Positions 1 to 61,258 of a stretch of 61,258 bases of DNA are shown here, one piece after another. A program made the translations under genes and the position numbers. How positions within the stretch are numbered: position 1 is the first letter of the stretch; each line of letters begins with the position of its first letter. This DNA comes from Nanobdellota archaeon. Its GTDB lineage: Archaea > Nanobdellota > Nanobdellia > Woesearchaeales > GW2011-AR9. Location of the stretch: contig JBFMFP010000001.1 of NCBI GenBank assembly GCA_040751885.1, forward strand, positions 1-61,258, in the 5' to 3' direction. The notes under the pieces were generated by a model. That model saw nothing but the letters and a program-made list of their open reading frames with translations. It made no database searches and was not told where the DNA came from.

Positions 1-66
1 AAAATTAAGTTGAGGAGTATTAAGAAAATACTAAAAAAATACTGAGAAAAAAAATAAAAACAAAAA

Positions 67-2583
67 ATGAAAAAGTCATTGTTGTTATGTTCCTTGTTCT
101 TTTTGTTAGTTTTCTTTTTATTTGTTTTTTCTGCATCCGCACAGCTTACAACTTCTTCCAAAATTTTGATAATTGGCGATTCCCATCTTGCCGGGCCTTA
201 CGGGGAGAAATTGTATAACCTGTTAAATGATAGTGGACACGATGTTAATTCTTATGGCTGCGTAGGGGCCAAGGCAAGTAGTTATGCTCAGGGAGGGTTT
301 AACTGTCGAAAAGAATTGGGTTCAACGAGGAATGAAGTACAGCAGGAATATTCTACTCAGCCGATAAGCACCTTAATTTCATCTCATCAGTCAGATATAG
401 TCATTGTTTCTTTGGGCGGTAATTTTATTACTTTTCCCAGAGATCCGGACCAAGCCCAGGCTTTAATCAGCGAGATAAAAAAAACAGGCAAGCCCTGCTA
501 CTGGATAGGCCCGCCCTGGGGTCCTTATGGCGATATAAAGAATCCTGTAAAGAATGAAGAAGTGTTTGAAGATTTTTATACCATTCTTGCCGAAGTTAAT
601 GAAAATCCTGAAGCTGTAGTCAGTGCTGTAAGTTCTTCAAATGAAGGCACTGGTGGTTATTGTAAGATTTTTGATTCTTTAAAATATACCAATCATGATT
701 TTTGTCCGAACGATGACAACCGCCGTTTTTGTGCCAGCGATTGCTCTTCAATAAATACATGCAAGCTGCACTACGATCAGTATGGGGGGATAGGGATACA
801 AATAGCTGAAAAATGGGGAGAAGCAGTTTATTATTGGATTACGCGAGGAGAGGAGCCACAGGTTTCTGGCATTGTTAAGCCGCCGGGAGCAGTTACAGCC
901 GCCCAGCCTTCTGCTGCAAGCGAAAGCAAACCAGTAAAAGGCTCGTCACAGGCTGCTTCTTTGAGTCAAGCGGGGGTAAAAACAGAGCAGCCTGCTAAGG
1001 AAGTAATCAGCTGTAAGAGCCAGCAGAGATGCCGGGAAATTGACGAAGTCTGGGGAACTGTTCTCGGCTTTGCAGTCAGGGGAACAAGGGATATCTGGGA
1101 TACGCTTGCAGGGAAATGGAATGTTTTTGAAAGAGTCTGGGGCAGGATAGTAACGGGTGAAACATCTGCTCAGGGCATTACAGCCCAAAATATTGCTGAT
1201 GAGAAGATCAGGAAAGAGCTGGCCGAAGGGAAGTATGACTCTGCCTTTCTCAATAAAGTAGAGCAGGTTTCTAAACAATTGAAAACTAATCCCCTGTACT
1301 TAATGAGTATAATGAATTTTGAAACAGGAGGCTCTTTTAATCCCTGTGAAAAAGCTCAGGGAACGTCTGCTACTGGTTTAATTCAATTTACAGATGCAGC
1401 TGCAAGCGCATTAGATACGACAACAGAGAAATTATGTAAAATGAGCCAGTTTCAGCAGTTAGATTATGTTAAGAAATATTTTGAGATGCAAGAGAAAGAA
1501 TATACCCAAATGGGCCCAAAAGATTTTGGTGATCTGGCTATGGCTGTTTTTGCGCCGGCTGTAGGCATTGGAAAACCTGACGATACTGTTTTATACAAAA
1601 AGTCTTCGGACGCGTATGAAAAAAATAGACATTTGGATAAAGATAATAATGGTGAAATTACCAAAGCAGAATATGTAACTCCTGCACGTAAAAGAGGCTA
1701 TAATCTTGAGCTGCAGAGTATATTTGGACAAGGCGCGGTTGCGGGAGAAACGCCAACAATGGTTGCGCCAACCACACCAATACCAGCAGTTACCGGGTTT
1801 GCTCACTCAAGTTATCAGGTATCTGGCGAAGGCTGGAAATGTATCGGAGAAGTTCAGAATCCCAATTCCGGATTAAGCGAAGCTCGCGGTGAAAATGGAT
1901 GCAAAAGCGGAATGGTTAAAATAGATAATTTCTGCATCGACCAATATGAAGCTTCCCTCATTGATATCAGCAGCGGGAAACCTTGGTCCCCTTATTGTGA
2001 TCCCACTTATCATGGCAATATTGGGCAGTTAAAAGCTGTTTCCGTTCGGGGAGCAATCCCGCAGAATGATATAAATCAGATTAATGCCGAGAAAGCTTGC
2101 GCAAATGCTGGCAAGAGGCTTTGCACTGGTGAGGAATGGTTAAGAGCCTGCCAAGGTTCAGATAAGTTGATTTATCCTTATGGAAATGAATTATTAAAAG
2201 AACAGTGCAATGATGAGGGTTACACTCCTGAAGAGCATGCAGTAAAAAGGATTACACAGGATTATCCACAACTATTTGCAGGAACTGCTTGCAGTAGTCG
2301 ATGGAATGTCCGCCCTTGCATGCAGCATCCGGCTATTAACCAGCAATCTGGAACCTTGACTAAAACGGGAGAGATGTCAGGCTGCAAAACTGCGGAAGGA
2401 GTTTATGACCTGGTTGGGAATGTAGCCGAATGGACTGCGGATCCGCAAGGCACTTTCAGGGGAGGGTATTATCAATTAACTGAAGGGGAAACAAATAAAG
2501 GATGTACTTACCAAACTACTGCACATGGTACTTCGTACACAGATTACTCCATCGGCTTCCGCTGCTGCGCTGGTACTGATTAA
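67..2583 (+). CDS. Secreted multidomain hydrolase: SGNH/GDSL-like, lytic-transglycosylase/lysozyme-like, EF-hand loop and FGE-sulfatase (SUMF1-like) domains
   Basis: 838-aa ORF with a hydrophobic signal (MKKSLLLCSLFFLLVFFLFVFSASA). IIGDSHLAG matches SGNH block I. NFETGGSFNP...ATGLIQF resembles the SLT catalytic Glu plus GLMQ motif. DKDNNGEITKAE is a canonical EF-hand loop. The C-terminus (FCIDQYEAS...GNVAEWT...GFRCC) is typical of the FGE-sulfatase fold. Confidence 0.75.
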   Translation: MKKSLLLCSLFFLLVFFLFVFSASAQLTTSSKILIIGDSHLAGPYGEKLYNLLNDSGHDVNSYGCVGAKASSYAQGGFNCRKELGSTRNEVQQEYSTQPISTLISSHQSDIVIVSLGGNFITFPRDPDQAQALISEIKKTGKPCYWIGPPWGPYGDIKNPVKNEEVFEDFYTILAEVNENPEAVVSAVSSSNEGTGGYCKIFDSLKYTNHDFCPNDDNRRFCASDCSSINTCKLHYDQYGGIGIQIAEKWGEAVYYWITRGEEPQVSGIVKPPGAVTAAQPSAASESKPVKGSSQAASLSQAGVKTEQPAKEVISCKSQQRCREIDEVWGTVLGFAVRGTRDIWDTLAGKWNVFERVWGRIVTGETSAQGITAQNIADEKIRKELAEGKYDSAFLNKVEQVSKQLKTNPLYLMSIMNFETGGSFNPCEKAQGTSATGLIQFTDAAASALDTTTEKLCKMSQFQQLDYVKKYFEMQEKEYTQMGPKDFGDLAMAVFAPAVGIGKPDDTVLYKKSSDAYEKNRHLDKDNNGEITKAEYVTPARKRGYNLELQSIFGQGAVAGETPTMVAPTTPIPAVTGFAHSSYQVSGEGWKCIGEVQNPNSGLSEARGENGCKSGMVKIDNFCIDQYEASLIDISSGKPWSPYCDPTYHGNIGQLKAVSVRGAIPQNDINQINAEKACANAGKRLCTGEEWLRACQGSDKLIYPYGNELLKEQCNDEGYTPEEHAVKRITQDYPQLFAGTACSSRWNVRPCMQHPAINQQSGTLTKTGEMSGCKTAEGVYDLVGNVAEWTADPQGTFRGGYYQLTEGETNKGCTYQTTAHGTSYTDYSIGFRCCAGTD

Positions 2584-2699
2584 ATATCTGTATGTAAAAA
2601 TTGCATATGAAATATGCATAAGTACACGAAACGTCTAAGGTCCAAGGCGGCGCAAAAATTAACCGTAAAGTTTATAAATATGTATGAGAAACATAATGT

Positions 2700-4085
2700 A
2701 TGGAAAACATAATTTTTTTAAACAGAAAAAGAGAAGCAGACTTAATAACTAAACTGAAGAAAGACAATTTTTTTATAGTTGTTAAAGGCCGAAGAAGAAT
2801 AGGCAAAACGACTTTTCTGAGGAAATTTCTTCCCAAAGGGGTATATCTCTTTATTTGGCCGAATAAATCTCTGGGGTGGGTTATGGAGAATATCTGTACT
2901 GAGCACAGTTTTCCAAAATTTAAGAATTTTAAAGACCTGCTGGCTTATCTGCTTGAGCAAAAGAAAATTGTTATTTTAGACGAATTCCAGAATTTTTTGA
3001 ACGTGGACAAATCCGTTTATGGCGAGATTCAAAAAGTCATTGACGAAAGAAAAGCCAGGAAAGAATTTTACAAGATAGCTGTTGCCGGCTCAAGTTATTC
3101 TCTGATGAATAAAGTTTTTAACGATGTTGCTTCTCCCCTTTATGGAAGGAGAACGGCCGAAATTGTTTTAGACCGCCTGCCTGTAAAAGATCTCTTTTTG
3201 GCGCTGAATACGAGCATGGAAAAATTTGTTAAGTTCTGGGCTGTTTTTGAGGGTGTGCCTTATTATTACGAGCTGATAGACTTAAAATCTTCTCCGGAAG
3301 AAAATTTTAAGAAACTTATTTTGGGAAAAGAAGCCCAGCTGCAGGACGAAGGCAAAGTAGTTCTTTCAGTGGAATTCGGCAGGGATTCCAAGACTTATAT
3401 GACTGTGCTGAGTTCAATTGCTGAAGGCAAAACTAAGCTTAATGAAATTGCCAGCATGTTTGAAAACAAAACCAATGAAGTGGGTAAATATCTTGACATT
3501 CTCAGGAATGAGTTTAAGCTTGTGAGAAGAGTAACCCCTCTTTTAGCTGATCCTCAGAAATCAAAAGAAGGCCACTATGAAGTCATTGATAACTTTCTGG
3601 ATTTTTGGTTTTGCTTTGTTGATAAAAAGAAAAGTTATCTTGAGCAGGAGCGGTTTGAAGAAGTAGAGTCTTTTTTTGGGAATAATTTTAATTCTTTTGT
3701 TGGCAGAAAGTTTGAAAAATTTATTTTATCCCTAGTCAAGTCGGAGATTTTAAAATTGGGGTTCAAAGTGGAAAAAGCCGGCCGGCAGTGGGGATCTCTT
3801 TATTCCACATCTAAAAATAAAAACCAGTACGAGATTGATCTTTGTGGAGTCAATGAGAAGAGCAAAAAAATTTTATTTGGAGAATGTAAGTGGGAAGAAA
3901 AGGCGGATGCTGAGAAATTATTAAAAGAACTTAAGGAAAAGGCAAGAAGCGTGGTCTGGAATAATACCCGCAGGAAAGAATATTACTGCATTTTCGCCAG
4001 ATCTTTTAAAGCCAAAAAACTAAAAGAAAAAAATTTATATCTGTTTGATTTGGGTGATCTGGAAAAGATTTTAAAATGGGGATAA
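2700..4085 (+). CDS. Archaeal ATPase family protein (Arch_ATPase with DUF234-like C-terminus)
   Basis: 461-aa ORF with Walker A KGRRRIGKTTFL and Walker B-like VILDEFQ. The C-terminal region resembles DUF234 (EIDLCG...GECKW). Confidence 0.75.
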   Translation: MENIIFLNRKREADLITKLKKDNFFIVVKGRRRIGKTTFLRKFLPKGVYLFIWPNKSLGWVMENICTEHSFPKFKNFKDLLAYLLEQKKIVILDEFQNFLNVDKSVYGEIQKVIDERKARKEFYKIAVAGSSYSLMNKVFNDVASPLYGRRTAEIVLDRLPVKDLFLALNTSMEKFVKFWAVFEGVPYYYELIDLKSSPEENFKKLILGKEAQLQDEGKVVLSVEFGRDSKTYMTVLSSIAEGKTKLNEIASMFENKTNEVGKYLDILRNEFKLVRRVTPLLADPQKSKEGHYEVIDNFLDFWFCFVDKKKSYLEQERFEEVESFFGNNFNSFVGRKFEKFILSLVKSEILKLGFKVEKAGRQWGSLYSTSKNKNQYEIDLCGVNEKSKKILFGECKWEEKADAEKLLKELKEKARSVVWNNTRRKEYYCIFARSFKAKKLKEKNLYLFDLGDLEKILKWG

Positions 4086-4090
4086 TAGGG

Positions 4091-4170
4091 TTTAAATGCC
4101 AACAATAACTATGAAGTTTAAATGTCAACAATAACCATGGAGCTTAAATGCCAGCCATAACCAAAATCAA
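4091..4170 (+). repeat. Three tandem ~26-nt copies of the enolase 5' end (leader, ATG and first codons)
   Basis: tttaaATGccaacaataact / tttaaATGtcaacaataacc / ttaaATGccagccataacc. The third copy is the real eno start at 4148. Confidence 0.8.
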
Positions 4171-5419
4171 AGCGAGGGAAATCCTAGATAGTAGAGGAAA
4201 CCCGACAGTTGAAGTAGATGTCTTTATAGGCAGCAATAAATATACTGCATCCGTGCCCAGCGGAGCATCTACAGGAAAATACGAAGCTCTGGAGTTAAGA
4301 GATAAAGACAAGCGTTACCTGGGTAAAGGTGTACAAAAAGCTGTCAGTAATGTCAATACAAAAATTGCTCCTTTGCTGGTTGGCAAAGATTGCTGCCGGC
4401 AGAAAGAGATTGATTCTCTGATGATTAAAAAAGACGGCACTAAAAATAAGCAGAAGCTGGGAGCCAATGCTATCTTAGGCGTTTCCTTAGCCTCTGCCCG
4501 TGCTGCTGCAGGTGAGCAGGACAAGCAGTTGTACCAATATATTCATGAGCTATGCAGGCCGGACAAAAAAATGTCCCTCCCCCGGCCTTTCTTTAACGTT
4601 ATCAATGGGGGTAAACATGCCGGGAATGCGCTGGTTTTTCAGGAGTTTATGATTGTGCCAAAAGCTGATTCTTTCTGTGAAGCGCTGAGGATGGGCAGCG
4701 AAGTGTACCATGTGTTAAAATCAATCATTGAACAAAAGTATGGCATAAACGCAGTTAATGTCGGTGATGAAGGGGGTTTTGCTCCGCCGATAAAAACAGC
4801 GGAAGAGGCTTTTGATTTATTGATAGCAGCGATAAAAAAATCTGGTTATGCTGGAAGAATGGATTTAGCGATGGACTGTGCCGCGTCTGAGTTTTATAAA
4901 AAGGGTTATTATCATATTCACAGAAAAATAAAAAAAGATGAATTACTAAACTATTATCTTAAGCTGATTAAAAAATATCCCCTAATTTCCATTGAAGATC
5001 CTTTTGAGCAGGATGATTTTTCCAGTTTTGCAGAATTGAAAAAGAGAAGCGGTATCCAAATTGTAGGTGATGATTTAACAGTCACCAGTATCAAAAGAAT
5101 AGAAAAAGCCAGCAAAGAAAAAAGCTGTAACTGTTTATTGCTGAAAGTAAACCAGATTGGTACTTTAACAGAAGCTCTTCAGGCAGTACAATCAGCTTAC
5201 AAAAACGGCTGGAAAGTGATGGTCAGCCACCGTTCCGGCGAGACGGAAGATGCGTTCATTGCCGACCTGGCTGTAGGCATTGGCTGTGGAATGCTTAAGG
5301 CTGGCGCTCCCTGCCGGGGAGAAAGGACAGCAAAATACAACCGCCTGCTGAGAATTGAAGAATTCATAACCACGTCCCCTAAACATATAACTGCACCTCC
5401 TAAACATTTATATACGTAA
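4148..5419 (+). CDS. eno: Enolase (phosphopyruvate hydratase)
   Basis: 423 aa. N-terminus [22 protein letters not shown] plus SHRSGETED and the other enolase signature blocks. Confidence 0.95.
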
Positions 5420-5436
5420 AATTTTTGGTCTTAACC

Positions 5437-6048
5437 ATGCCCGCAAAACCTATTCCAAAAGATCAGCTTGTTCAAGTTGCATCTTCCAGTGTTAAGTATA
5501 AAGACATCTTTGACATGAAGACTTTTTATGAAGCGCTGCACGAATGGCTGGCCGAATATCAATGGACGGATATTCAGGATAAATCTGATAAATACGAAAC
5601 TTTTTATGGCGAGCGCATTGGCCGGGATGGGGCTAAAGAGTTATGGATACGCTGGCGGATGCACAGGAATCCCGAAGGTGCGCCCATGCTGACCTATTAC
5701 CTTGATTTTGACTACCACTGCCTGCAGCTGATCTCTACTGAAGTTGTCCGCGAAGGGAAAAAGCTAAAGGTAAATAAAGGGGAAGTTGAAATCATTGTCA
5801 AAGCTTTTATTGAAGAGAAATACAAAGAGAAATTTGCCGGGCATTCTCTGCTCAGGCATGTTGGCGGGCTTTTTTCCCGCAGGATCTATGATGTAATAAT
5901 GAATCAAAGGAAAAAAGAGTTATATCAGGAAGTTTACATCCTTCTTAATTTTATAAAACAGTGGTTTAAATTAAAGAGGTACCACCCTTACGAAGAAGTA
6001 AAGCCTTTCCAGACCAGTTATGCCTGGCCGTCGCATTTGGAGAAATGA
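5437..6048 (+). CDS. Hypothetical protein
   Basis: Long ORF with coding-like composition. The ATG at 5437 is preferred over the TTG at 5425. No recognisable motif. Confidence 0.55.
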   Translation: MPAKPIPKDQLVQVASSSVKYKDIFDMKTFYEALHEWLAEYQWTDIQDKSDKYETFYGERIGRDGAKELWIRWRMHRNPEGAPMLTYYLDFDYHCLQLISTEVVREGKKLKVNKGEVEIIVKAFIEEKYKEKFAGHSLLRHVGGLFSRRIYDVIMNQRKKELYQEVYILLNFIKQWFKLKRYHPYEEVKPFQTSYAWPSHLEK

Positions 6049-6116
6049 GCTATTTGGAGAGATGAGTTTATTCTTTTTAGCATTTGCTTACATTAACATC
6101 TACTTACAACACCCAC

Positions 6117-7154
6117 TTACTTTTCATCTTTCTGTGCATCTTCCTGCGCAAAACTCCCGGCTACAAGCAGCGGAAAAGCAATGGTTGCATCACAATGAAT
6201 CTTAACATTGGGAGCATTAGCTTTTACTTTTCCCCAGGTGACTGCTTCGTCCACTCTTGCTCCTGAATCAGAACCGTCGTATTCCTGGGCAGTATTAATA
6301 TACACGGCATAATCCAATCCTTCTTTGAAGATATTGGCGTTGAGCGTGAAATGCTTGCTCGTTCCCCCGCCTAAAATAATTGCGCCTGTTTTTCCGCAGT
6401 TTAAGACTAAATCAATCATATCTTTCATCTCCTTGCTGACGTCAAGAAGAAAATCAGGATGGCTCTGCTTGAAGAAGAAAATTAAATCCCCCAAAGAGCC
6501 ATCTATAATCCCCGGACAGAAGACGGGGATGTTATTTTTTGCTGCCCAATAGAGGATAGAGCCTTCATTATTTTCATTATTGATTTCCTTGCCTAACTCT
6601 TTAATCAGGTCTTTTGGGCAGAATATTTTGTTTTCTTCTTTCTGTATTGCATAAATCCGGGCAAAAAATTTCTGCATGAATTCGTCAAAATAAGCAAAGC
6701 GGTCATTGGGAACAAAAATATTGCCCGTCCTGTTCACTCCGCTGTCAAAAAGAATTCCTCCCGGAGCATCAAAATTTCCCAGCACAAAGGGCTTGAGGCA
6801 TTTGATGATGTCTTCTTCAATGCCTCCTGCTGAAGTTACTAAAACATCAACTTTTTTGTGTTTTACAAGATATTTTATGATTTCCCTGTTTCCCGAGCTG
6901 ACCTGGTTGGAAGTAAAAGCCAGGAAAATTGTTGCCTTCTCCCTGCGCATTGCCTTGACAATTTCAATTCCCCGGGCTAAGTGCGTAGCCTGAAAACCGC
7001 TGTGAGCATAAGCGTTAAGGAATTTTTGGAAGTCAAACTCATTCTCAAAATTGTAGCCTTCTATCTGCGGGTGTCCTTCCAGGGTTATGCATTCCCTGAC
7101 TGCACCGTATTGGAGATGTTTGGATTTTATGTTTTCTTCCCGGATTGATTTCAT
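6117..7154 (-). CDS. dys: Deoxyhypusine synthase
   Basis: 345 aa. GGGTSKHF and DGSDSGARVDEAVTWGK blocks are typical of deoxyhypusine/homospermidine synthase. Confidence 0.9.
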   Translation of the reverse strand: MKSIREENIKSKHLQYGAVRECITLEGHPQIEGYNFENEFDFQKFLNAYAHSGFQATHLARGIEIVKAMRREKATIFLAFTSNQVSSGNREIIKYLVKHKKVDVLVTSAGGIEEDIIKCLKPFVLGNFDAPGGILFDSGVNRTGNIFVPNDRFAYFDEFMQKFFARIYAIQKEENKIFCPKDLIKELGKEINNENNEGSILYWAAKNNIPVFCPGIIDGSLGDLIFFFKQSHPDFLLDVSKEMKDMIDLVLNCGKTGAIILGGGTSKHFTLNANIFKEGLDYAVYINTAQEYDGSDSGARVDEAVTWGKVKANAPNVKIHCDATIAFPLLVAGSFAQEDAQKDEK

Positions 7155-7393
7155 TTTGTAAACCTCTTGATTGTTTAATACAGTTTTGAATTTGTTTTGT
7201 AATAATCTTTTATACGCAAAAACAATAAAATAAACTAAAATAATAAAGACTAATCTGCGAAAAGAATAAGAAATTCTAGCTTCCTGACTTGCGGATGGGA
7301 TCCATTTTTAGTTAAATTTTTTTAATTATTTATAAGTCTTTTTGAATATCTTTCTTTTTTTACTCGCAAGTGATTGCATAAACTTAAATAGAA

Positions 7394-7638
7394 GGGCTTG
7401 TTTTAACATTCTCCCGTTAAACTTCAACAGGGATAGTTCGGTTGTCCTGAAAAGGATGTCCGCATAGCAGCCTCTGTTCAAGCACTCGCCATTAATATGG
7501 TGTCTGGACTATAACTCACCATACGAAACCTGTGCTTCTTACGCTTGCCTATGCAACGAAGGAGATCACCTTTAAAACAGCCCTCAAAGGTTAAGTTGAT
7601 AGTAGCGTTGTTTAAGGCACTCTTTCACCGAGTCCAGA
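7394..7638 (+). ncRNA. Candidate structured ncRNA of unresolved identity (RNase P-like 5' layout, not confirmed)
   Basis: GC-richer island in an AT-rich spacer with no credible ORF. Long-range helices: 7394-7406 gggcttgttttaa with 7572-7583 ttaaaacagccc, 7410-7418 with 7555-7565, and 7503-7510 tctggact with 7631-7638 agtccaga. Hairpin at 7428-7449. GAAAAGGAUGUCCGCAUAGCAG follows the hairpin. Confidence 0.3.
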
Positions 7639-7668
7639 TGGTGGGGTTTAATGTGGTTTGAGGTGAAG

Positions 7669-7869
7669 ATGGCTAAGAGAAAGCATTCCAGAAAGGCAGG
7701 AAAGAAATCTAAAAAATCTGTTAGGAAAGGAGCCGCGAAATCTGCACGAAAGAAAGGCAGAAGCCCCAGCGGGAAGGGCAAGCATTCTAAAGTCAGGAAA
7801 TTAATTAGGCTGGCAAAGGCAGGAAAGTTGGCCGGAAAGTCTAAGCCTAAAAAGAAGAAAAGAAGATAA
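7669..7869 (+). CDS. Very basic small protein, about half Lys/Arg
   Basis: GAGGTG Shine-Dalgarno-like sequence 3 nt upstream of the ATG. MAKRKHSRKAGKKSKKSVRKGAAKSARKKGR...KPKKKKRR. Followed by a GC palindrome. Confidence 0.5.
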   Translation: MAKRKHSRKAGKKSKKSVRKGAAKSARKKGRSPSGKGKHSKVRKLIRLAKAGKLAGKSKPKKKKRR

Positions 7870-7909
7870 TATCTGTTAATATTTTATACATAAATTAATA
7901 ATAGGGCGC

Positions 7910-7928
7910 AAGGGGGAATTCCCCTTGA
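7910..7928 (+). terminator. Perfect palindrome caagggggaattccccttg downstream of the basic-protein gene
   Basis: 9-bp arms read directly, followed by a T-rich stretch. Confidence 0.3.
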
Positions 7929-8253
7929 TTTTCTGCCCGTGATGTCTTTGGTTAGTAAGAGTTCTATAAGTCAACATGGCTTTTTGTCTCACTTTCTATA
8001 GAAAAGTTTTTATTCCTCCCTGCCCTGTTAATATATACTTTGATTTATACGCCACGGAGATAAAATGGGAGAAGGGTTGCATGATACTTATTTCCTTAGG
8101 GAGCACTACTTCAAAACAAAAGAGCCAAAGCAGTACATCCCTCAGACGATTGACGACTATCTCTCCAGAATGGGGCGAAGCGGCTTTTCTGCTCCAAGTG
8201 TTAGCGTATGGAAATTCCTGTTAGTTTCGCCGGCCTACGAGCGAGAACTAGAA

Positions 8254-8769
8254 TTATCGTTGGGGGCGGGCGTTAGTAAGTATTTGTCTGATTTCACTGA
8301 TTTGTTCAGGTGTCACGTTCTCGATCACTTCTTCTATTTTCAGAACAAAGTTTCGTGCTGTCGCTGAATCGGTTTTCAATTTCTCTTTGTCTATTTGTTC
8401 TGTCACGTAGTACTGTGTATCTATCCTCAAGTCTTTAGCCAAGAGCAATTCGGTGTAGAGTTCTTCAGGGATGATATTTTCCTCAACAAAAAGAAAGTGC
8501 ATTAATGAAATGGTGCAATCATGAATTTCTGACTTTATACCACATTTTTGGAGTAAAGCATAAAGAGCAAAATACCGAGAGTAATAGGCTGTTGTTGCTA
8601 TCCAATCAATTTCTTCTTTTTCAATGGCAGAGTCCAACATGTTCAGCGCACTTTTTGCTTTCTCGATGTAGGCATCACATAGATTGTTATTTGGTTCTTC
8701 AAGCTTAATGCCTCGTTTTTGCTGCCAGCACCAAGAAACATGACTTTTGGGATTTTTATCCTCTGACAC
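8254..8769 (-). CDS. HEPN domain protein (toxin of a HEPN/MNT pair)
   Basis: 171 aa. TTAYYSRYFALYALLQKCGIKSEIHDCT is typical of a HEPN helical core. Sits directly downstream of an MNT gene. Confidence 0.7.
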   Translation of the reverse strand: MSEDKNPKSHVSWCWQQKRGIKLEEPNNNLCDAYIEKAKSALNMLDSAIEKEEIDWIATTAYYSRYFALYALLQKCGIKSEIHDCTISLMHFLFVEENIIPEELYTELLLAKDLRIDTQYYVTEQIDKEKLKTDSATARNFVLKIEEVIENVTPEQISEIRQILTNARPQR

Positions 8770-8813
8770 TCAAAACCACCTCATAATTTTGGTGTCTCCT
8801 GAAAACATTGTTT

Positions 8814-9428
8814 TCATGAGATTTCATGGTAATACTTCCACAATCCATTTATGAAATTATCAGGATTTTGCAAGATGATGTGATACTTTAAAATTTCTAT
8901 GATCAAAGCATCTTTTTTTCTTAATGCACTCTCAAAATTCTCACTTGTGGCAGTTTTAAGATTAATGGTTTTTCCATAGGTTTTTCCAATAGATTTTATT
9001 TTTGTGGCTTCGGTTTCTTTTAATTCTGCCAAATAGAAGATGTCAATATCGCTGTCATCTTTAAATGTTTTTTTAGCATAAGAACCGAACAGGACAAACG
9101 AACCTGAAAGTTTAAGCTTGGAAATCTCAGCAGTTATTTTTTTGATGAGAAAGACCTGCTCTTGGAAAGTTATAGATTCAAAGAGTTCGCTGATGGTAAG
9201 GTAATTTTTAGTGAGAATATTATCCAGATTCATGGCGTAAACTTTGTTTTTGCCGATGGTTTTGGCGATGAGAATTTTGTCTTTTTCTAGCGTTTTAAGA
9301 TGAGGAAGTAGGGTAACGTGGCTTTTTTTGGTTAATTTAGCCATTTCTCTAACATGATACTGCGCGAGGTAGTTTGATCTGTAGAGGCTCAAAATTCTCA
9401 GTTTATTATCGGTTGTTTTATCTACCAT
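8814..9428 (-). CDS. Nucleotidyltransferase (MNT) with N-terminal winged-helix domain
   Basis: 204 aa. LFGSYAKKTFKDDSDIDIFY matches the GSx(n)DxD minimal nucleotidyltransferase motif. The N-terminal ~70 aa look like an HTH. Confidence 0.7.
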   Translation of the reverse strand: MVDKTTDNKLRILSLYRSNYLAQYHVREMAKLTKKSHVTLLPHLKTLEKDKILIAKTIGKNKVYAMNLDNILTKNYLTISELFESITFQEQVFLIKKITAEISKLKLSGSFVLFGSYAKKTFKDDSDIDIFYLAELKETEATKIKSIGKTYGKTINLKTATSENFESALRKKDALIIEILKYHIILQNPDNFINGLWKYYHEIS

Positions 9429-9842
9429 GTGGTATAAATAATTACCATTAATATAAAAATGTTTTGGTTATGGTGTAACTACCACGAAAAGACGAAAGCT
9501 TTATATAGCGGTGGCACTTTTGAGAAGCTGTGTGTCGTTGGGCTGATACTGATAAAAACGGAAAAGTCAGTCACAAAGAAGCAAAGGCAATGACTCAAAG
9601 ATGCCCTGAAAGCAACGAATATAATTGTAATTAATTTCTTTTACCGTACAGGTTTGGCAGTAGCGGTTTTAACCAACCAATATACAAAAGAGTAACATTT
9701 ATATACTTAATTGTCTTTTCTTCCTATTCCCCAAAATATTCCCCAATAATTTCATCAGGTTTCAGGTTATATCAGGAGTAAATTAAGTATAAGTACAGCT
9801 TAAAGAACATTGAAAAGCTTAATGTTTTTCGGAGGTATGAAA

Positions 9843-10127
9843 ATGAATGCAGCAAATCAAGGTTATCAACCCCTGGATTATCAACCGGGAGCAGAGATCT
9901 CTTACCAATCTCTTTTACAATCGCCAGGCTTCCCCACTGCGTGTGATGTTACTCAGGCTATTGACAGGCTTTGTTCTCCCTGCGATGGGGAAAGCGACGG
10001 GAGCTTAGACAGAATTCGCGATTTATTACCTTCTCCGGAAGAGATTGCCAGAAAAATAACGCTTATCCAAATAGGGTTTTATCCGTTGGAAAGACTAACC
10101 GGCTGCTATGGGGGAACAGGGACTTGA
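9843..10127 (+). CDS. Hypothetical small protein
   Basis: GGAGGT lies 6 nt upstream of the ATG at 9843. The ORF is GC-richer than its flanks. No motif recognised. Confidence 0.4.
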   Translation: MNAANQGYQPLDYQPGAEISYQSLLQSPGFPTACDVTQAIDRLCSPCDGESDGSLDRIRDLLPSPEEIARKITLIQIGFYPLERLTGCYGGTGT

Positions 10128-10435
10128 TTTTTTTGTTTTTTTTATATTTTGAAATTTATAATAAAATTACTTCGCTGTGTTTAAGAATATCCAACATCTT
10201 TTCGAATTTTACCTCATCTTGAGAACCAGAAGTACTTGATTATAAGACTGTTTTTTTAAAAACCTAATAAACAACAATAAAGAATAGGGTTTTTCTTATT
10301 CATGATAAGCTACAAATCCCTACAAGCATAGGACTTTTGCATAATCTTCTTTTTTATTATTATTTTTTTTATTTAAATAAAGAAATTATTCCATTCCCAA
10401 AACCTTTATATCTTCTTCACCAATTCTTAAAAGAA

Positions 10436-11245
10436 ATGAATCTTGTAGACGTCCACTGCCACCTGAACCATGAGAAGTTTAAAGACGATTTAGGTGAAGT
10501 TATAAGCAGAGCCAAAAAAGCAGGCGTGAAAGCAATCGTTGTTTCTGGTGTGAATCCGCCGGCAAATAAAGATGTTCTGAGATTAGCAGAGAAAGCTGAA
10601 CAGAAAGACAAAATCATTAAAGTCTCTTTGGGCATTTACCCGATAGATGCTTTGGGCCTTGCAGAGGGAGAAAGCGGATTGCCCCGGCAAACAGTTCCTA
10701 TTGACCTGGAAGAGGAATTTAGGTTTATTGAGAAAAACAAAAATAATATCGTTGCTGTCGGGGAAGCAGGGATGGATTTCTTCTGGGACAAAGAGCATCA
10801 CCAGCAGCAGGAAGAAAATTTCAGGAAGATTATCCGTTTTGTCAGGAAAATAAAAAAGCCGCTAGTCGTCCACTCGCGGAAAGCCGAAGAAAAAAGCATT
10901 GACGTTCTTGAAGAAGAGATTAAAGAAAAAGAAGTCCCGGTAATCATGCATTGTTTTTCCGGGAATAAAAAACTAATTCAAAGAGCTGCCGATTTGGGCT
11001 ATTATTTTTCTGTTCCTCCCAATATTGTCAGGTTGCAGCATTTTCAGATTTTAGTTGATATGGTTCGTTTGGAGCAGTTGCTTACCGAAACTGATGCCCC
11101 CTGGCTGAGCCCCTTTCCCGACAGAAAAAATGAGCCTGCTTATGTCGCAGAGACGATAAAGAAAATTGCAGAGATAAAAAAAATTTCTAAGGAAAAAGCC
11201 GCCGGGCAGATTTGGAAGAATTATGGAAAGGTTTTTGGCGGGTGA
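10436..11245 (+). CDS. TatD-family metal-dependent hydrolase
   Basis: Starts MNLVDVHCHLNH (HxH motif), with GEAGMDF and MHCFSG blocks. The upstream 33 codons of the ORF-track call are AT-rich leader. Confidence 0.85.
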   Translation: MNLVDVHCHLNHEKFKDDLGEVISRAKKAGVKAIVVSGVNPPANKDVLRLAEKAEQKDKIIKVSLGIYPIDALGLAEGESGLPRQTVPIDLEEEFRFIEKNKNNIVAVGEAGMDFFWDKEHHQQQEENFRKIIRFVRKIKKPLVVHSRKAEEKSIDVLEEEIKEKEVPVIMHCFSGNKKLIQRAADLGYYFSVPPNIVRLQHFQILVDMVRLEQLLTETDAPWLSPFPDRKNEPAYVAETIKKIAEIKKISKEKAAGQIWKNYGKVFGG

Positions 11246-11262
11246 AGATAAAACTTTTTTTT

Positions 11263-11320
11263 AAGTCTTTAATTTAATTTAAGTCTTTAATTCAAGCCTT
11301 TAATTTAAGTCCTTAATTTT
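11263..11320. repeat. Four tandem ~14-nt units (aagtctttaattt-like)
   Basis: aagtctttaatttaattt / aagtctttaattc / aagcctttaattt / aagtccttaatttt, directly after the tatD stop. Confidence 0.8.
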
Positions 11321-11414
11321 CTTGTACGTTCTTTTTTTTACTTCCATTTTTGCTTTCAATTAGTGGTAATTCATTTTTACCAAAATCTTTATAAACAAAA
11401 CTGAAAAATAGTTG

Positions 11415-11690
11415 ATGAATATGGAATTTAATGTTATAGAGGAAGACAAGGGCAGGCTTCTCTTTGAGCTTAAAGGGGAAACACATACCCTCTGTAATGC
11501 CTTAAAGCACGAATTGCTGGATATCAAAGGTGTTTCTATTGCCACCTACAGAATAGACCACCCCCTTATTGGTGTCCCACGATTTCTCATAGAAACGAAG
11601 GGCCTAGAGCCGAGAAAAGCGCTTAAGGAAGCGCTCAGGAGCTTAAGAAAGAAAGCACAGGATTTCAGGAAAGAAGTTAGCGGCTTGTAA
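11415..11690 (+). CDS. rpoL: DNA-directed RNA polymerase subunit L (Rpo11)
   Basis: FELKGETHTLCNALKHELL...ATYRIDHPL is characteristic of RpoL/Rpb11. Confidence 0.85.
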   Translation: MNMEFNVIEEDKGRLLFELKGETHTLCNALKHELLDIKGVSIATYRIDHPLIGVPRFLIETKGLEPRKALKEALRSLRKKAQDFRKEVSGL

Positions 11691-11701
11691 GTATTCTTAA
11701 A

Positions 11702-11747
11702 AAATAAAGAAATAAAAAGCAAAGAAATAAAGAAATAAAAAGCAAAG
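11702..11747. repeat. Two exact 23-nt tandem units aaataaagaaataaaaagcaaag
   Basis: Read directly; begins 12 nt after the rpoL stop. Confidence 0.85.
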
Positions 11748-11807
11748 AAACAAAAATAAAAAAAATCAAAAGAGAAATATTTTAAATCCGCCTGTTTCTG
11801 AACACTT

Positions 11808-13208
11808 ATGCTTGACAAAGGAGCCTGTTTGAGATTCTATAAAAGGAAGGACATTCAGGAAGCTATAGTTGCGCATGCCCGGAATAAAGAAGTCGGGACG
11901 CGTTACGGAGATACTTTCGGCAAAAGGCCGGATGCGCTTTCTTATCCTCAGGAGATACTTAATTTGGCCATGCAGGGGGTAACTTCCTTTCACTGCAGCG
12001 AAGAGTTGTGGGAGAATCCTCTTTTTCTGGGCAGCAACTCCAGCAGGAAGGAGCTGGATGAGCTGCGCATCGGCTGGGATTTAGTGCTGGATATAGACTG
12101 CGCGATTGTTGATTACAGCAAAATATGTGCGGATTTGATTATTAAATTCCTGAGATACAATGGTGCTGAAGATATCTCCCTGAAATTTTCCGGGAATAAA
12201 GGGTTTCATATAGGGATTCCTTTTGAGGCTTTTCCAAAGCAGGTAGGCAATTCTCTGACCAAAAATCTCTTCCCGGAAGCGTCTAAGAAAATTGCCCTCT
12301 ACATTAAAGAAAACATTAAAAGGGAGCTGGCCAGAAGGATAATGGAATTTGAAAATAACGATTTTACTGCCGTGAGGCAGAAAGTGGGCTTAGACAAAGG
12401 AGGCATCATTTGCTACGAGAAAAATGAGTTTGGCGACAATGTCCCGCTGCTTGACGTAGAGCCGTTCTTAGGAATAGACACTATTTTGCTTTCTTCCCGC
12501 CATTTGTACAGGATGCCCTATTCTTTGCATGAAAAGTCCGGGCTGGTAAGCCTGCCCATAAGCCCGGATAAAGTCATAGATTTCAGCAAAGAGATGGCTA
12601 AGCCGGAAGTAATATTAACACCTATGTTTGAATTTCTCTGCCGGGAGGTGAGCAGGGAAAGTGCACGAGAACTGCTCATCAAAGCCATGGATTTTGAAGT
12701 TAAAGTAAAAGAGGACAAAGCCCGTGAGGAATTCTCTGAGAAGCATAAGCATAATAAAGACAGAAATTTTGAAGAGTTTAAGATTGAGAGTCCAATCAAA
12801 GAAGAGTTTTTTCCGCCATGCATTAAAACAGTTCTCAAGGGCATGGAGGACGGAAGGAAAAGGTCCGTCTTTGTGCTGATGAATTTTCTGGGCAAGCTCG
12901 GCTGGAGCAGGGAAGAAATTGAAGCTTATTTGCATAAATGGAACAAGGAAAAAAACAGGGAATCCTTGCGGGAAGTTTACATCAAAGGACAGATGAGCAA
13001 TTTTAAAGGTGATAAGTTACCGCCCAACTGCAATAATGAAGCTTATTACAAAGGGCTGAGGATATGCACTCCCGACAGTTTATGTACAAAAATAAAAAAT
13101 CCTGTCAATTATACTCTTTTGAAATGGAAAAGGTGGCTGAGGGAGAAGGAAGAAGGGGAAGGGAAAAAGAAAAAAACTTTAAAGACGTCGGTGAGAGCGT
13201 CTTCCTAA
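11808..13208 (+). CDS. Fused archaeo-eukaryotic primase: PriS catalytic domain plus PriL-like 4-Cys C-terminal domain
   Basis: WDLVLDIDC and SGNKGFHIGIPF are primase catalytic motifs. The C-terminal part has FPPCI plus three further Cys (PPNC, RIC, SLC) with PriL Fe-S-like spacing. Confidence 0.8.
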   Translation: MLDKGACLRFYKRKDIQEAIVAHARNKEVGTRYGDTFGKRPDALSYPQEILNLAMQGVTSFHCSEELWENPLFLGSNSSRKELDELRIGWDLVLDIDCAIVDYSKICADLIIKFLRYNGAEDISLKFSGNKGFHIGIPFEAFPKQVGNSLTKNLFPEASKKIALYIKENIKRELARRIMEFENNDFTAVRQKVGLDKGGIICYEKNEFGDNVPLLDVEPFLGIDTILLSSRHLYRMPYSLHEKSGLVSLPISPDKVIDFSKEMAKPEVILTPMFEFLCREVSRESARELLIKAMDFEVKVKEDKAREEFSEKHKHNKDRNFEEFKIESPIKEEFFPPCIKTVLKGMEDGRKRSVFVLMNFLGKLGWSREEIEAYLHKWNKEKNRESLREVYIKGQMSNFKGDKLPPNCNNEAYYKGLRICTPDSLCTKIKNPVNYTLLKWKRWLREKEEGEGKKKKTLKTSVRASS

Positions 13209-13235
13209 AAGTCTTTATCTTCCTGAAAGTCTTTA
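13200..13235. repeat. Two 18-nt tandem copies of the primase stop-codon context
   Basis: tcttccTAAaagtcttta / tcttccTGAaagtcttta. Both copies carry an in-frame stop. Confidence 0.85.
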
Positions 13236-13555
13236 GTAAGATAGTTAAATAAAGTCAAGAAATCCTGCCATGTAAAATTCACACGTAATCTTTATAAACA
13301 AACCACTTCTCCAAACACAAAAGTCCGAGTTAACGCGTATAGGGCTGAAAATTATAAGAATATGTCTGGTGCAAGTTTAGTGCCTTATTATGCTTATATT
13401 GTTCTTGCCTTTCTTGCGCATATTTCCCGGGAAATAAAAGTAAGCAGAATAAAAGAAAAATAGCTCAAAAACGAGAAAATTGAAAAATAATTTTCTCTAG
13501 CTTAAAAGTATTTCATGCTTTATAAGCAATAAAAAAAATCTATACTCTTAGCATT

Positions 13556-14167
13556 ATGGCAGATAAACAGGCAGAAAACAGGCGGGCGGAAAGAGCAAAC
13601 CCTAATAGAGTAAACCCTAATAAAGCAGAAAAGGCTGAAAAAGCTGAAAAGTTTGATTCTAATTTTAAGCATATCGTCAGGGTTGCCAATGTGGATTTGC
13701 CGGGAGAGAAACAAACGCGTTTTGCCCTGACTAAAATAAAAGGCATTGGCATAAATTTTGCTGATGCTGTCTGCGCAGTCGCAGGTATTGACAGGCAAAC
13801 CAAAGCAGGGTATCTGAGTGATGAAAATATTCAGCAGCTGAATAAAGCGGTGTTGGATCCGGCCGGTAACGGGATTCCTTCCTGGTTTTTTAACCGCAAG
13901 AGGGATTATGAAAGCGGCGAGGACAAGCACCTTCTTACAGGAACATTGACTTTTGTCCGTGAAAATGACTTAAAGCGCTTAAAGAAAATAAAGTCTTTCC
14001 GTGGAGTAAGGCATCAGAAGGGCCTGCCTGTGCGCGGGCAGAGGACAAAATCACACTTCAGGAAAAACAAGGGTAAAGTTGTTGGCGTCGCTAAGAAAAA
14101 AGTGCCTGCTGAAGGCGGTAGCGCAGCTAAAGAAAAGCCAAGTAAAGGCGGTAAAGAGAAGAAGTAG
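13556..14167 (+). CDS. rps13: 30S ribosomal protein uS13 with a repeat-built N-terminal extension
   Basis: HIVRVANVDLPGEKQTRFALTKIKGIG core. The first ~35 aa contain NPNRVNPNK and AEKAEKAEK repeats. Confidence 0.9.
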   Translation: MADKQAENRRAERANPNRVNPNKAEKAEKAEKFDSNFKHIVRVANVDLPGEKQTRFALTKIKGIGINFADAVCAVAGIDRQTKAGYLSDENIQQLNKAVLDPAGNGIPSWFFNRKRDYESGEDKHLLTGTLTFVRENDLKRLKKIKSFRGVRHQKGLPVRGQRTKSHFRKNKGKVVGVAKKKVPAEGGSAAKEKPSKGGKEKK

Positions 14168-14198
14168 AGAGGAATAAAGAGAAAAATAAATAGCTAAA

Positions 14199-14227
14199 GT
14201 TGGTTAATTAAAGGTTGGTTAATTAAA
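14199..14227. repeat. Two tandem copies of gttggttaattaaa abutting the rps4 ATG
   Basis: Read directly. Confidence 0.8.
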
Positions 14228-14917
14228 ATGGGCGATCCTAAAAAATTAAAAAAGAAGTATTTTACACCCATGCATCCATGGAGCAGGAGTGCTATTGAAA
14301 ATGAAAGAGTGATTATGAAAGAATATGGCTTAAAAAACAAAAAAGAAATTCTTATCGCCAGCTCATTTTTGAAAAAGTATAAAAATATCGCCAAAAAACT
14401 TATTGCCACAAAAACAAAGCAGGCTGATGTAGAAAAGAAACAGGTGCTGGCGGCACTGGAAAGCCTGGGCCTTTTGCTGCCAAATTCAGAGCTTGATAAC
14501 ATTCTTAGTCTGGAGTTAAAGGATATCATAGAACGGCGCCTGCAAAGCATCGTTTTCAGAAAAGGTTTTGCAAGGAGCATAAAACAAGCCCGGCAATTCA
14601 TTATCCACCGGCATATTATGCTCGGCGATAAGGAAATCCCTACACCTTCTTACCTTGTCTCGTTAAAAGAAGAGGGTTCGGTCGCCTTTAAAAACAAGTC
14701 ATCCCTGGCCAGCGAAGAGCATCCCGAACGTGTAACTCCCCAAAAAAGTGTCCAAGAAGAGGCAGAAGCAATCAGGGAGTACCAGAAGAAAAGCAAAGCC
14801 GGCCGGGTGAAGGGAAAAGGTAAGCAAAGCGGGCAGGTGGAAGAAGTGCCGCTGGCTGAAGAGGCAGCAGCAGGATTAACTGAAGGAATAGAAAACATCA
14901 ACGAGGCAGAACAATGA
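14228..14917 (+). CDS. rps4: 30S ribosomal protein uS4 with an acidic C-terminal extension
   Basis: [18 protein letters not shown] start and an S4 domain ([27 protein letters not shown]). Confidence 0.9.
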
Positions 14918-15351
14918 GAATAGAAATGGGCAGGGAGAGGTTCGCAAGGGGCCCGCCGGAGCAAAAAATCCGTTGGGGCATTGCGCACATTTATTCTTCA
15001 TATAATAATACTATTATTACTGTAACCGATATAACCGGTACGGAAACGATTGCCCGTTCCAGCGGGGGGCAGATGGTTAAATCCGACAGGTTAGAAAGCT
15101 CCCCGACTGCAGCTATGGGTGCAGCAAAGAAAGTTTCTGAAATCTGCCATGAGAAAGGCATCAATGGCCTCTATATTCACGTTCGGGGCAAGGGTGGTCA
15201 TAACGGTCCTATGAATACCGGCCCGGGCGCTCAGGCAGCTATACGTGCTTTGTCCAGAAGCGGGCTAAGGATAGGTAAGATAGAAGAGGTTACACCGGAG
15301 CCGCACAATGGCTGCAGGGCGAAAGGAGGTCGCAGAGGCAGAAGGGTATAA
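14914..15351 (+). CDS. rps11: 30S ribosomal protein uS11
   Basis: [26 protein letters not shown] overlap with rps4. Confidence 0.9.
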
Positions 15352-15387
15352 AGACAGAAAAGTAAAATAAGACTGAAAAGTAAAATC
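15352..15387. repeat. Two 18-nt tandem units directly after the rps11 stop
   Basis: agacagaaaagtaaaata / agactgaaaagtaaaatc. Confidence 0.8.
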
Positions 15388-15402
15388 GGCGGGAGTGTAA
15401 AA

Positions 15403-16179
15403 ATGAAATGCGAAAAAATAAAAGAAGAAAAAAAAACCAAGAAGATGTCCTTTCTGCTTAAGGGCAGCGATGAAGTTTTTGCTAATACCATCCGCAGATT
15501 AATCATTGAAGAAGTTCCCACTCTGGCAATAGAAGAAATAGAAATAAAGGAAAACAGCTCTTCTCTTTATGATGAAATGCTGGCGCTGCGCTTGGGTTTA
15601 ATTCCCATAAAAACCGATCTTAAAAGCTACAGGCTGCCTAAAAACGAAGACGAGGTTAAGGAAAAAAGCGCCCAGTGTACTCTCCAACTCAAGCTGAAAG
15701 CGAGCAAGAAGGGCTACGTTTATGCCGGGGAAGCGGAAAGTTCCGACCCTAAATGCACTTTTGCCTTTGAAAATATGCCTGTAGTTAAACTGCTGGCGAG
15801 ACAAAAAATAGATCTGGTTATGACTGCAGTTCTGGGCCAGGGAAAAGAGCATAGCAAATGGACTCCGGGCCTGGCTTTCTACAAAAAAGAGCCGATAGTT
15901 AAGGTAGGAAAAGTAAAAGATGCGGAAAAGCTTGCTCAAGTATGCACTGACGGCGTGTTTAAAATCAAAGACAGCAGAGTGGAGCTGGTTGATGAAAAAG
16001 TCTATGACAGCAACCTGCTTGAGGTTTATGCAAAGACCGACTCCGGGATTTCGTTGGAATATTCAGACAACATTATTTTCACTTTAGAAAGCTGGGGACA
16101 ATTATCTTGTAAGGAAATCTTGTCTGAATGTGCGGATATTTTGATTGAAAAGACAGAAGAACTGGAAAAATTAATTTGA
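15403..16179 (+). CDS. rpoD: DNA-directed RNA polymerase subunit D (Rpo3)
   Basis: FANTIRRLIIEEVPTLAIEEIEI...LALRLGLIP, and position within the S13-S4-S11-rpoD operon. Confidence 0.85.
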   Translation: MKCEKIKEEKKTKKMSFLLKGSDEVFANTIRRLIIEEVPTLAIEEIEIKENSSSLYDEMLALRLGLIPIKTDLKSYRLPKNEDEVKEKSAQCTLQLKLKASKKGYVYAGEAESSDPKCTFAFENMPVVKLLARQKIDLVMTAVLGQGKEHSKWTPGLAFYKKEPIVKVGKVKDAEKLAQVCTDGVFKIKDSRVELVDEKVYDSNLLEVYAKTDSGISLEYSDNIIFTLESWGQLSCKEILSECADILIEKTEELEKLI

Positions 16180-16193
16180 TGTTGTGATGCTAT

Positions 16194-16553
16194 ATGGTTA
16201 AAAGAACAGGTCCAATGAACTATCAGTTGCAGCAATTACTCGTTCAGCTGGAAGATAAGACAAGGGAAAGCAAGCTCTGGAGAAGGGTTGCAGACGATAT
16301 TAAAAAACCAAGCCGGCAGAGAAGGACTGTTAACGTTTATAAAATTGAGAAATATGCCCGTGAAGGGGAGACTATAGTCGTTCCCGGGAAAGTGTTAAGC
16401 GTCGGTGAATTGACCAAGAAGGTTGACGTTGCGGCAGTAAGCTTTTCCCAGGAAGCACGAAGGAAGATTGAGGATGCCAAGGGAAGGATACTGTCCATCC
16501 AGCAGTTGTTGCATGAAAATCCTGAGGGCAGGAAAGTGAGGATTTTGGGGTAG
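16194..16553 (+). CDS. rpl18e: 50S ribosomal protein eL18 (L18e)
   Basis: PGKVLSVGELTKKVDVAAVSFSQEARRKIEDAKG...NPEGRKVRILG. Confidence 0.8.
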   Translation: MVKRTGPMNYQLQQLLVQLEDKTRESKLWRRVADDIKKPSRQRRTVNVYKIEKYAREGETIVVPGKVLSVGELTKKVDVAAVSFSQEARRKIEDAKGRILSIQQLLHENPEGRKVRILG

Positions 16554-16580
16554 GCGTAATCTCGGATTTGAGGAATTAAG

Positions 16581-17012
16581 ATGAAAATATATAATGGTGA
16601 AGGAATGATTTTAGGAAGGTTGGCAGCCAAAGTAGCCAAAGAAGCTCTGCTTGGTGAGACCGTAGAGGTTGTCAATTGTGAAAAAATTATTATTAGTGGG
16701 AACAAGGTTAATACTTTTGCCCGGGAGAAGGAAAAAATTAGCCGGGGAGGGTATCCTTTAAAAAGCCCTAAATATTCACGCGTTCCTGACAGGTTTGTGC
16801 GCAGGACAATAAGAGGAATGCTTCCCTGGAAGATGGCTAGGGGGAAAGAAGCGTTCAGGCGCGTGATGTGCCACGTGGGAATTCCCGGTGAGTTTAGCGG
16901 AAAGGAATTAATTGCTTTGGAGCAGTTGTTGGCAAAAAAATTGCCTAACTTAAAATATATAACTGTCGGCGAGGTTTGTGATTATCTGAAAGGAAGATGG
17001 CAAAGAAAGTGA
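16581..17012 (+). CDS. rpl13: 50S ribosomal protein uL13
   Basis: ILGRLAAKVAKEALLGETVEVVNCEKIIISG, and operon context. Confidence 0.9.
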   Translation: MKIYNGEGMILGRLAAKVAKEALLGETVEVVNCEKIIISGNKVNTFAREKEKISRGGYPLKSPKYSRVPDRFVRRTIRGMLPWKMARGKEAFRRVMCHVGIPGEFSGKELIALEQLLAKKLPNLKYITVGEVCDYLKGRWQRK

Positions 17013-17395
17013 TTCAGGTGCAAGGGAAGAGAAAGAGGGCTACCGCAAGAGCTATGCTTAGTCCGGGCAGCGGGAAAATTATTATTAACGGCCAGTTTCT
17101 GCATAATTTTGCTGACGAGCTGCAGAGGTTAAGGATAAGCGAGCCGCTGCTGCTGGCGGGAGATATCGCCAAGGGGGTGGATATCACTATAAATGTGGCT
17201 GGCGGGGGAGTTAACGGGCAGTCAGATGCAGCAAGGCTGGCCGTAGCCCGTGCCCTGGTTGAGCACGAGCCGCAGCTGGAGAAAACTTTTGGCGAATACG
17301 ACAGGCTGCTGTTGGTTGCCGACGTGAGAAGGAAAGAAGCACGTAAGCCTAACGACAGCAAGGCAAGGGCAGCACGGCAGAAGTCGTATAGGTAG
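16997..17395 (+). CDS. rps9: 30S ribosomal protein uS9
   Basis: GKRKRATARA...GGGVNGQSDAARLAVARAL...DVRRKEARK...KSYR. Confidence 0.9.
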   Translation: MAKKVIQVQGKRKRATARAMLSPGSGKIIINGQFLHNFADELQRLRISEPLLLAGDIAKGVDITINVAGGGVNGQSDAARLAVARALVEHEPQLEKTFGEYDRLLLVADVRRKEARKPNDSKARAARQKSYR

Positions 17396-17515
17396 AGTTG
17401 TTTTTAGAGTTTCCTGTTCTCTGTTTCCGAGGGTTTATTTTTCTTGATTTCGTTTTGTTTATTATTCTAACAAGCAAAGCTTAATAAATAATTCTTATAA
17501 TCTCCTTTGTCAATC

Positions 17516-17639
17516 GCCCCAGTAGCTCAGTGGCTAGAGCACCTGACTTGTAGGGTGCTTTTATCTGCTATGTTTGCAAAATTTAAAAAAAGCATAGCAA
17601 GATATCAGGAGGTCGTGGGTTCAACTCCCACCTGGGGCT
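17516..17639 (+). tRNA. tRNA-Thr(UGU) with a 51-nt canonical 37/38 intron (17553-17603)
   Basis: GCCCCAG/CTGGGGC acceptor, GCTCAGTGGCTAGAGC D arm, CCTGA-CTTGTA...A-TCAGG anticodon arm, GTGGGTTCAACTCCCAC T arm. The intron contains a gctatg/catagc hairpin. Confidence 0.85.
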
Positions 17640-18064
17640 CTTTCTTTTTTTGGGTAAAATATCGCGTAAATCAACTGCTTAAACGTCAATCCGAAGATAA
17701 TTTTCTCTGGGTATTCCAGTTGCTGCGGGATTTCGTAAGACATGAGAATGAAATAGTTATAAAGAATTGAATACCAAATGATATAAAACAATGAGAATTT
17801 AGTTAATTTATTTCTCTGTAATATATTATTTCTAATTTCATCCCTGTTTTTTTTCTAACCAATCCACAGCGTCATCTAATTCGCCAATTTGGTCAATAAG
17901 TAATAATGTTCTTACTTCTGAGTGGAAATAAACATAAACTTTAAATATAGCAAAGCGCACAAATATTTGAGCATGAACAGTGCGCTTTGCTTATTACGAA
18001 CGAGCATCTATTCGCTCAATTATTTATGCGAGTGAGTATAGTTGGTTGCGAATAACCTAAAAAA

Positions 18065-18954
18065 ATGGTCAATGCCATTACGTTTGAGCAATCGACTTTA
18101 CAATTACTGTTTTCTAGAGAAGAATACAATCAATTTAAAGAAATAATTACAGACTTATGCTTAACTTTTCCAGACATAATAGGTGCTTTTATCACAGGAA
18201 GTTTAACTCAAAAGATAGATCTTCCTGATCCGCCAGCACCAGGTGAAAACTTGGGTAATTTGGCAAAAGCATACGCGAGTATTGTTGGGAGGACGAGAAG
18301 AAAACTATTTCCCATATAGATTCTGATTTAGATTTTTGGATACTTACTGAGGAACAAGAAGGAAATGAAAGAATCCAGAATATCCTTTCTGAAAGAGCTT
18401 TGGAGTTATTACAATGGTATTCATCACAAGATAAAGGTGTTGATTTGGTTGAGTGGATTCATTTAAAGCGTCAGGCTTTCGATGAATTTTATAAAAAGCC
18501 ATTTTTATATTCTAACAGATGGTTAACTACTAGTTCAAATCCAGCACACGCTCTTGGTTTCAAAAAAGCACTCGAAGAGAGAATAGGCGATTCTTTACCA
18601 AAATTAAGAACTAAGATTGATTACTATTTTAGGAAAAGTTTTCCAGGGCAATTCATTGAAGCAAGATCATTTCCTTCCTCTGTATTTAATTTAAAAACTG
18701 AAAGAATACCAGTAATGAACTCGGAAGATAGAACTCCGTTTCCTTTTTATCTAAGAGATTGGGTAGATTTGGAAAGAAATTGTTTAATTTTATACTCTGC
18801 AGGAAACAATCAATCATTAATTTATCCATTCAATCCGAAAGGGATGGTTCCCGGAGAAAAAATTGCAGAGAGCATTAATTGGACACCCCGGCATATAGAC
18901 TTTGTATTATATAAAGAGGGTAAAAAAACAAATGACAACCTCAACCATTTTTAA
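18065..18954 (+). pseudogene. Nucleotidyltransferase-fold gene split by a frameshift near 18296-18320
   Basis: ORF 18065-18319 carries GAFITGSL. The frame feeding ORF 18400-18954 is open from 18259 and reads ...KKTISHIDSDLDFWILTEE. GS...DxD is restored only if the frames are joined at the agaagaaaac run. Confidence 0.5.
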
Positions 18955-19561
18955 TTCAGACACCACCATTATTTTTGAGGGGATAAAAGGGTGTGGTAAA
19001 TCTACACAGGCTAAACTATTAGTAGATTATTTGTCTCGCAGCAGTTCAGTTAGATATTTAGATACGGGAGAGGTATATCCTCTCATAAAACAAATACGGC
19101 CCAAAAATCCGGAAACTGCTTTAGGAATAATACAAGAATCACTTTTTTTCCAGTTTATGAATTGGGTGAGATTTTGTGATCAAGAACATTATGATATTGC
19201 CGTTGTGGATAGATTTCTTTTATCTAATTGTGTTTATACCCTTGAAAAAATGCAGCGATTTGGCATCAAGCACAATCCAGATGCAGTTAGGTCAACAATA
19301 TTAAACCCTTTGGGGTTAGATCCATTACAATATACAATTACATTATATTTAGATTGTCCAGTTGATATTGCTCAAGAACGTACTTTACAGCGTCAAAGGA
19401 ATGCATTTAGTATACCAGAACAGAGCAAGGCCAGAGAACTTTATCAGCAGGAAATTAAACGCTATCCTTATAGTTTGAAAATTACTGGGGGGTCAGCAGA
19501 TCCAAAAGTAGTTCACTCTGAAATTTTGGAGTCATTGGAAGAAGTTCTCACAAATTTATAA
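18932..19561 (+). CDS. Thymidylate-kinase-like P-loop kinase
   Basis: IIFEGIKGCGKSTQAKLL (Tmk-type P-loop) and VVDRFLLSNCVY (DR motif). The ATG at 18932 is preferred over the TTG at 18902. Confidence 0.65.
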   Translation: MTTSTIFNSDTTIIFEGIKGCGKSTQAKLLVDYLSRSSSVRYLDTGEVYPLIKQIRPKNPETALGIIQESLFFQFMNWVRFCDQEHYDIAVVDRFLLSNCVYTLEKMQRFGIKHNPDAVRSTILNPLGLDPLQYTITLYLDCPVDIAQERTLQRQRNAFSIPEQSKARELYQQEIKRYPYSLKITGGSADPKVVHSEILESLEEVLTNL

Positions 19562-19962
19562 ATTTCTTCCAAACAATTGCAAACTTCGGAAAATTTTAGT
19601 AGTTTCTTAGCTTCTTCAAAAGTAAACCAAGCGAATCCCCTATGTTCCGAGGAAATAATAGGGTTCTTATTACACAGACCAACAAATAATACCATTTTTC
19701 GTAAAGAACCAGAAGGAGCTTTATATTCATAGGTAAAACTCTTCAACTGTCTATTTTCTTTTGCAATGGTAATATCTTTATCAACATTAAAGTTCACTTC
19801 TTCAGTCAGTTCCCGCTTAGCGGTATCATAATACGTTTCAGAATGTTCTTGATGTCCTTTTGGGAACTCCCATTCTCCAAGATTGGGATGTTTTAATAAT
19901 AAAAAAAATATTTCTGGTGCTTTTTGGTATAATACAAACCCACACGATACTTCTTTTTGCAT
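19513..19962 (-). CDS. Nudix hydrolase
   Basis: Nudix box GHQEHSETYYDTAKRELTEEVNF. Confidence 0.85.
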   Translation of the reverse strand: MQKEVSCGFVLYQKAPEIFFLLLKHPNLGEWEFPKGHQEHSETYYDTAKRELTEEVNFNVDKDITIAKENRQLKSFTYEYKAPSGSLRKMVLFVGLCNKNPIISSEHRGFAWFTFEEAKKLLKFSEVCNCLEEIYKFVRTSSNDSKISE

Positions 19963-20110
19963 CCTAAGTTAATTTCCTGATTGATTTATATACTTTTCTG
20001 AGGAGACTGCCTCTTTGTCATATTAACGAAACAACTATGCCCGCAAAAACTCTTTCCGCTTCGCTCCAACCCAGCATTGTGTGGCAGCGTCTTACTTAAT
20101 GTATAGTACC

Positions 20111-20214
20111 GATTTTGGTTTACACTAAAAATAAAAAATTCATTTTTAAATGTTTATAAATAAAAACACCACTACCCCGCAGGTTTCTTTTTTTTCAAAA
20201 TGTAAACCAAAATC
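20111..20214. repeat. 13-bp perfect inverted repeat gattttggtttac / gtaaaccaaaatc with a 78-bp spacer
   Basis: Read directly at 20111-20123 and 20202-20214. A third partial copy, aaatgtaaaccgatt, lies at about 20408. Confidence 0.7.
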
Positions 20215-20351
20215 TATTGTTTATACTGTTGCTCTATTTTCCACAGTCCCATTCTACTAATCATCATAGCGCAGGCTATTTCTTTCTTTTCTATTCCTTT
20301 CTTTATTTGCCGAATAATCCATTTTCTTTTTTTTTCATTAAGTTTATACAT
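20214..20351 (-). CDS. 45-aa HTH-like ORF, possibly a transposase or resolvase N-terminal remnant
   Basis: MYKLNEKKRKWIIRQIKKGIEKKEIACAMMISRMGLWKIEQQYKQ. Flanked by aaatgtaaacc direct repeats. Below the ORF-track size cut-off. Confidence 0.3.
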   Translation of the reverse strand: MYKLNEKKRKWIIRQIKKGIEKKEIACAMMISRMGLWKIEQQYKQ

Positions 20352-20546
20352 TGTTCTCAATCCTCCTTTTGGATCATCAACTTTTTTTCTTAATTTATAA
20401 ACCTAAAGAAATGTAAACCGATTATGATACTAAACAATGAAATTTCACAACCAAAACATTTAAAAATAACAACCATTTTCATAAAAAATAAATGATGGGT
20501 GTACGTTAATTAAATGATGGATGTTAATCATTCTGGGTGTTATTAA

Positions 20547-21176
20547 ATGGAAGAAAGATTAAAGACAGGAACCACAACAGTGGGGATAGTGTGTAAGGAC
20601 GGCGTTGTCCTTGCTGCAGATAAAAGGGCTACGGCCGGGAATATGATTGTGGACAAGAGGGCGGAAAAAGTCCATATCCTTTCAGATGATTTTGCTGTGA
20701 CTATCGCTGGAACTGTATCCGATGCCCAGCTGATGATCAAGCTGATCAAAGCTGAGCTTAAGCTTAAGGAAGTGCGCACGTACAAAAGCCCTTCTGTGAA
20801 AGAAGCGGCCAACCTGCTTGGCGGGCTGTTATATTCAAACATTAGAAAAATGAGCATGATTTTTGGCATTGCCCACTTTTTGCTTGCCGGGAAGGACAAT
20901 GAAGGCGTTCATTTATATGATTTATACCCGGATGGAAGCGTTACGGAAGTGCAGGACTTTGTTTCTTCCGGCTCAGGCTCGGTTTTTGCTTACGGTGTTT
21001 TAGAAACACATTATAAAAAAGACATGACTGTCAGCGAAGCTGTCAATTTGGCTGTCAAAGCAGTAAATACAGCATTGCAGAGGGACAGTGCAACTGGCAA
21101 CGGAATAGATGTAGTTACCATAACAGACAGGGAAATCAAGCGGGTGATGAGGAAAGAATTAGTTTGCAGCTTGTAA
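20547..21176 (+). CDS. psmB: Proteasome subunit beta
   Basis: TGTTTVGIVCKDGVVLAADKRAT (Thr1 after a short propeptide). Confidence 0.9.
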   Translation: MEERLKTGTTTVGIVCKDGVVLAADKRATAGNMIVDKRAEKVHILSDDFAVTIAGTVSDAQLMIKLIKAELKLKEVRTYKSPSVKEAANLLGGLLYSNIRKMSMIFGIAHFLLAGKDNEGVHLYDLYPDGSVTEVQDFVSSGSGSVFAYGVLETHYKKDMTVSEAVNLAVKAVNTALQRDSATGNGIDVVTITDREIKRVMRKELVCSL

Positions 21177-21399
21177 TTTTTCTACTAGTTTTAGATAATT
21201 AACCAATTCGTTTAGTGATTGTCAACAGCTAAAATCATAATTGTAACGTTTGCAACATTAGTTTGTAGCATTAAATTTCAAATAATTCAGTTCAATAATT
21301 AAGCAATTCAAATAATTAGGTAATTCAAATAATTAAGCAAATTGAGCATTTATAATAAATAGATAACAATTAAACACGAGGTTAAATACAAAATTAATT

Positions 21400-23289
21400 A
21401 TGGCCGATATACTTAAAGAGATAATTAAACTGCTGCCGGAAGGAAAAATATCTGATGCAGCATTTGAAGGCGCTAACATAGTGCTGTACACAAAGAACAA
21501 AGATTTTTTCATAGATAATGGCGGAACGATCCGCAATGCCGTCAAAGAGTTCAGGAAGAGGATAGAGCTGCGTCCCGATCCTTCTTTATGCATGGAGCTG
21601 GAAGAGGCTAAAAAGTTTATCCAGCAAATTATCCCCGAAGAAGCCTGCGCACAGGAATTTATTTTTGATCCGCCCAGGTCACAGGTGATCATTCATGCTG
21701 AAAAGCCCGGGTTGGTCATCGGGAAGCAGGGAGAGTACCTTAAAGAGATTCGTGAGAAGACCTTCTGGGTGCCATTAATTCAACGCCTGCCTCCGATAAG
21801 GTCCAGGCTGATTGAAGGCATCCGTTCAGTCCTATACGAAAATGCTGCTGAACGGAAAAAATTTCTTGACAAGACCGGGCACAGGATTTATGACGGCTGG
21901 ATCAGGGAAAAGAAACACGAATGGGTTCGCCTATCCTGTTTAGGTGCATCCAGGCAGGTTGGGAGGAGCTGTTTCTTATTGCAGACGCCGGAATCAAGAG
22001 TTCTTTTAGATTGCGGCATAGATCCTGGGCAGGAGGGAGCAGAGTCATATCCATTCCTTGATGCTCCTGAATTTAATATCAGCGAGATAGACGCAGTTGT
22101 GGTTACACATTCGCACTTAGACCATTCCGGGCTGATACCTTACCTGTTTAAATTTGGATATACAGGCCCGGTTTACTGCACTTTACCGACAAGGGATGTC
22201 ATGTCCTTGCTGCAACTGGATATGATTAAGATTCAGCGTTCTGAGGGTAAAGAGCCCATTTACACCAGCGAGGAGGTCAGGCAGATGGTCTTACATACCA
22301 TTTGTCCGGATTATGAAGAAGTTACTGACATTACTCCCGACGTCAGGCTGACTTTCTATAACGCTGGGCATATCTTAGGCAGCTCTATTGTCCATTTGAA
22401 CATAGGCAACGGCTTGCACAATTTTGCTTATACCGGTGATTTGAAATATGCACGCAGCAATGTTCTGGAATCTGCAGACACACAGTTCCCCAGGCTTGAA
22501 ACGCTGATGATTGAGTCCACTTATGGCGGGAAAGAAAATGTAATTATGGAGCGGGAAGCTGACGATTACATGATTGACGTCATCCAGAAAACGTTTGAGC
22601 GCGGCGGGAAAGTTTTAATGCCTGTCTTGGGAGCAGGAAGGGCACAGGAAGTTATGATCATTGTTGAGCGGCTGATGCGCGAGAAGAGAATTCCTGAAGT
22701 ACCTGTTTATCTTGACGGGATGCTCTGGGACGTTACGGCCATACATACGGCTTACCCGGAATTCTTAAACAGGAATATAAGAGAACATATCTTTCACAAA
22801 GAGAACAACCCTTTTCTTTCACCTGTTTTTAAGCAGGTAGGCTTGCCGAAGGAAAGGAAGAAAATCATTCTTGAAGAAGGTCCGTGCCTGATCTTAGCTA
22901 CTTCGGGTATGCTTATCGGTGGGGCTTCAGTTGAATATCTCAAAGAGCTCTGCGAAGGCAAGAAGCACTCCCTCGTTTTTAGCTGCTACCAGCCGCCTGG
23001 GACTTTGGGCCACCGCATCAGGGAAGGCGAGAAAGAGGTAATGTTCCGCGATAACGGAAAGGGACAGGTGTATAACATCAATATGGAAGTGCATAAGGTT
23101 GAGATAACCGGACACTCTGACAGAAAGCAATTGATGAATTTTATCAAACGGTGCAATCCCCAGCCGCGTAAGATCATCATTGTGCACGGTGAAAGTTCAA
23201 GATGCTTGGATTTGGCTTCTTCTGTACACAAGACTTTCAGGATAGAAACAGTAGCTCCAAAGAATTTGGAAGTGATAAGGATAAAGTAA
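21400..23289 (+). CDS. aCPSF1/FttA-type KH, metallo-beta-lactamase and beta-CASP ribonuclease
   Basis: 629 aa. N-terminal KH region, VTHSHLDHSG (HxHxDH), beta-CASP C-terminus. Confidence 0.9.
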   Translation: MADILKEIIKLLPEGKISDAAFEGANIVLYTKNKDFFIDNGGTIRNAVKEFRKRIELRPDPSLCMELEEAKKFIQQIIPEEACAQEFIFDPPRSQVIIHAEKPGLVIGKQGEYLKEIREKTFWVPLIQRLPPIRSRLIEGIRSVLYENAAERKKFLDKTGHRIYDGWIREKKHEWVRLSCLGASRQVGRSCFLLQTPESRVLLDCGIDPGQEGAESYPFLDAPEFNISEIDAVVVTHSHLDHSGLIPYLFKFGYTGPVYCTLPTRDVMSLLQLDMIKIQRSEGKEPIYTSEEVRQMVLHTICPDYEEVTDITPDVRLTFYNAGHILGSSIVHLNIGNGLHNFAYTGDLKYARSNVLESADTQFPRLETLMIESTYGGKENVIMEREADDYMIDVIQKTFERGGKVLMPVLGAGRAQEVMIIVERLMREKRIPEVPVYLDGMLWDVTAIHTAYPEFLNRNIREHIFHKENNPFLSPVFKQVGLPKERKKIILEEGPCLILATSGMLIGGASVEYLKELCEGKKHSLVFSCYQPPGTLGHRIREGEKEVMFRDNGKGQVYNINMEVHKVEITGHSDRKQLMNFIKRCNPQPRKIIIVHGESSRCLDLASSVHKTFRIETVAPKNLEVIRIK

Positions 23290-23299
23290 GACCTAAACG

Positions 23300-23307
23300 T
23301 TTATAAA
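23300..23307 (+). promoter_or_regulatory. TATA-like box tttataaa about 27 nt upstream of the first GCCAGCG copy
   Basis: It is the only TATA-like element upstream of tRNA-Ser. None lies upstream of the second copy. Confidence 0.4.
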
Positions 23308-23333
23308 ATCAAACAGGAATTCTTTCCATTATT

Positions 23334-23561
23334 GCCAGCGTCGCATGCACAGAAATAGATTAAGATTTCTGGTCGCGACTCGGCATTACCATGCCAGCGT
23401 CGCATAATCTGGTACTTTGCGTAAGCAAAGGTTTACGCGAAGCGGAAAATTGCGCAGGTCTTGAAGCAGCTTTAAGAAAGTCGCATCAAAATGGCGGTTA
23501 AAGCCACCTAAAAGTAAACCTGTCCCTTCGGGGATTCTCGGTTCAAATCCGAGCGCTGGCG
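23334..23561 (+). tRNA. tRNA-Ser(UGA), class II, with at least 2 introns and a duplicated 13-nt 5' end
   Basis: After removing about 33 nt (~23417-23449, D-loop/D-stem boundary) and 23466-23516 (37/38), the sequence reads GCCAGCG-TC-GCA-TAATCTGGTAC..-TGC-G-CAGGT-CTTGAAA-ACCTG-TCCCTTCGGGGATT-CTCGG-TTCAAAT-CCGAG-CGCTGGC-G. GCCAGCGTCGCAT occurs at both 23334 and 23393. Confidence 0.7.
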
Positions 23562-23566
23562 TCAAT

Positions 23567-24616
23567 TTAATTCTGCTTGCAAAACTCAAGAGATTGAAGC
23601 GAGTAAAATTTACCGTCTGAGATTCCTGTTCCTTTAATACACAAATAGTAGTGTCCTGCTAAGCTGGAAATGTCTTTGTCCGGTTCAAAACTGTTGCCGT
23701 TATCTGCAGAGAAGCGTGCTTTTTGGCTGTTTTTGTCAATTTCAATAACCACTGAAAAAGGTTCTAATTTATCGCTGATGTTGGAAGTGCTGTATAAAGC
23801 GATAGTGTTGCCATTTCCGTCGGCCAAACCCCAGTCTATTGTAGCAGATTTGGGAACTTTATATTTGCCAGATATACTAAACCTACCGCCGGTATCAAAT
23901 AAATCTGCTGACTGCTGGTTAGCTGAAATTAATTTCCATAGAACGTCGTGGTTAACTCCATAAATGTCTAAATATTGACCTGTGATTACATAAGCTTCAT
24001 TTTCTAAAGTAAGACTGAATTCAGAAACTTTCTGGTTAAATTCACTCCCTTTGTCGGTCTTTAAAGGGGGAATATTGCCGCTGAAATAAGTCTGATAAAT
24101 ACAACCCCCGGCATCGTTTTCTGCGTCACCATCAGCATCTCCGCTTTCTGCGTCGGCTGCACCGGAATCAATCCCGGCTTCACTGATTTTTCCACCATCG
24201 CCGTCTACTCCGCTGTCTTGAGGGTTTTTTCCTGCATCTTTTTCTTTCTTTCCGCCGTCTTTTGGCCCTTCACTGCTTACTTGAACTTGATTTAAGGTAT
24301 CTTGATTCATCTTGTTTGGGTCCAAATAAGGTACATTGTCGGTAGGCTTCCCAACTTGATGATAATTTGCGGGCAAACCAGAATCTACGGATTCAGAATT
24401 AACAGAATGGGAATCAACAGGCAGCCCAATCCAATAACCATCTTTGCTGGGATGGGCATCGCTGCTGCTCTCTGTGCAAATGTCTTCAAGACATCTAATC
24501 TGCTGATCACCTTCGTCAGGGGAAATGTTGTTTTTCTGGCTGCAGGTAGCTATGGCAGAAGGAGCAGCCAGAGCAGCAATGAAGATAGCAACCTTACTTT
24601 GCCTGTTTAGAGCCAT
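23567..24616 (-). CDS. Secreted lipoprotein-like hypothetical protein with an acidic linker
   Basis: Signal plus lipobox-like AIATC, and a D/G/S-rich low-complexity linker. Confidence 0.6.
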   Translation of the reverse strand: MALNRQSKVAIFIAALAAPSAIATCSQKNNISPDEGDQQIRCLEDICTESSSDAHPSKDGYWIGLPVDSHSVNSESVDSGLPANYHQVGKPTDNVPYLDPNKMNQDTLNQVQVSSEGPKDGGKKEKDAGKNPQDSGVDGDGGKISEAGIDSGAADAESGDADGDAENDAGGCIYQTYFSGNIPPLKTDKGSEFNQKVSEFSLTLENEAYVITGQYLDIYGVNHDVLWKLISANQQSADLFDTGGRFSISGKYKVPKSATIDWGLADGNGNTIALYSTSNISDKLEPFSVVIEIDKNSQKARFSADNGNSFEPDKDISSLAGHYYLCIKGTGISDGKFYSLQSLEFCKQN

Positions 24617-24701
24617 GCAAGGGAAGAAATAAGTGAATTATATAAACTTTTATCTCATTTTTTTTAATTTTATCAAATTAGCTTTTTTAAAAAAACAGTT
24701 T

Positions 24702-25799
24702 TTATCTCTTCCCTTTCCCGACTGCTTCAGAAATGTTGGTAAATCCGTCTCTTTGCAGCAGCACAACCAGCCCTTTGTTGATGTGTTTGATGACTGCAGG
24801 CCCTTCGTAAATCATCCCCGTAACCAGCTGCAGGAGTGAAGCACCGCGCCTGATTTTTTCATAAGCGTCTTCTGCTGTAAATATCCCTCCACAGCCAATG
24901 ATTGTATAACGGCCCTTTGTCTTCTTATAAATGTAAGAAATCAAGTCGTCAGAAAATTTCTGGACCACTTTTCCACTTAATCCTCCTTTCCCGATTTTAA
25001 GGAATGATTCGCTGGGTATGCCCGTCTTCTCCCTGTTTTTTACGAGATTAGAAATAATAAAACCCTGAATGTTATGCTTGTTGCAGACACTGATAATTTT
25101 GTTTATTTCCGCAAAGGACAGATCTGGGGAGATTTTAAGGAAGACGGGCTTTTTTGTTTTGATTAAATCGATCCGTGCAAGCAGCTTCTCAAGAAGTTCC
25201 GGGTTTGAAAAAGGCTGCCCTCCGTAAGCGTTTGGGCAGCTGATGTTGATAGTAAGATAGTCTGCAAAAGGTTCCAGGGTTGAAAATCCTTCTATGTAAT
25301 CAGCAATGCCTTTCTCCGGGTCAGCAGTTTCCTCGCAGTTGGTCTTTGCTATGCTTATGCCTAAAGGAAAAGCAAATTTCTTCCCGCTAAGTTTACTGGC
25401 AAGTTTACTGGCGATAGCTTTGCAGCCTTTGCTTTTCAGGCCGTAATTAACTACGATGGATTTGTGTTTGGGAAGCCGCCAGAGCCGGGGTTTTGCGTTG
25501 CCTGAGCATGGCTTTGCGGTAACGGAGCCTATTTCTTCATATCCAAAACCGATTGAGGGCAGGATATTCATTAAATTAGCGTCTTTATCGAATCCTGCTC
25601 CTAACCCAATTGGATTTTTGAATTTGATTCCGTGAATTGTCTGCTCAAGCAGAGGGTGTTCATAATAGAATGCGCTCTTCAGGGCTTTTCTGGCCAGAAA
25701 AAATCTACCTAAAACCCGGCCATAAAATAAAATAATATTGTGGACTCTTTCCGGGTCTATTTTGAAAAGTATTGGTCGGATAATTTTTTTGTAGAGCAT
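24702..25799 (-). CDS. pyrD: Dihydroorotate dehydrogenase, class 2 (quinone-type)
   Basis: N-terminal membrane-association helix region (PILFKIDPERVH), GLGAGFDKDA, and a GGIFTAEDAYEKIRRGASLLQ tail. Confidence 0.9.
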   Translation of the reverse strand: MLYKKIIRPILFKIDPERVHNIILFYGRVLGRFFLARKALKSAFYYEHPLLEQTIHGIKFKNPIGLGAGFDKDANLMNILPSIGFGYEEIGSVTAKPCSGNAKPRLWRLPKHKSIVVNYGLKSKGCKAIASKLASKLSGKKFAFPLGISIAKTNCEETADPEKGIADYIEGFSTLEPFADYLTINISCPNAYGGQPFSNPELLEKLLARIDLIKTKKPVFLKISPDLSFAEINKIISVCNKHNIQGFIISNLVKNREKTGIPSESFLKIGKGGLSGKVVQKFSDDLISYIYKKTKGRYTIIGCGGIFTAEDAYEKIRRGASLLQLVTGMIYEGPAVIKHINKGLVVLLQRDGFTNISEAVGKGKR

Positions 25800-25904
25800 T
25801 TTTTGTCAAAGAAGTGAATTATTTAAAAAGCTTATTCATTAATTATTCATTTCGTCTCTTTTTTCTTCTTAATTTAATCTTGTTTATTTTTTTCTTATTT
25901 TCTC

Positions 25905-27206
25905 TTACTTCTTTTTATCGACTAGCATTTTATCCACCAGCACAAACAATTTGTCGTTTTCACGGATTTTTTCAGCAACGGGAACAGTAACCCTTGCTCC
26001 CTTTTTTGCGCTTTGGACACTTTCACTTTTTGCATCTTTTCCGTCAACAAATATTGTTTTCACAGTTTGCTTAACTATTCCTGTGGTTGGTCCGGTGATA
26101 AGAATTTCATCGCCCACATTCAGTCCTCCTGCTTCCAGGCGAAATTCGCCGATTTTAACCCTGGAGAAATAGTTCTTTACGGTTCCAAGGTATTTCTTTT
26201 CCTGTGCTGCTTTTGAGCCATAAATCCCGCTCCAGTCGCCTAATTTTTTTCCAAGGTAATAACCACCATGCCAAAAGCCGCGGTTGAATACCTTCTCTAA
26301 TTCTTTGATCCAGGCATCCACTTTCTCTTTGGTGTACGCTCCTGCAAAATAGCTCTCTGCAGCTTCGCGGTAAGCTTTAACTGTTGTGTAAACGTATTCC
26401 GGAGATCTCCCCCGGCCTTCAATTTTAAGCACGGAAACGCCCGTGTTAAGTATTTCACCCATAAAAGCAATTGTACATAAATCTTTAGGGGACATGACAT
26501 ACCTGTTTTCTATTTTTAGCTCATCTCCTGTTTCTTCGTCTATAACCAGGTAAGCCCGTCTGCAGTTTTGCAGGCATACTCCCCTGTTTGCAGAAAGATT
26601 GTAAGTTGCCAGACTCATGTAACATTTGCCGGAAATGGATACACACAAAGCTCCATGAATAAACAATTCTACCCGGATTAAGTTTCCGCTTGGCCCGGTA
26701 ATGTTCTGTTTTTTTATCTCGTCTACAATTTTTTTAATCTGTTTTAACGTCAGTTCTCTAGCTAAGACAACAACGTCGGCAAACTGTGCATAAAACCTGA
26801 CCGCTTCAATATTGCTGATGTTGGCTTGCGTGGACATATGCGCTTCTAGCCCTATAGAGTGGGCGTAAGACAGTGCAGCGATATCCATGCAGATCATTGC
26901 GGTTATTCCAACCTTTTTTGCCGTATCGCATATTTCCTTCATCAGTTGCAAATCTTCGTCGTAAATGATTGTGTTTAAAGTCAGGTAGGATTTTTTGTTG
27001 TACTTCCGGCAGATTTTAGCTATTTTTTTTAAATCGCTGAGAGCGAAGTTATTTGCCGAGCGGGCGCGCATATTCAACTGCCCAATGCCAAAGTACACAG
27101 AATCAGCGCCGGCTTTGATAGCGGCCATAAGCGATTCATACGAGCCGGCTGGAGCCATGATTTCTACGTTTTTTTTATTTCCCATTTTCTGCTGTGTTTT
27201 TTTCAT
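25905..27206 (-). CDS. Peptidase U32 family protein
   Basis: VEIMAPAGSYESLMAAIKAGADSVYFG is a typical U32 N-terminus. Confidence 0.85.
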   Translation of the reverse strand: MKKTQQKMGNKKNVEIMAPAGSYESLMAAIKAGADSVYFGIGQLNMRARSANNFALSDLKKIAKICRKYNKKSYLTLNTIIYDEDLQLMKEICDTAKKVGITAMICMDIAALSYAHSIGLEAHMSTQANISNIEAVRFYAQFADVVVLARELTLKQIKKIVDEIKKQNITGPSGNLIRVELFIHGALCVSISGKCYMSLATYNLSANRGVCLQNCRRAYLVIDEETGDELKIENRYVMSPKDLCTIAFMGEILNTGVSVLKIEGRGRSPEYVYTTVKAYREAAESYFAGAYTKEKVDAWIKELEKVFNRGFWHGGYYLGKKLGDWSGIYGSKAAQEKKYLGTVKNYFSRVKIGEFRLEAGGLNVGDEILITGPTTGIVKQTVKTIFVDGKDAKSESVQSAKKGARVTVPVAEKIRENDKLFVLVDKMLVDKKK

Positions 27207-27240
27207 CTCTCTGTTTTTTCATCTCCCTGTTTTTTTTATC

Positions 27241-28365
27241 TTATTCCTCATCTGCGTCAATTGGATGCCCAAAATTCTTTAAATAAAGAGGTATTTTCTC
27301 TTTCATGTCCTGCCTGTGTTTCTGTTCTAGGGGCAGGCTGCTGATTTCTTTATCCCAGTCAATTTCAGGAAGGGTAGTTAAGTTGCTGATGAACTGCCTC
27401 TGCTCGTTTTTTATCAGTTGCTCAACCAGCTTTGCTTTTTCCGTGCCAAACTGTTTTGTCGCCGGGAATTTAGTAATGGCGTTTGCTCCCGCTTTCATTA
27501 AGTAGCCTGCTTCCTCGCACCTTCTTAAATTAGTTCCGGCAATGATTTCTAATTTTGGGAAACGAATTCTTAAATGGGCCAGCCACTGCACGAACTCTTC
27601 CAATGAAGGGCCATTTGCGTATTCAGTTCCCTTAACCGGCTTGAGCGCATAAACGGTTATTCTGTTTAGTTTATATTTTTCAATGAAATCAAAGAGATAC
27701 TTAATGTCTTCAATTTTGTCTCCCAATCCGACAATGATAGCTACACTTTTCTTAAACCACCTGAGCTGGGAGAGCATCTGTGCATAAGGTTCAATAGGCT
27801 TGCTCGGGCAGACGTATTCATGGACTTTAGGAGTTAACGTTTCCATGGATGCACAGATGCCTTTGACGTAAGGCCTGACTCTTTCCAGGTGCTCCGGGCC
27901 CATAACGCCTAAATTGAGCCAGATCTTTTCTCCATAAACTAAGCTGACGTTCTTAATGATTTCCAATATCTCTTCAAAGGGCATGATTCCATAACCGCCG
28001 GTAAGAAATTCTATTCTCCAGTTAAACTTCTTGCAGAACAAGGCTTCCAGAAGCACTGAAGCCATCGTTCGTCTGGAGTCAGCAGGATGTTTTATTTTAT
28101 GTTTGACTGTCGTGCGGAAGCAGAACCTGCAATCACCTACAGAGCAGTACCAGCTCAGGAAAATACAGCGGCCGTACCATGTTCTGCCGTCAAAATTGTC
28201 GTGATAAGTTTTTTCAGCTTTTTTTAAGAGGGAAAGGGTTTCTTTGCTAAGAGAAGCATTTTCAATACTTAAAGTAGGAGTTTCTTTACTCAAAGAGAGA
28301 GTTTCTTTGCTTAATGGAGATGTTTCTTTTAGTGGAGCTTGTTTTGCCGTGTCCATGGTGTCCAT
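27241..28365 (-). CDS. Radical-SAM-like (BioB/ThiH-like TIM barrel) protein with a repeat-rich N-terminus
   Basis: Cys cluster CIFLSWYCSVGDCRFC (CX6CX4CX2C). The N-terminus has about four SKETLSL-like repeats. Confidence 0.6.
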   Translation of the reverse strand: MDTMDTAKQAPLKETSPLSKETLSLSKETPTLSIENASLSKETLSLLKKAEKTYHDNFDGRTWYGRCIFLSWYCSVGDCRFCFRTTVKHKIKHPADSRRTMASVLLEALFCKKFNWRIEFLTGGYGIMPFEEILEIIKNVSLVYGEKIWLNLGVMGPEHLERVRPYVKGICASMETLTPKVHEYVCPSKPIEPYAQMLSQLRWFKKSVAIIVGLGDKIEDIKYLFDFIEKYKLNRITVYALKPVKGTEYANGPSLEEFVQWLAHLRIRFPKLEIIAGTNLRRCEEAGYLMKAGANAITKFPATKQFGTEKAKLVEQLIKNEQRQFISNLTTLPEIDWDKEISSLPLEQKHRQDMKEKIPLYLKNFGHPIDADEE

Positions 28366-28488
28366 GTTTAGCCTTAATTTGCTGGGTTTTTTATAAAGAT
28401 TTTAGTAGAAACAAGAGAAGAAACCAATTAAAATAATTCCGGTTAAATCTTTTTGAGATTACTTATTGATGACGGAAATGGAAATTAC

Positions 28489-28836
28489 TTAATCTAAGCC
28501 CAAACTTACTTTTATTGCCAAATTGATTCTGCTTATTAAATGATTATCCAAAGAGCCAATTCTTTTTGTAATTCTCGATTTGTCAATGGTTCTTATTTGA
28601 TTTAATAAAATTGTTGAATCCATATTTAAGCCCGATTCTTTTTTTAGAATTGTAACATTGGTGGGAAATTCTTTGGTAAATATTTTTGAAGTGATAGGAG
28701 CAATTACCGTTGTAGGAGAATATTCATTCCCAAAATCATTTTGAAGAACAACCGCAGGCCTTGTTCTGCCCTGCTCACTGCCTATTACAGGGCCTAAATT
28801 TACTAAAATTATATCTCCTCTTTTTATTTTAATCAA
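28489..28836 (-). CDS. mazF: MazF/PemK-family endoribonuclease toxin
   Basis: IKRGDIILVNLGPVIGSEQGRTRPAVVLQND. Confidence 0.85.
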   Translation of the reverse strand: MIKIKRGDIILVNLGPVIGSEQGRTRPAVVLQNDFGNEYSPTTVIAPITSKIFTKEFPTNVTILKKESGLNMDSTILLNQIRTIDKSRITKRIGSLDNHLISRINLAIKVSLGLD

Positions 28837-28848
28837 TTTTAATCAATT

Positions 28849-29070
28849 TTAATCCCAGCTTTTATCTGCTGTTTCCCATTCTTTATTTACAGCCAATGTT
28901 TCAGAAGCCATTTCTTTATAGCCCTCAATTAAGAGCTTTTGTTCGCGTCTCTTTTGTTGCTCAGCAAATTTCATAAGATTTACAATAACTTCTTCGTATG
29001 TTTCTTTGTTAGTTTTTAACTTTTCAAGCTCACTCTTTACATCTTCTCCTATTTGAATTGTTGTTACCAT
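28849..29070 (-). CDS. Putative cognate antitoxin
   Basis: 73-aa ORF 12 nt upstream of mazF on the same strand. No motif recognised beyond its position. Confidence 0.5.
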   Translation of the reverse strand: MVTTIQIGEDVKSELEKLKTNKETYEEVIVNLMKFAEQQKRREQKLLIEGYKEMASETLAVNKEWETADKSWD

Positions 29071-29159
29071 CTGTACTATAGAATAACTATAGTTTATAAA
29101 TCTTCTTGTTTTTTAGATAGAACGAGGGCATTATTATAAAACATTAAGAATAAAAAAAC

Positions 29160-29421
29160 TGCCCCGGCCGGGAATTTCACAGATGTCACGCAAATGTCAC
29201 GCCATTTGACAGGCGGAGCCTACGCTTCGCTTCGGCACAGATGTCACGCCGTTGGAGAGGCGAGGGCATGCATCTGCTTTGAACCCGGGTCACTGCCTTT
29301 CCTTGGATTTCTCTCTCGAAAGGGCAGTATGATAGTTTATCCTCCGGTAAACCCCAGAGATATGGGATTTCACGCGGTTTGTCCCTGATTTAACAATCAG
29401 ACCGGACTACACCACCGGGGC
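29160..29421 (-). tRNA. tRNA-Glu(UUC) with three introns (D-loop, 37/38 and T-loop 59/60)
   Basis: Minus-strand read: GCCCCGG-TG-GTGTAGTCCGGTC[~65 nt]TATCAT-A-CTGCC-CTTTCG[18 nt]A-GGCAG-TGAC-CCGGG-TTCAAA[104 nt]T-CCCGG-CCGGGGC-A. Confidence 0.8.
29174..29277 (-). other. T-loop (59/60) intron, family 1, in tRNA-Glu
   Basis: The junctions form CCGGG/UUCA/AAG/CAGAUG...CAUCUG/UGAA/AUU/CCCGG, a canonical bulge-helix-bulge. The core is homologous to 44804-44917 and 33298-33427. Confidence 0.75.
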
Positions 29422-29499
29422 GTTATTATCCCTGAAAAAGGATTGGTTTAAAAAAGTTTCCACAAATCTTATAAAATTAGGGTATGAATTATAATAACT

Positions 29500-29856
29500 A
29501 TGGCTGAAAAAGTAATTCTTGGTCTGACTGAACCGGTGAAAATAAAAGGGCGTGAAGGAAGAAATGCAGATATTATCGCCAGAATAGATACCGGGGCAAC
29601 TTCTTCATCAATTGACATGCGGCTGGCTGAAGAGCTTGGGCTGAAACAAATACCGCGCTCAAAAGTTGTAAAATCAGCTTCCGGTGTTAAAAAAAGGTCG
29701 TTGGCGAGGGCAAGAATAATTATCAAGGGAATGGAGATAGAAGAAGAGTTTACTTTAGCTGACCGCAGCCAGATGACTTACAAGATGCTTATTGGCCAGA
29801 ATATCCTCAGAAAAGGAAGCGTCCTTATTGACCCCTCTCTTAATGTAATAAAATAA
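29500..29856 (+). CDS. Retropepsin-like aspartic protease (RimK-associated, DUF785-type)
   Basis: ARIDTGATSSSID motif, directly upstream of a rimK-like gene. Confidence 0.7.
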   Translation: MAEKVILGLTEPVKIKGREGRNADIIARIDTGATSSSIDMRLAEELGLKQIPRSKVVKSASGVKKRSLARARIIIKGMEIEEEFTLADRSQMTYKMLIGQNILRKGSVLIDPSLNVIK

Positions 29857-29951
29857 TGAGTGCAGGGAATCGTGAATGCGGATAAATTAAGAATATAGAT
29901 TAAATCAAGAATATAGGTCAAATTAAGAATATAGACTAATGTAGACAATTG

Positions 29952-31058
29952 ATGCTTGATACCATGAGAAATCTGAGCGCAGCTTTAATTTCACAGGGAA
30001 GCAAAAGTTCCCTCATGACGGCTGAAGCTATGAGGAAGTATTTTAGCCGTGTGGACATGCTCCAGCTAAAGAATGTTAAAGTCAGTCTGGGCAAGGAAAG
30101 CGGGGTATATTACGAGGGCAAACCCCTGGATTATTACGATTGTGTTTATATCAAAGGCTCATTCCGTTATGCGAATCTGCAGCGTTCAATTGCTCTCATG
30201 CTGGAAGGCAAAGTTCCCTATATGCCCTTTCCTGCAAACAGTTTTACTGTCGTCCATAACAAGCTCTTGACCCATTTAATTTTGCAGCAGCATAATATTC
30301 CCATGCCAAAAACGTTTATTTCTCCGACGACGGATGCGGCGAAAGAGCTTCTTGGGATGATAAAATATCCCCTCGTCATGAAATTTCCGCAGGGAACGCA
30401 GGGAAAGGGGGTAATGTTTGCGGATACGTTCAGCTCAGCATCTTCCTTATTGGATGCTTTAGGAGTATTAAACCAGCCGTTTATCGTTCAGGAGTATGTG
30501 GAAACCGGTGGGACGGACGTTCGAGCCCTGGTTGTAGGGGATAAAGTTGTGGCGGCAATGCGCAGGAGGGCGCAACGGGAAGAAAAAAGGGCTAATATTC
30601 ATGCCGGCGGCAATGGTGAATTGGCTGTTTTAGACAGGGAAGCAGTTGCTCTGGCTTTAAAGACGGCAAGAATTCTTGAGGTAGATATCTGTGGTGTGGA
30701 TATGTTGGAAGGCTCTTTTGGTCCCGTGGTCATAGAAGCTAACCTTTCCCCCGGGGTGCAAGGCATAAATGAAGGTGCGCTCCTGGACCTTCCCGATGAA
30801 ATCGCTAAATTTCTCTTTAAAAAGACAGAAGAAGCTTTATACAAAAAAAACAAGCAGGCGGCAGATGAAGTAATGAAGGGCCTTACTTTGGAGTCCAAAA
30901 CTCCGCCTGGCCAGAAAATAATCACCGATCTTAAGTTCCGCGGGGAGAGAATTATTCTGCCGGAATGGATTACTAAAATTACCGGATTTAATGAGCAAAA
31001 AGAGTATATAATAAAAGCTGGCAAAGGCAGGTTGGAGGTGGAAGAGAATTGGGAGTAA
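29952..31058 (+). CDS. rimK: RimK-family ATP-grasp alpha-L-glutamate ligase
   Basis: ATP-grasp blocks (PLVMKFPQGTQGKGV, VQEYVETGGTDVRALVVG, CGVDMLE). Confidence 0.8.
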   Translation: MLDTMRNLSAALISQGSKSSLMTAEAMRKYFSRVDMLQLKNVKVSLGKESGVYYEGKPLDYYDCVYIKGSFRYANLQRSIALMLEGKVPYMPFPANSFTVVHNKLLTHLILQQHNIPMPKTFISPTTDAAKELLGMIKYPLVMKFPQGTQGKGVMFADTFSSASSLLDALGVLNQPFIVQEYVETGGTDVRALVVGDKVVAAMRRRAQREEKRANIHAGGNGELAVLDREAVALALKTARILEVDICGVDMLEGSFGPVVIEANLSPGVQGINEGALLDLPDEIAKFLFKKTEEALYKKNKQAADEVMKGLTLESKTPPGQKIITDLKFRGERIILPEWITKITGFNEQKEYIIKAGKGRLEVEENWE

Positions 31059-31172
31059 GGGCTGATTTTTTAAAAAATTATAGAAGACAGCTTAATACTT
31101 GCTTATGATAATACTTGCTTATGATAAAAAATATATTTAAAAAAAGATTCTAAAAAATAAATTGATATAAAA

Positions 31173-31399
31173 GTAATACTTCAGTAACCTGAAGTTCAGC
31201 AAAGTCGTTAGGGTCACTTTGTTCCCAAGTTGCCTGACGGCAACCTAGTCTGTGAGCCACGACGATTTCCTTTACAGTTTATCGTAGGTATAACCAAAGT
31301 ATTTTCGCAGGAAATCGTACTTGTACTTCCGTAAATGGCCCTTCGTGGCTCACCTCTTGGCCAAGACGACGACTTTGCTTCACAAAGCTGAAGTATTAC
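31173..31399. mobile_element. TIR-bounded structured element, copy 1 (MITE-like or novel ncRNA)
   Basis: Perfect 12-bp termini gtaatacttcag / ctgaagtattac. Identical 8-bp atataaaa on both flanks (31165-31172 and 31400-31407). Nested internal helices such as gtgagccacga/tcgtggctcac. Homologous to 34496-34833. Confidence 0.6.
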
Positions 31400-31439
31400 A
31401 TATAAAAAATAAATTAATAAAGCATTAAACAACAAAAAA

Positions 31440-31796
31440 TTATTTCTTTTTTTTCTTTGTTACCTTTGCGGCTTTCTTTTCTTTAGCACTTTCTTCTTCA
31501 ATCACTTCTTCAGCAGGCTCTTCTTCTTCACTTTCCTGCTTTCTTTCTTGCTTTTCTTCGTCTTCTTTGTCTCTCTTCTTCCTGAACCAGATCAGGTAAA
31601 TAATCGGCAGCAAACCCAGTGTATTCAAGATTAAGATAGCTATAAACCAGCCTTTCTGCCCATTTTTTGCAGAGAACCACAGCCCAAGGCCATTCCAGAC
31701 GATGCTCCAGACGAACACTATTGCCAGCCCGAGCAGTACCTGAACAGGCAGCGTCTGAAAAGGCTGCTGGTATAAATCATAGAGTGCATTGAACAT
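31440..31796 (-). CDS. Small membrane protein with a charged C-terminal tail
   Basis: Two predicted TM helices followed by a KRDKEDEEKQERKQESEEEE tail. Confidence 0.6.
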   Translation of the reverse strand: MFNALYDLYQQPFQTLPVQVLLGLAIVFVWSIVWNGLGLWFSAKNGQKGWFIAILILNTLGLLPIIYLIWFRKKRDKEDEEKQERKQESEEEEPAEEVIEEESAKEKKAAKVTKKKKK

Positions 31797-31862
31797 AGTC
31801 TGCTTAATTTCACTTCTTCTTTTTAAATTTTTGTATAGAGAAAACTATCTTTTTGTATGTTT

Positions 31863-32798
31863 CTATTTTCTTACTTCCTTTTCTCTTTTTACTTCCCTTT
31901 TCTGTGTTTTTTTTCTTTGTTTTTTCTTTGTTTTTCTTTTAGAAGATTTAAGCGGATTGATTTTCTCCAAGTCCTCTAGAATGTCAGAGGCAATGAAGGA
32001 ATAGCCCTTTCTCTTTTTGAGCAATAAATCCCCTACATAACCGTTTATATAAGCAGCGGCTAGCGCACTCTTAAACAAATCCCCCGTTTTGGCTAAAAAG
32101 CCGACAGCCAGCCCAGCCAGAATATCCCCTGTTCCGCCTTTGGTCATGCCCTGGTTTCCTGTTCTGTTGTAAGCTATTTTATTGTTGGAAATGATGATGT
32201 CCGTAGGGCCTTTAAGCAGAAGAACGTTGTTGTTCTGCAGGAAGTAACGCAGGTTGCCTTGCAGTATTTCTGCCTTTTCCTTGGCATTGGACAGCTTTAA
32301 TTTGGGAAGAAGAAATTCCTTGCCGCTGTTAACAAGCATCATTTCCAGCTCAGTTTCATGGGGAGTAACTATACTGTTGTTAAATTCTTTAAATGAAAGC
32401 GATTTTAACGCATCGGCATCAACAACTTTAGGCTTTTGTGATTTCCTGACAAAATGCTGGCAGAACTTATCGGCTTTTCTGGTAATGCCATTGCCAATAA
32501 GCACGGCGTCAAATTTCTCCGCATATTTGATGATTTCTTTGGCGTTTTTAATATTAAATATTTTTCCTTTTACTTTGTAGGTTATTAAGTCTGGTGAGTA
32601 TTGATGCACGGCCCAGGCTACTTTTTCCGGTGCAGCTATCGTAACTAAGTCACATCCTGCCCTCAGTGCAGCCAGCCCGGCCAGAACTATTGCCCCTACA
32701 TACTCTTCAGAGCCGCCGATAATCAGAGCATGGCCATTCTCCCCCTTATGGGAAGTTTTCTTCCGCTCCATGAGGTTTTTAACGTGGTTTAAGTTCAT
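31863..32798 (-). CDS. ADP/ATP-dependent NAD(P)H-hydrate dehydratase (YjeF C-terminal type) with a Lys-rich tail
   Basis: HKGENGHALIIGGSEEYVGA and GGTGDILAGL motifs. Confidence 0.85.
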   Translation of the reverse strand: MNLNHVKNLMERKKTSHKGENGHALIIGGSEEYVGAIVLAGLAALRAGCDLVTIAAPEKVAWAVHQYSPDLITYKVKGKIFNIKNAKEIIKYAEKFDAVLIGNGITRKADKFCQHFVRKSQKPKVVDADALKSLSFKEFNNSIVTPHETELEMMLVNSGKEFLLPKLKLSNAKEKAEILQGNLRYFLQNNNVLLLKGPTDIIISNNKIAYNRTGNQGMTKGGTGDILAGLAVGFLAKTGDLFKSALAAAYINGYVGDLLLKKRKGYSFIASDILEDLEKINPLKSSKRKTKKKQRKKTQKREVKREKEVRK

Positions 32799-33206
32799 CT
32801 TTGTTGTGCCGCTTATTGTTCTTTTATTTGTTCTTTTATTATTCCTTCCTAATGACGTATTCTATTGTAATGATGTATTCACGTATTCTATTTCTATTGT
32901 AATGACATATTTCTATTGTATTCTAAGCTATTCTAAGGCATAATCTTCGACTTATGCTTTTTTTTAGCTTTATATATGTTTGTTGTAATTATCAAGTAGA
33001 AAATAAGAAAAAGAGAGTTTATTTTTAAATAAGAAGGTTCTAAATTGCTTCCTTTTTAAATAAGGGCATTTTTAATACACCTTTAATGAATTGTTTTTTG
33101 GAGAGTTTTGTAGGTTTTTTGCAAGTGTTTTTCTGTTGAACGGGCTTTGCTGATATTTTTCCGTTGAGAAAACCTTTTTAAAGAGCGCCTCTTCTTCCCC
33201 AGCTAT

Positions 33207-33441
33207 GGCCCCGTAGCTTAGCCTGGTAGAGCGCTGCTCTTATATGGGAGTGTTCTAAACAAAATCCTCCAAGCAAAGCAGAGGTCCCGAGTTCAAAGCA
33301 GATGCTACGCAGATGTCACGTCATCTGAGAGGCGAACCCTCGCTTCGCTCGGGGAAGACAAACATCCCCCTTGAGAGGCGAAGCCTACGCTGCGCTTCGG
33401 CAAGATAATAGCGTTCATCTACGAAAGTCTCGGCGGGGCCA
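33207..33441 (+). tRNA. tRNA-Ile(UAU) with a 37/38 intron and a 130-nt T-loop intron
   Basis: GGCCCCG-TA-GCTTAGCCTGGTAGAGC-G-CTGCT-CTTATA[~31 nt]A-AGCAG-AGGTC-CCGAG-TTCAAA[130 nt]T-CTCGG-CGGGGCC-A. Confidence 0.8.
33298..33427 (+). other. T-loop (59/60) intron, family 1, in tRNA-Ile (core inverted relative to the host tRNA)
   Basis: Plus-strand 33308-33354 is collinear with plus-strand 44808-44853, although the two host tRNAs are on opposite strands. Confidence 0.75.
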
Positions 33442-33518
33442 GTTTTTGTATTGTAACCGTTGTTTTAGAAAATTTATTCATTAAGAGTGCTTGAAATTCA
33501 TCTCTTTTCTTACATCTT

Positions 33519-34148
33519 TCAACACGTCTCCACAACATCCATCAGCGCAGCTGTAAACTGGACCTTCTTTACAATCGGGTGGGTGATGACATCACTGGTT
33601 TCGCCCTTGTGCAAGGTAATTACCTGCTCGGCAAGTATCTTTCCCGTGCTTTTCTTTATTATTTTAATTGGGATGAGAGGTTTGTCCCCCTTACAGTAGG
33701 CAGGCGTAGTCATTAATTTCCATTCTAATGCTCCGGCATAACTGTAACTGCCTTCTCCGAGCTTTAGGGAGTATTCTTCCCCGTCGCTGGTCTTAACAGT
33801 TACACTTGTAATTGTGCATTTCACTTCACAGTTTGTGTTATACAAATCGTTTATTTTGCCGCATTTGCCGTCAATGCATAGTAACTCGCCTGTACAATTG
33901 CTGTTGGCTTCGCATTTCAAAGGCTCGGCTGGCTTTACCGGCTCAGGAGCAGCGGATTTATTCTCTTCTGCTGTCGGTATTTTCTCCGGGGGCATTTCTT
34001 CAGCGGTTGTCGTCTTTTCTATTTCAGAAATTTTTGCGAGCTCCTCTCTTTTTTCTCCGCAGGAAACAAGAAAAATTAAGCAGGCTAAAACCAGGCAGAA
34101 CATTGCTGATGAGAAAACATTTTTTTTGGAGATATTAATTTTAATCAC
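33519..34148 (-). CDS. Secreted lipoprotein-like hypothetical protein
   Basis: Signal plus lipobox LVSC, a Pro/Glu-rich linker, and a Cys-rich module. Confidence 0.6.
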   Translation of the reverse strand: MIKINISKKNVFSSAMFCLVLACLIFLVSCGEKREELAKISEIEKTTTAEEMPPEKIPTAEENKSAAPEPVKPAEPLKCEANSNCTGELLCIDGKCGKINDLYNTNCEVKCTITSVTVKTSDGEEYSLKLGEGSYSYAGALEWKLMTTPAYCKGDKPLIPIKIIKKSTGKILAEQVITLHKGETSDVITHPIVKKVQFTAALMDVVETC

Positions 34149-34185
34149 CTTCTTTTTTTACGTCGTAATCTTAATCTGAATCAAA

Positions 34186-34370
34186 TGCGGCTGCCGGGAC
34201 TTCCAAGCTGCAACTATTTAGCTCGGTGGGCTTTATGCCCGCCATACTCGCCTAGATTGCTGGCTTTTGAACCCGGGTCACAGCCTCTCTGCGTAAGCAG
34301 AAAATAAAGCTTATCAATATTCTTTCTGCTCTTGGCAAGGCCGCATCTTGGACCACTGGACTACAGCCGC
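34186..34370 (-). tRNA. tRNA-Gly(GCC) with a 37/38 intron and a 66-nt T-loop intron
   Basis: GCGGCTG-TA-GTCCAGTGGTCCAAGAT-G-CGGCC-TTGCCA[~46 nt]A-GGCTG-TGAC-CCGGG-TTCAAA[66 nt]T-CCCGG-CAGCCGC-A. Confidence 0.8.
34200..34265 (-). other. T-loop (59/60) intron, family 2, in tRNA-Gly
   Basis: AGCCAGCAATCT..AGGCGAGTATGGCGGGCATAAAGCCCACCGAG..TTGCAGCTTGGAAG, homologous to 44577-44698. Confidence 0.75.
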
Positions 34371-34495
34371 ATAGATCAGTCCAAAATGTAGCTGATTAAT
34401 AAATTTTGTTGTGATTTGGCACAGGCCATCACTCACTTTTTGGATTGTGCCTGTGATTTCAAAATTGTTTAGGAAATGAAATCTATCTGCACCAA

Positions 34496-34833
34496 CGTAA
34501 TTATTCAGCTTCCTGAATCAAGTCATTTCATTCGTGCAGAGTCACTCTGTTCCTAGTTTGCTTACCAGCAAAAGTCAAAATGCTTAACGCATTTCGACGT
34601 TCAGCAAAGTCGTCTTGGTCGTGAATTTGGCAAAATCCTTGCAATGATTATCGTCAGTCAATCCGACGTTGTCATGGAAGGGATTTTGACATTAATTTTC
34701 AGTATATGGCTCTACCAAATTCACTTATTGACCCTGACGCAAGAAATACGAAAACTATCGTATTTCTGCGCAGAAAATAAGTCGTTGCTTATTTTCTTGC
34801 GACGACTTTGCTTCACAAAGCTGAATAATTACG
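34496..34833. mobile_element. TIR-bounded structured element, copy 2
   Basis: 14-bp termini cgtaattattcagc / gctgaataattacg. Shares a 5' module of about 70 nt and the 3' module gacgactttgcttcacaaagctgaa with copy 1. Stem covariation at 34557-34572. Confidence 0.6.
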
Positions 34834-34877
34834 CGCCAACAAAAACTTAATAAACAAACTTGGAATTTTACATTTAT

Positions 34878-35043
34878 CCCCCCTTAGTTTAGCGGCTAGA
34901 ACACTCGGCTGTAGAAATCCTTTAGAGTTGTCTGCTGACTGATATGAAAAAGGATCAGCCGTTACCGAGGGATCCCCGGTTCAAATATTGACGCTCGAGG
35001 CGACAATGCTTCGAACGGCAGTGAGAATGTCCGGGAGGGGGGA
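34878..35043 (+). tRNA. tRNA-Tyr(GUA) (C1-G72) with a 37/38 intron and a 44-nt T-loop insert
   Basis: CCCCCCT-TA-GTTTAGCGGCTAGAAC-A-CTCGG-CTGTAG[~49 nt]A-CCGAG-GGATC-CCCGG-TTCAAA[44 nt]T-CCGGG-AGGGGGG-A. Confidence 0.75.
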
Positions 35044-35140
35044 TTTAAAGGAAGGATGGTTTTCTATCCTTCTTTTTTCTTTGTCTATAAGACAATATTC
35101 TATAAGACAAAATTCTATAAGACAAACAAGTTATTATAAA

Positions 35141-35386
35141 TCACCTGTTCAACCTCACCAAAAATACTGCTGCAACTGCAATAAGTATTACAGCTACGAC
35201 CGCCGCAACAGCCGTGAACCAAGAGGCGTCTGTATCAAAAGTATCAAAACCGGAACTTGAAGCTGCCGTTGCTCCGGTAATCCCGCTGCCCTGTGTAGAA
35301 ACAACTATGCCTAAAACAGCTACGCCCAGAATAATAAACAAAATTATTAACGTCCTCTTCAGGTCTTTTTTGCTTTCTTCTTCCAT
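35141..35386 (-). CDS. Small two-TM membrane protein
   Basis: 81 aa with two hydrophobic helices flanking a Ser/Thr/Gly-rich loop. Confidence 0.5.
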   Translation of the reverse strand: MEEESKKDLKRTLIILFIILGVAVLGIVVSTQGSGITGATAASSSGFDTFDTDASWFTAVAAVVAVILIAVAAVFLVRLNR

Positions 35387-35546
35387 CTTTTCTGCACAGA
35401 CTTAATTAAGATAAATTGGCAGAAAAATAAGGAAATATAAAAACATTGTTCTTTTTTTTTGCGTGTTTTCTTTTTTTATATTCGTTTTGTATTTAACTAT
35501 TTACTATTTATTTACTTAGGAATTATGGACACCCCTCTGTATTTAA

Positions 35547-35960
35547 CTAAACAACTCTCACTTCTTTATTAAAAAACCTGCTTACTGCTCGGTTAATCAT
35601 CTTCAGATTTTTCCCGCCACGGCCAATTAAAATACTTTTGGTTTTCCTGCTGCTGTCTTTGATAACAATCCCGTTGTTCTCTTCAACAATCTCTTCAACA
35701 CTTGCCGGGTAAATCACATTCCTTACAAAGTCAACTGCATTATCGCGGTATTCAATAATCTTAACCCTTTTTCCTAGCTCGTTCTGCACCCTTCTGATAT
35801 TTATCCCGCCCTTGCCTATGGCTCTGCCCAATTCTCCTACACGGACAACAAAATAAATTGTCTCCTCGTCTTTAAAGCAGTCTTTGACATGGGCGCCAGT
35901 GATTCTTTCCATTATAGAAGACAATGCAAATGCTTCCTGATCAAGTATAAGTCGTTTCAT
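35547..35960 (-). CDS. nusA: Archaeal NusA-like KH-domain protein
   Basis: Two KH GxxG motifs (GKGGINIRR, GRGGKNLKM). Start MKRLIL overlaps the L30e stop (ATGA). Confidence 0.8.
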   Translation of the reverse strand: MKRLILDQEAFALSSIMERITGAHVKDCFKDEETIYFVVRVGELGRAIGKGGINIRRVQNELGKRVKIIEYRDNAVDFVRNVIYPASVEEIVEENNGIVIKDSSRKTKSILIGRGGKNLKMINRAVSRFFNKEVRVV

Positions 35961-36328
35961 TCCTTCGTCCCTAAGGCAAGAATAAGAAAGCCTTTCTTGC
36001 AAAGCAAGCCGAGTTCTTCGCTGTTTAAGGCCAGCTCAGCCAAAGGTATGCCGGCAAGAGCAGAATAACGTTTGAAATTATCTTTCTCTTTCACAGGACA
36101 GTTGCTGGCGAGGAACACCCGCTGCAGGGATTTGTTTCTTATTGCTTTAAGTACCATTTTAGAGCCGATGATGAGCTTCCCGGCCTGAATTTTATCTTTA
36201 AGTTCTTTTACCTCTTTTGTATCTTCTGCTCCTTTGGCAGTTTCCCTTCTCTTGACTTTTTCCTTCTTTTTTGAATATTCTATCTCCTTCATATCTCCCG
36301 TTTCTTTTTGTTCACTTTCCTTTGCCAT
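35957..36328 (-). CDS. rpl30e: 50S ribosomal protein eL30 (L30e) with a charged N-terminal extension
   Basis: GKLIIGSKMVLKAIRNKSLQRVFLASNCP, and position after rpoA''. Confidence 0.8.
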   Translation of the reverse strand: MAKESEQKETGDMKEIEYSKKKEKVKRRETAKGAEDTKEVKELKDKIQAGKLIIGSKMVLKAIRNKSLQRVFLASNCPVKEKDNFKRYSALAGIPLAELALNSEELGLLCKKGFLILALGTKE

Positions 36329-36433
36329 TTGCTATCTCTTGTTTTTACTTTCCTATTCGTCTTATTCGTTCTATTTATTTACTATTTATTCCACCTATTT
36401 ACAAATTCATTCTTACTTATTTAATTATTTATT

Positions 36434-37576
36434 CTATTTCATTTTTGTGACTAATCCGGGCAGCCCGGTCCCCAAAGGCACAGGCTGATTAATCATTACA
36501 TTCTCTACTACAGATGTCAGATGATCTACTTCACCTTCCAGAGCTGCATTGATTAAGTGCCTTATTGGAGTTTCAAATGAAGCCCTGGCCAGGACGCTGG
36601 CTTTCTCTTTAACCACTCCATAACGGGTTATCCCTTTTACTTCACCGCTTGCACACATTACGTCCGCAACCAGCATAACGTGACGGATGTCAATGTTCAA
36701 TCCCTGCATTTCAATAACACGATAAACTTCATTGATGATAGCCTGTCTTGCCGCTTCTATTCCCAGCAGGTTGTAAATCTCATAAATGTCATTGCAGAAT
36801 GTTCTTGAGGAATCAACTTCAGGCAAGGAAAGAACTTCTTTTAGGTTGCTTCCCGAAGTTAAGATGATGTACTCTTCGCCTCTTTTAACCGGCAGAACCT
36901 GCTTTATGCCTTTAATGCCGAATACCCTTACTTCTTTTATCTTTTCTTTGAGATTGTAAAGCTCTTTAATCTCTTCAGGCTTGCCCTTCTGAATAAATTC
37001 TATTTCGTCTTCTGAACTTTGTATCATAAACTCCTTTGCTTTTGACTTTATTACCCTAGCTAAATCCTTAGCGGATGTGCCGTAACTTTCCAGCAGCAGT
37101 TTGTTAAGCTTAACCTTAAGGGTCTGCTCAAATATATTCAAAGAGTATTCTGAAGCAAGCTCACCAAAATTAGTTTCTTTTATCTGAGTGGCAAATTTAC
37201 GCACCTGCTCCAGCTTATTGCAAGAACTCTTAAGAAAGATTTCCATCATCGGTGTTTTTAAGTCCTTCCGCGCATCAAAAATTTCAATTATCCGCGGCAG
37301 ACCAGTTGTAACATTCATTTCGGCAACGCCGGCAAAGTGGAATGTGTTCAGCGTCATCTGCGTTCCCGGCTCGCCAATGCTTTCAGCTCCAACCAAGCCT
37401 ACACATTCGCCGGGATTGATTTTTCCGGCATTGTAAGTCTTTAAAATTTCTTCCATTACTTCTGTAAGCGCTGATTTTGAAATAGAGCCGGGAAGATTAT
37501 TTTTCACTTCGTTGAGTATGGAAGGAGGCAGCCTGTCTGCGTAACTGTCAATGAATTCTTCATGCTCTGCTTTCAT
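36434..37576 (-). CDS. rpoA2: DNA-directed RNA polymerase subunit A''
   Basis: [28 protein letters not shown]. Confidence 0.95.
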
Positions 37577-40149
37577 TTTCGTTCACCGGTAATATTTAAG
37601 ATAATTCCTTTTACATCAATCAAGCCGTTTTTGGTTTTAGTCACGTCTAAAGCATCCTCTCCGTAAGCAAACTGAACTATTCTTTCGCTGGCATCACGCA
37701 CAGAGCCATCATAAGATACTTTTAAATCCTGCATGGCATTGGACAGCCTTCTGTAAAGGTACCCTGATTTAGGCGTTCTGAGCGCTGTGTCCATGAGCGC
37801 GTCCCTTCCCGTCATGGCTCCAAAGAAAAATTCTGCAGGGGTCAGCCCGGTTTTAAAATTGTTAGTGATAAAGCCCCTTGCTTTTGGGCTTAGATCCCCT
37901 TCTTTGAAATAGGAAAGTGTCCTGCCGGTGAAACCAGTTTCAATTCTCTTCCCACGCAGGGCCTGCTGCCCAACCAAAGCAGTCATTTGGGCAATGTTTA
38001 AGGGATTTCCACGGGAGCCGCATTTAGCCATAGTTAAAGCTGTACTTTCACGGCTCTGGCGTATGGCTACATCCCCACTTTTGTTACGCGCCCGATTGAG
38101 CACTTCCAAAATCCGCAACTCTAATGTCTCTGCAGTAGTCCTCCCGGGCAGGGCTTCTAACTTACCAGAATAGAAGTGCTCTATAAACTCAAGAGCTTCC
38201 TGCTCAGATTTCCTGATGATATTATTGATCTCCTGTTTCGTTTCGGGAAGCAGATCCAAATCTCCTGTCCCTATGGAAAACCCGCGCCTGGCCAAAACAG
38301 CTATTCCCAGCTTGGAGATCTTGCCCAAAACGTCAACTGTATATGCCGGACCATACTTCTCGTAAATGTTTCTGAGCATTAACCCGCTTTCCTGTCCCAG
38401 GTTAGCTTTATCCATCAAACCTGACTTCAGCATCCCATTGACTATTCTGACTTCATTGTCACTTTTGTCTTTACCAACAAAGTTGAAATCCTTTGGCAGC
38501 AATACTGAAAAAACCTCCTTCCCGTCAATCTTTTCTTTGTGCGGCAGGGCGGAGAAGTCTTCAATCCCACAGGTATATAACAGGTCTATAGCTTCTTCAC
38601 GCGTTAATACCAGCTCCTTTGTCAGCAAATAGTTTCCGGTGATAGCATCGTGAATGCATCCAACTACGCTTAGTCCATACCTTGGGCTGATGATTTGTGT
38701 TTCTACAAGCATAAGAATCCTTGCTTCTGCACGCGCTTCTTCATTTTGGGGAATGTGCAGGTTCATTTCGTCCCCGTCAAAGTCAGCATTGTAAGGGTTA
38801 CATACAGCAGGATTCAGACGGAAGGTCCTTCCCGGAAGAACTTTTACCAGGTGGCACATCATGCTCATTCTGTGCAGGGAAGGCTGCCTGTTGAACAAAG
38901 CAATATCTCCATCCACCAAATGCCTTTCTACAATGTACTCTTCCTTCAGCTCTTCAAGAATCTCCTCTTTAGTTTCTTCAGTAATTGTTTTTCTCCTTCT
39001 GTCAGGCTTAATGATGTAATTTGCACCAGGATATTTTTTGGGCCCGTTTTCCACCAGTTTGCGCAAGTATTCTTTATTCCATTCGGTAATTCTTTCAGGT
39101 ATGGTCAAATGCATTGCCATGCTCCGGGGCACGCCAACCTCGTTAAGTGCTATCAAAGGATCGGGGCTGATTACTGTACGCGCGGAAAAATCAGTCCTTT
39201 TACCGGCAAGGTTATGCCTTATTCTTCCTTCCTTGCTCTTAATCCGCTCAGTTAAGGTTTTCAGCGGCTGGCCCCCCCTGTGACGTGCAGGCGGCAGCTG
39301 GGGCACTTCATTGTCAAAGAAGGTAGTAATATGATACTGAAGCAAATCCCATAAATCCTCAATAATGACTTCCGGCGCTCCGGCATTAATGTTCTCAAAA
39401 AGGCGCTGGTTGATACGCACAATGTCTCCTAATTTATGTGTCAAATCATCTTCGCTTCTCTCCCCTGATTCCAGGGTTATGCTCGGCCTCATTGTTACCG
39501 GAGGTATCTGCATTGTAGTTATGACCATCCATTCCGGCCTAAATCCGGAGCCATAACCAAAGGCAGCTAAATCATTATCCTGAATTTTTTCTAAACGGGC
39601 CCTTACTTCAATCGGGCTTAACCTGGTTTCATTCTCATAAAAATTGTAAGGCTTCTCCATCTTTATTTTATCCTGGCTGACATTGCAGTGAGGACATTTC
39701 TCCTTAGCTTTCAGCTTGGAAGTAACGGCCTTAACGGTCTTTATCGCTCCTTTTTTAGCTGCGGACTCCCCTTCTTCAGACTTGTCGGCAGCAGCAATAT
39801 AACGTTTCAATTTTTCTTCGGGAACAAGAATTCTTCCGCAGGACTTGCATGTGGATTTGAGAAGCTCAAAAATCTGGCGGACAAACTTGATGTGGATTAC
39901 CGGCCTGGCCAGCTCAATGTAGCCAAAATGCCCTGGACATTCTTTCAGTTTTTGGTTGCAGGTCTTGCATCTTAGCCCGGGATCAATTACCCCCAGGCGC
40001 AAATCCATTAATCCCCCGTCAACCGGATAACCTTCGCGGTCGTACAATTCCGGCGTGACTATTTTTGCTGCGGAAGCTTCGGAAACCAGTTTCGGAGAGA
40101 AGACACTAAAAGAAATGCAGGCAATTTTTTTATGAACACTGCGAACCAT
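37573..40149 (-). CDS. rpoA1: DNA-directed RNA polymerase subunit A'
   Basis: [12 protein letters not shown] catalytic motif and Zn-binding CKTC...CPGH N-terminus. Confidence 0.95.
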
Positions 40150-40398
40150 TTGTTAAACCCTTATTGTTTTTGTATAGTTTTAGTCTAATTGTTTTTGGTA
40201 TAATTTTAGTCTAATTGTTTTTTGATAGTTTTAGTATAATTTTAGTATAATGATTACTAAGTTTAATTCTCATCTGTGTTTAATTTTCGTCTATGTCTAA
40301 TTTTCACCTGTGTTTAATTTTTGTCTATGTCTAACTTTCATCTAAGTTTAATTTTCATCTAAGTTTAATTTTTATTTATGTCTAACTTTCACCTGTGT
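40150..40398. repeat. 249-bp spacer between rpoB' and rpoA' made of two degenerate tandem-repeat families
   Basis: attgttttt(g)gtata(a/g)ttttagtcta x3, then gtttaattttcatctaa / gtctatgtctaa(c/t)tttcacctgt units. The last unit runs into the rpoB' stop codon (40399-40401). Confidence 0.85.
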
Positions 40399-42204
40399 TT
40401 AATACTTGCTTTTCAAATTTAATTTGGCATACACTCCTAAAGTCCTGATTTCATCAAGCAGCAGCTTAAAGGCATAACTCATTTCAATGTTGGACATTTC
40501 TGAATTCTCACCATATAAAGGAGATAAGGAACGCTCATTTTTGCGGGCGTCATAAAAGCCCATTAATCCTGACTTCTCACATACCGGCACAACTATCTTA
40601 TCCGAGTCAAACCTTTCTTTCAGGAGAAGCGAAGCTCCATGGGCGATAAACGTGTCTTTTTCCATCTCCCCCAGACGCAGGCCCCCTTCTTTGGCTTTAC
40701 CTTCCGTAGGCTGCCTTGTTAGCAATTGTATCGGACCTCTTGCTCTGGACTGCATTTTATTTGCAACCATGTGCCTTAGACGGAGGTAATACATGTTTCC
40801 AACGTAAATTCTCGCCAGCATCCGCTTGCCGCTCCGCCCATCATAAAACGCTTCAGTTCCGTCTTCGTTAAAGCCGAGGCTGAGCAGCTCCTTCCTCAGC
40901 GCTTCTTCCTTCTCGCCTTCAAACAAAGTTCCGTCTACAAATCTTGCGGCCATTGCTCCGACCTTGCCGCTGATTAACTCATTAAGATGGGAAACAGTCA
41001 TTCTTGAAGAAACACCGTGGGGAGTGAAGATCAGATCTGGAACTATCCCTGATTCAGAGAAAGGCATATCCTGCGCCGGAACCAATATTCCCGTTACTCC
41101 TTTTTGCCCGTGCCTGCTGGTGAACTTATCCCCTATCTCAGGCACGCGCTCTTCACGCAACCTGACCTGTACTAATTTATTTCCCTCCTCATTTTCGGTA
41201 AGAAGGACGAAGTCAGCTATTCCTTTCTCGCCATGCCTTAAGATAACAGAACTTTCCCTGCGCACAGCCGCAGAGAGGTTATATTCGTCCATGCTGCTTA
41301 AGAAACGCGGCGGGCTTGTCCTGCCAATAACAACATCCCCTTCGTCAACCGTTGCTTCCGGATAAATGATGCCATCTTCCTCCAGGAAACGGTAATCATG
41401 CTCGCTCCTGTAGCCTTTAATTTCTTTGTCAGGAATTGCCACTTCGTCCATTAATCCACCTGAATATCTTAGTTCATGGGCTTCAACCGGGCGGAAGTAA
41501 GTGCTTCGTGCCAGTCCCCTTTCTACAGAACCCTTCCCAAGGATAACTCCATCTTCCATGTTGTAACCATCATAACACATTACGGCTACAACCATGTTCT
41601 GCCCGGAAGGATGCTGGTCATAATCTGTGATATCGTGCACTTTTGTTTTCAATATAGGATACTGGGGATAATGGAGGATATTGGAATCCATATCCATACG
41701 CAGATGAAAATTAGCTGCGTAAAAGCCCAAGGCCTGTTTCTGGTTTTTACTGCCAATAATCAAGCGGGAAGATTGGTTGTAATTGCCAAAGGGAACCAAA
41801 GCAGTGGTAATGCCGACAATAGCTCCGGGAGTGATTTCCAGATGAGTGTGCTCAGGAGTAAGGCCCTCCTCGGTGTAGGCAATCAAAGTATTCTCCTCTT
41901 CGGCAGCGTCCAAATACTCCACAACCCCCTGCCTGATCAAATCCATCCAGGATATTTCTCCTTCGTTAAGCTGCTTAAGGTGCTTGTCAGTAAGCAAAGG
42001 CTTTCCTTCTTTAACAACTATTAAAGGCCTTCTCGCCCTGCCTTCATCGCTGAGGAGATGAACTTCGTCGGTAGCAGCAAGGTAATGCACATTAACCAGC
42101 TCAGAAACGGCACCTTTTCTGCGCAGGTCTTTAAACTCGCTGACAAACTGCTGGGCATCGTCAACGCTGCCGATAAATTTTGAATTCAAATAGACGTCAG
42201 CCAT
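40399..42204 (-). CDS. rpoB1: DNA-directed RNA polymerase subunit B' (C-terminal half of Rpo2)
   Basis: 601 aa with a GDKFTSRHGQKGV block. Confidence 0.95.
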   Translation of the reverse strand: MADVYLNSKFIGSVDDAQQFVSEFKDLRRKGAVSELVNVHYLAATDEVHLLSDEGRARRPLIVVKEGKPLLTDKHLKQLNEGEISWMDLIRQGVVEYLDAAEEENTLIAYTEEGLTPEHTHLEITPGAIVGITTALVPFGNYNQSSRLIIGSKNQKQALGFYAANFHLRMDMDSNILHYPQYPILKTKVHDITDYDQHPSGQNMVVAVMCYDGYNMEDGVILGKGSVERGLARSTYFRPVEAHELRYSGGLMDEVAIPDKEIKGYRSEHDYRFLEEDGIIYPEATVDEGDVVIGRTSPPRFLSSMDEYNLSAAVRRESSVILRHGEKGIADFVLLTENEEGNKLVQVRLREERVPEIGDKFTSRHGQKGVTGILVPAQDMPFSESGIVPDLIFTPHGVSSRMTVSHLNELISGKVGAMAARFVDGTLFEGEKEEALRKELLSLGFNEDGTEAFYDGRSGKRMLARIYVGNMYYLRLRHMVANKMQSRARGPIQLLTRQPTEGKAKEGGLRLGEMEKDTFIAHGASLLLKERFDSDKIVVPVCEKSGLMGFYDARKNERSLSPLYGENSEMSNIEMSYAFKLLLDEIRTLGVYAKLNLKSKY

Positions 42205-42298
42205 TTTACTTTTGTGTTTTTAGGTTTGTGTTTTTAAGTTTATGCATTTTTAAGTTCATGCTTTTGTTTTTCTTCTTTGATTTTTCATGAAATCGTTA

Positions 42299-42337
42299 GG
42301 CTCGGATACCCACGTTTTCAAACGTGGGAGGAGAGCC
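42299..42337 (-). promoter_or_regulatory. Strong nested hairpin between the rpoB halves
   Basis: ggctc..cccacgtt-ttca-aacgtggg..gagcc: an 8-bp inner stem inside a 5-bp outer stem. Confidence 0.4.
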
Positions 42338-42354
42338 ATTTCCTTCATTAATGT

Positions 42355-42522
42355 TTATTTCTCTACAACAACCAATATTGCTTCATAAAACAAAGCAAAT
42401 AAAGATAATGATACTGAAAATTTGTCTAAACATTCTGTTCCTATTGTTATCAAATATGAATAAACTATCACCATAAACACAAATATCAGTAATCCGATTT
42501 TAAGCGATTTCAACTCTTGCAT
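42355..42522 (-). CDS. 55-aa two-TM small membrane protein inserted between rpoB'' and rpoB'
   Basis: MQELKSLKIGLLIFVFMVIVYSYLITIGTECLDKFSVSLSLFALFYEAILVVVEK. Same strand as the operon and below the ORF-track cut-off. Confidence 0.35.
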   Translation of the reverse strand: MQELKSLKIGLLIFVFMVIVYSYLITIGTECLDKFSVSLSLFALFYEAILVVVEK

Positions 42523-42528
42523 CTTCTA

Positions 42529-42609
42529 TATCACTCCTAATACCTTCAATATCATTAAAATGGCAAGCACGACTAATACTCCCCATCCTAAAATTTCATA
42601 CCACTCCAT
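42529..42609 (-). CDS. 26-aa single-TM micropeptide candidate
   Basis: MEWYEILGWGVLVVLAILMILKVLGV, ending 6 nt upstream of the 55-aa ORF. Confidence 0.2.
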
Positions 42610-42781
42610 TGTTCTCGTCCTCCATTTAGTTTGTAATATTTTCTTTAGGTTTATATTCAAATTTCTTATAATCTGTAACTAAATCGTCTGCTCATTTTAT
42701 CGTCTTTTTTGCACATCATATAACCAATATAACTTGTACATCATATAACCGATACATACACACCGTATAACCGATACAACT

Positions 42782-44254
42782 TCATACGGCTTCTTTCAGT
42801 CCGATATTTTTCAGCTTTTCAACAATTTCCTCTTCATCAACACTTCGTGAAATTGAGCAGAGCATAGCTAAATTTTTTCTCAGCCCGATGTTTGTACCTT
42901 CAGGAGTTTCTATCGGGCATAAGCGCCCAATATGAGTGCAATGCAGTGCGCGGGCTTCAAAATTCTCCTGCGAAGTTGATAAAGGACTGACTACTCTCTG
43001 CAGGTGTGAAACCATGTCTAAATAATTAGTACGGCTCATCCTCTGGGCGATTCCCTGCCTTCCTCCTACCCATTCCCCCGTTGCCATCGAGGAATACAAA
43101 CGGGAAGTAAGCAGTTTGCCGCGGATGATTACCCTTATTGAAGGCAGCTTTCCCCTCTTGATTATCCTCTGGAAGTTGTAAAGTATGTCTCCGACCAGAA
43201 CCTTAAAATTAACCCTGAACAGATCAATAAGAAGATCGCCGCTCATATGCAAACGCTTGTTCATGTAATGGTCTTTGTTGTCTGCAGGCCTTAAGCCATT
43301 GCCGACGTCAATGAATTTTTTTAGCATTTTGCAGAGGTTCTTTGCCTTGGCCAAACGGCTGGAAGAATCAATGCCAACATTTGGCAGAAGGAATTTGTCA
43401 ATGATTTCCTTGGTGCGCTCAACACGTACCTCTTTAGGCTGCGCCACTCCTGTTTTCCTGGCAATGAAATCTATTGCCTCCTCCTGAGTCTTGACATCAA
43501 CAAACTCAAAGAGGTTAAGCAGAGCTTCTTCATAATTCCTCTCCATAGAAATAGCCTTCATGATATTTTCATCTTTAACAATACCCAAAGCTTTGATAAT
43601 CACGATAAGAGGGACTGCTTTCACACGGGTAAAAGTAAGGTAATAAAGGCCATCTTTTTTCCTTTCAAAAGTATGGGGAATCTTATAAGAGCCTTTTACT
43701 GCAAAAAAGCGACCGCTGATCTCAGAACCGTCTTTCTCAACCATGAAATTATTTCCGGCCAGATCTTCCACCGTAACCAATAATTTTTCTGTCCCGTTGA
43801 TAATGAAATATCCCCCGGGGTCGGTAACATCCTCACCGTGCTTAATCAACTCTTCCTGGCTTAAGCCATGCAGATGGCAGTATTTACTCCTCAGCATGAT
43901 GGGGATTTTCCCAATCTCGGCGACAAAATTTTCTCTTTGGATGTCATTGACATAAGTACTGATTTCAAGCTGGATGGGGGCAGAGTAAGAAATCTTCCTT
44001 AAACGAGCTTCCATAGGGAAAATGGGCCTTTTGCTCCCGTCAGCTTCGGTAATTTCCGGCTTGCCTACGGTGACCCGGCCAAAACGAATCTTGAATTTTT
44101 CAATATTATGGGGGATTATTGCCGGCTCGGCTTCCTTGTTTTCTTCTATAACTTCCTGCAGGCCTTTTTCAATCAAATTATTAAATGACTGAATATTGCT
44201 TTCCACAAACTTTTTTTCTTCAAAATATTTTTTGACAAGTATTGACCTATCCAA
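42782..44254 (-). CDS. rpoB2: DNA-directed RNA polymerase subunit B'' (N-terminal half of Rpo2)
   Basis: 490 aa, with an N-terminal Rpo2 protrusion/lobe-like sequence ending in the ...GRLCPIETPEGTNIGL region. Confidence 0.95.
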   Translation of the reverse strand: MDRSILVKKYFEEKKFVESNIQSFNNLIEKGLQEVIEENKEAEPAIIPHNIEKFKIRFGRVTVGKPEITEADGSKRPIFPMEARLRKISYSAPIQLEISTYVNDIQRENFVAEIGKIPIMLRSKYCHLHGLSQEELIKHGEDVTDPGGYFIINGTEKLLVTVEDLAGNNFMVEKDGSEISGRFFAVKGSYKIPHTFERKKDGLYYLTFTRVKAVPLIVIIKALGIVKDENIMKAISMERNYEEALLNLFEFVDVKTQEEAIDFIARKTGVAQPKEVRVERTKEIIDKFLLPNVGIDSSSRLAKAKNLCKMLKKFIDVGNGLRPADNKDHYMNKRLHMSGDLLIDLFRVNFKVLVGDILYNFQRIIKRGKLPSIRVIIRGKLLTSRLYSSMATGEWVGGRQGIAQRMSRTNYLDMVSHLQRVVSPLSTSQENFEARALHCTHIGRLCPIETPEGTNIGLRKNLAMLCSISRSVDEEEIVEKLKNIGLKEAV

Positions 44255-44273
44255 TTTGTCCTCCTTTCCAGCT

Positions 44274-44510
44274 TCATCCTCCTATGACCAGCCTATAGTA
44301 ATAAGTAACGCCGGCAGTTTTGCTGACTCTTTCAATCTTAATAACATCCCCTGCTTTTACACTCAGATGAGCTATAGCTGGATCGTCTTTAAGAATTTTT
44401 GGCAGGGCCTGACCGTTAATATTATACTTTTCAAACAAAGCCTTTTTCTCAGAATCGTTTGCCTTTGTATGCTTGCTTACAAGTTGGTGCTTGGTAATGT
44501 TAAAAGTCAT
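44274..44510 (-). CDS. rpoH: DNA-directed RNA polymerase subunit H (Rpo5)
   Basis: LPKILKDDPAIAHLSVKAGDVIKIERVSKTAG, and position upstream of rpoB''. Confidence 0.85.
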   Translation of the reverse strand: MTFNITKHQLVSKHTKANDSEKKALFEKYNINGQALPKILKDDPAIAHLSVKAGDVIKIERVSKTAGVTYYYRLVIGG

Positions 44511-44562
44511 TTTAAGATAACCATCTAATCTTTCTGATGCCTATTCTTTTCGTAAAGTAAAG

Positions 44563-44786
44563 CGGGCCGGAAGGGACTTTCAAGCTGCAATTCTAATTTA
44601 CGCGGCGGGCTTCATGCCCGCCCTACTCGCCTATCCTCAGAAATACTACGCATTTCTGGGATGTTACAAATCTGATGATTTGAAACAGATTGCTGGCTTT
44701 TGAACCCTCGACCGCTTGATTGCTTTCCTTAAGTTACTTTTTTCAGTTAAAAGTCAAGCGCTCCAGCCAAGCTGAGCTACCGGCCC
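44563..44786 (-). tRNA. tRNA-Lys(UUU) with a 37/38 intron and a 122-nt T-loop intron
   Basis: GGGCCGG-TA-GCTCAGCTTGGCTGGAGC-G-CTTGA-CTTTTA[~27 nt]A-TCAAG-CGGTC-GAGGG-TTCAAA[122 nt]T-CCCTT-CCGGCCC-G. Confidence 0.8.
44577..44698 (-). other. T-loop (59/60) intron, family 2, in tRNA-Lys
   Basis: Same ends and core as 34200-34265, with an extra ~55-nt internal insertion. Confidence 0.75.
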
Positions 44787-44789
44787 AAA

Positions 44790-45004
44790 CGCCCTGGCCG
44801 GGAATTTCACAGATGTCACGCCATCTGAGAGGCGAACCTTCGCTTCGCTCAGGAAGACCGAAACGTGTCTTCTAAGAGGCGAGGCGACTACGCTTCGTCG
44901 CAAGGGCGTGCACTTGCTTTGAACCCGGGTCGAAGCCTTTCTCTAAACCCTCTTCCCACGGGCCTGCGACAGGGCTTCATGCTAGGCCACTACACCACCA
45001 GGGC
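44790..45004 (-). tRNA. tRNA-Asp(GUC) with an anticodon-loop intron and a 114-nt T-loop intron
   Basis: GCCCTGG-TG-GTGTAGTGGCCTAGCAT-G-AAGCC-CTGTCG[~29 nt]-GGCTT-CGAC-CCGGG-TTCAAA[114 nt]T-CCCGG-CCAGGGC-G. Lies 3 nt from tRNA-Lys. Confidence 0.8.
44804..44917 (-). other. T-loop (59/60) intron, family 1, in tRNA-Asp
   Basis: Contains two direct gagaggcga..cgcttcg units. Its ends resemble imperfect inverted repeats (GCAAGTGCACGCC / GGCGTGACATCTGTG). Confidence 0.75.
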
Positions 45005-45378
45005 ATGACAGAGCTTTGCCTACATCCTATTCTTATTTTAAGAGCATTAGATGTAGAAGATTACCTGCCATTTCTCAGCTAAAACTGTGGTCTATTTATA
45101 AACGTTTTGGTGGATTTTTATGAAATGAGCGGAAATTTCTGGGGAAACATTTAAATAAAACAAGAATATTCATACTTGAAAATATTCATACTTAATTCAT
45201 ACTTGAAATCATATTCAGTACTAATTCAGTACTAAAATTTTATTTCGGTATTAAAATCATTTCAGTATTAAAATCTTATAATACCTAGACTTTTGCGCTT
45301 TCCTCACAAAAGCAGAATATCGGTAAGCTTAAAACGCAAAAGTTCAGAATACCCCACAACTATAACGAGGTGTGCAAA

Positions 45379-45630
45379 ATGCCCGAGAAAAAAATCGGAA
45401 AAATAACCCATTTCTTTGACAAAATAAGTGTAGCTGTAGTCAGCCTTTCTGCTGGTCTGAGCGTCGGTGATAAAATCAGAATTGAAGCCGCAGAACCATT
45501 TGAGCAGGTAGTTTCCTCAATGCAGGTAGAGCACAAGCCAATCAAAAAAGCAAAAGCTGGCGATGACGTCGGCTTAAAGACTACAAACCCATGCAAAGAA
45601 GGGGATATTGTTGTTAAATTAGCAGCTTAA
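45379..45630 (+). CDS. Small EF-Tu-domain-2-like beta-barrel protein
   Basis: GKITHFFDKISVAVVSLSAGLSVGDKIRI...KAKAGDDVGLK. GAGGTG lies 6 nt upstream of the ATG at 45379. Confidence 0.6.
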   Translation: MPEKKIGKITHFFDKISVAVVSLSAGLSVGDKIRIEAAEPFEQVVSSMQVEHKPIKKAKAGDDVGLKTTNPCKEGDIVVKLAA

Positions 45631-45983
45631 AAACAGTTTATAATTTCCTAAATTCCCAGAGTTTTAGGGATTAGTATGTCAAAAATGGCTGAAATCTGTT
45701 TTTGCTGTTTGGTCATTTCTTGTGTCACAAGTTCTGTATCGTAGACTTTGCATTTGAGGTTTCTCATTGGTAACGACTGTAAAAATTTTCGGGTGTCTAA
45801 CGGCTTGGCTTAAAAAGAAAGCCAAGAATGTTGTAGAACTAGCTGAGATACTCAATAAACAGGTGTTTGTTAAAAACGCAAAAGCTTAAAATTAAGAAAC
45901 TTTTAAATAAGAGGCTTAATAAACAACACAAAGGTAAACAACACACAACACAAAGGTAAACAACACAAAGTAGGGGAGTGCAT

Positions 45984-48980
45984 ATGAACGAAGAACAAAG
46001 CGAACAGCGGATTGGACCTCCAGCCGAATTAAAAAAAATTAATGATACTACCTGGGAGCTACCTGCTTCTTATAAGAAAGGCATGCGTGTTCCTGCGCGG
46101 ATTATTGCTACTGAAGAGCTAATTAAAGCTATGGATAATGGCGTGTTTAACCAGATCAGCAACGTAGCAACTCTTCCAGGCATTCAAAAGTATGCTTTCT
46201 GCATGCCCGACGGGCACTGGGGCTATGGGTTCCCAATAGGTGGAGTGGCGGCATTTGACCCGGAGGAGCAGGGGATAATCTCTCCGGGAGGAATAGGTTT
46301 TGACATAAATTGTTTAGTTAAAGGCTCAAAGATTTTAACGGATTTCGGTTATTTAAAACCCGTTGAAGATTTTGAAACGGAGTTTGTAGATGTTGATATC
46401 CCCTATTCTTTTTACTCTTTGAAATTACAAAAGTGTATGCAATCCCTTCTTTCTTTTGATACCAATAAAAAATCCTTCTCTTCTAAAAGCATAGGTTATT
46501 TTATGAAAAAAAAACAGGCTGGTTCAATTCTCCAAATTAAAAGCAATTTAGGATACGTTATTGAAGTCACTGAAGACCACCCTATCTTAACTAAAGAAGG
46601 AATGGTGGAAGCAGGGAGGTTATCTAAAAGCCAGGAAATTGCAATTTATCCTTACGAAGGAGTTTCCTACGAATGTTTAGATGAAGTTATGTTAGTTGAT
46701 GACCAAACCCTTTTTACAAAACAGGAAAAAGAGGAATTAGTGAAAAGGAATCTTTTTCCGTTGAGTATTAAAAATGAAAAACTACCCATATTAACAAAGC
46801 TGTTTGGTTACCTGCTCGGTGATGGTCAAATATATTTCTCCGGGAAGAAAGGGTTTGTTTGTGCTTATGGGGCAGAGGAGGATTTAAAAGAGATACAAAA
46901 AGACATAAATAAGTTGGGTTTTTCAGCAAATATTTATGGGCGTGAAAGAGAACATTCAATTCCAACAAAATATGGACTAGTCAGATTTTCTAACAAGAAC
47001 TTTGAATTGCATACTTCCTCAAAATCCTTGGTTAAGTTATTTTTTGCTTTAGGCTACCCAAATGGCGTAAAAACAAATGTTCCTTTTGTTGTTCCCGAGT
47101 GGATAATGAATTCACCATTATGGATTAAGCGGCTTTTTTTATCAGGATTGTTTGGGGCTGAGTTATCAAAGCCGAGAACCCATACTAAAACCGGGTTTGA
47201 CTGTCCAACCTTTTCCCAGAATAAGAACACCCTCCTCTTGGAAAATGCTAGGTATTATTGCATTCAAATCATGAAATTGCTTGAAGAATTTGGTGTTAAC
47301 ACCCATAAACTTCTTGTAAGAGATGATTATTCGAATCGCTACAGAAAAACTAGCCGGTTAAAGCTACAAATCTCTTCAGAAGAAGAAAATTTGTTAAAAT
47401 TGTGGAGTAAAATAGGGTTTAGTTACAATCAAAAAAGGGAATTATTATCGCATATTGGTATAATTTACATCAAAGAAAAAAAGATTCTAACACAAAAACG
47501 TAAAGAAGTTGCTCAGAAAATTGAAGAATACAGAAAGAAAGGATTGAAATTAACCGAAATTCAAAAGTTATTGCTGTCGCCAATTACTAATGAAAGGTTT
47601 ATTACAAGGCATTTTTATGAGCAAGCTGATTATAGGATTCATTTAGATTTTCTTTCATTTAATTCTTTTGTAAAGTTAAAAAAGGAGCAATACGATGAAT
47701 ACGGTTGTTTTTTTGATGCCGTAGAAGCAGTCACTAAGAAAGAATATGATGATTATGTTTATGATTTTAATATTCCAGAAACTCATAATTTCATTGCGGG
47801 AAATGTAATTGTTTCCAATTGCGGCATGCGCTTAATTACCACCAATTTAACGGTCAATGAAGTTAAGCCAAAGATAAAAGAACTGGTTGATGCTCTTTAT
47901 CAGCAGGTTCCCGCCGGGGTGGGCTGCAAGGGTTTTGTAAAACTGAGCAGGCAGGAGTTTAGGGAAGTGATGAAAGAAGGGGCGCAATGGTGCTTTAACT
48001 ACGGCTATGCTACGCAATCGGATATAGAGCATATAGAAAGCCGGGGCAAAATTCCCGGAGCTGACCCTTCCAAAGTTTCTGACAAGGCAGTTAAAAGAGG
48101 GTTTGACCAGCTGGGCACTTTGGGAAGCGGGAACCATTACTTAGAAATTCAGGAAGTCAAAAAAGAAAATATCTTCAATAGGGAATGGGCAAAAGTAATG
48201 GGCATAACTAAGTCCGGGCAGATAGTCATTATGGTCCATTGCGGCTCCCGGGGCTTTGGGCATCAGATAGGAACAGACTATTTACGGACATTTTTAGACG
48301 TGATGCCCAAGTATGGTATTGAGATTCTTGATAAAGAGCTTGCCTGTGCGCCATTTAATTCTGCAGAAGGGCAAGCGTATTATGCGGCCATGGCCTGTGC
48401 AGCAAACATGGCTTTTGCCAACAGGCAGGTGATACATCAGAGGATAAAAGAAGTGTTCAGCAAAGTATTTGCAAAGACAGCTGAAGAGATGGAAATAAAC
48501 CTTGTTTACGACGTAGCCCACAACATCGCCAAGCTGGAAAAGCACATTATTAACGGCAGGGAAAAAGAATTATTAGTGCACAGAAAAGGGGCCACCCGTG
48601 CCTTTGGTCCGAAAAGGGCAGCTGAGCTTCCTAAGAAATATGCTCAGATTGGGCAGCCGGTGATTTTAGGCGGAAGCATGGAAACTGGCTCGTATCTTTT
48701 GCTGGGAACAGATGGAGCTGATGACACTTTTGCCTCTACTGCCCATGGCGCAGGAAGGACGATGAGCCGGGCAGCAGCAAAGAGGACAGTAAGAGGGGAG
48801 CAGCTACAGAAAGAGATGGAAAAACAGGGGATATATGTGCATAGTGTAACCATGTCTGGATTAGCAGAAGAAGCCGGAAAAGCGTATAAAGATATTGAAG
48901 CGGTAGTGGATTCGTTGGAAATTGCAGGGATTACCAAAAGAGTTGTCGCTTTGAAGCCGATAGGGAATGTGAAAGGGTAA
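45984..48980 (+). CDS. rtcB: RtcB tRNA-splicing ligase interrupted by an intein
   Basis: The PGGIGFDIN / CGMRLITTN halves of the RtcB metal-binding motif are separated by 503 aa. The C-terminal RtcB blocks (GSRGFGHQ, HRKGATRA, STAHGAGR) are intact. Confidence 0.95.
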   Translation: MNEEQSEQRIGPPAELKKINDTTWELPASYKKGMRVPARIIATEELIKAMDNGVFNQISNVATLPGIQKYAFCMPDGHWGYGFPIGGVAAFDPEEQGIISPGGIGFDINCLVKGSKILTDFGYLKPVEDFETEFVDVDIPYSFYSLKLQKCMQSLLSFDTNKKSFSSKSIGYFMKKKQAGSILQIKSNLGYVIEVTEDHPILTKEGMVEAGRLSKSQEIAIYPYEGVSYECLDEVMLVDDQTLFTKQEKEELVKRNLFPLSIKNEKLPILTKLFGYLLGDGQIYFSGKKGFVCAYGAEEDLKEIQKDINKLGFSANIYGREREHSIPTKYGLVRFSNKNFELHTSSKSLVKLFFALGYPNGVKTNVPFVVPEWIMNSPLWIKRLFLSGLFGAELSKPRTHTKTGFDCPTFSQNKNTLLLENARYYCIQIMKLLEEFGVNTHKLLVRDDYSNRYRKTSRLKLQISSEEENLLKLWSKIGFSYNQKRELLSHIGIIYIKEKKILTQKRKEVAQKIEEYRKKGLKLTEIQKLLLSPITNERFITRHFYEQADYRIHLDFLSFNSFVKLKKEQYDEYGCFFDAVEAVTKKEYDDYVYDFNIPETHNFIAGNVIVSNCGMRLITTNLTVNEVKPKIKELVDALYQQVPAGVGCKGFVKLSRQEFREVMKEGAQWCFNYGYATQSDIEHIESRGKIPGADPSKVSDKAVKRGFDQLGTLGSGNHYLEIQEVKKENIFNREWAKVMGITKSGQIVIMVHCGSRGFGHQIGTDYLRTFLDVMPKYGIEILDKELACAPFNSAEGQAYYAAMACAANMAFANRQVIHQRIKEVFSKVFAKTAEEMEINLVYDVAHNIAKLEKHIINGREKELLVHRKGATRAFGPKRAAELPKKYAQIGQPVILGGSMETGSYLLLGTDGADDTFASTAHGAGRTMSRAAAKRTVRGEQLQKEMEKQGIYVHSVTMSGLAEEAGKAYKDIEAVVDSLEIAGITKRVVALKPIGNVKG
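46311..47819 (+). mobile_element. Intein with a LAGLIDADG homing-endonuclease domain (503 aa)
   Basis: Starts with Cys (CLVKGSKIL) and ends ...HNFIAGNVIVSN, followed by the extein +1 Cys. Two LAGLIDADG-like motifs (LFGYLLGDGQ, FLSGLFGAE). Confidence 0.9.
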
Positions 48981-49043
48981 ACCCGTTGATGAAAGGATAA
49001 ATTCTTTGAAAAAAAAACGATTCAGAAAAGAGGCCTTTAAATA

Positions 49044-49871
49044 ATGTTCAAAAAATTTTTTAACTGTTCTTTGCCCTGCTCCTGCCAGTTTTTGTTTTTT
49101 TTGCTGATTTTTTTGTTAATGGTTGTTTTATTGGTTTCTTCTTGCACAGGTGCTGAAAAAAGTTATGGTTTAAAAAATGAAACTATTGGGGCTATTTCTG
49201 AAAAAGATGGTTCTGTTCAAGGAAACGAAACCGCTGAAGGAATTGTCAAAGGTGAGGAAACAAAAGAAAATGAACAAGCCTCTTTATGTGTTGCCGGATG
49301 GAAATGCATCAGTTCCAGTGCGCGTGCATACCAGTCGGGGAATTGCAGCTGGAGCAAGAAAGAAGAGTGTTCTTTGAGATGTAAAGAAGGAAATTGCACC
49401 TGTTCCCCCGGCTTTGCCTGCAAAAACGGCAGCATTCGCGGTTACCAAACTGAAGAATGCGCATGGCTCCATGAGCAGTATTGCTCTTTTGGATGCGTGG
49501 AAAGTGCGTGCTTGTCATTCCCACAGAAAAAGCAGACTAACGAGCCTGCCGGAGAAGGTACAGAAAGTATATCCACAGCTCCTACAAATGTAACTCCCGC
49601 CGTTCTGGCAACGGAAGTCGTAGAGGGAGTTAATTATCTGCTGGCAATGGGAGAAAAGAAAAAGATTTCTTTCAAAGGAAAAGAGCATGAAATCTGGCTC
49701 TACAACATTGAAGAGGGCCGCGTGAAGATAAATCTTGACCAGTGGGAAAGTGACTGGCTCAGTGACAAGGGAAATTATACATTTGGCGGGGAAGTGCAGC
49801 TCTTTATTGACGAAATTTTATTCCAGCCGTATCAAGGCGGGAAGAAAAGTGTGAGTTATAATTTGAGGTAA
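49044..49871 (+). CDS. Secreted Cys-rich lipoprotein-like hypothetical protein
   Basis: Signal plus lipobox LVSSC, and repeated C...W...C modules. Confidence 0.6.
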   Translation: MFKKFFNCSLPCSCQFLFFLLIFLLMVVLLVSSCTGAEKSYGLKNETIGAISEKDGSVQGNETAEGIVKGEETKENEQASLCVAGWKCISSSARAYQSGNCSWSKKEECSLRCKEGNCTCSPGFACKNGSIRGYQTEECAWLHEQYCSFGCVESACLSFPQKKQTNEPAGEGTESISTAPTNVTPAVLATEVVEGVNYLLAMGEKKKISFKGKEHEIWLYNIEEGRVKINLDQWESDWLSDKGNYTFGGEVQLFIDEILFQPYQGGKKSVSYNLR

Positions 49872-49910
49872 TTGAAAAAAATTAATTGAAAAAAAGTTAA
49901 TTGAAAAAAT
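49869..49910. repeat. Three tandem copies of the stop-codon context TAAttgaaaaaa
   Basis: taattgaaaaaaat / taattgaaaaaaagt / taattgaaaaaat. The first TAA is the real stop. Confidence 0.85.
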
Positions 49911-49919
49911 CCATCAACC

Positions 49920-50092
49920 GGCACAGGATATTTCGTGAGTGATTGCTGGAGTCAGACCAACCGAAAACTCGCTGTTCTTTAAAATGTATATTAACTGTAT
50001 TTTTGGAGCGTTTTCGGACCTTAATCTTCAGTATATTGTCCCCTTTGTCGGACATTCTTGGCCTTGCCATCACTCACTTTTTGGACTGTGCC
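49920..50092 (+). ncRNA. Candidate structured RNA or inserted element in the 5' region of the M50 protease gene
   Basis: ggcacag (49920) pairs with ctgtgcc (50086). gtgagtgat (49935) pairs with atcactcac (50069). Inner stem ccgaaaac/gttttcgg. The 3' 27-mer recurs at 34425-34451. Confidence 0.25.
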
Positions 50093-50137
50093 CATCAACC
50101 GCACCTTTTAAATACCAGTAATTGTTTTCCTGAGGTG

Positions 50138-51331
50138 ATGGATGGCTCTACGAAATTATTTAAAATATTTGGGATAGACGTTCAGCTGCATTTTTCCTGG
50201 TGGCTGATTTTTGTGTTATTGGCTTGGAGCCTGTCCAGCGCATTCTTTCCCCAGAGCTTTCCCGGGCTGAGTGTTAAGATGTACTGGCTGATGGGAATCG
50301 TTGCTTCACTGCTGCTGTTTGTTTCTGTCCTCCTTCATGAATTAAGCCATTCTTTGGTTGCCAAGGCCAGAAAGATAAAAGTAGAAAGTATAACTCTTTT
50401 TTTCTTTGGCGGAGTTGCCGGAATAGATGATGAAGATATGAAAGCAGGCTCAGAGTTTCTTATGGCTATTGCCGGCCCGTTATTTTCCTTGTTTTTGGCG
50501 TTAGTGTTTTTCCTGATTTACAAGTTTAATGGCAACGTTTTCTGGGCGGCTATAACGATGTACCTTTACCAGCTGAATTTTATCCTCGCTATTTTTAATT
50601 TAATTCCGGGATTCCCGTTGGATGGGGGAAGAGCGTTTAGGGCAATTTTGCATGCTTATTACCATGACTTAAAGAAAGCGACGAAGATTGCTGCCAGCAG
50701 CGGGCGCATTTTTGCCATTTTTTTAATCGTCTTGGGAATTTTTGGATTGCTCAGTGGCGCTGCCCAGGGATTATGGTTAATTTTCCTGGGCGGATTTCTT
50801 TATTTCATCGCCGGGTTAAGTTATGAGCAGGTTGTTTTGAAAGATGCTCTCAGCAGGATTAAAGTTAAGGAATTGCTGAAAGCAAAATATCCTGAAGTTA
50901 GTTCAGAGACGTATTTTTCTGATTTGCTGAAAGAATTTGCCAACAGGGGAGAAGATATGTTTGTGGTGGAAGGGTTGAAAAGGAAGGGTTCTGCAATGAA
51001 AGGCAAGAGCTTTATCGGTATGCTCGATTTGAAAGCGTTAGATAAAATGCCTCCGCAGCTGCAGAAGACGGTTAAATTGAAGCAGCTGGCTACGCCTGCA
51101 GATAAAGTAGCTTCTGTCAATAAAGAAGACACCGCTTATGCTGCTTTCAAAAGCATTACAAAACAAAAAAGCGATTTCGTTGCCGTTATGGACAAAAAGA
51201 AATTCTTAGGTTTTGTAACAAAGAAAGTGCTTATGAACAGCCTGATTTGGTCATTGAAGTATGGGGCTGATAAAGAGAACGACGTTGTGGTTAAGAACAG
51301 AAAAAAATTGGGAACAAAAAAAAACGGTTAA
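50138..51331 (+). CDS. Site-2 protease family (M50) metalloprotease with CBS domains
   Basis: HELSHSLVA (HExxH) and NLIPGFPLDGGR. The start at MDGSTKLF follows GAGGTG. The upstream 65 codons of the ORF-track call are non-coding-like. Confidence 0.85.
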   Translation: MDGSTKLFKIFGIDVQLHFSWWLIFVLLAWSLSSAFFPQSFPGLSVKMYWLMGIVASLLLFVSVLLHELSHSLVAKARKIKVESITLFFFGGVAGIDDEDMKAGSEFLMAIAGPLFSLFLALVFFLIYKFNGNVFWAAITMYLYQLNFILAIFNLIPGFPLDGGRAFRAILHAYYHDLKKATKIAASSGRIFAIFLIVLGIFGLLSGAAQGLWLIFLGGFLYFIAGLSYEQVVLKDALSRIKVKELLKAKYPEVSSETYFSDLLKEFANRGEDMFVVEGLKRKGSAMKGKSFIGMLDLKALDKMPPQLQKTVKLKQLATPADKVASVNKEDTAYAAFKSITKQKSDFVAVMDKKKFLGFVTKKVLMNSLIWSLKYGADKENDVVVKNRKKLGTKKNG

Positions 51332-51372
51332 ACAGCAAAAGGATTAAAAAGAGGTCTTTTTCTCAGAATTGG

Positions 51373-52329
51373 ATGGATGAAGAAAGAGAATTAACCGAAC
51401 AGGAAGTAGAGCAGAAAATAATCTCTTTTTTAAAAAAACTTACTAATCACAAACATATAGATATCACCTCAAGAGGGAACACGGCTATCAAAGCTGCTTT
51501 TTCTTTAGTCCCGATTATTTCGGAAGGAAAAGAAAGTAAAAAAATTAAAGAAATTCTCGTCCCTGAAGAGGGCGGCTGGCTGACGTATAAAGATTTGCCG
51601 CAGAGAATGGGGATTTCTTTTGCAGAAGTGAAGTGTGATGACGCAAAAATAAGCTTGCAGGATTTGCAGCAGAAATTGCAGACTAAAAAGTATGCTCTTT
51701 TTCTTTATCAGAACCCGGGCGGGTATTTTGCCCAGCAGCCGATGAAAGAGATTTATGCTCTTTGCAGGCGATTTGCATGCCTTGTCGTTGTTGACGTTTC
51801 CGGCTCAATAGGGACAAAGCTGTGTGACGGCAATTATGCAGATCTTTTCGTCGGCAGTTTTGGAAAATGGAAATTGGTGGAAGCGCATGCCGGCGGATTT
51901 ATTTCCTGTAGAGACGAGCAGTTGTTTGACCTGATGATTACTCAGGGAAAAATTGAAAAATTAAATGATGAATTAAATGATGAATTAAATGATGAATTAA
52001 ATGATGAATTAAATGATAGGAGCAAGTTAAAAATTATTCTGGAGAAATTAAATGGTCTTGGGGAGAGAATACAATTTTTGCTGGAAAAAAGAAAAAAAAT
52101 AATTGCAGATTTGCTGGGGTTGAATATTGTCCCCCCTATTGTCTCTCAGGAAGCTCTCGTCCATAAGAATTCTTTAGGTTTTGTTGTCGTGATAAAATTT
52201 GTTACTGGGCAAGAAAAGGAAAAGATTATAAATTACTGCAAGGAGAACAACCTCGAATGGACGGAATGCCCGCGCTATATCCGCCTGAATAAAAAAGCAA
52301 TTTCAATTGAAGTGAAGAGGCTTAACTGA
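51373..52329 (+). CDS. Putative fold-type-I PLP-dependent enzyme-like protein with an LNDE repeat insert
   Basis: SRGNTAIKAAF, DVSGSIG and SFGKWK (possible Schiff-base Lys) resemble DegT/class-V-like enzymes. Weak assignment. Confidence 0.5.
   Translation: MDEERELTEQEVEQKIISFLKKLTNHKHIDITSRGNTAIKAAFSLVPIISEGKESKKIKEILVPEEGGWLTYKDLPQRMGISFAEVKCDDAKISLQDLQQKLQTKKYALFLYQNPGGYFAQQPMKEIYALCRRFACLVVVDVSGSIGTKLCDGNYADLFVGSFGKWKLVEAHAGGFISCRDEQLFDLMITQGKIEKLNDELNDELNDELNDELNDRSKLKIILEKLNGLGERIQFLLEKRKKIIADLLGLNIVPPIVSQEALVHKNSLGFVVVIKFVTGQEKEKIINYCKENNLEWTECPRYIRLNKKAISIEVKRLN
51961..52017 (+). repeat. Perfect in-frame 12-nt tandem repeat ttaaatgatgaa x4.75 (LNDE)n
   Basis: Read directly, with no mismatches. 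Confidence 0.95.
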
Positions 52330-52360
52330 ATTGGCTTAATTGAATTGGCTTAATTGAATT
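52319..52360. repeat. Three tandem 14-nt copies of the stop-codon context
   Basis: ggcttaacTGAatt / ggcttaattgaatt / ggcttaattgaatt. Confidence 0.85.
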
Positions 52361-52375
52361 AAGTAAATTGTAAAA

Positions 52376-52810
52376 ATGTCTCTAAAAGAACCGCAATCTA
52401 TGGACGAATGCTTATATTTTACAAACAGATCTATAGGCAACGGGCAGGTCATGGCCTGGGTTTACAGGAAGCTATGTCCTAAGTGCAAAAAGGCAGAAAT
52501 GGGCAAGCCGGTGGAAAAAGGAAAAGTTAAAATGCGTGCGGATGAATATGTCTGCCCTTCCTGCGGGTTTACAGAAAATAAAAAAGAGCATGAGGAATCA
52601 TTGATTTTGGAAGCAAAATATACCTGCCCTAGGTGTGGTAAGGAAGGAGAATATTCAGGGGAATACAAAAGGAAAAATTACCAAGGAGTTCCCAGTTATA
52701 TTATTATCTGCGAGCATTGTCAGGAAAAGATGCCCCTGACCAAAAAGTTAAAAGACGTGAAGGACATGAAGAAAAAGGGCGGTGAAGAGCTGCTTGACGA
52801 AGAACTTTAA
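52376..52810 (+). CDS. Zinc-ribbon protein with four CxxC pairs
   Basis: CPKC, CPSC, CPRC and CEHC. Confidence 0.6.
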   Translation: MSLKEPQSMDECLYFTNRSIGNGQVMAWVYRKLCPKCKKAEMGKPVEKGKVKMRADEYVCPSCGFTENKKEHEESLILEAKYTCPRCGKEGEYSGEYKRKNYQGVPSYIIICEHCQEKMPLTKKLKDVKDMKKKGGEELLDEEL

Positions 52811-52897
52811 GAGAATTAGTATATTTACTTTAAGAGAAGTAGTGTATTTTATAGACAAATCGCTATAGGTAATTTGTTCTAATTGTTATTTTAGTCG

Positions 52898-54205
52898 TTA
52901 TTTTATCTTTATTTCAATTTTTAACACTTCTTTAATCTTCTCTGCTAATTGCTCTTTGGTTTTTTCCAGATTTATTTTTTCAAGATGGTTCTCCGTTGCA
53001 GAAATTTCTTCTTTGATTGTTTCAATTTTATTTTCAGATCCAAGAATTTCTTTTTTTGTTTCTTCAATATCGTCTGCGGTTTTATTTTCGTGGATATTTT
53101 TAGAGATTACCTCTTTCTCTTTCATTATATTTTTTCCGTCTGCAGCCAGATTCTGTAAATAACCGCTTTCACTTAATTCGGTTAACTCCAGGAATTTTTT
53201 CTTCTGCTTATCATCAAACTGCAGGCTTCTAAGGTTTTTCTTTATGCTGTTTAATGTTGAAATTATTTTGAGCTCCGAATCCCTCCAAAATGCCTCGGTG
53301 CTGTTGCTTAAATACTCTTTAACCAGTTTGCTCTCTCCGCTCTCCAAAGCTATTTTCTCATACTTCTTGAGGGCTTTGTCCAGTTTGGAAAAAAATGAAA
53401 AGGTCTTGTATTCAATATCTTTGAATTGCTGCTCCAGCCGGGATAATTTTTCTTTAAGTTTCAGATATTCTTGGTATTCGCTGCTTTCAGTTAATTTTTT
53501 GAGCTTTTCTTCGTTTTTTCTTTTTTTGTTTTCTTCTGCTGCCAATTCCTCCTTTTTAAGTTTTAGCTCTTCTTCCAATCTCTCTTTTTTTCCCAGTTCT
53601 CCATTTAGCAGGTTAATCATGCCATCTATGTTTTTCAATTCGGCAATTTTGTTTTCAGCCGCATACTCATTAAATCTTTTGACTTCTCTATTCAGCTCTC
53701 TAAGGAGCTTAAACAATTCTTCCACCGGCTCAAAGAACAAATGCTGCGCGGCCTGATAGCTTTTGGCAGTCCTTTTTGCCAGCAGGTCAAGCTCTCCGTT
53801 TAACTTTTCATTGAATAAAAGTGCTTCTTCGTAATCGCTTATTGTGGAGAATCTTATTGTGGGGAATTTTTCTTTTGGTAGAATTTTGGATGCAAGATTT
53901 TGCGCAAAGCGCTCAATTTCTGCAGCATAATGATCCTTATGCCCTATAACTATATTCTTTATTCTCTCCTGGACGTTGCGGTGCTCTTTGGACATTTCTG
54001 CTTCTTTCAGCTGTGATGCTTTTTCTTCCATTTGGAAGTTTAATTCTTCAATCTGCCGGAAGTATTCAAGGATAAAGCTGCTAGAATTTAAGCGGGTCGC
54101 CTGTTCGTTTAGCCATTGTTTCATGTCTTTTGGGAGGAGTTCAACTAAAGCGGGCTTTTGCTCAGCGAATAATTTAGCAGACAGTTTTTTTAAAAAATTA
54201 ATCAT
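52898..54205 (-). CDS. Long coiled-coil protein (hypothetical)
   Basis: 435 aa, K/E/L-rich with heptad-like composition throughout. Confidence 0.6.
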   Translation of the reverse strand: MINFLKKLSAKLFAEQKPALVELLPKDMKQWLNEQATRLNSSSFILEYFRQIEELNFQMEEKASQLKEAEMSKEHRNVQERIKNIVIGHKDHYAAEIERFAQNLASKILPKEKFPTIRFSTISDYEEALLFNEKLNGELDLLAKRTAKSYQAAQHLFFEPVEELFKLLRELNREVKRFNEYAAENKIAELKNIDGMINLLNGELGKKERLEEELKLKKEELAAEENKKRKNEEKLKKLTESSEYQEYLKLKEKLSRLEQQFKDIEYKTFSFFSKLDKALKKYEKIALESGESKLVKEYLSNSTEAFWRDSELKIISTLNSIKKNLRSLQFDDKQKKKFLELTELSESGYLQNLAADGKNIMKEKEVISKNIHENKTADDIEETKKEILGSENKIETIKEEISATENHLEKINLEKTKEQLAEKIKEVLKIEIKIK

Positions 54206-54305
54206 AAGCTGTTTTTGGGAGGATTTTATTTAAAAGTTTCTGGAGAAAACAACGGAAACATTTATAGCAGAAATGTTTATATAACTTTAGTCCTATCTGG
54301 TCTGT

Positions 54306-54731
54306 ATGAACCTGAAAAATAGGGAGAAAGATTTAGACTTAAGAAAAGTTAAAGAAAAACTACTTAAGCTGGATAAACAGCTAAATAAGCATCAAAAAAT
54401 AAAGTTTATCTTCTTGTACGGCAGCAAAGCTGAATTAAGAGATACTCCACTTTCTGATATTGATATAGCGGTGTATTATGAAGGAAATGAGGAAGAGCGT
54501 TTTCAATTCCGTATGAAAGCTTTGGGTGAACTTCCGAATAAAGCAGACCTGCAAATTTTTCAGGATTTGCCTTTGATTGTTAAAAAAGAAATCATAGGCG
54601 GCAAAGTACTTTATTACCTCAATTACCGGTTTTTGTTTGAACAATGCATGAAGGAAATAAAAGAATTTAACACTTTTGAAAAATATTATAATGAATATCT
54701 TAATGAATTAAAAAAAGAAATTGAAGCGTGA
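54306..54731 (+). CDS. Minimal nucleotidyltransferase (MNT) domain protein with no adjacent HEPN partner
   Basis: FLYGSKAELRDTPLSDIDIAVYY. Confidence 0.7.
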   Translation: MNLKNREKDLDLRKVKEKLLKLDKQLNKHQKIKFIFLYGSKAELRDTPLSDIDIAVYYEGNEEERFQFRMKALGELPNKADLQIFQDLPLIVKKEIIGGKVLYYLNYRFLFEQCMKEIKEFNTFEKYYNEYLNELKKEIEA

Positions 54732-54732
54732 A

Positions 54733-57087
54733 ATGAAGAAGAAAAAAAAGTTCAAAGTAAAACAGCCTAATAAAAGACAGCAAGGCAAAAAACAACCTGG
54801 CAGAAAACAATTTGATAGAATAAAGCAACACGGCAAAATAGTTGTCACTGCAGCCCTGCCTTATGCCAATGGCGATATTCACATCGGCCATCTTCTGGAA
54901 TACATCCAGACAGATATTTATGTCCGTTTTTTAAAATCTGTCGGAAAGGACGCTTTGTATATCTGTGCTTCAGACATGCATGGCACCCCTGTAGAAGTTA
55001 ATGCCCATAAAGCCGGAAAAGAGCCGGAGGAATTTGCCCTGCAGTTCTGGAAGGAGCACCAGAAGGATTTTGCCCGCTATTTTATCCGTTTTGACAACTA
55101 TTATAAGACTCATTCTCCGGAAAACAGGGAATTGTCAGAATATTTTTTTGCCGGGCTGAAGAAACAAAAATTAATTTATAAGAAGAAGATTGAGGTTATT
55201 TACTGCAATAACTGCCAGAGATCCCTTCCCGACAGATATGTAAGGGGAACGTGCCACCTCTGCGGGGAAGCAGACCAGTACGGAGACGTCTGTGAAGGCT
55301 GCGGCTCGGCATTAAAAGGGACGGATTTGCTTAATCCAAAATGCTCCATCTGTGGCCAAACGCCGGTGGTTAAAGAGAGCGAGCATTATTTCTTTAAATT
55401 AGGCTCCTTCGCTTCAAAACTTAAAAAATGGATCAATTCAAAGAAGTCCAACTTACAGCCTGAAGTTAAGAATTGGCTTAAAGAGTGGCTGGATAAAGGG
55501 CTGGAAGACTGGTGTATCTCCAGAGACAAGCCTTATTTTGGGTTTGAGATTCCCGGCAGCGAGAAAGAATGCGGGGAGAAAAAGTATTTTTACGTCTGGA
55601 TGGATGCGCCCATAGGTTACATCTCTTCAACCAAGAATTATTGTAGCAATTGCAGCAGGACTAAAAAATGCTCTTGGGAAGATTACTGGAAAAAGGGGAA
55701 AGTCCAGCATTTCATCGGTAAAGACATATCTTATTTTCATTTCCTGTTCTGGCCGGCGATGCTCATGGCGATGAAGATTCCCCTGCCGACGTTGACTGTC
55801 CATGGCTTTGTTACTGTAAATGGGGAGAAGATGAGCAAATCGCGGGGGACTTTTTTTACGGCCAAGGATTTCCTTAAGCTTTATCCTGCGGAATCGCTGC
55901 GTTTTTATTACGCTACTCATTTAGACAGGAGAGTTGTGGATATAGACATTAATTTTGAGGATTTTAAAGCTGTGAACAATAATGTCCTTGTCGGCAATTT
56001 AGGCAATTTCTGCTACCGCGTGCTGACTTTTGCTCACGTTAATTATGGGAAAGTGGAAGGGTTTGATGGAAAACGGGAAAGGTTTGCCAAAGAGAAAGCC
56101 AAAGGGAGTGCCAAAGAGAATGCCGAAGAGAAAGATGTTAAAGAAACTGCAGCAGTCACCAGGGAAGTGCAGGCTTCAATAGAAAAAATCAAAGAGAGCT
56201 ATCAAAAGCAGGATTTTAAGTCCGCGGTTAAAGACATTTTACATATAGCTGATTTAGGTAATGCTTATTTCCAGAAAGCGGAAGCATGGAAGAATAAAGA
56301 AGCTGAGCAGTCCAAAAGAGCAGTTGCTTACTGTGTCAATCTGGCCAGAAATTTGGCTATTGTAGTTAATCCCATCCTTCCGGAGTTCAGCAGGAAAGTA
56401 TATGGTGCTCTTTCAGATAATCTTTCAGGGAAAGGAGTAAAGAAAAGAGTAAAAGGAGTAAGGAAAAGAGTAATTGGGAATGAGTTAAGCATTGGGAATG
56501 AGTTAAGCTGGGATAGGATAACGTTTGCCTGGAAAGGAAAAGTAAACAAGATAGATTTCCTGGCGGAGAAAATTGAAAAGATGCCTGCAGGAAATAAGTT
56601 CCCTTTGAGGCTAGTTGTTGGGCAGATTAAAGAAGTGAAAGAGCATCCCCATGCAGATACGCTCTATGTTATGAAAGTTGATTTTGGGAATGTTGATTCT
56701 GGCGCAAAAGTAGGTAAAGCAGGTATTAAGCAGGTCGTTGCCGGACTGAAAAAGTATTTCTCCAAAGAGCAGCTTGTTGGACTGAAAGTGGTTTTCTGTG
56801 CAAATCTCAAGCCGGCTAAATTAAGAGGAGAAATCAGTGAAGCGATGATTTTAGCAGCGGATGACGGCGCAAGAGTAGCTTTGCTTAACGCAGGTAAAAC
56901 TGACGTCGGAGAAGAAGTGCATTTTGAAGGTCTGGAAAATTCGCATGCGGAAATAACTTTTGAAGAATTTACGAAGCTGAAGATGGAAGTGCGTAGCGGG
57001 AATGTTTTTTATGAAGAGAAGAAGTTGGTCTCGCCTGTAGAAGCTGTTTCTGTGGTAGGGGTTAAGGACGGGGCATTAGTCCGGTGA
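54733..57087 (+). CDS. metG: Methionine--tRNA ligase with a C-terminal tRNA-binding (Trbp111/EMAP-like) domain
   Basis: PYANGDIHIGHLLEY (HIGH), KMSKS, a Zn knuckle (CHLCG...CEGCG...CSICG), and C-terminal VGQIKEVKEHPHADTLYVMKVDFG. Confidence 0.95.
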   Translation: MKKKKKFKVKQPNKRQQGKKQPGRKQFDRIKQHGKIVVTAALPYANGDIHIGHLLEYIQTDIYVRFLKSVGKDALYICASDMHGTPVEVNAHKAGKEPEEFALQFWKEHQKDFARYFIRFDNYYKTHSPENRELSEYFFAGLKKQKLIYKKKIEVIYCNNCQRSLPDRYVRGTCHLCGEADQYGDVCEGCGSALKGTDLLNPKCSICGQTPVVKESEHYFFKLGSFASKLKKWINSKKSNLQPEVKNWLKEWLDKGLEDWCISRDKPYFGFEIPGSEKECGEKKYFYVWMDAPIGYISSTKNYCSNCSRTKKCSWEDYWKKGKVQHFIGKDISYFHFLFWPAMLMAMKIPLPTLTVHGFVTVNGEKMSKSRGTFFTAKDFLKLYPAESLRFYYATHLDRRVVDIDINFEDFKAVNNNVLVGNLGNFCYRVLTFAHVNYGKVEGFDGKRERFAKEKAKGSAKENAEEKDVKETAAVTREVQASIEKIKESYQKQDFKSAVKDILHIADLGNAYFQKAEAWKNKEAEQSKRAVAYCVNLARNLAIVVNPILPEFSRKVYGALSDNLSGKGVKKRVKGVRKRVIGNELSIGNELSWDRITFAWKGKVNKIDFLAEKIEKMPAGNKFPLRLVVGQIKEVKEHPHADTLYVMKVDFGNVDSGAKVGKAGIKQVVAGLKKYFSKEQLVGLKVVFCANLKPAKLRGEISEAMILAADDGARVALLNAGKTDVGEEVHFEGLENSHAEITFEEFTKLKMEVRSGNVFYEEKKLVSPVEAVSVVGVKDGALVR
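56431..56508 (+). repeat. Two in-frame tandem duplications inside metG (21 nt x2, then 18 nt x2)
   Basis: aaaggagtaaagaaaagagta / aaaggagtaaggaaaagagta, then attgggaatgagttaagc x2 (GVKKRVKGVRKRV IGNELSIGNELS). Confidence 0.9.
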
Positions 57088-57275
57088 TTGAAGAGAATAT
57101 TATAAATTATTCTTTTTATATTCTTTTTAAGTTATGCAGAATTTTGTCTAAGAGCTTATGATTTCAAAACCAGAACTATCTTCCAGAAAACAAAACATTT
57201 AAATACCTCTTCAGTTTTACCCTGACATAAGTAATTTAATCCTATTAAAAATTACGAAAAAGAGGTTGGTGGAAG

Positions 57276-60200
57276 ATGGATAATAAGAGATGTAAAAGAT
57301 TATTTTCTATGTTGTTTATAGTAGGTATTTTGGCAATATTTGCCTGGATGGTTTTGGCATCAACGATAGATTTTGATGTTAGCAATACACAATTAATTTC
57401 GCCGATAGGCCGCCAAAATATCAGCGCCAGTTTTTTGCTTAACATCACGGCGGCGGGGAGAGGAACGCCAACGGAAGGTAACTTCAGCTATGTAAACGCG
57501 AGTTTTATTAATGGTTCTTTGAGCTGGGTTTATAATGTCACCGTAAATGATTCTGATCTTAATGTTAACCAGACATTTAACGTTACTATAAATACGGCTA
57601 CTCCGACAGTAGGCCAAGGTTTGCGGGACGCAGCAGGTGCACTTCCCGAAGGAGTATATAACATTTCTATGTATGCAAAAAACACTTCTGACGGGGTTAC
57701 TTTAACAAACTTGTCTGCTTTCAAAGGCGATGCTTCTCAATTTATTGTGATAGACAGAACGGCTCCGACAGTAATCTTAGGTGATACACCCAGTGATCTT
57801 AGCGGAGGACTGGTTTTTGCCGCTAATGGCTCTTTTATTGGAAGTAATAAAGCCTTCCTGTTTAATGTAACAATTACGAATGATACTGAGCTGACTGCAG
57901 TGCATTATGTTAATTTAAGCAATTATACGACGGCTGGTTTCGCCCGATCTAACCGGGTTTTGGATAAGGATGTGGTTGATGATGGTGGTCGTTTTAACTT
58001 TACCTGGAACCAGACTGAGTTAACAGAAGGGGAAAATTATTTAGCCGTGGGGGTTAACGACACTGCCGGCAATTTAAATAACTCTTTTTATATCAGGGTT
58101 TATGTGGATACGGTGACCGCAGCAGTGAACATATCCACTCCCGGGCATATAACTTGGACAACAGACACCACCCCAGATTTTGTCTTTAACTTTGTAGATC
58201 TGACTTCACCTAATGCTTCCTGTAGCGTAATTGTGAATGATACGGCCCGGGGAGTCTTAGCAACTAATGTCAGCGCAAGAAATAATACAGTAACAACTTT
58301 GACCCCGAGCAGTGCTTTAAGCCTAGGGGTATATACGTGGGGTGTTAATTGTACTGATTTGGGAGGCAACCACAATAGGTCAAGAGTTAATTATACACTT
58401 GATATTGTCGAAAGACCAACCTTAACTGCTCCTGCTAACACAACCTTTATCGGAGCAACGGGATCGACTAATAATACAATTGATGGAACTGCCTTTACCT
58501 TCAACTTTACTTCCGGGTTAATCAATACAACAAGGGACCAAGGGAATATCTCTTGCGAATTGTTTATACAGAATGCCAGCGGCGGTTATAATGCCAGCGG
58601 GGTAAATACCACAGTCTTAAATGCGACCGCTACAACCATTAGAAACAACCAAACGATTACTGATGGAACCAAAGGCTGGTTTATCAATTGTACCTATAAT
58701 AGCACGATTATAACTTCAGATACTTGGACAATTTATGTAGATACCACGGCTCCAACGGTGAATCTGGAAAAAGGCCAGAACCATAACAACTGGACTTGGG
58801 CAACGGACACAACACCAACTTTGTATTATAATTTTACCGATAATACTTCGCCCAATGCTTCCTGTGAATTGTTTATGAATGGAGTCAGCCGGGGAGTAAA
58901 CAGCTCGGTGAGGAATAATACCCAAACGGAATTTACAAATAGCACAGCTTTAGATTATGGAACCTATACTTGGTATGTTAACTGCACTGATCTAGGAAGC
59001 AATTTAGCTACTTCAGGAACAGGCAACGCAAACCTCTTTTACTTGGATGTGGTCAGGCCGATAAACGTTTCTACGCCCCTGAATAACAGCTGGACCAGCG
59101 AAACAAGGGCAGATAACATCTCGTTTACTTTTAACTTTGTGAGCGGGTTTGTCAACACAACAAGCGAGAATAATGTTACTTGTGAATTGTTTATAACAAA
59201 TCATAGTGGGGTTTACTTAAAAAGCGGAGTTAATTCTACAGCCTTAAACAACACGCCAATGACTATACGAAACAACAATACAATATTAGATAGTACAGCC
59301 AGTCCAAACGGAGTGGCAATCAACTGGACTGTCAATTGTACTTATAACGGAACCATAATCCAGATAGAAACAGGGAGATACCAGCTAAACATAGATAATG
59401 TTACTACTTCGGTGACCGCCAGCTCTTCCAGCGTAGCGGAAACAACCGCAACTTTAACGGCAACGACTTCGGAAACTGCAACTTGCAGGTATTCTTCAAG
59501 CAATGTGGGATACAGCTCGATGACGGAGTTTGGAACTACTGGGAGCACTTCCCATAGTACTTCTTTAGTAAGCTTGTCTTCAGCGACAGGCTACACTTAT
59601 TATGTAAAGTGTCAGGATAATGCTGCTAATGAAGGCTCTGGCTCAACTATATTTACTACCACTGCATCTTCAGGCGGCAGCGGAACTGGCGGAGCAGGCG
59701 GAGGAGTTTCCAGTGGGGCAACAGGGGAGTTTACGCAGGAAACCTGGGCTTCCATTAATGCAGGAGAAACTGCCACAGTGGGAGTAACCAATGGAGAAAT
59801 AGGGGTAACAGAAGTAAGCTTTACTGTTGATGCAACTACTTATGGTGCCTGGCTGAAAGTTGAGAAAGAAGATGCTCTTCCGTCTTCAGTAGGTTCTTAC
59901 TCAGGAACGTCTTACAAAACCATTAAGATAACTGAAAGCAACATAGAGAAGGCTTTGAAAGATACAGCGACAATTAACTTTAAAGTTGCCAAAACTTGGC
60001 TGAGTGAGAAAGGTGTAACTAAGGAAAGTATAGCCCTGTTCAGGTACGACAATAATGCTTGGGAAGAGTTGCCAACTACAGTAGGGGAGGATGACGGAAC
60101 TTACGTCCATTACTCGGCTAAGACGGCTGGATTCAGCTACTTTGTCATTGGCGTGAAAGGCGGAGTAGCAGCTCCAGCAGCTGAAGCAACACCAACAGAA

Positions 60201-60389
60201 GAAGCTGCTGCCGGTGAAGTGGCAGGAGAAGCAGGAGTTGCAGCAGGAGCAGAAGCCGCAGCTGGAGAAGTTTCAACTGTTTCAACTACAGGAGCTAAGA
60301 AGACCAGCAAGTTGGTCTGGCTGGTTCCTTTGGTAGCTTTGATAATCTTAGTTGCAGGAGTGCTTTATTACTTCAAGAGAAAGAAATAA
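57276..60389 (+). CDS. S-layer-type surface glycoprotein candidate (repeated beta-sandwich modules, PGF-pre-PGF-like domain, C-terminal TM anchor)
   Basis: 1037 aa with a signal/TM, dozens of N-x-S/T sequons, internally repeated ~200-aa modules, the block ALFRYDNNAWEELPTT...GFSYFVIGV, and a TM plus KRKK tail. Confidence 0.7.
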   Translation: MDNKRCKRLFSMLFIVGILAIFAWMVLASTIDFDVSNTQLISPIGRQNISASFLLNITAAGRGTPTEGNFSYVNASFINGSLSWVYNVTVNDSDLNVNQTFNVTINTATPTVGQGLRDAAGALPEGVYNISMYAKNTSDGVTLTNLSAFKGDASQFIVIDRTAPTVILGDTPSDLSGGLVFAANGSFIGSNKAFLFNVTITNDTELTAVHYVNLSNYTTAGFARSNRVLDKDVVDDGGRFNFTWNQTELTEGENYLAVGVNDTAGNLNNSFYIRVYVDTVTAAVNISTPGHITWTTDTTPDFVFNFVDLTSPNASCSVIVNDTARGVLATNVSARNNTVTTLTPSSALSLGVYTWGVNCTDLGGNHNRSRVNYTLDIVERPTLTAPANTTFIGATGSTNNTIDGTAFTFNFTSGLINTTRDQGNISCELFIQNASGGYNASGVNTTVLNATATTIRNNQTITDGTKGWFINCTYNSTIITSDTWTIYVDTTAPTVNLEKGQNHNNWTWATDTTPTLYYNFTDNTSPNASCELFMNGVSRGVNSSVRNNTQTEFTNSTALDYGTYTWYVNCTDLGSNLATSGTGNANLFYLDVVRPINVSTPLNNSWTSETRADNISFTFNFVSGFVNTTSENNVTCELFITNHSGVYLKSGVNSTALNNTPMTIRNNNTILDSTASPNGVAINWTVNCTYNGTIIQIETGRYQLNIDNVTTSVTASSSSVAETTATLTATTSETATCRYSSSNVGYSSMTEFGTTGSTSHSTSLVSLSSATGYTYYVKCQDNAANEGSGSTIFTTTASSGGSGTGGAGGGVSSGATGEFTQETWASINAGETATVGVTNGEIGVTEVSFTVDATTYGAWLKVEKEDALPSSVGSYSGTSYKTIKITESNIEKALKDTATINFKVAKTWLSEKGVTKESIALFRYDNNAWEELPTTVGEDDGTYVHYSAKTAGFSYFVIGVKGGVAAPAAEATPTEEAAAGEVAGEAGVAAGAEAAAGEVSTVSTTGAKKTSKLVWLVPLVALIILVAGVLYYFKRKK

Positions 60390-60472
60390 AGAAGAGAAGT
60401 AAGGAAGAATAAGGAAGAAAGGAGTAAAAAAATCTTTTTTATTTTTTATTATTTTTTAATATCAAAAAGAAG

Positions 60473-61258
60473 GTGAGGGTCACGGTAAATATAAAGAAGA
60501 AGTTGTTTTTCTATTTTGTTATAAGTTTATTCTTAATGCTTGTTTTTGCAGGTCTTGCTGCGGCAACGAACTGTCCGTCTATAACCACGCAGGCAACGTG
60601 TGATGCTGCTTCCGACTGCAAGTGGCATTCTGATCCCTGGGGCAGCTGGTGTGAGCAGAAGGGATGTTACAATTTGTTCAGTTCAGATACCTGTACTCAG
60701 GGAGGAAATGCTTCTTCTACTTCTTTTGTGGGGAAAAATTGCTCCTGGAGTGCTACGCAAACCACGGGCTGGTGCCAGGAAGTTGATTGTTATTCCCTCT
60801 CCAATACCACGGCTACCGAAAGCAGCTGTGAAAGCAATCCCTTTAACCTTCAGTGTACCTGGAGAGGGACTTATAGTGAAGCCAGTTATTGGTATCCTTG
60901 CCAAGGCCCGCCGGAAAAAAATTGCTGGAGCAAGCAAACGGAAGCTACCTGTGAGAATGTAACTGGCTGCTGGTGGGGAATGTGCGAGCCGAAAAGCTGC
61001 TGGGACTACACTTCTTCCGCGACCTGCACCGCTTCGGGAAGTGTTGGCTATAGCGGCAATGCCTGCAAATGGAATTCCCAGTATAATTATTGCTATGAAT
61101 CCGGCTGTTGGGATTACACAGATAGTGCTTCCTGTACCGCGGCTAACTGTAAATGGGAAGGGGGCTATTGCTACAAACCTTCCTGTTATGAGTACAGTTA
61201 CACTAATGAAACTTATTGTGAATCTAATCCCCTGGAATTAAACTGCAACTGGAACAAT
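60473..61258 (+). CDS. Secreted Cys-rich repeat protein (partial; runs off the window)
   Basis: Open frame from the GTG at 60473 to the window end. Signal-like NIKKKLFFYFVISLFLMLVFAGLAAA, then repeated ~30-aa C..C.W...C modules (ATCDAASDCKWHSDPWGSWCEQKGCY...). Confidence 0.55.
   Translation, partial: MRVTVNIKKKLFFYFVISLFLMLVFAGLAAATNCPSITTQATCDAASDCKWHSDPWGSWCEQKGCYNLFSSDTCTQGGNASSTSFVGKNCSWSATQTTGWCQEVDCYSLSNTTATESSCESNPFNLQCTWRGTYSEASYWYPCQGPPEKNCWSKQTEATCENVTGCWWGMCEPKSCWDYTSSATCTASGSVGYSGNACKWNSQYNYCYESGCWDYTDSASCTAANCKWEGGYCYKPSCYEYSYTNETYCESNPLELNCNWNN

Follow-up and report, generated by a model that had tools for sequence, protein, structure and literature searches.

The tandem arrays of this contig are fairly probably the footprint of unusually active, genome-wide short tandem duplication, which is shaped by selection and is not aimed at gene boundaries. 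The contig is the entire window analyzed here (61,258 nt) and originates from a metagenome-assembled genome (MAG) of a Woesearchaeota/Nanoarchaeota lineage, a DPANN archaeon. All window results therefore concern a single contig, 61 kb of the genome, with a gene map approximated by the longest ORFs.

Abundance and origin of the arrays

TRF called 34 arrays in the window, 23 of them non-coding, with copy identities of 67–100% within arrays, and three sites beyond the TRF calls (20486-20524, 32850-32920 and 42712-42782) are degenerate direct repeats. The duplicated units are about 9–30 nt long. A first-pass annotation had listed repeats at gene junctions; direct repeats are present at every listed site, nearly all called by TRF at the same coordinates. 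The arrays sit for the most part in spacers and at the ends of genes. The start-context copies that it described were recovered at eno, psmB and the U32 gene, but the rps4 unit adjoins the ATG without containing it. The arrays are as follows (coordinates, strand, description; TRF calls unless another basis is given):

97..128 (+): period 15, 2.1 copies, in frame; hydrophobic segment at the N-terminus (aa 11-21) of ORF 67-2583, outside Pfam stretches
2680..2713 (+): period 16, 2.1 copies, over the start codon (2700) of a DUF234/AAA ATPase gene, directly downstream of a TATA-like box
4090..4163 (+): period 26, 2.8 copies, 85% identity; enolase (eno) start context and first codons, with two additional copies upstream; the real ATG (4148) is in the last copy and Enolase_N begins at residue 4
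11273..11319 (+): period 13, 3.6 copies, TatD>rpoL spacer
11698..11771 (+): period 23, 3.0 copies, A-rich, sub-periods 8 and 15, rpoL>primase spacer
13200..13235 (+): period 18, 2.0 copies, over the primase stop codon, with an in-frame stop in each copy, as first described
13558..13651 (+): ribosomal protein S13 is extended N-terminally by three arrays that adjoin one another, with periods 11, 15 and 9 (MADKQAENRRAERANPNRVNPNKAEKAEKAEK); its Pfam S13 domain begins past them, at aa 42
14195..14227 (+): period 15, 2.3 copies, adjoining the rps4 ATG (14228)
15351..15386 (+): period 18, 2.0 copies, beginning at the final base of the S11 stop codon
20486..20524 (+): two copies of 17 nt with 88% identity and a spacing of 22, AAAT/TAAATGATGG(G/A)TGT, upstream of psmB (direct-repeat reading); the real psmB ATG (20547) is inside a third, partial copy
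21294..21340 (+): period 17, 2.8 copies, psmB>aCPSF1/FttA spacer
25857..25916 (-): period 25-26, 2.2 copies, over the U32 peptidase gene stop codon
27195..27241 (-): period 16, 2.8 copies, duplicated Shine-Dalgarno and ATG of the U32 gene, occupying the whole 34-nt spacer and reaching the radical-SAM gene stop
28266..28366 (-): period 21, 3.0 copies, in frame, LSKET repeats (aa 13-34) at the radical-SAM gene N-terminus, with a perfect 9-nt start-codon duplication (MDTMDT) (TRF and translation)
28826..28854 (-): period 10, 2.9 copies, perfect, from antitoxin stop to MazF start
29883..29939 (+): period 18, 3.2 copies, 9 nt upstream of a RimK-like gene
31093..31127 (no strand): period 16, 2.2 copies, perfect, in a convergent (stop-stop) spacer where a promoter is unexpected
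31909..31939 (-): period 11, 2.9 copies, C-terminal tail of NAD(P)HX dehydratase (aa 287-297 of 311), past the Pfam domain
32816..32937 (-): clustered direct repeats, some perfect and some degenerate, with periods 12, 18-19, 32 and 10, upstream of gene 31863-32798 (TRF and direct-repeat reading)
35084..35126 (no strand): period 15, 2.9 copies, 96% identity, in a doubtful ORF, probably non-coding
36362..36444 (-): period 22, 3.9 copies, degenerate, over the rpoA'' stop codon
40163..40251 (-): period 25, 3.1 copies, plus period 11, closely upstream of the rpoA' start
40257..40403 (-): period 17, 8.6 copies, higher-order period 51 (2.9 copies), rpoB' stop codon in the first unit
42211..42265 (-): period 14, 3.1 copies (also period 16, 2.2 copies), upstream of the rpoB' start at a distance of 6 nt
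42712..42782 (-): three degenerate copies of 24 nt adjoining the rpoB'' stop codon (direct-repeat reading)
45168..45279 (no strand): compound arrays, periods 27-29, 11 and 17, in a divergent spacer, upstream of gene 45370-45630
45923..45967 (+): period 22, 2.0 copies, perfect, upstream of RtcB at a distance of 10 nt from its annotated start
49869..49909 (+): period 14-15, 2.8 copies, stop codon of gene 49044-49871 at the beginning of the first unit
51959..52017 (+): period 12, 4.9 copies, perfect, in frame, (LNDE)n in gene 51373-52329 (TRF and translation)
52319..52360 (+): period 14, 3.0 copies, TGA stop of gene 51373-52329 in the first unit
52804..52849 (no strand): period 23, 2.0 copies, over the stop of gene 52376-52810, convergent spacer
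53838..53867 (-): period 15, 2.0 copies, in frame, gene 52898-54205
56086..56134 (+): period 12, 4.1 copies, in frame, AKEK-like, MetRS linker aa 456-472 (TRF and translation)
56431..56508 (+): period 21, 2.0 copies, and perfect period 18, 2.0 copies, in frame; where the MetRS anticodon-binding domain ends and in the next linker
60216..60267 (+): period 18, 2.9 copies, in frame, Ala/Glu/Gly-rich C-terminal region of gene 57276-60389 (TRF and translation)

Our data confirm the proposed genome-style signature of local tandem duplication. The 23 non-coding arrays cover 1203 nt, against 0.75 arrays and 32 nt in dinucleotide-preserving shuffles made spacer by spacer (shuffle maximum 5 arrays and 211 nt). 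Inside genes, arrays account for 593 nt, compared with 43 nt once codons are shuffled. Of the 45 spacers that measure 25 nt or more, 24 contain an array. That spacers are built from duplications was nonetheless an overstatement: recognizable arrays make up about 12–16% of spacer bases, and extra copies contribute just 760 nt. Compared with 160 related loci, sampled solely around the RNA polymerase operon, the window carries 2.10 versus 0.41 spacer arrays per kb and 0.219 versus 0.044 in-gene arrays per kb. Because both classes show the same roughly fivefold increase, the excess is genome-wide and lacks the spacer specificity first attributed to it. Array density is also 14–28 times that of E. 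coli and phage T4, each represented by a single stretch of 50 kb.

Perfect duplications, which are young because their copies are still identical, are 5.6–14 times denser than in relatives, and the duplication rate itself looks raised in the window lineage. An ordinary rate with more insertions kept, through relaxed purifying selection, small effective population size or weak deletion bias, would also bloat spacers. DPANN archaea are symbionts with reduced genomes, in which strong drift is expected, and the non-coding fraction is 15.8–17.9% in the window versus about 11% in relatives. Small ORFs are inserted within the RNA polymerase operon and, as the first-pass annotation suspected, spacers have expanded (rpoB''>rpoB', 577 nt versus a median of 2 in relatives; rpoB'>rpoA', 249 nt versus a median of 33.5). 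However, the extra copies raise the non-coding fraction by only about 1 percentage point, the density of very young duplications points to input more than retention, and selection is clearly effective (see below), which makes greater retention very unlikely as the explanation. A higher duplication rate and weaker purifying selection or deletion bias are not fully separable, only in part.

Repeat units differ from locus to locus, as first reported, with a between-locus similarity equal to that of shuffled units. The rpoB'>rpoA' junction is not conserved as an array in relatives: no array was found at the orthologous junctions of the 18 closest relatives, where the spacer is 9–47 nt. These observations, together with the 67–100% copy identity, show that each array was born locally and recently. 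The contig derives from a MAG, and studies of Borgs and mini-Borgs, extrachromosomal elements of Methanoperedens that carry tandem direct repeats (TRs), showed that short-read assemblers frequently give a wrong unit number in such regions (Schoelmerich et al., 2023, PMC9879509; PMC11208441), so that assembly or amplification artefacts have to be considered. However, the documented Borg errors collapse repeats and do not create them, most arrays here are below read length, and their copies are diverged (67–96% identity), which is not something assemblers invent. In addition, in-gene arrays preserve the reading frame, arrays respect promoters and domains, and the same pattern is present in independent MAGs of other studies (L135, L153, L054 and L021). 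We regard an artefact as extremely improbable.

Placement at gene boundaries and base composition

Placement was compared with a neutral model in which duplications fall uniformly and those spanning a stop or start are tolerated. In the window, 12 arrays overlap a CDS boundary (10 at a stop and 4 at a start, two at both) versus 9.0 expected (P=0.09), and pooling with 129 non-redundant relatives gives 43 observed versus 43.7 expected. The boundary enrichment and boundary-focused process put forward in the first-pass annotation thus find no backing in these counts, and a process targeting gene boundaries is not supported. Stop-spanning arrays are in slight excess (10 versus 5.8 in the window and 38 versus 29.9 pooled, each P=0.02) and start-spanning arrays are depleted (14 versus 23.0, pooled).

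Arrays are A-rich on the sense strand: 55.0% in spacer arrays versus 37.0% in the remaining co-directional spacer, and 47.3% versus 32.4% for in-gene arrays. Their flanks are intermediate in A content, and the enrichment is also present in relatives. The bias reverses with gene orientation (Fisher P=2e-4), also inside any putative single replichore, and therefore tracks transcription direction, not replication strand.

This orientation dependence and the stop-spanning excess would fit boundary- or transcription-coupled mutation, in which duplications form preferentially where transcription or translation begins and ends, for example through R-loops, polymerase-replisome collisions or stalls caused by bound factors of initiation or termination. 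However, total boundary overlap matches the neutral expectation, starts are depleted, and arrays also lie mid-way in long spacers and within genes. An A-rich sense strand combined with transcript selection can generate the orientation-linked bias, and selection alone predicts the stop excess because stop-spanning duplications spare the protein sequence. We consider coupled mutation unlikely, the small stop-spanning excess being a residual hint of something more.

Selection on the arrays

In-gene periods are divisible by 3 in 9 of 11 arrays in the window and 73 of 97 in relatives, versus 8 of 23 and 33 of 112 for spacer periods, which is the chance level. Of the 10 in-gene arrays compared with Pfam-matched stretches, only one touches such a stretch, and only 2 of 82 TATA-like motif matches fall inside arrays versus 9.5 expected. 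Selection is clearly still effective: frame is kept, and domains and promoters are avoided.

The arrays could themselves be selected cis-elements, namely multiplied promoters or transcription-factor sites, decoy starts, back-up stops or repeat-containing regulatory RNAs, the last a role that the Borg papers propose might be served by intergenic TRs. Sixteen of 24 arrays lie 10 nt or less from a start or stop. At eno, the middle copy carries a TATA-like TTTAAATG that precedes the real ATG by 31 nt, the distance at which the promoter motif of the window genome peaks. Some short words are over-represented in units (AAGT/ACTT in 13 of 23 versus 4.2 expected), a second residual hint of something more, but they have no consistent orientation, and the units are otherwise unrelated among loci. 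Scarcity of the promoter motif in arrays, array-free orthologous junctions in the 18 closest relatives, the equal excess within genes, the shortage of start-spanning arrays and the presence of arrays in convergent spacers, hence not only in promoter-bearing ones, all argue against such elements, including the decoy starts and back-up stops suggested at first. A selected regulatory function is, in our judgment, quite unlikely.

A model for duplication and its relation to known systems

A reasonable hypothesis, consistent with unusually active duplication filtered by selection, is that, while DNA is replicated or resynthesized in repair, a nascent strand would misalign in a tract that is A-rich and of low complexity, so that a short segment is copied twice. 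Slipped-strand mispairing between the two copies would then add more, up to the 3–9 copies seen in the array anatomy, and may also yield higher-order periods such as 17 nt giving 51 nt. Duplications that break the frame, a conserved domain or a core promoter are lost, as the distribution of arrays shows. What is left in linkers and termini is in frame, whereas spacers keep copies in every phase; stop-straddling copies, which spare the protein, also survive, and start-straddling copies do so more rarely. Ghost start codons, spare stop codons and lengthened spacers would be side effects, and the sense-strand A-bias along transcription may come from A-rich seed tracts, transcript-level selection or both.

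Among perfect two-copy duplications, 47% lack junction microhomology versus 52% in simulated blunt duplications, and microhomology of at least 3 nt forms only a small tail. These figures give no clear support to classical slippage between direct repeats that were already in place, and a fill-in/ligation or nuclease-mediated origin is possible. In yeast, flap-endonuclease (rad27/FEN1) deficiency makes short insertions and duplications more frequent across the genome, an effect tied to lagging-strand maturation (PMC5677150). Such a deficiency is a candidate cause for a lineage-specific duplication phenotype such as this one. However, rad27-type events use short flanking direct repeats, whereas the young duplications of the window mostly lack junction microhomology above chance.

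The first-pass annotation knew of no described mechanism or function, but related systems exist. VNTRs, tandem repeats specific to their locus, are well known in prokaryotes, and Mycoplasma hyopneumoniae has 144 intergenic tandem repeats of the VNTR minisatellite type (PMC5179023). These are likewise head-to-tail units (10–50 nt) in the spacers of a small genome, many upstream of genes, and their origin and change are attributed to slipped-strand mispairing. VNTRs are commonly treated as a few contingency loci, whereas about half of the window's spacers are hit, with a parallel increase of arrays inside genes. Mycobacterial interspersed repetitive units (MIRUs) are intercistronic repeats whose small ORFs overlap the flanking stop and start codons. 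Like the arrays, they form tandem copies between operon genes and involve the adjacent stop and start codons, but they are a single sequence family dispersed over many loci, in contrast to the locus-specific units described here.

The closest known counterpart is the Borg-type tandem repeat syndrome (PMC9879509), which the window presents on a cellular DPANN chromosome. In both, repeats are pervasive, have locus-unique units and occur in spacers and genes; in-gene units are divisible by 3 and about a third of intergenic ones are (35% in the window, 14–38% in Borgs); and the first unit is frequently within a gene end. Both show strong coding-strand A-enrichment (55% and 47% in the window, 48% in Borgs) with A-rich flanks. 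In both, repeats are missing from orthologous sites of relatives, are present between genes inside conserved operons and, within genes, lie outside Pfam stretches, in linkers and termini that appear low-complexity by eye in the window. Unlike the window chromosome, with its mixed gene orientation, Borgs are giant linear elements with single-strand coding. Borg TRs consist of 3 or more perfect units, whereas the window arrays mostly have 2–4 copies and many are decayed (67–96%). By the stringent Borg criteria, the window has 1 TR per 61 kb (1.6 per 100 kb) versus 3.8–6.9 per 100 kb in the Borgs tabulated in PMC11208441, the sole array to pass being the one at 51959..52017.

Results

The window is the complete contig of a metagenome-assembled genome and, by Pfam annotation, an ordinary archaeal chromosome segment. 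It encodes enolase, a protein with weak matches to the small and large primase subunits, ribosomal proteins S13, S4, S11, L18e, L13, S9 and L30e, RNA polymerase subunits D, L, H, B'', B', A' and A'', NusA, the proteasome beta subunit, aCPSF1/FttA, MetRS and an intein-containing RtcB. Both strands are coding, in 15 gene-orientation blocks, on a gene map that is a longest-ORF approximation backed by the Pfam matches. The RNA polymerase operon is syntenic with that of Woesearchaeota, and tRNA genes also lie on the contig. All RpoB' matches belong to Woesearchaeota/Nanoarchaeota (DPANN), the best besides the contig itself being 83–84% identical across genome, metagenome and protein collections. 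Exact-protein look-ups of five window proteins gave no match, and no same-species contig was found in any collection scanned; the species is a singleton in all of them.

Short local tandem duplications, hereafter arrays, were called with Tandem Repeats Finder (TRF; score at least 50, period at least 7). TRF reported arrays at essentially every coordinate where the first-pass annotation had described repeats, and the sequences were also read directly; the three sites lacking a TRF report hold degenerate direct repeats. These are genuine repeats at a striking density. The window contains 34 arrays, compared with 1 in E. coli K-12 and 2 in the AT-rich phage T4 (a single 50-kb stretch of each). 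On the longest-ORF gene map 23 arrays are mostly non-coding and total 1203 nt, against a chance level of 0.75 arrays and 32 nt in dinucleotide-preserving shuffles of each spacer; arrays cover 12–16% of spacer bases (0.4–2.4% by chance) and occur in 24 of the 45 spacers of at least 25 nt. Periods range from 9 to 51 and copy numbers from 2 to 8.6, with at least three imperfect copies in 11 arrays. The earlier claim that spacers are built from such duplications was overstated: the extra copies sum to 760 nt, and without them the non-coding fraction is still 14.7%, against 15.8% with them, and many spacers are back at 3–70 nt, as in relatives.

Each array has its own unit. Units of at least 16 nt have no second copy anywhere else in the window, and units are as similar to one another as shuffled units are (mean longest shared word 5.29 versus 5.19). 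A shared motif, a dispersed MIRU/REP-like family and MITE footprints are rejected because no unit is shared between loci, and a CRISPR array is ruled out since copies are directly adjacent and the period equals the unit length. A few k-mers are modestly enriched (AAGT/ACTT, TTAA and AATTA), without consistent orientation; AAGT/ACTT occurs in 13 of 23 units, with 4.2 expected. No Rfam family was detected within the arrays.

The arrays are not conserved in the RNA polymerase operon, for which 160 related loci (relatives) were sampled. The rpoB'–rpoA' spacer measures 249 nt, against a median of 33.5 nt in relatives; in the 18 closest relatives this junction is 9–47 nt long and array-free, while that of the window holds two arrays, a 17-mer in 8.6 copies (higher-order period 51) starting with a unit that includes the rpoB' stop, and a 25-mer in 3.1 copies just upstream of the rpoA' start. 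Operon spacers can in this way expand from about 10–45 nt to 249 nt. The neighboring rpoB''–rpoB' junction (42205–42781), 2 nt in most relatives (median 2, n=158), is enlarged here by an insert of 577 nt that contains a hairpin, CCCACGTTTGAAAACGTGGG, and two short hydrophobic ORFs, one of 27 aa (MEWYEILGWGVLVVLAILMILKVLGVI) and one of about 55 aa (MQELKSLKIGLL...).

The excess over relatives is genome-wide. Relative to the 160 loci, which amount to 2.46 Mb sampled around one operon only and are compared here with 61 kb of one MAG, the window has 2.10 versus 0.41 spacer arrays per kb (Poisson P=6e-10) and 0.219 versus 0.044 in-gene arrays per kb, approximately a fivefold rise in both compartments, with the caveat that any of these short-read assemblies may have collapsed repeats. 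The part of the window matching the relatives' sampled region (~30–52 kb) has 12 arrays in ~22 kb, the same density as the whole. Perfect duplications are 5.6–14 times denser in the window than in relatives. As perfect copies are young, their excess points to a higher input rate beyond better retention and argues for higher duplication input, not retention alone.

Among lineages, array density shows overdispersion (P=1e-5), and the high-array state is not clustered on the RpoB' tree, the nearest neighbors of high-array lineages being low, which together indicate a scattered, tip-level trait. Four distant relatives (L135, L153, L054 and L021) carry arrays of this style as well, in every case built from units of their own. 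In two of them, L135 (Ga0209541_10003109; RpoB' 73% identical; 9 spacer arrays in ~20 kb) and L153 (Ga0209211_10000693; RpoB' 67% identical; 5 spacer arrays in ~20 kb), array densities are as high as in the window and all units are their own and A-rich. The high-array trait recurs independently in these two lineages.

Within genes, arrays are filtered for reading frame and for domains. Periods are divisible by 3 in 9 of 11 in-gene arrays of the window and 73 of 97 in relatives, compared with 8 of 23 (35%) and 33 of 112, respectively, for spacer arrays, which is the chance level. One of the two in-gene exceptions lies in a C-terminal tail, the other in a doubtful ORF. Of 10 in-gene arrays compared with the Pfam matches, a single one reaches into a matched stretch; the rest form linkers or terminal extensions, such as:

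S13 N-terminus, array-built extension: ...ANPNRVNPNKAEKAEKAEK
Radical-SAM protein N-terminus: MDTMDT...LSKET repeats
MetRS linker: AKEK-like repeats
Gene 51373–52329: (LNDE)n repeats

Repeat-built terminal protein extensions are one way in which compact genomes gain sequence.

The first-pass annotation had suggested a process focused on gene boundaries, which the placement of the arrays does not support. Under a model in which each array is one unit placed uniformly in the ancestral spacer (extra copies removed) and may enter flanking genes, 12 arrays of the window overlap a CDS boundary, with 9.0 expected (P=0.09). When the window was pooled with 129 non-redundant relatives (115 arrays), 43 overlaps were observed against 43.7 expected. 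The pooled overlap equals the neutral expectation, so a boundary-focused mechanism is rejected and the arrays are not a boundary phenomenon. Many boundary overlaps are to be expected because spacers are short and a duplication straddling a stop codon spares the protein. In the pooled set, stop-spanning arrays are in excess (38 versus 29.9 expected, P=0.02) and start-spanning arrays in deficit (14 versus 23.0), an asymmetry of the kind that a selection filter predicts: stop-spanning copies are predicted to be neutral, and start-spanning ones to upset promoter or Shine-Dalgarno spacing or to add an upstream ORF.

A third filter concerns promoters. The genome of the window has a TATA-like motif (TTTATAAA, TTTATATA, TTTTAAAT) that peaks 26–35 nt upstream of ATG, a peak that is partly circular since the motif list was compiled by eye from the same upstream regions. 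Window-wide, 13 of the 57 start codons have such a box at a fixed distance before them, an arrangement implying that the transcripts of many genes are probably leaderless. Operon-internal genes have a GGAG/GGTG-type Shine-Dalgarno sequence in place of the box. Multiplication of promoters or of transcription-factor sites would make arrays rich in the motif; they are depleted of it, with 2 of 82 non-coding matches inside arrays and 9.5 expected, and this explanation is rejected. Arrays also occur in convergent spacers, where promoters are not expected. Both matches within arrays belong to the eno array (4090–4163, plus strand), where the 26-nt period places TTTAAATG at a distance of 31 nt before the true ATG. 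Judging from this single case, the eno array may have made a promoter by accident.

Arrays are rich in A on the sense strand. Spacer arrays contain 55.0% A, compared with 37.0% in other co-directional spacer, and in-gene arrays 47.3% versus 32.4%, with array flanks intermediate at 46%. A exceeds T on the sense strand in 24 of 29 window arrays; in relatives the arrays contain 50.7% A versus 35.1%, and A exceeds T in 113 of 149. Scored on the plus strand, plus blocks have 14 A-rich and 5 T-rich arrays, and minus blocks 0 and 10, respectively (Fisher P=2e-4). This flip persists when any stretch that might form one replichore is taken by itself. A replication-strand cause is rejected because the bias flips with gene orientation, which means that it tracks either transcription direction or sense-strand selection.

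Discussion

These observations are best explained by a genome-wide surge of short tandem duplication particular to this lineage, in which duplications would be seeded in A-rich tracts, grow by slipped-strand mispairing and then be retained selectively. As by-products, these steps would leave ghost starts, spare stops and lengthened spacers. Duplications of the rad27/FEN1 type are bounded by short direct repeats, that is, microhomology (PMC5677150). Perfect two-copy duplications in our data have mostly blunt junctions: 47% have no extra matching base, versus 52% in simulated blunt events, and there is a small excess tail of junction microhomology of at least 3 nt (Mann-Whitney P=0.004). Neither classical slippage between pre-existing direct repeats nor a rad27-type signature (PMC5677150) is clearly supported. 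Both the molecular mechanism and the question whether mutation rate alone accounts for the surge are matters of inference.

The closest known counterparts are the pervasive tandem direct repeats (TRs) of Borgs, extrachromosomal elements of Methanoperedens. Borg TRs have locus-unique units in spacers and genes, unit lengths divisible by 3 in genes (only 14–38% of intergenic ones), a first unit often within the gene end, coding-strand A of 48.4% versus 38.4% with A-rich flanks, and no occurrence in close relatives or the host (PMC9879509). Later Borg papers found repeats even within the mcr operon, between its genes. The window arrays share five features of Borg TRs, among them locus-unique units, multiple-of-3 genic units, sense-strand A-enrichment and absence at the homologous site of relatives. 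They differ in being shorter and more decayed. Under the Borg criteria (perfect, at least 3 units, at least 50 nt), which give 3.8–6.9 TRs per 100 kb in the Borgs tabulated in PMC11208441, only 51959–52017 passes, nominally 1.6 per 100 kb on a single contig that, at 61 kb, is too small to fix a rate. Moreover, Borgs are linear with terminal inverted repeats and single-strand coding per replichore, whereas the window belongs to a cellular chromosome of mixed gene orientation. The window is plainly not a Borg; its arrays work like Borg TRs.

Similar repeats are known elsewhere. Mycoplasma hyopneumoniae, with a small bacterial genome, carries 144 locus-specific intergenic tandem repeats (PMC5179023). 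The window arrays, head-to-tail copies at fixed loci with periods of 9–51, also resemble VNTRs or minisatellites, whose units are 10–100 nt. The window repeats are of an already known, Borg-like or VNTR-like kind, and what is new is the Borg syndrome on a cellular DPANN chromosome; in the literature we found no description of such repeats for DPANN archaea.

Pervasive A-rich tandem repeats have been treated as a Borg hallmark, and the authors who described them left the mechanism open between polymerase slippage and a nuclease or recombinase route (PMC9879509). In Borg genomes each replichore codes on one strand only, and sense and replication strand could not be told apart there. On a chromosome of mixed gene orientation the A-bias is seen to follow the sense strand, and any proposed mechanism must explain a strand bias that tracks transcription direction. 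If the same syndrome occurs on a cellular DPANN chromosome and, patchily, among the relatives of its host lineage, its cause would be something that cellular archaea also have, such as a property of polymerase or repair, or a process linked to transcription, and a Borg-specific machine would not be required. We put forward, tentatively and as the less probable side of the question, that Borg-style TR formation might be a general archaeal process, A-tract-seeded, transcription-oriented and episodic in scattered cellular lineages. Such a process would be seen in this woesearchaeon and a few distant relatives (L135, L153 and L021), where it would lengthen operon spacers, make N- and C-terminal extensions and perhaps occasionally create a leaderless promoter, as at eno. 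For practical purposes, arrays are sites of possibly wrong copy number in short-read assemblies, and they mislead start-codon calling.

Other features of the contig

Several long "spacers" are not empty, as they hold intron-bearing tRNA genes. Standard scans found a single RNA gene, tRNA-Thr(tgt) with a 51-nt intron (17516–17640), and Rfam detected no family in the long gap 44500–45400. Default ARAGORN and Rfam missed further intron-containing tRNA genes that relaxed ARAGORN settings recovered. The intron-bearing tRNA genes or regions are:

23392–23563, plus strand
34253–34369, minus strand
44562–44795, minus strand
~44800–45006, minus strand

The relaxed settings gave tRNA-Leu(taa), whose intron measures 86 nt, tRNA-Gly(gcc), whose intron measures 46 nt, and tRNA-Lys(ttt). 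Visual inspection places the ends of tRNA-Lys at GGGCCGGTAGCTCAGC... and ...TCCGGCCCG, approximately 230 nt apart, a span implying that the T-loop holds a second intron, of ~150 nt. Another tRNA-like 5' half begins near 45006. Patches of 47–55% GC (the contig has 40% GC) inside long ORF-less gaps, at 33150–33450, 34875–35100 and 35175–35400, may represent additional structured RNAs or tRNAs with introns.

The RtcB tRNA-splicing ligase gene (45978–48980), which adjoins a cluster of multi-intron tRNA genes, is split by an intein with a borderline LAGLIDADG endonuclease domain match (E=1.4e-4, 22.5 bits, at the Pfam cutoff). The 466-aa protein encoded at 11808–13208 has weak matches to both archaeo-eukaryotic primase subunit families, that to the large subunit above the Pfam cutoff (31.5 versus 22.4 bits) and that to the small subunit just under it (26.0 versus 26.8 bits). 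On these matches the product may be a fused PriS-PriL primase, a candidate that may be relevant to lagging-strand synthesis in a duplication-rich lineage. Finally, the window contains two toxin-antitoxin-like pairs (28489–29070 and 8254–9428), MazF/PemK with a VapB-like antitoxin and HEPN with a nucleotidyltransferase, and a perfect 10-nt repeat in 2.9 copies bridges the antitoxin stop and the MazF start.

Follow-up and report, generated by a model that had tools for sequence, protein, structure and literature searches.

Sixteen BHB introns, six of them in the T loop, in the eight tRNA genes of a DPANN archaeal contig

A 61,258-nucleotide stretch of DNA from a Nanobdellota archaeon (GCA_040751885.1 JBFMFP010000001.1:1-61258), hereafter the window, appears to standard software to be almost free of tRNA genes. 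ARAGORN in its default mode reports none, and the sole Rfam match at the gathering threshold is a tRNA-Thr at 17516-17639. A preliminary description had nevertheless claimed that all tRNA genes of the window are interrupted, with at least 16 introns in eight genes, and that a normal cloverleaf appears only after the inserts are removed. Are these loci functional tRNA genes concealed by their introns, or are they something else? Mapping the exons and introns of each locus, we find 16 introns and no gene without one: one in Thr(UGU), two in Ser(UGA), three in Glu(UUC), and two each in Ile(UAU), Gly(GCC), Tyr(GUA), Lys(UUU), and Asp(GUC). Seven of the eight genes carry two or three introns, the sites being 19/20-20/21, 37/38, and 59/60, and the local density over the eight window genes is 2.0 introns per gene. 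The features are as follows.

17516-17639, plus strand: tRNA-Thr(UGU); Rfam tRNA match of 61.9 bits, found by ARAGORN -i, cloverleaf when spliced
17553-17603, plus strand: Thr intron, 51 nt, at 37/38; central helix 4/4 pairs, outer helix 5 bp
23333-23346, plus strand: direct repeat TGCCAGCGTCGCAT, a copy of tRNA-Ser nucleotides -1 to 13, 59 nt upstream
23393-23561, plus strand: tRNA-Ser(UGA) with long variable arm; spliced form called tRNA-Ser(tga) by ARAGORN
23414-23448, plus strand: Ser D-loop intron, 35 nt, at 20/21; central helix 4/4, outer helix 3 bp, inner helix 12 bp
23466-23516, plus strand: Ser intron, 51 nt, at 37/38; central helix 3/4, outer helix 6 bp
29160-29421, minus strand: tRNA-Glu(UUC), three introns; cloverleaf when spliced
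29337-29401, minus strand: Glu D-loop intron, 65 nt, after G19; central helix 4/4
29299-29316, minus strand: Glu intron, 18 nt, at 37/38; central helix 4/4, outer helix 7 bp
29174-29277, minus strand: Glu intron, 104 nt, at 59/60; central helix 4/4, outer helix 5 bp, inner helix 6 bp
33207-33441, plus strand: tRNA-Ile(UAU); spliced cloverleaf and BHB scoring
33245-33275 and 33298-33427, plus strand: Ile introns, 31 nt at 37/38 and 130 nt at 59/60
34186-34370, minus strand: tRNA-Gly(GCC); spliced cloverleaf and BHB scoring
34287-34332 and 34200-34265, minus strand: Gly introns, 46 nt at 37/38 and 66 nt at 59/60
34878-35043, plus strand: tRNA-Tyr(GUA) with C1-G72; spliced cloverleaf and BHB scoring
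34915-34963 and 34986-35029, plus strand: Tyr introns, 49 nt at 37/38 and 44 nt at 59/60
44563-44786, minus strand: tRNA-Lys(UUU), 3 nt downstream of tRNA-Asp; cloverleaf when spliced
44721-44747 and 44577-44698, minus strand: Lys introns, 27 nt at 37/38 and 122 nt at 59/60
44790-45004, minus strand: tRNA-Asp(GUC); spliced cloverleaf and BHB scoring
44939-44966 and 44804-44917, minus strand: Asp introns, 28 nt at 37/38 and 114 nt at 59/60
45978-48980, plus strand: RtcB tRNA-splicing ligase, 1000 aa, interrupted by an intein; Pfam RtcB E=2e-166

Once the inserts are taken out, ARAGORN returns full-length cloverleaves for all eight genes (Thr, Ile, Tyr, Asp, Lys, Gly, Glu, and Ser), against none for the unspliced DNA, and reproduces the anticodons that the preliminary description had assigned by hand. 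Both of its opening claims are therefore borne out. The intron-aware run that it had proposed as a check was less productive: ARAGORN -i recovered tRNA-Thr and missed the other seven genes. The spliced tRNAs display the expected identity features, including the C1-G72 pair of Tyr, the long variable arm of Ser, and the discriminator bases. A TATA-like box lies 23-25 nt 5' of every tRNA transcription unit, and a T-rich tract follows within a few nucleotides of five of the seven unit ends, the exceptions being Ser and Tyr. GC content in the window is 34-46%. The exons of all eight tRNAs are colinear within loci of 124-262 nt, and none of the genes is split or permuted.

We found no ninth tRNA gene, and none that is uninterrupted, on either strand of the 13.1 kb of intergenic DNA (BHB-splice and ARAGORN scan). 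This completeness scan combined removal of single introns with ARAGORN -i; it replaced an exhaustive two-intron BHB search of the same DNA, which produced 7.7 million candidates. Two additional ARAGORN calls made at a lowered threshold, at 36572 and 46307, were dropped because they fall within the rpoA'' and rtcB coding regions, respectively.

A BHB motif, in several cases relaxed, marks the junctions of all 16 introns; the central helix has 4/4 pairs in ten and 3/4 in six. For random pairs of sites, the probability of a central helix of at least 3/4 is 0.16 and that of 4/4 is 0.024; the chance of all 16 reaching at least 3/4 is about 1e-13 to 2e-13. The outer helix has at least 5 bp in 14 of the 16; the D-loop introns make up the remainder, with 3 bp in Ser and no outer helix in Glu. 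Many of the introns have no directly adjoining inner helix. The 37/38 intron of tRNA-Lys has a 4/4 central helix and a 7-bp outer helix after its boundary is shifted by 1 nt. By motif and by restoration of the cloverleaf, the window inserts are archaeal BHB tRNA introns.

Two genes require closer description. The D-loop intron of tRNA-Glu has a 4-bp inner helix past a 2-nt bulge, and neither an outer helix nor the canonical 3-nt 5' bulge, so its motif is only relaxed, HBh'-like at most. An alternative 23-nt HBh' intron shares its 5' site, the two 3' sites being GGAC AA|A and GGAU AA|A. On a bolder view, tRNA-Glu might be spliced four times, the D loop contributing two introns in tandem with a single 5' site; if true, this would exceed the known maximum of three. 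For tRNA-Ser, two or three introns had been suggested. Two can be mapped, while the putative third, a 13-nt duplicate of the 5' end, cannot form a BHB motif, because in-phase sites in a direct repeat are possible only if the central helix is complementary to itself; GCGU is the sole such sequence there and has no flanking helices. Reading of the sequence also places a TATA-like box, TTTATAAAA, 25 nt 5' of the direct repeat at 23333-23346; the best TATA-like box near tRNA-Ser is spaced for the upstream repeat copy.

As the preliminary description had noted, six of the eight genes carry an insert of 44-130 nt at 59/60 (44, 66, 104, 114, 122, and 130 nt), and in all six it lies exactly between TTCAAA and U60. 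All six share the 3' terminus YGAAAK|U, which is complementary to UUCA. At the junction, T54-A57 (UUCA) pairs with the intron-terminal UGAA, and the T stem provides the outer helix.

We find the same architecture among relatives. The nearest RpoB'' relatives are Woesearchaeota/Nanoarchaeota metagenome-assembled genomes (MAGs) at no more than 84% identity, in agreement with an earlier assignment to a DPANN-like genome, and the gene order Asp-Lys-rpoH is kept in 64 Woesearchaeota/Nanoarchaeota loci. In syntenic orthologues the tRNA exons are 90-100% identical, while the introns vary in presence, length, and sequence: they occupy the same two positions, 37/38 and 59/60, with unrelated sequences, or are missing. 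For example, tRNA-Asp has no introns in the relatives L014, L029, L033, and L055, and in L037 its exons are 100% identical to those of the window, with a T-loop intron of 33 nt and unrelated sequence. The majority of orthologous introns have no common sequence, although the Gly T-loop intron is homologous to that of tRNA-Gly in L008, and part of the Tyr anticodon intron is kept in L004 and L016.

Introns at 59/60 occur in 27 of 41 tRNAs of the closest relatives. In total, we recovered 78 distinct 59/60 introns from about 45 loci, in assemblies made independently by many studies across many environments; the four longest all come from the present genome. We aligned 71 introns at 59/60, taken from the window and from Woesearchaeal relatives and pre-filtered to sequences with at least 2/4 pairs; in the helix between 54-57 and n-2 to n-5, 91.5% of cells are paired. 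Position 57:n-5 is A-U in 36, G-C in 8, and G-U in 6, and the eight double changes from A57-U to G57-C are significant (Fisher p = 5e-4). This pattern indicates that the 59/60 BHB helix has been kept in evolution through compensatory change.

The T-loop introns of the window fall into families. Those of Glu, Asp, and Ile form one, with common modules of 41 nt at 95% and 32 nt at 91% identity. The 41-nt module shared by Asp and Ile is inverted; the Ile intron carries the Asp/Glu body in inverted form. The Gly and Lys introns form a second family in direct orientation, sharing 27 nt at 93% and identical 12-nt starts. Within the window, the motifs of these families are confined to the introns themselves. 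The start of the Glu and Ile T-loop introns, GTTCAAAGCAGATGC, occurs in at least 120 metagenomic loci, with a tRNA context in none among the matches listed. We propose that the introns are selfish, fast-evolving elements that have spread, or been homogenized, between tRNA genes at the DNA level, with the near-identical T arms as the likely route. The inverted copy favors an origin by DNA-level events over one by reverse splicing.

Repeated modules of this kind invite the suggestion that the loci are pseudogenes, inactivated by small repeated elements, with functional intron-less copies elsewhere in the genome. The modules do occur in both orientations, as in MITE-like DNA elements, and the visible part of the genome amounts to only 61 kb. 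However, all eight genes would then have to be pseudogenes despite perfect cloverleaves, TATA-like boxes, and mostly T-rich tracts; dozens of MAGs keep these exons in their syntenic orthologues while the inserts turn over; and each insert lies in a BHB context whose central helix covaries. We consider this reading very unlikely. The same modules could have misled assemblers, since the source is probably a metagenome-assembled contig, and the inserts would then be chimeric joins or collapsed repeats in tRNA genes. Yet independent assemblies place introns at the same 37/38 and 59/60 sites, 78 distinct T-loop introns among them, and precisely complementary BHB sequence flanks each insert, so an assembly or binning artefact is scarcely credible. 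Just as little weight attaches to self-splicing group I or II introns, or their remnants, in place of protein-spliced BHB introns. Group I introns are present in DPANN rRNA genes (PMC6125680), but inserts of 18-130 nt are far too short for a catalytic core, each junction has a BHB motif, and a permissive Rfam scan of these loci (E up to 10) matched no intron family.

A further possibility accepts that the genes are spliced, but holds that the long T-loop introns survive on account of a separate role: once excised as circles, they might act as guide or regulatory RNAs, or they might shield tRNA genes from integrating elements. In tRNA genes, the T arm and the 3' half are classic targets of integration, as in the hypothesis of Randau and Soll. 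In relatives at 80-82% RpoB'' identity, the orthologous tRNA genes still carry modules of the Gly and Ile T-loop introns, and the concentration of the longest T-loop introns in this one genome could be read in the same way. On the other hand, a module that works both ways round, as in Ile versus Asp/Glu, argues against a strand-specific RNA function; sequence is rarely shared between orthologous introns; and within the introns we found neither an Rfam RNA family (E up to 10) nor, by eye, a convincing C/D-box. We regard such a function as unlikely, although less so than the three alternatives above. On the sequence evidence, the reading we favor, with a probability of roughly 0.9, is that these are eight functional tRNA genes whose transcripts each carry one to three BHB introns, which would be spliced by EndA and RtcB and would have spread selfishly.

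How might such transcripts mature? In the folded pre-tRNA, each exon-intron junction would occupy a short bulge next to a helix of 4 bp. At 37/38, nucleotides 32-35 would base-pair with the intron's 3' end, with the anticodon stem as outer helix. At 59/60, U54-U55-C56-A57 would pair with the intron-terminal UGAA, with the T stem as outer helix and with A58-A59-i1 and N-N-U60 as bulges. EndA would cut both bulges, in an order of intron removal that we can only infer, and the window-encoded RtcB would join the exons and probably circularize the introns. The presence of this ligase had been correctly noted; its intein matches Intein_splicing (E=1e-14) and LAGLIDADG_3, a LAGLIDADG-like domain, in Pfam. 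No sizeable open reading frame of the window contains an EndA domain in Pfam or NCBIfam. Kaneta et al. 2018 (PMC5829648) tie tRNA disruption in DPANN to an alpha4-type EndA with an "L3" loop, which differs from the heterotetrameric or epsilon2 enzyme that the preliminary description expected.

This type of archaeal intron is known, as are all of its positions here; what is notable is a density of 2.0 per gene, together with the T-loop hotspot, in a lineage hardly described for such introns. It is possible, although we hold this tentatively and at less than even odds, that this Woesearchaeal lineage has a record tRNA-intron density of about two per gene genome-wide, reached through the 59/60 hotspot and intron families that move or homogenize at the DNA level. 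If true, this would exceed the 1.54 of Pyrobaculum calidifontis and account for the apparent incompleteness of DPANN tRNA sets in standard annotation. Because default finders report zero or one of the eight genes here, MAGs of Woesearchaeota and other DPANN will be scored as lacking many tRNAs, and the missed genes distort completeness estimates, inferred "missing" translation capacity, and inferred host dependence. With its intein, RtcB brings one more tier of selfish elements into the same pathway.

Several known systems resemble the one described here. The split or permuted tRNA genes of Nanoarchaeum equitans, Caldivirga, and Thermofilum use the same BHB, EndA, and ligase machinery and occur in related lineages, whereas here the exons are contiguous at one locus and neither trans-splicing nor permutation is needed. 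The pre-tRNA-Glu(UUC) of Methanopyrus kandleri (PMC5829648) likewise combines a relaxed HBh' D-loop intron with a canonical 37/38 intron; the present gene differs in a third, 104-nt intron in the T loop and in two alternative 3' sites in the D loop. In ARMAN-1/2 (Micrarchaeota) and other DPANN, non-canonical tRNA introns have been linked to an epsilon2 EndA or to an alpha4 EndA with the L3 loop (Fujishima 2011, PMC3239211; Kaneta 2018, PMC5829648). As in those hosts, introns here are multiple and non-canonical, standard finders yield incomplete tRNA sets, and a broad-specificity EndA is expected, although here no EndA is encoded in the window. Raised tRNA gene disruption in DPANN was reported by Kaneta et al. 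2018 (PMC5829648), who applied tRNAscan-SE to one Woesearchaeota MAG and called for manual curation; the available part of that paper describes neither a 59/60 hotspot nor intron families.

The closest parallel is with Thermoproteales, to which the preliminary description aptly likened these genes. There, up to three introns occur per gene and the record is 71 introns in 46 genes (PMC8450103, PMC4090602); 59/60, 20/21, and 37/38 are known BHB intron positions (PMC4090602), and multi-intron genes are documented in, for example, Pyrobaculum calidifontis (Sugahara 2008, Fujishima 2010; summarized in PMC4033280, PMC4090602, PMC8450103). Both groups have BHB or relaxed BHB introns, up to three per gene, at 37/38 and at non-canonical sites including 20/21 and 59/60, and in both, similar introns recur in different tRNA species, which in Thermoproteales is read as intron transposition. 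In contrast, 59/60 is strongly dominant here, one intron family has an inverted body, and the density in the window (2.0 per gene) stands against 1.54 (71/46) for the published record and 0.84 on average in Thermoproteales. The host is also a DPANN archaeon and not a hyperthermophilic crenarchaeon; the likeness is one of mechanism and not of lineage. The window represents a second lineage, remote from Thermoproteales, with dense, multi-site, and apparently mobile BHB introns: an independent system for the spread of these introns, for the 59/60 preference, and for EndA specificity that may coevolve with intron load.

ARAGORN in default mode found no tRNA in the window. Rfam at its gathering threshold returned one, at 17516-17639, with a 53-nt gap within the anticodon loop, and a permissive Rfam scan of the window gave no relevant addition. 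When introns were allowed, the single ARAGORN call was tRNA-Thr(UGU), its 51-nt intron placed at position 38. This tool thus recovered the interrupted Thr gene of the preliminary description, while the other seven genes listed there were not found in this mode. A search of the window with the T-loop signature GGTTCRA detected, in addition to that of Thr, one intact T arm at 23540 and six T arms whose TTCAAA runs on into unrelated sequence:

33291, + strand, interrupted T arm
34978, + strand, interrupted T arm
44925, - strand, interrupted T arm
44706, - strand, interrupted T arm
34273, - strand, interrupted T arm
29285, - strand, interrupted T arm

The tRNA genes were reconstructed from direct reading of the T-arm loci. 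Spliced in silico, they give eight full-length ARAGORN cloverleaves (Thr-UGU, Ile-UAU, Tyr-GUA, Asp-GUC, Lys-UUU, Gly-GCC, Glu-UUC, and Ser-UGA); the spliced Tyr-GUA has the archaeal C1-G72 pair, and Ser-UGA has a long variable arm. The window thus holds 16 introns in 8 tRNA genes, in agreement with the earlier count of at least 16 in eight. The six inserts of 44-130 nt that had been assigned to site 59/60 lie exactly between A59 and U60 (44, 66, 104, 114, 122, and 130 nt). A second search, independent of the T-loop signature, covered both strands of the entire 13.1 kb of intergenic DNA: each bulge-helix-bulge (BHB)-like candidate was removed in turn, and ARAGORN was run with -i. The same genes were found again and no further tRNAs were detected. 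The exception was Glu, which this search missed because two non-canonical removals are required, and which was recovered solely by hand. The claim that all tRNA genes of the window are interrupted holds as far as these methods reach.

Each junction was compared with a motif that has a central helix (H) of 4 bp, outer (h) and inner (h') helices, and 3-nt bulges in which the cut follows the second nucleotide. With this canonical geometry, H has at least 3/4 pairs in all 16 introns and 4/4 pairs in 10 of them. Random site pairs in the window reach these values with p = 0.16 and p = 0.024, respectively, and the chance of 16/16 introns at 3/4 or better is ~2e-13. In all eight anticodon-loop introns the site is 37/38 and the anticodon stem serves as outer helix; for Lys, the boundary has to be moved by 1 nt, with no effect on the mature sequence. 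In the six T-loop introns, U54-A57 (UUCA) pairs with YGAA at the intron 3' terminus, the 5-bp T stem forms the outer helix, and A58-A59-i1 and N-N-U60 form the bulges. The 35-nt Ser D-loop intron (20/21) has a strong motif (H 4/4, 12-bp inner helix), and several window introns are of the hBH type, without an adjacent inner helix. These data confirm the observation that the tRNA genes are interrupted by introns and support the interpretation offered in the preliminary description. It is very unlikely that the inserts are instead self-splicing introns, and equally so that they were created during assembly.

The D-loop of Glu, at 29337-29401 (-), can be read in two ways, as it combines one 5' site (GUCC GG|) with two alternative 3' motifs (GGAC AA|A and GGAU AA|A). 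A 65-nt intron after G19 has H 4/4 (GUCC/GGAU) and a 4-bp inner helix, but past a 2-nt bulge only, and its motif is HBh'-like. The alternative, a 23-nt intron that uses the upstream 3' motif, is a more canonical HBh' (H GUCC/GGAC, 3-nt bulge, 6-bp inner helix); 42 extra nt would then stay in the D-loop, requiring a second excision. Two tandem excisions, and hence four events in one gene, are possible. In our tally the region counts as a single intron, with this ambiguity noted. The other two Glu introns differ in motif, being a strict hBHBh' at 59/60 and an hBH at 37/38.

Among the window's protein-coding genes are those for archaeal RNA polymerase subunits, ribosomal proteins, aCPSF1/FttA, deoxyhypusine synthase, an apparently fused primase, and an RtcB that contains an intein. 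Other features of the window are as follows:

11808-13208, + strand, single 466-aa ORF with small- and large-subunit DNA primase domains, so that PriS and PriL appear fused
8254-9428, - strand, HEPN/nucleotidyltransferase gene pair
54306-54731, + strand, second minimal nucleotidyltransferase
28489-28836, - strand, MazF/PemK toxin gene, ~320 bp from tRNA-Glu
33207-33441, + strand, the AUA decoder, a tRNA-Ile(UAU) and not the agmatidine-requiring CAU tRNA

Nanoarchaeum and Korarchaeum likewise decode AUA with tRNA-Ile(UAU). A tRNA-Ile(UAU) with two introns also occurs in relatives L006, L008, L012, L020, L023, and L028 (loci of related genomes).

Querying a genome collection with the window's RpoB'' gave 64 loci, all from Woesearchaeota/Nanoarchaeota-type DPANN MAGs (top identity 84%). 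Many of the closest relatives (L002, L003, L005, L009-L011, and others) were deposited in bulk submissions as 'uncultured Methanosarcinales archaeon'. As their RpoB'' and tRNA loci group with Woesearchaeota/Nanoarchaeota MAGs, these labels are probably wrong. A tRNA-Asp and tRNA-Lys pair upstream of rpoH is syntenic in most of the 64 loci. With the spliced tRNAs as blastn-short queries, exons are 90-100% identical in relatives; in many genomes the matches break exactly at 37/38 and 59/60, and in others they are contiguous. A T-arm-anchored finder and ARAGORN made 170 tRNA calls across these loci and the window, and Asp occurs in every intron state.

Intron content of tRNA-Asp (examples)
No introns: L014, L029, L032, L033, L055, L056
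T-loop intron only: L020, L026, L044
Anticodon intron only: L022, L028, L060
Both introns: L002, L017, L021, L037, window

In L037, Asp exons are 100% identical to those of the window, and a 33-nt T-loop intron is unrelated to the window's 114-nt one. Such constrained exons with freely varying introns are what functional, spliced genes would be predicted to show, and the opposite of what pseudogenes would. Thus, it is very unlikely that these loci are pseudogenes.

Relatives and window together have 78 distinct 59/60 introns of 14-130 nt (median 36.5), the four longest all being the window's. We aligned 71 junction pairs without gaps, having kept beforehand only sequences whose T stem can pair and whose H has 2/4 pairs or more; in this set, 91.5% of the cells of helix 54-57 are paired. 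At 57:n-5 the pair alternates between A-U (36), G-C (8), and G-U (6), and G57 is associated with C (Fisher p = 5e-4). Intron load follows relatedness to the window; values for relatives are lower bounds, as D-loop introns were left out.

Intron load by RpoB'' identity to the window (lower bounds, D-loop introns left out)
≥80%: 1.59 per gene (n = 41)
75-79%: 1.37 per gene
68-74%: 0.87 per gene
≤65%: 0.84 per gene

The T-loop introns fall into families. Those of Glu, Asp, and Ile have common modules, such as GGCGTGACATCTG and GAGAGGCGAAGC, which within the window are essentially confined to these three introns. Pairwise, Asp and Glu are similar in direct orientation, whereas matches to Ile are inverted: Asp 68-108 to Ile 53-13 (95% over 41 nt) and Glu 41-72 to Ile 105-74 (32 nt at 91%). 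The body of the Ile intron (33298-33427) is an inverted copy of the Asp (44804-44917) and Glu (29174-29277) bodies, while in all three the BHB ends and outermost stem (CAGATG...CATCTG) have one and the same orientation. This suggests that recombination between the inverted repeats of the stem flipped the Ile body, which would be a DNA-level event. The Gly and Lys introns have the first 12 nt and a core of 27 nt in common, Lys approximating Gly plus a 56-nt insertion.

A Gly-type intron is also found in the tRNA-Gly T-loop of L008, and an Ile-type module in tRNA-Ile(UAU) of L012; thus, some introns are orthologous across genomes. The L008 tRNA-Gly (- strand, reverse-strand index ~4060-4221) has D-loop and T-loop introns and no anticodon intron. 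The Lys T-loop intron of the window, by contrast, is similar to the window's Gly intron and not to the Lys introns of relatives. In L061, another relative, three T-loop introns all start with AGCCAGTTACA:

3044-3168, tRNA-Cys
5411-5536, tRNA-Asp
5567-5733, tRNA-Lys

Judged from sequence, these common starts indicate homogenisation within the genome.

The RtcB ligase attributed to the window is present at 45978-48980 (+), 1 kb from tRNA-Asp. Its gene (1000 aa in total) contains an intein that carries a LAGLIDADG-like domain. Thus, RtcB, which is needed for tRNA intron splicing, must itself first undergo protein splicing. A TTTWTAAA-type TATA-like box lies 23-25 nt before +1 in all seven tRNA transcription units:

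17516, upstream box
23334, upstream box
29421, - strand, upstream box
33207, upstream box
34370, - strand, upstream box
34878, upstream box
45004, - strand, upstream box

The spacing suggests that transcripts are leaderless or have a very short leader, as in Nanoarchaeum. T-rich tracts lie a few nucleotides downstream of most tRNA genes. The first 13 nt of tRNA-Ser, with position -1, are duplicated 59 nt upstream (23333-23346 and 23392-23405). By its 25-nt spacing, as at the other tRNA genes, the best TATA-like box (TTTATAAAA, 23300-23308) fits the upstream copy and not the one needed for the cloverleaf. The spacer between the copies (59 nt) folds into a stable hairpin and cannot be a BHB intron; it may be a long leader or a duplication relic.

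In the splicing model, Asp and Lys, separated by 3 nt (TTT), would be transcribed together, a gap that makes some 5' or 3' end processing necessary. The splicing endonuclease EndA would cut both bulges, and RtcB would join the exons and circularise the introns. The model draws on BHB geometry at each junction, restored cloverleaves, the RtcB gene, TATA-like boxes, and T-rich tracts; EndA was not found in the window. From the relaxed motifs (the HBh'-like Glu D-loop and several hBH introns), we infer a broad-specificity EndA in the host. According to Kaneta et al. 2018 (PMC5829648), an alpha4-type EndA with an extra 'L3' loop occurs in diverse DPANN lineages and is associated with raised tRNA disruption. 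For this host, that form is a more suitable prior than the previously expected heterotetrameric or epsilon2 types.

Full-text searches of the literature on tRNA introns in Woesearchaeota, Woesearchaeales, or DPANN yielded only Kaneta et al., whose survey includes one Woesearchaeota MAG (PMC5829648), and an unrelated group I intron paper. Multiple-intron tRNAs have been tabulated for Crenarchaeota, N. equitans, M. kandleri, Korarchaeum, and ARMAN-1/2 (PMC4033280). The known maximum is three introns per tRNA gene, the record is held by Pyrobaculum calidifontis (71 introns in 46 genes), and mean introns per gene are 0.84 in Thermoproteales and 0.21 in archaea overall (PMC8450103). Disrupted tRNA genes in a DPANN archaeon will be no surprise to specialists; their density, the T-loop hotspot, and the evidence for DNA-level intron dynamics merit a focused survey, and the consequences for annotating DPANN MAGs are real. 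Similarity of introns across tRNA species within one genome is the signature described in Thermoproteales as intron transposition (PMC4033280, PMC4090602). The elements themselves are of the same kind as known BHB introns and occupy known positions, as 20/21, 37/38, and 59/60 are all among the listed sites (PMC4090602). What is new is their extent in this lineage, with 2.0 introns per gene locally, a dominant 59/60 hotspot, and unusually long T-loop introns, together with intron families that include an inverted copy.

Follow-up and report, generated by a model that had tools for sequence, protein, structure and literature searches.

The 59-nt element that precedes the tRNA-Ser(UGA) gene analyzed here is most likely a leader that is cut off the precursor, and not a third intron of the gene. 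It opens by repeating the first 13 nt of the tRNA, folds into a hairpin that covaries among relatives, and represents an order-wide variant of the pre-tRNA leader. The overall reading that we favor, and regard as rather probable, is that the gene is expressed with a transcribed, structured leader that is removed by RNase P and with two BHB introns that are spliced, and that the leader module is the sequestered remnant of a gene copy.

The gene lies in a stretch of 61,258 nt (hereafter the window), which has an archaeal character, a G+C content of about 40%, and genes for a proteasome beta subunit and for an aCPSF1-type nuclease, the second of which ends at 23289. On the raw window, ARAGORN reported no tRNA and the sole Rfam tRNA match was a Thr gene at 17516, so that neither program detected the tRNA-Ser(UGA) gene in the window or the region, and an Rfam scan of the region matched no family. 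The unspliced sequence yielded no ARAGORN call; only once both inserts, 23414-23448 and 23466-23516, had been removed was a tRNA-Ser(tga) called, in a product of 83 nt. This product has the long variable arm, the UGA anticodon and the discriminator G73 of a class II tRNA-Ser, and a constrained fold gives the cloverleaf, as the initial annotation had proposed. The gene is a tRNA-Ser(UGA) of a Woesearchaeota-type DPANN archaeon, and its parts are as follows.

23393-23561, + strand: tRNA-Ser(UGA) gene, from the ARAGORN call on the spliced sequence and the constrained fold
23393..23413, + strand: exon 1, tRNA positions 1-20 (copy B and D-loop AATCTGGT)
23414..23448, equivalently 23415-23449, + strand: intron 1, 35 nt at 20/21, with a BHB (H = TCTG/CGGA) and a 12-bp h' hairpin
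23449..23465, + strand: exon 2, tRNA positions 21-37, with the anticodon TGA at 23462-23464
23466..23516, + strand: intron 2, 51 nt at the canonical position 37/38, with a relaxed BHB whose H is 3/4 atop the anticodon stem
23517..23561, + strand: exon 3, from position 38 to the discriminator G73, with the long variable arm and the T-arm; CCA is not encoded

The D-loop insert had been described as a non-canonical intron of about 33 nt with an ambiguous junction. Relatives that lack the insert read GGTATTGCG, and the insert is therefore 35 nt long and located between GGT(A) and (A)TTGCG. Solely the placement GGT/A...AAA/A (slashes marking the junctions), that is 23414-23448 at position 20/21, produces a full BHB, with H 4/4 (TCTG/CGGA), h 3/4, h' 4/4, and the bulges GT/A and AA/A; its h' is the stem of a 12-bp hairpin with a fold energy of -15.9 kcal/mol and a z of -4.8. 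Helix H is 4/4 in all 13 related Ser genes that carry an intron there, and it covaries, occurring as TCTG/CGGA, TTCG/CGAA, TTCG/CGGA, CCTG/CGGG, TCCG/CGGG, CCTG/CAGG and CCCG/CGGG. The length was thus revised, and the term non-canonical holds for the position of an otherwise normal BHB intron. The 51-nt intron had been placed correctly at 37/38, since the intron-less orthologues read CTTGAAA. Its BHB is a relaxed one, in which h, formed by the anticodon stem, is 4/4 but H reaches 3/4 and h' 2/4; the intron is 86% identical to that of the relative L007. Both introns are of the ordinary archaeal BHB class, the D-loop intron being at a known kind of non-canonical position. An 8-bp helix suggested to link intron 1 with the boundary of intron 2 and the exon does exist, at 23429-23436 and 23514-23521, one base off the start first given. 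The link between the introns is not conserved, the 3' partner being absent from L008, L009 and L011, which carry the same intron, and by our own rough estimate chance alone would give about 0.4 such 8-bp pairs in 228 nt.

Interrupted tRNA genes are the rule in this organism, as concluded from the few intact tRNA matches in its whole genome of 1.42 Mb (5 by Rfam, 9 by ARAGORN, and 12 intact T-arms). Another tRNA gene of this genome (G000:C14:1790-1975) has three inserts, in the D-loop, the anticodon loop and the T-loop, and the first of these is a homolog of intron 1 of the Ser gene, which makes it a member of an intron sequence family common to different tRNA genes. The sequence CTTAGCGCAGCTTGGGGTTGATAAGGGGCAAAGCCACTT recurs at a spacing of 56 or 87 nt on contigs C53, C75, C88, C112 and C119 of the same genome. 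One gene for the splicing endonuclease EndA was found in the genome (PF01974 match of 99.4 bits; G000:C70:12723-12983, locus L093:1474-2253, minus strand). The encoded protein has 259 aa, with a Lys/Glu-rich N-terminal extension followed by a single alpha-type unit. The genome is rich in D-loop and T-loop introns despite this one alpha-type EndA; broad splicing specificity is usually linked to (alpha-beta)2 or epsilon2 enzymes (PMC5829648).

Upstream of the tRNA, the 13-nt direct repeat GCCAGCGTCGCAT occurs at 23334 (copy A) and at 23393 (copy B), as first noted from the sequence; counting the T at -1, the repeat is the 14-nt TGCCAGCGTCGCAT, at 23333-23346 and 23392-23405, with a spacing of 59 nt. 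The leader module at this locus, together with its presumptive promoter, consists of the following parts.

23300..23307, + strand: TATA box TTTATAAA, 26 nt before copy A
23334..23346, + strand: copy A, decoy of tRNA positions 1-13, probable transcript start
23347..23374, + strand: core hairpin, GC(A) + CAGAAAT / loop AGATTAAG / ATTTCTG + GT, then an unpaired C
23375..23384, + strand: 'anti' segment GCGAC-TC-GGC, complementary to copy A at its positions 7-11 and 1-3, and to copy B equally
23385..23392, + strand: linker ATTACCAT, a shortened version of the conserved CATTCAYTACAYTCAY linker

The leader hairpin has a fold energy of -20.9 kcal/mol (z = -4.1). A screen of the whole genome for further tRNA genes whose 5' end is duplicated returned this gene alone. 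By eye, the hairpin has no GA/AG tandem and no boxes, and the 'ACA' that follows copy A lies within the covarying stem (AC/GT, CC/GG); a K-turn, C/D-box or H/ACA reading was rejected on these grounds.

The similarity to related genomes found by BLAST starts exactly at copy A, and the relatives share one order of elements: a copy of positions 1-13, two paired nucleotides and a bulge, the hairpin, G-K-C, the anti segment, the linker and the tRNA. The anti segment is complementary to about positions 1-11 of the copy (a perfect 9 bp in L040, L051 and L053), and the linker is 8-25 nt long, C/A/U-rich, and often CATTCAYTACAYTCAY. In an alignment of 27 units, all nine pairs of the hairpin core have changed on both sides, and 90.8% of the cells are paired; none of 500 shuffles reached these pairing values, and controls with slid partners gave 35-44% paired. 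Compensatory substitutions in the hairpin are found between genera within one family. A covariance model built from the same alignment (R1) matched 29 of the 151 genomes sampled across the order (Woesearchaeota by record titles), belonging to 28 of 144 genera, and gave one weak match only in a sample of the class outside the order. The recurrence of this architecture in 29/151 genomes argues that the upstream copy did not arise by chance. Up to eight units occur per genome, with one to four in tandem before a gene, and the host genes are those of tRNA-Ser with the anticodons UGA, CGA, GGA and GCU and of tRNA-Thr(UGU). From lineage to lineage, copy A and the anti segment change along with the acceptor of the host tRNA. 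The module is patchy, often standing before one Ser isoacceptor and missing before others, and some units have seemingly decayed (L040, L061, and the orphan L113). Matches to the exact pattern include MAGs of Candidatus Woesearchaeota and Nanoarchaeota; those in bacteria (L041, L046, L049, L052, L057, L058 and L060) are coding sequences or simple repeats, and were rejected as units.

Several individual loci are worth recording. In L099 (G061:C23:15680-15792), the unit begins 4 nt past the 3' end of another tRNA, and the two may be co-transcribed. In L113 (G306:C4:60-520), a truncated copy B comes after the orphan unit, but a tRNA is missing. Intron-less Ser genes make up 15 of 44 unit-bearing and 2 of 17 unit-less cases, in a small sample of genes that are not independent.

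Two lines of evidence bear on the roles of the two copies. The first comes from six relatives in which copies A and B differ in the acceptor (L019, L077, L078, L034, L007 and L066). In each of them the 3' acceptor strand pairs at 7/7 positions with B, compared with 4.5-6.5/7 with A, and since this full pairing is with B only in 6/6 genes, copy B is the functional 5' strand. The second is the position of the promoter. In 30 of 46 unit-bearing genes, a TATA-like 8-mer precedes the first copy by 24-29 nt, and in 11 of 15 unit-less genes one precedes the tRNA +1 by the same distance; 44 of the 46 unit-bearing genes have none before copy B. The box at 23300-23307, 26 nt before copy A, suits the first copy as initially suggested. 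Having a TATA element at the normal distance to copy A and not to copy B would mean that the unit is transcribed and that the 5' end of the tRNA is made by a cut; the spacing thus points to a primary transcript that starts at copy A and includes the leader. We propose that RNase P cuts after 23392, as the genome harbors an RNase P RNA gene (RF00373, 119.6 bits, G000:C86). Across the order, RNase P RNA was detected in 138 of the 151 genomes, among them 27 of the 29 that have units. Of the two interpretations offered in the initial annotation for the upstream copy, it is the structured 59-nt leader that agrees with the conserved, covarying hairpin, the placement of the TATA box and the presence of RNase P RNA.

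Nearest-neighbor calculations reveal that copy A is a real competitor for the 3' end of the tRNA, the conformer in which it takes the place of copy B being equally or more stable. For the leader joined to the spliced tRNA, the fold with the normal acceptor forced has -55.1 kcal/mol vs. -56.6 kcal/mol for the copy-A conformer; the wrong conformer is as stable as the normal one, or more so, in 20 of 22 intron-less unit-bearing relatives (median difference -1.3 kcal/mol). If so, correct maturation would need kinetic control. According to the pathway that we propose, transcription from the TATA box would start at or just before G23334, as judged from the spacing, and the first 59 nt would form the leader, in which copy A pairs with the anti segment around the covarying hairpin, ahead of the short C/A/U-rich linker. 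Copy A would be locked away at this stage, as the leader hairpin is expected to be complete before the tRNA body is made. With A and anti transcribed and paired first, B would be the sole free partner once the 3' end appears, and copy B (from 23393) would then pair with it. RNase P would cleave between 23392 and 23393, the leader would be discarded, and the outcome would become irreversible. The splicing endonuclease would excise the 35-nt (20/21) and 51-nt (37/38) introns at their BHB motifs and RtcB would ligate the exons; the enzymology of the endonuclease and of RtcB is established, and the BHB motifs themselves are observed here. The role of the module would accordingly be to sequester a competing decoy.

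Regarding its origin, we consider it most likely that the module descends from a partial copy of the tRNA gene, located upstream, which retained the promoter and has since shrunk, and that such a remnant would be tolerated only as long as pairing keeps its decoy 5' end sequestered. In well-preserved units, GCG-A-CGCUG(K)C resembles the 3' strand of the D-stem joined to the 3' strand of the acceptor, and thereby suggests an internally deleted upstream gene copy. Several observations would fit turnover at the DNA level around these genes. Tandem units are identical in places, some repeats reach as far as 19 nt before G1, and a nested Ser gene occurs in L087. Partial copies of the 3' end, in mirror image, are present in 15 of 44 unit-bearing Ser genes vs. 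1 of 18 unit-less ones, and none was found within the window. Several features count against the favored explanation. The copy-A conformer is calculated to be at least as stable as the correct one, copy A and the anti segment follow the host acceptor more faithfully than a merely tolerated relic suggests, and no reason was found for the conservation of the linker motif.

The mirror-image 3' units run from the tRNA through a spacer with a complement and a hairpin to a copy of the 3' end (the 3' strand of the T-stem, the 3' strand of the acceptor and the discriminator) and a T-rich trailer; up to three occur in tandem, e.g. in L053:1760-2120, L045:2820-3260, L075, L100, L101 and L102. In L087 (G103:C18:12879-15947), a complete tRNA-Ser(GCU) gene is nested in the T-arm region of another Ser(GCU) gene, which is intron-bearing and has its own 5' unit. 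The 5' linker of the CATTCAYTACAYTCAY type is complementary to the GAATGTARTGAGTG and GAACGTAGTGAG motifs of 3' spacers and T-loop introns, at L076 (G119:C20), L075, L107 and L100; L076 has a perfect 13-nt complement, TCCGTTACACTCC and GGAGTGTAACGGA. This complementarity of the linker and the 3' spacer may be a dispersed repeat or a pairing of leader and trailer.

An alternative to a remnant, which we regard as possible and rather unlikely, is that the module is a functional RNA or switch: a selected, bistable, order-specific device that gates the folding of the RNase P substrate, or a released mini-helix that is a small RNA with its own job. The two pairings open to the anti segment are iso-energetic (-20.9 kcal/mol for the A:anti hairpin vs. 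-21.2 kcal/mol for anti:B), as would suit a switch, and covariation barely separates them (84.9 vs. 85.3% paired). The two informative cases, L019 and L034, both favor B, the anti segment following B, and not A, at position 5. The persistence of the module across the order with compensatory changes, its conserved linker motif and its tandem arrays of up to four units also speak for a function. Against a function stand the patchy distribution in 29 of 151 genomes, often at one Ser isoacceptor and not at others, the units that look decayed, and the base after the stem, in the place of the discriminator, which varies by eye among A, T and G; no ligand or partner was identified. This variable base also makes a mini-helix mimic for SerRS unlikely. 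If the switch were real, the anti segment could bind the decoy or else the true 5' strand, and would constitute a cis-acting control or quality checkpoint on the maturation of tRNA-Ser and tRNA-Thr.

Less likely still, in our estimate improbable, is that the module is a DNA scar, untranscribed or irrelevant, and that the tRNA has an unrecognised start adjoining copy B. Such a scar might be left by slippage, template switching, integration at a tRNA gene or a small palindromic insertion. The identical tandem units would then reflect recent DNA turnover, and the mirror 3' copies in the 15 of 44 unit-bearing genes lie behind T-rich terminators, where a function at the RNA level is doubtful; a dispersed repeat is found in the linker and, in the opposite orientation, in the 3' spacers, and nested Ser genes exist (L087). 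A scar is however at odds with the TATA-like elements, which are at the normal distance from the first copy and missing before copy B in 44 of 46 genes, and with the compensatory substitutions in the hairpin between genera of one family; moreover, phage and plasmid records showed no similarity to the region.

The other interpretation in the initial annotation, that copy A is the true exon 1 and that 59 nt comprising the spacer and copy B are spliced out as a third intron by the archaeal endonuclease, could draw on the TATA box positioned for copy A, the thermodynamically competitive copy-A conformer and a genome that splices nearly every tRNA, but is very improbable given the 3' strand that matches B in all six genes with divergent copies, the uncompensated changes in copy A of L007, L077 and L078, and the absence of a suitable BHB. 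In the scan of the candidate intron 23347-23405, none of the 14 equivalent junctions combined H with flanking helices, and at A-to-B junctions the central BHB helix would have to form between two identical sequences. The lone junction with H 4/4 (p=10) is a GCGU self-pair with two G-U pairs, has h 0/4, and depends on lineage-specific sequence.

The favored reading, a leader removed by RNase P in a gene with two BHB introns, can be compared with several known systems. Multi-intron archaeal tRNA genes with BHB introns at non-canonical positions have reportedly been described in Thermoproteales and in ARMAN-type ultrasmall archaea, by Sugahara, Fujishima and Kanai and by Marck and Grosjean (see also the review PMC4090602). 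The present gene resembles them in its two introns, D-loop and 37/38, each with a BHB, and in an intron family shared among genes; unlike the Thermoproteales and ARMAN cases, the lineage is a Woesearchaeota-type DPANN one in which one alpha-type EndA gene was found. Like 5' leaders removed by RNase P, the module is a predicted transcribed extension before +1 with a pyrimidine at -1, in a genome with an RNase P RNA gene. In contrast to such leaders, it is built from the tRNA's own first 13 nt and their complement, can compete for the 3' end, is conserved across the order, and can be repeated up to four times.

In Nanoarchaeum equitans, tRNA transcription is reportedly leaderless (Randau et al. 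2008). The genes studied here are similar in that a TATA element lies about 25 nt from a +1 purine, in unit-less genes and before copy A; they differ in the presence of RNase P RNA and in that unit-bearing genes would need a 5' cut. As in split, permuted and nested tRNA genes and in att duplications, tRNA termini are duplicated beside the gene (with a nested Ser gene in L087). Unlike in these, the repeat is 13 nt long with a 46-nt structured spacer, and neither an integrase, an element, a BHB-forming complementary leader nor a phage or plasmid match is present. A literature search returned no description of a leader in which the 5' end of the tRNA is duplicated and joined to its complement, and a preprint on Asgard tRNA introns contained nothing on leaders or repeats.

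For annotation, these results mean that standard tRNA finders miss nearly all tRNAs in this organism (ARAGORN finding 0 in the window, and the two programs 5-9 in the genome), and the spare 5' copy could also mislead exon calling. The leader would offer a concrete example, open to experiment, of an RNA for which the order of transcription must decide whether it folds correctly. The active turnover of partial tRNA-gene copies at both ends of these genes bears on the origin of disrupted tRNA genes. Some tRNA genes in a major group of uncultivated host-dependent archaea are thus predicted to combine introns with a conserved leader made of a duplicate of the tRNA's 5' end and its complement.

Follow-up and report, generated by a model that had tools for sequence, protein, structure and literature searches.

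What is the make-up of a tRNA-Glu(UUC) gene whose D-loop, anticodon loop and T-loop are all interrupted, and does the repetition inside its T-loop intron record elements that inserted into one another in this very gene? The locus lies in a window of 61,258 nt (the whole stretch of DNA that was analysed), which is contig 1 of a draft assembly of 142 contigs, 1.42 Mb and 38.9% G+C with an estimated completeness of 94%. A sequence-only reading had placed a 262-nt gene at 29160-29421, with introns of about 65, 18 and 104 nt, and its coordinates, strand and sizes were found to be right. The parts of the gene are listed below; the TATA-like box and the T run were read from the sequence.

29447..29455, minus strand: TATA-like box TTTTTTAAA, ending 25 nt upstream of G1
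29160..29421, minus strand: whole tRNA-Glu(UUC) gene, 262 nt, with four exons and three interrupted sites
29402..29421, minus strand: exon 1 (positions 1-19), with the acceptor 5' strand, the D-stem 5' strand and the start of the D-loop
29407-29404, minus strand: GUCC (15-17a) in exon 1, the 5' strand of the central helix of the D-loop BHB
29401-29337, minus strand: intron 1 (D-loop, after G19), 65 nt, consisting of units 1a and 1b
29379..29401, minus strand: D-loop unit 1a, 23 nt, T-CTGATT-GTTA-AATCAG-GGAC-AA
29337..29378, minus strand: D-loop unit 1b, 42 nt, ACCGCG...GGAT-AA
29317..29336, minus strand: exon 2 (positions 20-37), with the D-loop end, the D-stem 3' strand, the anticodon stem 5' strand and the anticodon UUC
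29299..29316, minus strand: intron 2 (37/38, the canonical position), 18 nt, AGAGAGAAATCCAAGGAA
29278..29298, minus strand: exon 3 (positions 38-59), with the anticodon stem 3' strand, the variable loop, the T-stem 5' strand and TTCAAA
29174..29277, minus strand: intron 3 (59/60, T-loop), 104 nt, with a two-unit array of the genome-wide family-1 repeat inside
29160..29173, minus strand: exon 4 (positions 60-73), with T60, the T-stem 3' strand, the acceptor 3' strand and the discriminator A
29152..29158, minus strand: run of seven T, beginning one nt past the discriminator

The gene and its junctions in orthologues

Read on the minus strand from 29421 to 29160, the gene starts with GCCCCGGTGGTGTAGTCCGG and ends with TCCCGGCCGGGGCA, and no CCA is encoded at its 3' end. 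When the 65, 18 and 104 nt of the introns were deleted in silico, the 75-mer GCCCCGGTGGTGTAGTCCGGACTATCATACTGCCCTTTCGAGGCAGTGACCCGGGTTCAAATCCCGGCCGGGGCA was obtained, which ARAGORN recognizes as tRNA-Glu(ttc) with a complete cloverleaf and all four arms intact. On the unspliced window, ARAGORN reported 0 tRNA and Rfam reported 1, which is a different tRNA, so the tRNA-Glu gene is missed by both. A permissive Rfam scan (E <= 10, 28800-29800) returned nothing credible, with best scores of 15-17 bits that are far under the gathering scores. This includes C/D box sRNAs, such as the one encoded in the tRNA-Trp intron of Haloferax, for which no credible Rfam match was found in the same interval. The 5' exon of Glu(UUC) has a single copy in the whole assembly. 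All four exons are collinear on one strand within 262 nt, so the gene is neither split nor permuted.

The gene occupies a spacer of ~430 nt between a MazF-antitoxin pair on one side and a divergent protease-like/RimK-like pair on the other. The TATA-like box is likely the archaeal promoter of tRNA-Glu and the seven-T run is likely its terminator. Directly downstream, a MazF/PemK toxin (115 aa) and a VapB-like antitoxin (73 aa) are encoded at 28489-29070 of the window (minus strand). A plus-strand ORF of 64 aa (29194-29388), which lies inside the tRNA gene and has no Pfam match, was considered as a protein and rejected as spurious.

Forty related genomes were searched at the DNA level, which yielded orthologues of tRNA-Glu from ten other genera of the same family. 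For every exon junction, three or more of the ten have no interruption. The D-loop junction CCGG^ACTA (TCCGG^ACTATCAT; the caret marks the junction) is contiguous in genomes G004, G011, G012 and G014, and G018, G019 and G020 have an unbroken anticodon-loop junction, CTTTCG^AGGC; the equivalent anticodon-loop junction of G024, which has a different anticodon stem, is also uninterrupted. The T-loop junction TTCRAA^TCCCGG is uninterrupted in 8 of the 9 complete orthologues. Because the junctions are contiguous elsewhere, all three that were inferred for tRNA-Glu are directly seen in one orthologue or another. The mature sequences are nearly identical among the orthologues, and that of the present gene differs from G020 at two positions. 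Together with the in-silico splicing and the BHB folds described below, the uninterrupted junctions support a mature Glu product of ~75 nt, three interrupted sites, as claimed earlier, and splicing of the BHB type.

A D-loop intron is present in every orthologue. It is located after G19, with H formed by GUCC:GGAC, in the source genome and in G008, G010, G018, G019, G020 and G024; in G004, G011, G012 and G014 it is located after G15, and H is GUGU:RCAC, formed with the D-stem 5' strand. That a nearly identical mature sequence has two such sites suggests that the intron slid or was gained independently. The h' hairpins of the D-loop introns vary in sequence among the genera while their pairing and GGAC-AA are kept, which is the expected outcome of selection for the BHB. 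On the other hand, a 37/38 intron is found in five orthologues and a 59/60 intron in two, and the interiors of the latter are unrelated to intron 3 of the present gene. Family-1 is absent from the Glu orthologues of the relatives, and so tRNA-Glu would have gained it within the genus-level lineage.

Folds of the three interrupted sites

In the MFE fold of the D-arm with its insert, GUCC pairs with the proximal GGAC, the 3-nt bulge is GG^U and the hairpin CUGAUU/AAUCAG is stacked. This architecture of unit 1a is that of the 23-nt intron of the relatives, and the same design with covarying hairpin stems is found in six genera. Removal of unit 1a changes the MFE partner of GUCC to GGAU; the fold then has a 3-nt bulge, GG^A, and a hairpin of 8 bp. 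According to these models, the 65-nt insert is two tandem BHB units (23 + 42 nt) that have one common exon junction. The size of ~65 nt given earlier for the D-loop insert was correct, but its description as a single intron has to be replaced by two units. Since each unit has its own BHB 3' half, two successive excisions are predicted; removal of the whole 65 nt in one step corresponds to a fold 2.3 kcal/mol above the stepwise fold. A BHB-compatible fold, which had been proposed as a check at the D-loop junction, is thus predicted for both units, in the relaxed HBh' form. In each of them the 5' bulge, H and h' are strict and the 3' cut site lies in a loop of 4-6 nt without an outer helix; the modelled 3' junctions are of the relaxed HBh' motif and not the strict 3-nt bulge.

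The sequence of unit 1b is imperfectly palindromic and closes with a further copy of the BHB 3' half (GGAU-AA). Its 34-nt palindrome is flanked by an 8-nt imperfect direct repeat, GGACAAAC and GGATAAAC, which could be read as a target duplication; the need to keep a 3' BHB half functional would leave an equal pattern. In a BLAST search against its own genome unit 1b had a self match only, and it was unmatched in the relatives searched for tRNA-Glu. Metagenome contigs gave no exact match to unit 1a (23 nt). We also note that unit 1b (29337-29378) contains GTGAAATCCC, which is like the 3' junction of the T-loop intron, GTGAAATTCCC (29165-29180), possibly by chance.

The 37/38 intron can adopt the canonical BHB register, with CUUU:AAGG, the bulges CG^a and aa^A, and a GAAA-capped h' mini-helix; the energy of this register is -6.8 kcal/mol vs -12.4 for the MFE fold. 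The 59/60 intron forms a strict hBHBh', in which H consists of TTCA (29283-29280) and TGAA (29179-29176) and the bulges are AA^g and at^T. Its h' helix pairs CAGATG (29276-29271) with CATCTG (29185-29180), and the pairing can be extended as CAGAUG(CAUGC):(GCGUG-A)CAUCUG. The BHB-competent fold has -43.4 kcal/mol vs -46.1 for the MFE, which differs only in that the 4-bp helix is unclosed. In a standard BHB the cut follows the second bulge nucleotide, and by analogy the tRNA-Glu junctions would be cleaved there.

Family-1 repeats inside and outside the 59/60 intron

The repetition in the 59/60 intron involves the following parts.

29236-29250, minus strand: internal copy of the repeat core, GGCGTGACATCTGTG, an exact 15-mer present once in the intron
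29178-29192, minus strand: terminal copy of the repeat core, TGCGTGACATCTGTG, with 1 mismatch to GGCGTGACATCTGTG
29189-29203, minus strand: GGCGTGACATTTGCG, in the 59/60 intron
29178..29208, minus strand: second repeat unit, the hairpin CAAATG-GCGTGA-CATTTG plus an 11-nt duplicated tail CGTGACATCTG

It had been claimed that a 15-mer occurs twice in this intron. The repetition is real, but there is one exact copy of the 15-mer, and the sequence present twice is the 14-mer GCGTGACATCTGTG. With up to 2 mismatches, the repeat motif has 5 matches in the window vs 0.04 expected, and 0 of 100 shuffles reached 5. The ends of the intron are inverted copies of the repeat core, CAGATG(T)CA(C/T)GCC ... 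GGCGTGACATCTG, and so the intron has the terminal inverted repeats of the MITE class. The duplicated tail CGTGACATCTG supplies the 3' strand of h'. Only the two ends of the sequence, ~13 nt at the start (GCAGATGCATGCC, the core in inverted and degenerate form) and the final TGAAAT, are specific to the intron role. The internal copy was considered as an alternative splice site and rejected: TGCC stands after the copy, and GGCGTGACATCTGTG is followed by CC and not AAAT, so there is no TTCA:TGAA helix. With the 5' end of the intron paired to this copy, the energy is -40.7 kcal/mol, 2.7 kcal/mol above that of the productive fold.

BLAST of the 104-nt intron against its own genome gave ~25 loci, and the core motif has 53 matches. 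The family-1 unit has the form ...CGCCTCTCA-RRTG-GCGTGA-CAYYTG; the other modules are a linker hairpin CCGAAGCGTAGCGTAGGCTTCG and a module of ~100 nt, and 11-nt tail duplications (GCGTGACAYYT-GCGTGACATCTG) are frequent. Some of the arrays are outside tRNA genes, just upstream of the TTTATAAA boxes of protein genes. No match was found when Rfam was run on ten array loci. In the alignment, the Glu intron is collinear from nt 17 on with arrays on contigs C79, C112, C53, C82, C119 and C15. The order of the block is a unit, a linker hairpin and a unit with the 11-nt GCGTGACAYYT tail duplication. The array on C79 has the whole module order, including the tail duplication, and those on C112, C53, C82, C119 and C15 are slight variants; the tail duplication itself is also found on C15, C79, C82, C83 and C119.

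The sequence-only reading took the internal copies as scars of nested insertion, that is, of family-1 elements that had inserted into, or recombined with, one another in the tRNA-Glu intron. The 14-nt direct repeat GCGTGACATCTGTG indeed brackets 44 nt in the manner of a long target duplication, and family-1 occurs in both orientations at many loci, which suggests that it is mobile or recombinogenic at the DNA level. However, the module order is common to the other loci described above, some of which are plainly intergenic. The arrangement is therefore a property of the family and not of tRNA-Glu, and an insertion event specific to this gene is unnecessary. Neither an intact Y1/IS200 transposase nor TnpB was found in the 94%-complete genome, and the sole trace of Y1 is a 59-aa C-terminal remnant of IS200 type at C90:9647-9739 (minus strand). 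No target-site duplication could be recognized at the T-loop, where the registers AAA and AAAT fail to rebuild the 7-nt T-loop. We regard nesting within this gene as improbable; judged by the alignments, the apparent nesting is a stereotyped array block of a genome-wide repeat family, and recombination or slippage within family-1 is a plausible builder of such arrays.

Another explanation is that the assembler mis-joined or mis-counted the repeat. Copies of family-1 end at least nine contigs, which indicates that the assembler struggled with them, and the number of units in the 59/60 intron rests on one short-read-type assembly in which this repeat breaks many contigs. Nevertheless, the 104-nt block lies midway along a 61-kb contig, flanked left and right by unique sequence, and its units differ (CCAACG vs CAAATG; CATCTG vs CATTTG), which makes collapse or chimerism less likely, and we consider an artefact very unlikely. 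The least credible explanation is a decaying pseudogene full of insertions, with Glu decoded by another gene left unassembled in a 94%-complete draft of 142 contigs where many tRNA genes are at contig ends, since the four exons are intact, the cloverleaf is flawless with only two differences from G020, every insert lies in a BHB, a promoter-like box and a T run flank the gene, and most other tRNA genes of the genome are interrupted likewise. In our assessment, 29160-29421 is probably a single functional tRNA-Glu(UUC) gene of a Woesearchaeota-type DPANN archaeon, whose precursor would be spliced through BHB motifs as four units at three sites.

The interruption of other tRNA genes was evaluated at the genome level. 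With standard tools (ARAGORN; Rfam above cut-off), 5 tRNA genes are found. A strict screen for a T-arm and a complementary acceptor stem with an optional 59/60 insert, which is motif-based and an incomplete census, gave 28 candidate tRNA genes, 17 of which have a 59/60 intron with a TGAAAN-like end. Family-1 is found in seven complete tRNA genes (three forward, four reverse) and in three more cut at contig ends, and all its copies within tRNA genes are at 59/60. A second intron family (AGCCAGCAAT...) is found in four tRNA genes. The intron flanks are identical in Glu and three other tRNA genes: GACCCGGGTTCAAA precedes the intron, and in the three complete genes TCCCGG follows. The 59/60 intron has probably spread between genes, and with such identical flanks ectopic recombination is a plausible route.

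Several loci have further features. At C121:24970-25234 (minus strand), the 15-nt 5' end of a tRNA, GCCCCTGTGGCTCAG, is present twice, ~107 nt apart, with a family-1 unit between the copies; by its sequence this gene looks like an insertion with a duplicated tRNA 5' end. At C110:31450-31758, a tRNA 59/60 intron has a Glu-like start, GCAGATGCATACCCTC, includes the ~100-nt module and reaches the contig end after more than 150 nt, so T-loop introns can be long enough to break the assembly. The region C34:24100-24400 and the array ends on C15 and C119 are MITE-like, with terminal inverted repeats of ~30 nt and a family-1 unit in the centre.

The family-1 hairpin was also searched for in other genomes of the family. 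Its pattern is present 30 times in the source genome; of 60 others, 13 have it, with 1-6 copies each, and the reversed pattern, used as a control, gave zero matches. In the hairpin CA-RR-TG/CA-YY-TG, the inner stem is Watson-Crick compensated in 57 of 58 copies from 14 genomes. Three stem variants exist (GA/TC, AA/TT and AG/CT), with the loop GRCGTGA kept; two of the double compensatory changes are clear, and the 58 copies are not independent. Such conservation is suggestive of an element that is structured or bound, as RNA or as ssDNA. In G015 the six copies examined all abut TTTGAAC, and in G010, G022 and G047 the hairpin likewise stands directly against TTTGAAC or GTTCGA, and so it would mark the edge of a T-loop intron in these genomes too. 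In G021 the hairpin is central in a repeated element of ~300 nt, and the element on C34 bounded by terminal inverted repeats is similar. The three copies in G021 are near-identical, and their end, CTTCACTT..CTGAAGTATTAC, resembles sequence adjacent to arrays in the source genome. As far as these comparisons reach, family-1 is an old T-loop intron family of the lineage that has expanded here and is also present in MITE-like DNA. A search of metagenomes with a degenerate 3'-junction pattern was discarded: at least 120 loci were hit by chance matches, none of those listed had an upstream hairpin, and the single locus passing the T-arm test among the matches listed is unlike a family-1 intron.

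Processing, known systems and the origin of the introns

Both EndA and RtcB, the machinery for BHB-type tRNA introns, are encoded in the genome. EndA (C70:12699-13478, minus strand) has 259 aa and matches PF01974 and PF02778; an N-terminal tail of ~85 aa, which is Lys/Glu-rich and of low complexity, is followed by one alpha unit. Proteins from MAGs labelled Candidatus Woesearchaeota or Nanoarchaeota share 60-88% identity with it. A tblastn search of the genome with the EndA core gave nothing below E = 2 as a second subunit. The protein was aligned with the alpha4 enzyme of M. jannaschii and the alpha subunit of N. equitans, and it has no insertion relative to M. jannaschii; no L3-type insertion was recognized in this comparison. 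The M. jannaschii enzyme is a strict alpha4 EndA. By the alignment, the EndA found looks like this strict type, although several of the junctions are relaxed. This single alpha unit was the one EndA found for a genome in which many junctions are non-canonical and some are relaxed. RtcB lies in the window at 46152-48977 (plus strand), as one frame of 1006 aa with a PF01139 match; the match is split into model residues 1-57 and 46-426 around ~1.46 kb, which would fit an intein. Contig C54 carries the gene for a CCA-adding enzyme.

Maturation may proceed as follows. A single precursor of ~262 nt would be transcribed from the gene's own TATA box, cleaved at the BHB motifs by EndA, ligated presumably by RtcB and completed by CCA addition. 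For the D-loop, the probable order is that the 23-mer is excised, the ends are ligated, the RNA refolds and the 42-mer is excised; alternatively, one cut via the distal half would remove all 65 nt at once. At 59/60, the inverted-repeat ends would form h' beside the TTCA:TGAA helix and the internal copy would have no splice role. The interior array would have been gained or put together as one block, like those at many other loci of the genome.

Several features of this gene have counterparts in known systems. Multi-intron tRNA genes are described in Thermoproteales and other Crenarchaeota (Sugahara et al. 2007, 2008; PMC4090602). Such genes are matured by EndA and RtcB and missed by standard finders; tRNA-Glu is likewise missed, and the same maturation is predicted for it. 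The differences are that the host here is a DPANN archaeon with one plain alpha-type EndA, whereas the Crenarchaeota systems have an (alpha-beta)2 enzyme, and that in tRNA-Glu one site has two tandem BHB units and one intron is an array of a dispersed repeat. The 2010 work on transposed introns of Thermoproteales, as represented in PMC4090602, found near-identical introns across the isoacceptors of one genome and left the mechanism unknown; near-identical introns in different isoacceptors imply a spread at the DNA level (PMC4090602). Family-1 is like that family in that similar introns are found in different tRNA genes of one genome. Unlike it, family-1 is at 59/60 alone, in both orientations and with inverted-repeat ends that form h', and it is also found in intergenic arrays and in elements bounded by terminal inverted repeats. 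The occupation of canonical as well as non-canonical positions, which marks the Thermoproteales type, is not seen in family-1.

In DPANN archaea, including a Woesearchaeota MAG, tRNA gene disruption was reported to be markedly increased, and prediction did not give complete tRNA sets there (Kaneta et al. 2018, PMC5829648). The disruption is linked in that work to an alpha4 EndA with an L3 insertion (PMC5829648). The 5 tRNAs given by standard tools fit the source genome to this DPANN pattern. The difference is that the EndA here has no L3 insertion that could be recognized vs M. jannaschii, and that no gene-level account of compound or repeat-filled introns, such as those of tRNA-Glu, was seen in that paper. 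Heavy interruption of tRNA genes has also been described for Asgard archaea (bioRxiv 10.64898/2026.10.13.758758). Both there and here most tRNA genes are interrupted, the introns are of BHB type, positions have gained introns repeatedly and many genes are missed by annotators. The Asgard survey found neither a route by which the introns arrive nor a connection with mobile elements, whereas the intron family here shares sequence with dispersed repeats outside tRNA genes.

A different comparison is with interspersed repeats of the REP/BIME and MITE kinds. These are short interspersed hairpins, located in intergenic regions as mosaic arrays with linker modules. Family-1 is like them in having covarying hairpins and linkers, with some copies in elements with ~30-nt terminal inverted repeats. 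It is unlike REP and MITE in that no intact RAYT/Y1 or other transposase was found in the genome and no target-site duplication is visible at the T-loop. To our knowledge, REP elements are not known as tRNA introns. In a narrow search of the literature, no report was found of nested or tandem BHB introns at one archaeal tRNA site, or of a tRNA intron made of a repeat that forms intergenic arrays. Multi-intron genes and shared intron families are already known, and the parts that appear new are the compound D-loop site and the repeat-array intron.

The finding bears on how archaeal tRNA introns arise, the mechanism of their transposition having been called unknown (PMC4090602). The locus offers one intron made of a repeat that also lives outside tRNA genes, in related genera as well, and an older D-loop intron that appears to have grown by an insertion carrying its own splice-site half. 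It also bears on the apparent lack of tRNAs in DPANN genomes, since standard finders report 5 where the split-aware screen gives 28 candidates. We tentatively propose, as a possibility well short of an even chance, that the family-1 hairpin is a mobile or recombinogenic DNA element whose ends provide a ready h' helix of the BHB, that it creates or colonises T-loop introns and has escaped into intergenic arrays, and that in the D-loop an insertion disrupts the splice site but also restores it by a duplication of the 3' BHB half, at the cost of obligatory two-step splicing. If true, this would be a concrete route for the gain and growth of archaeal tRNA introns.
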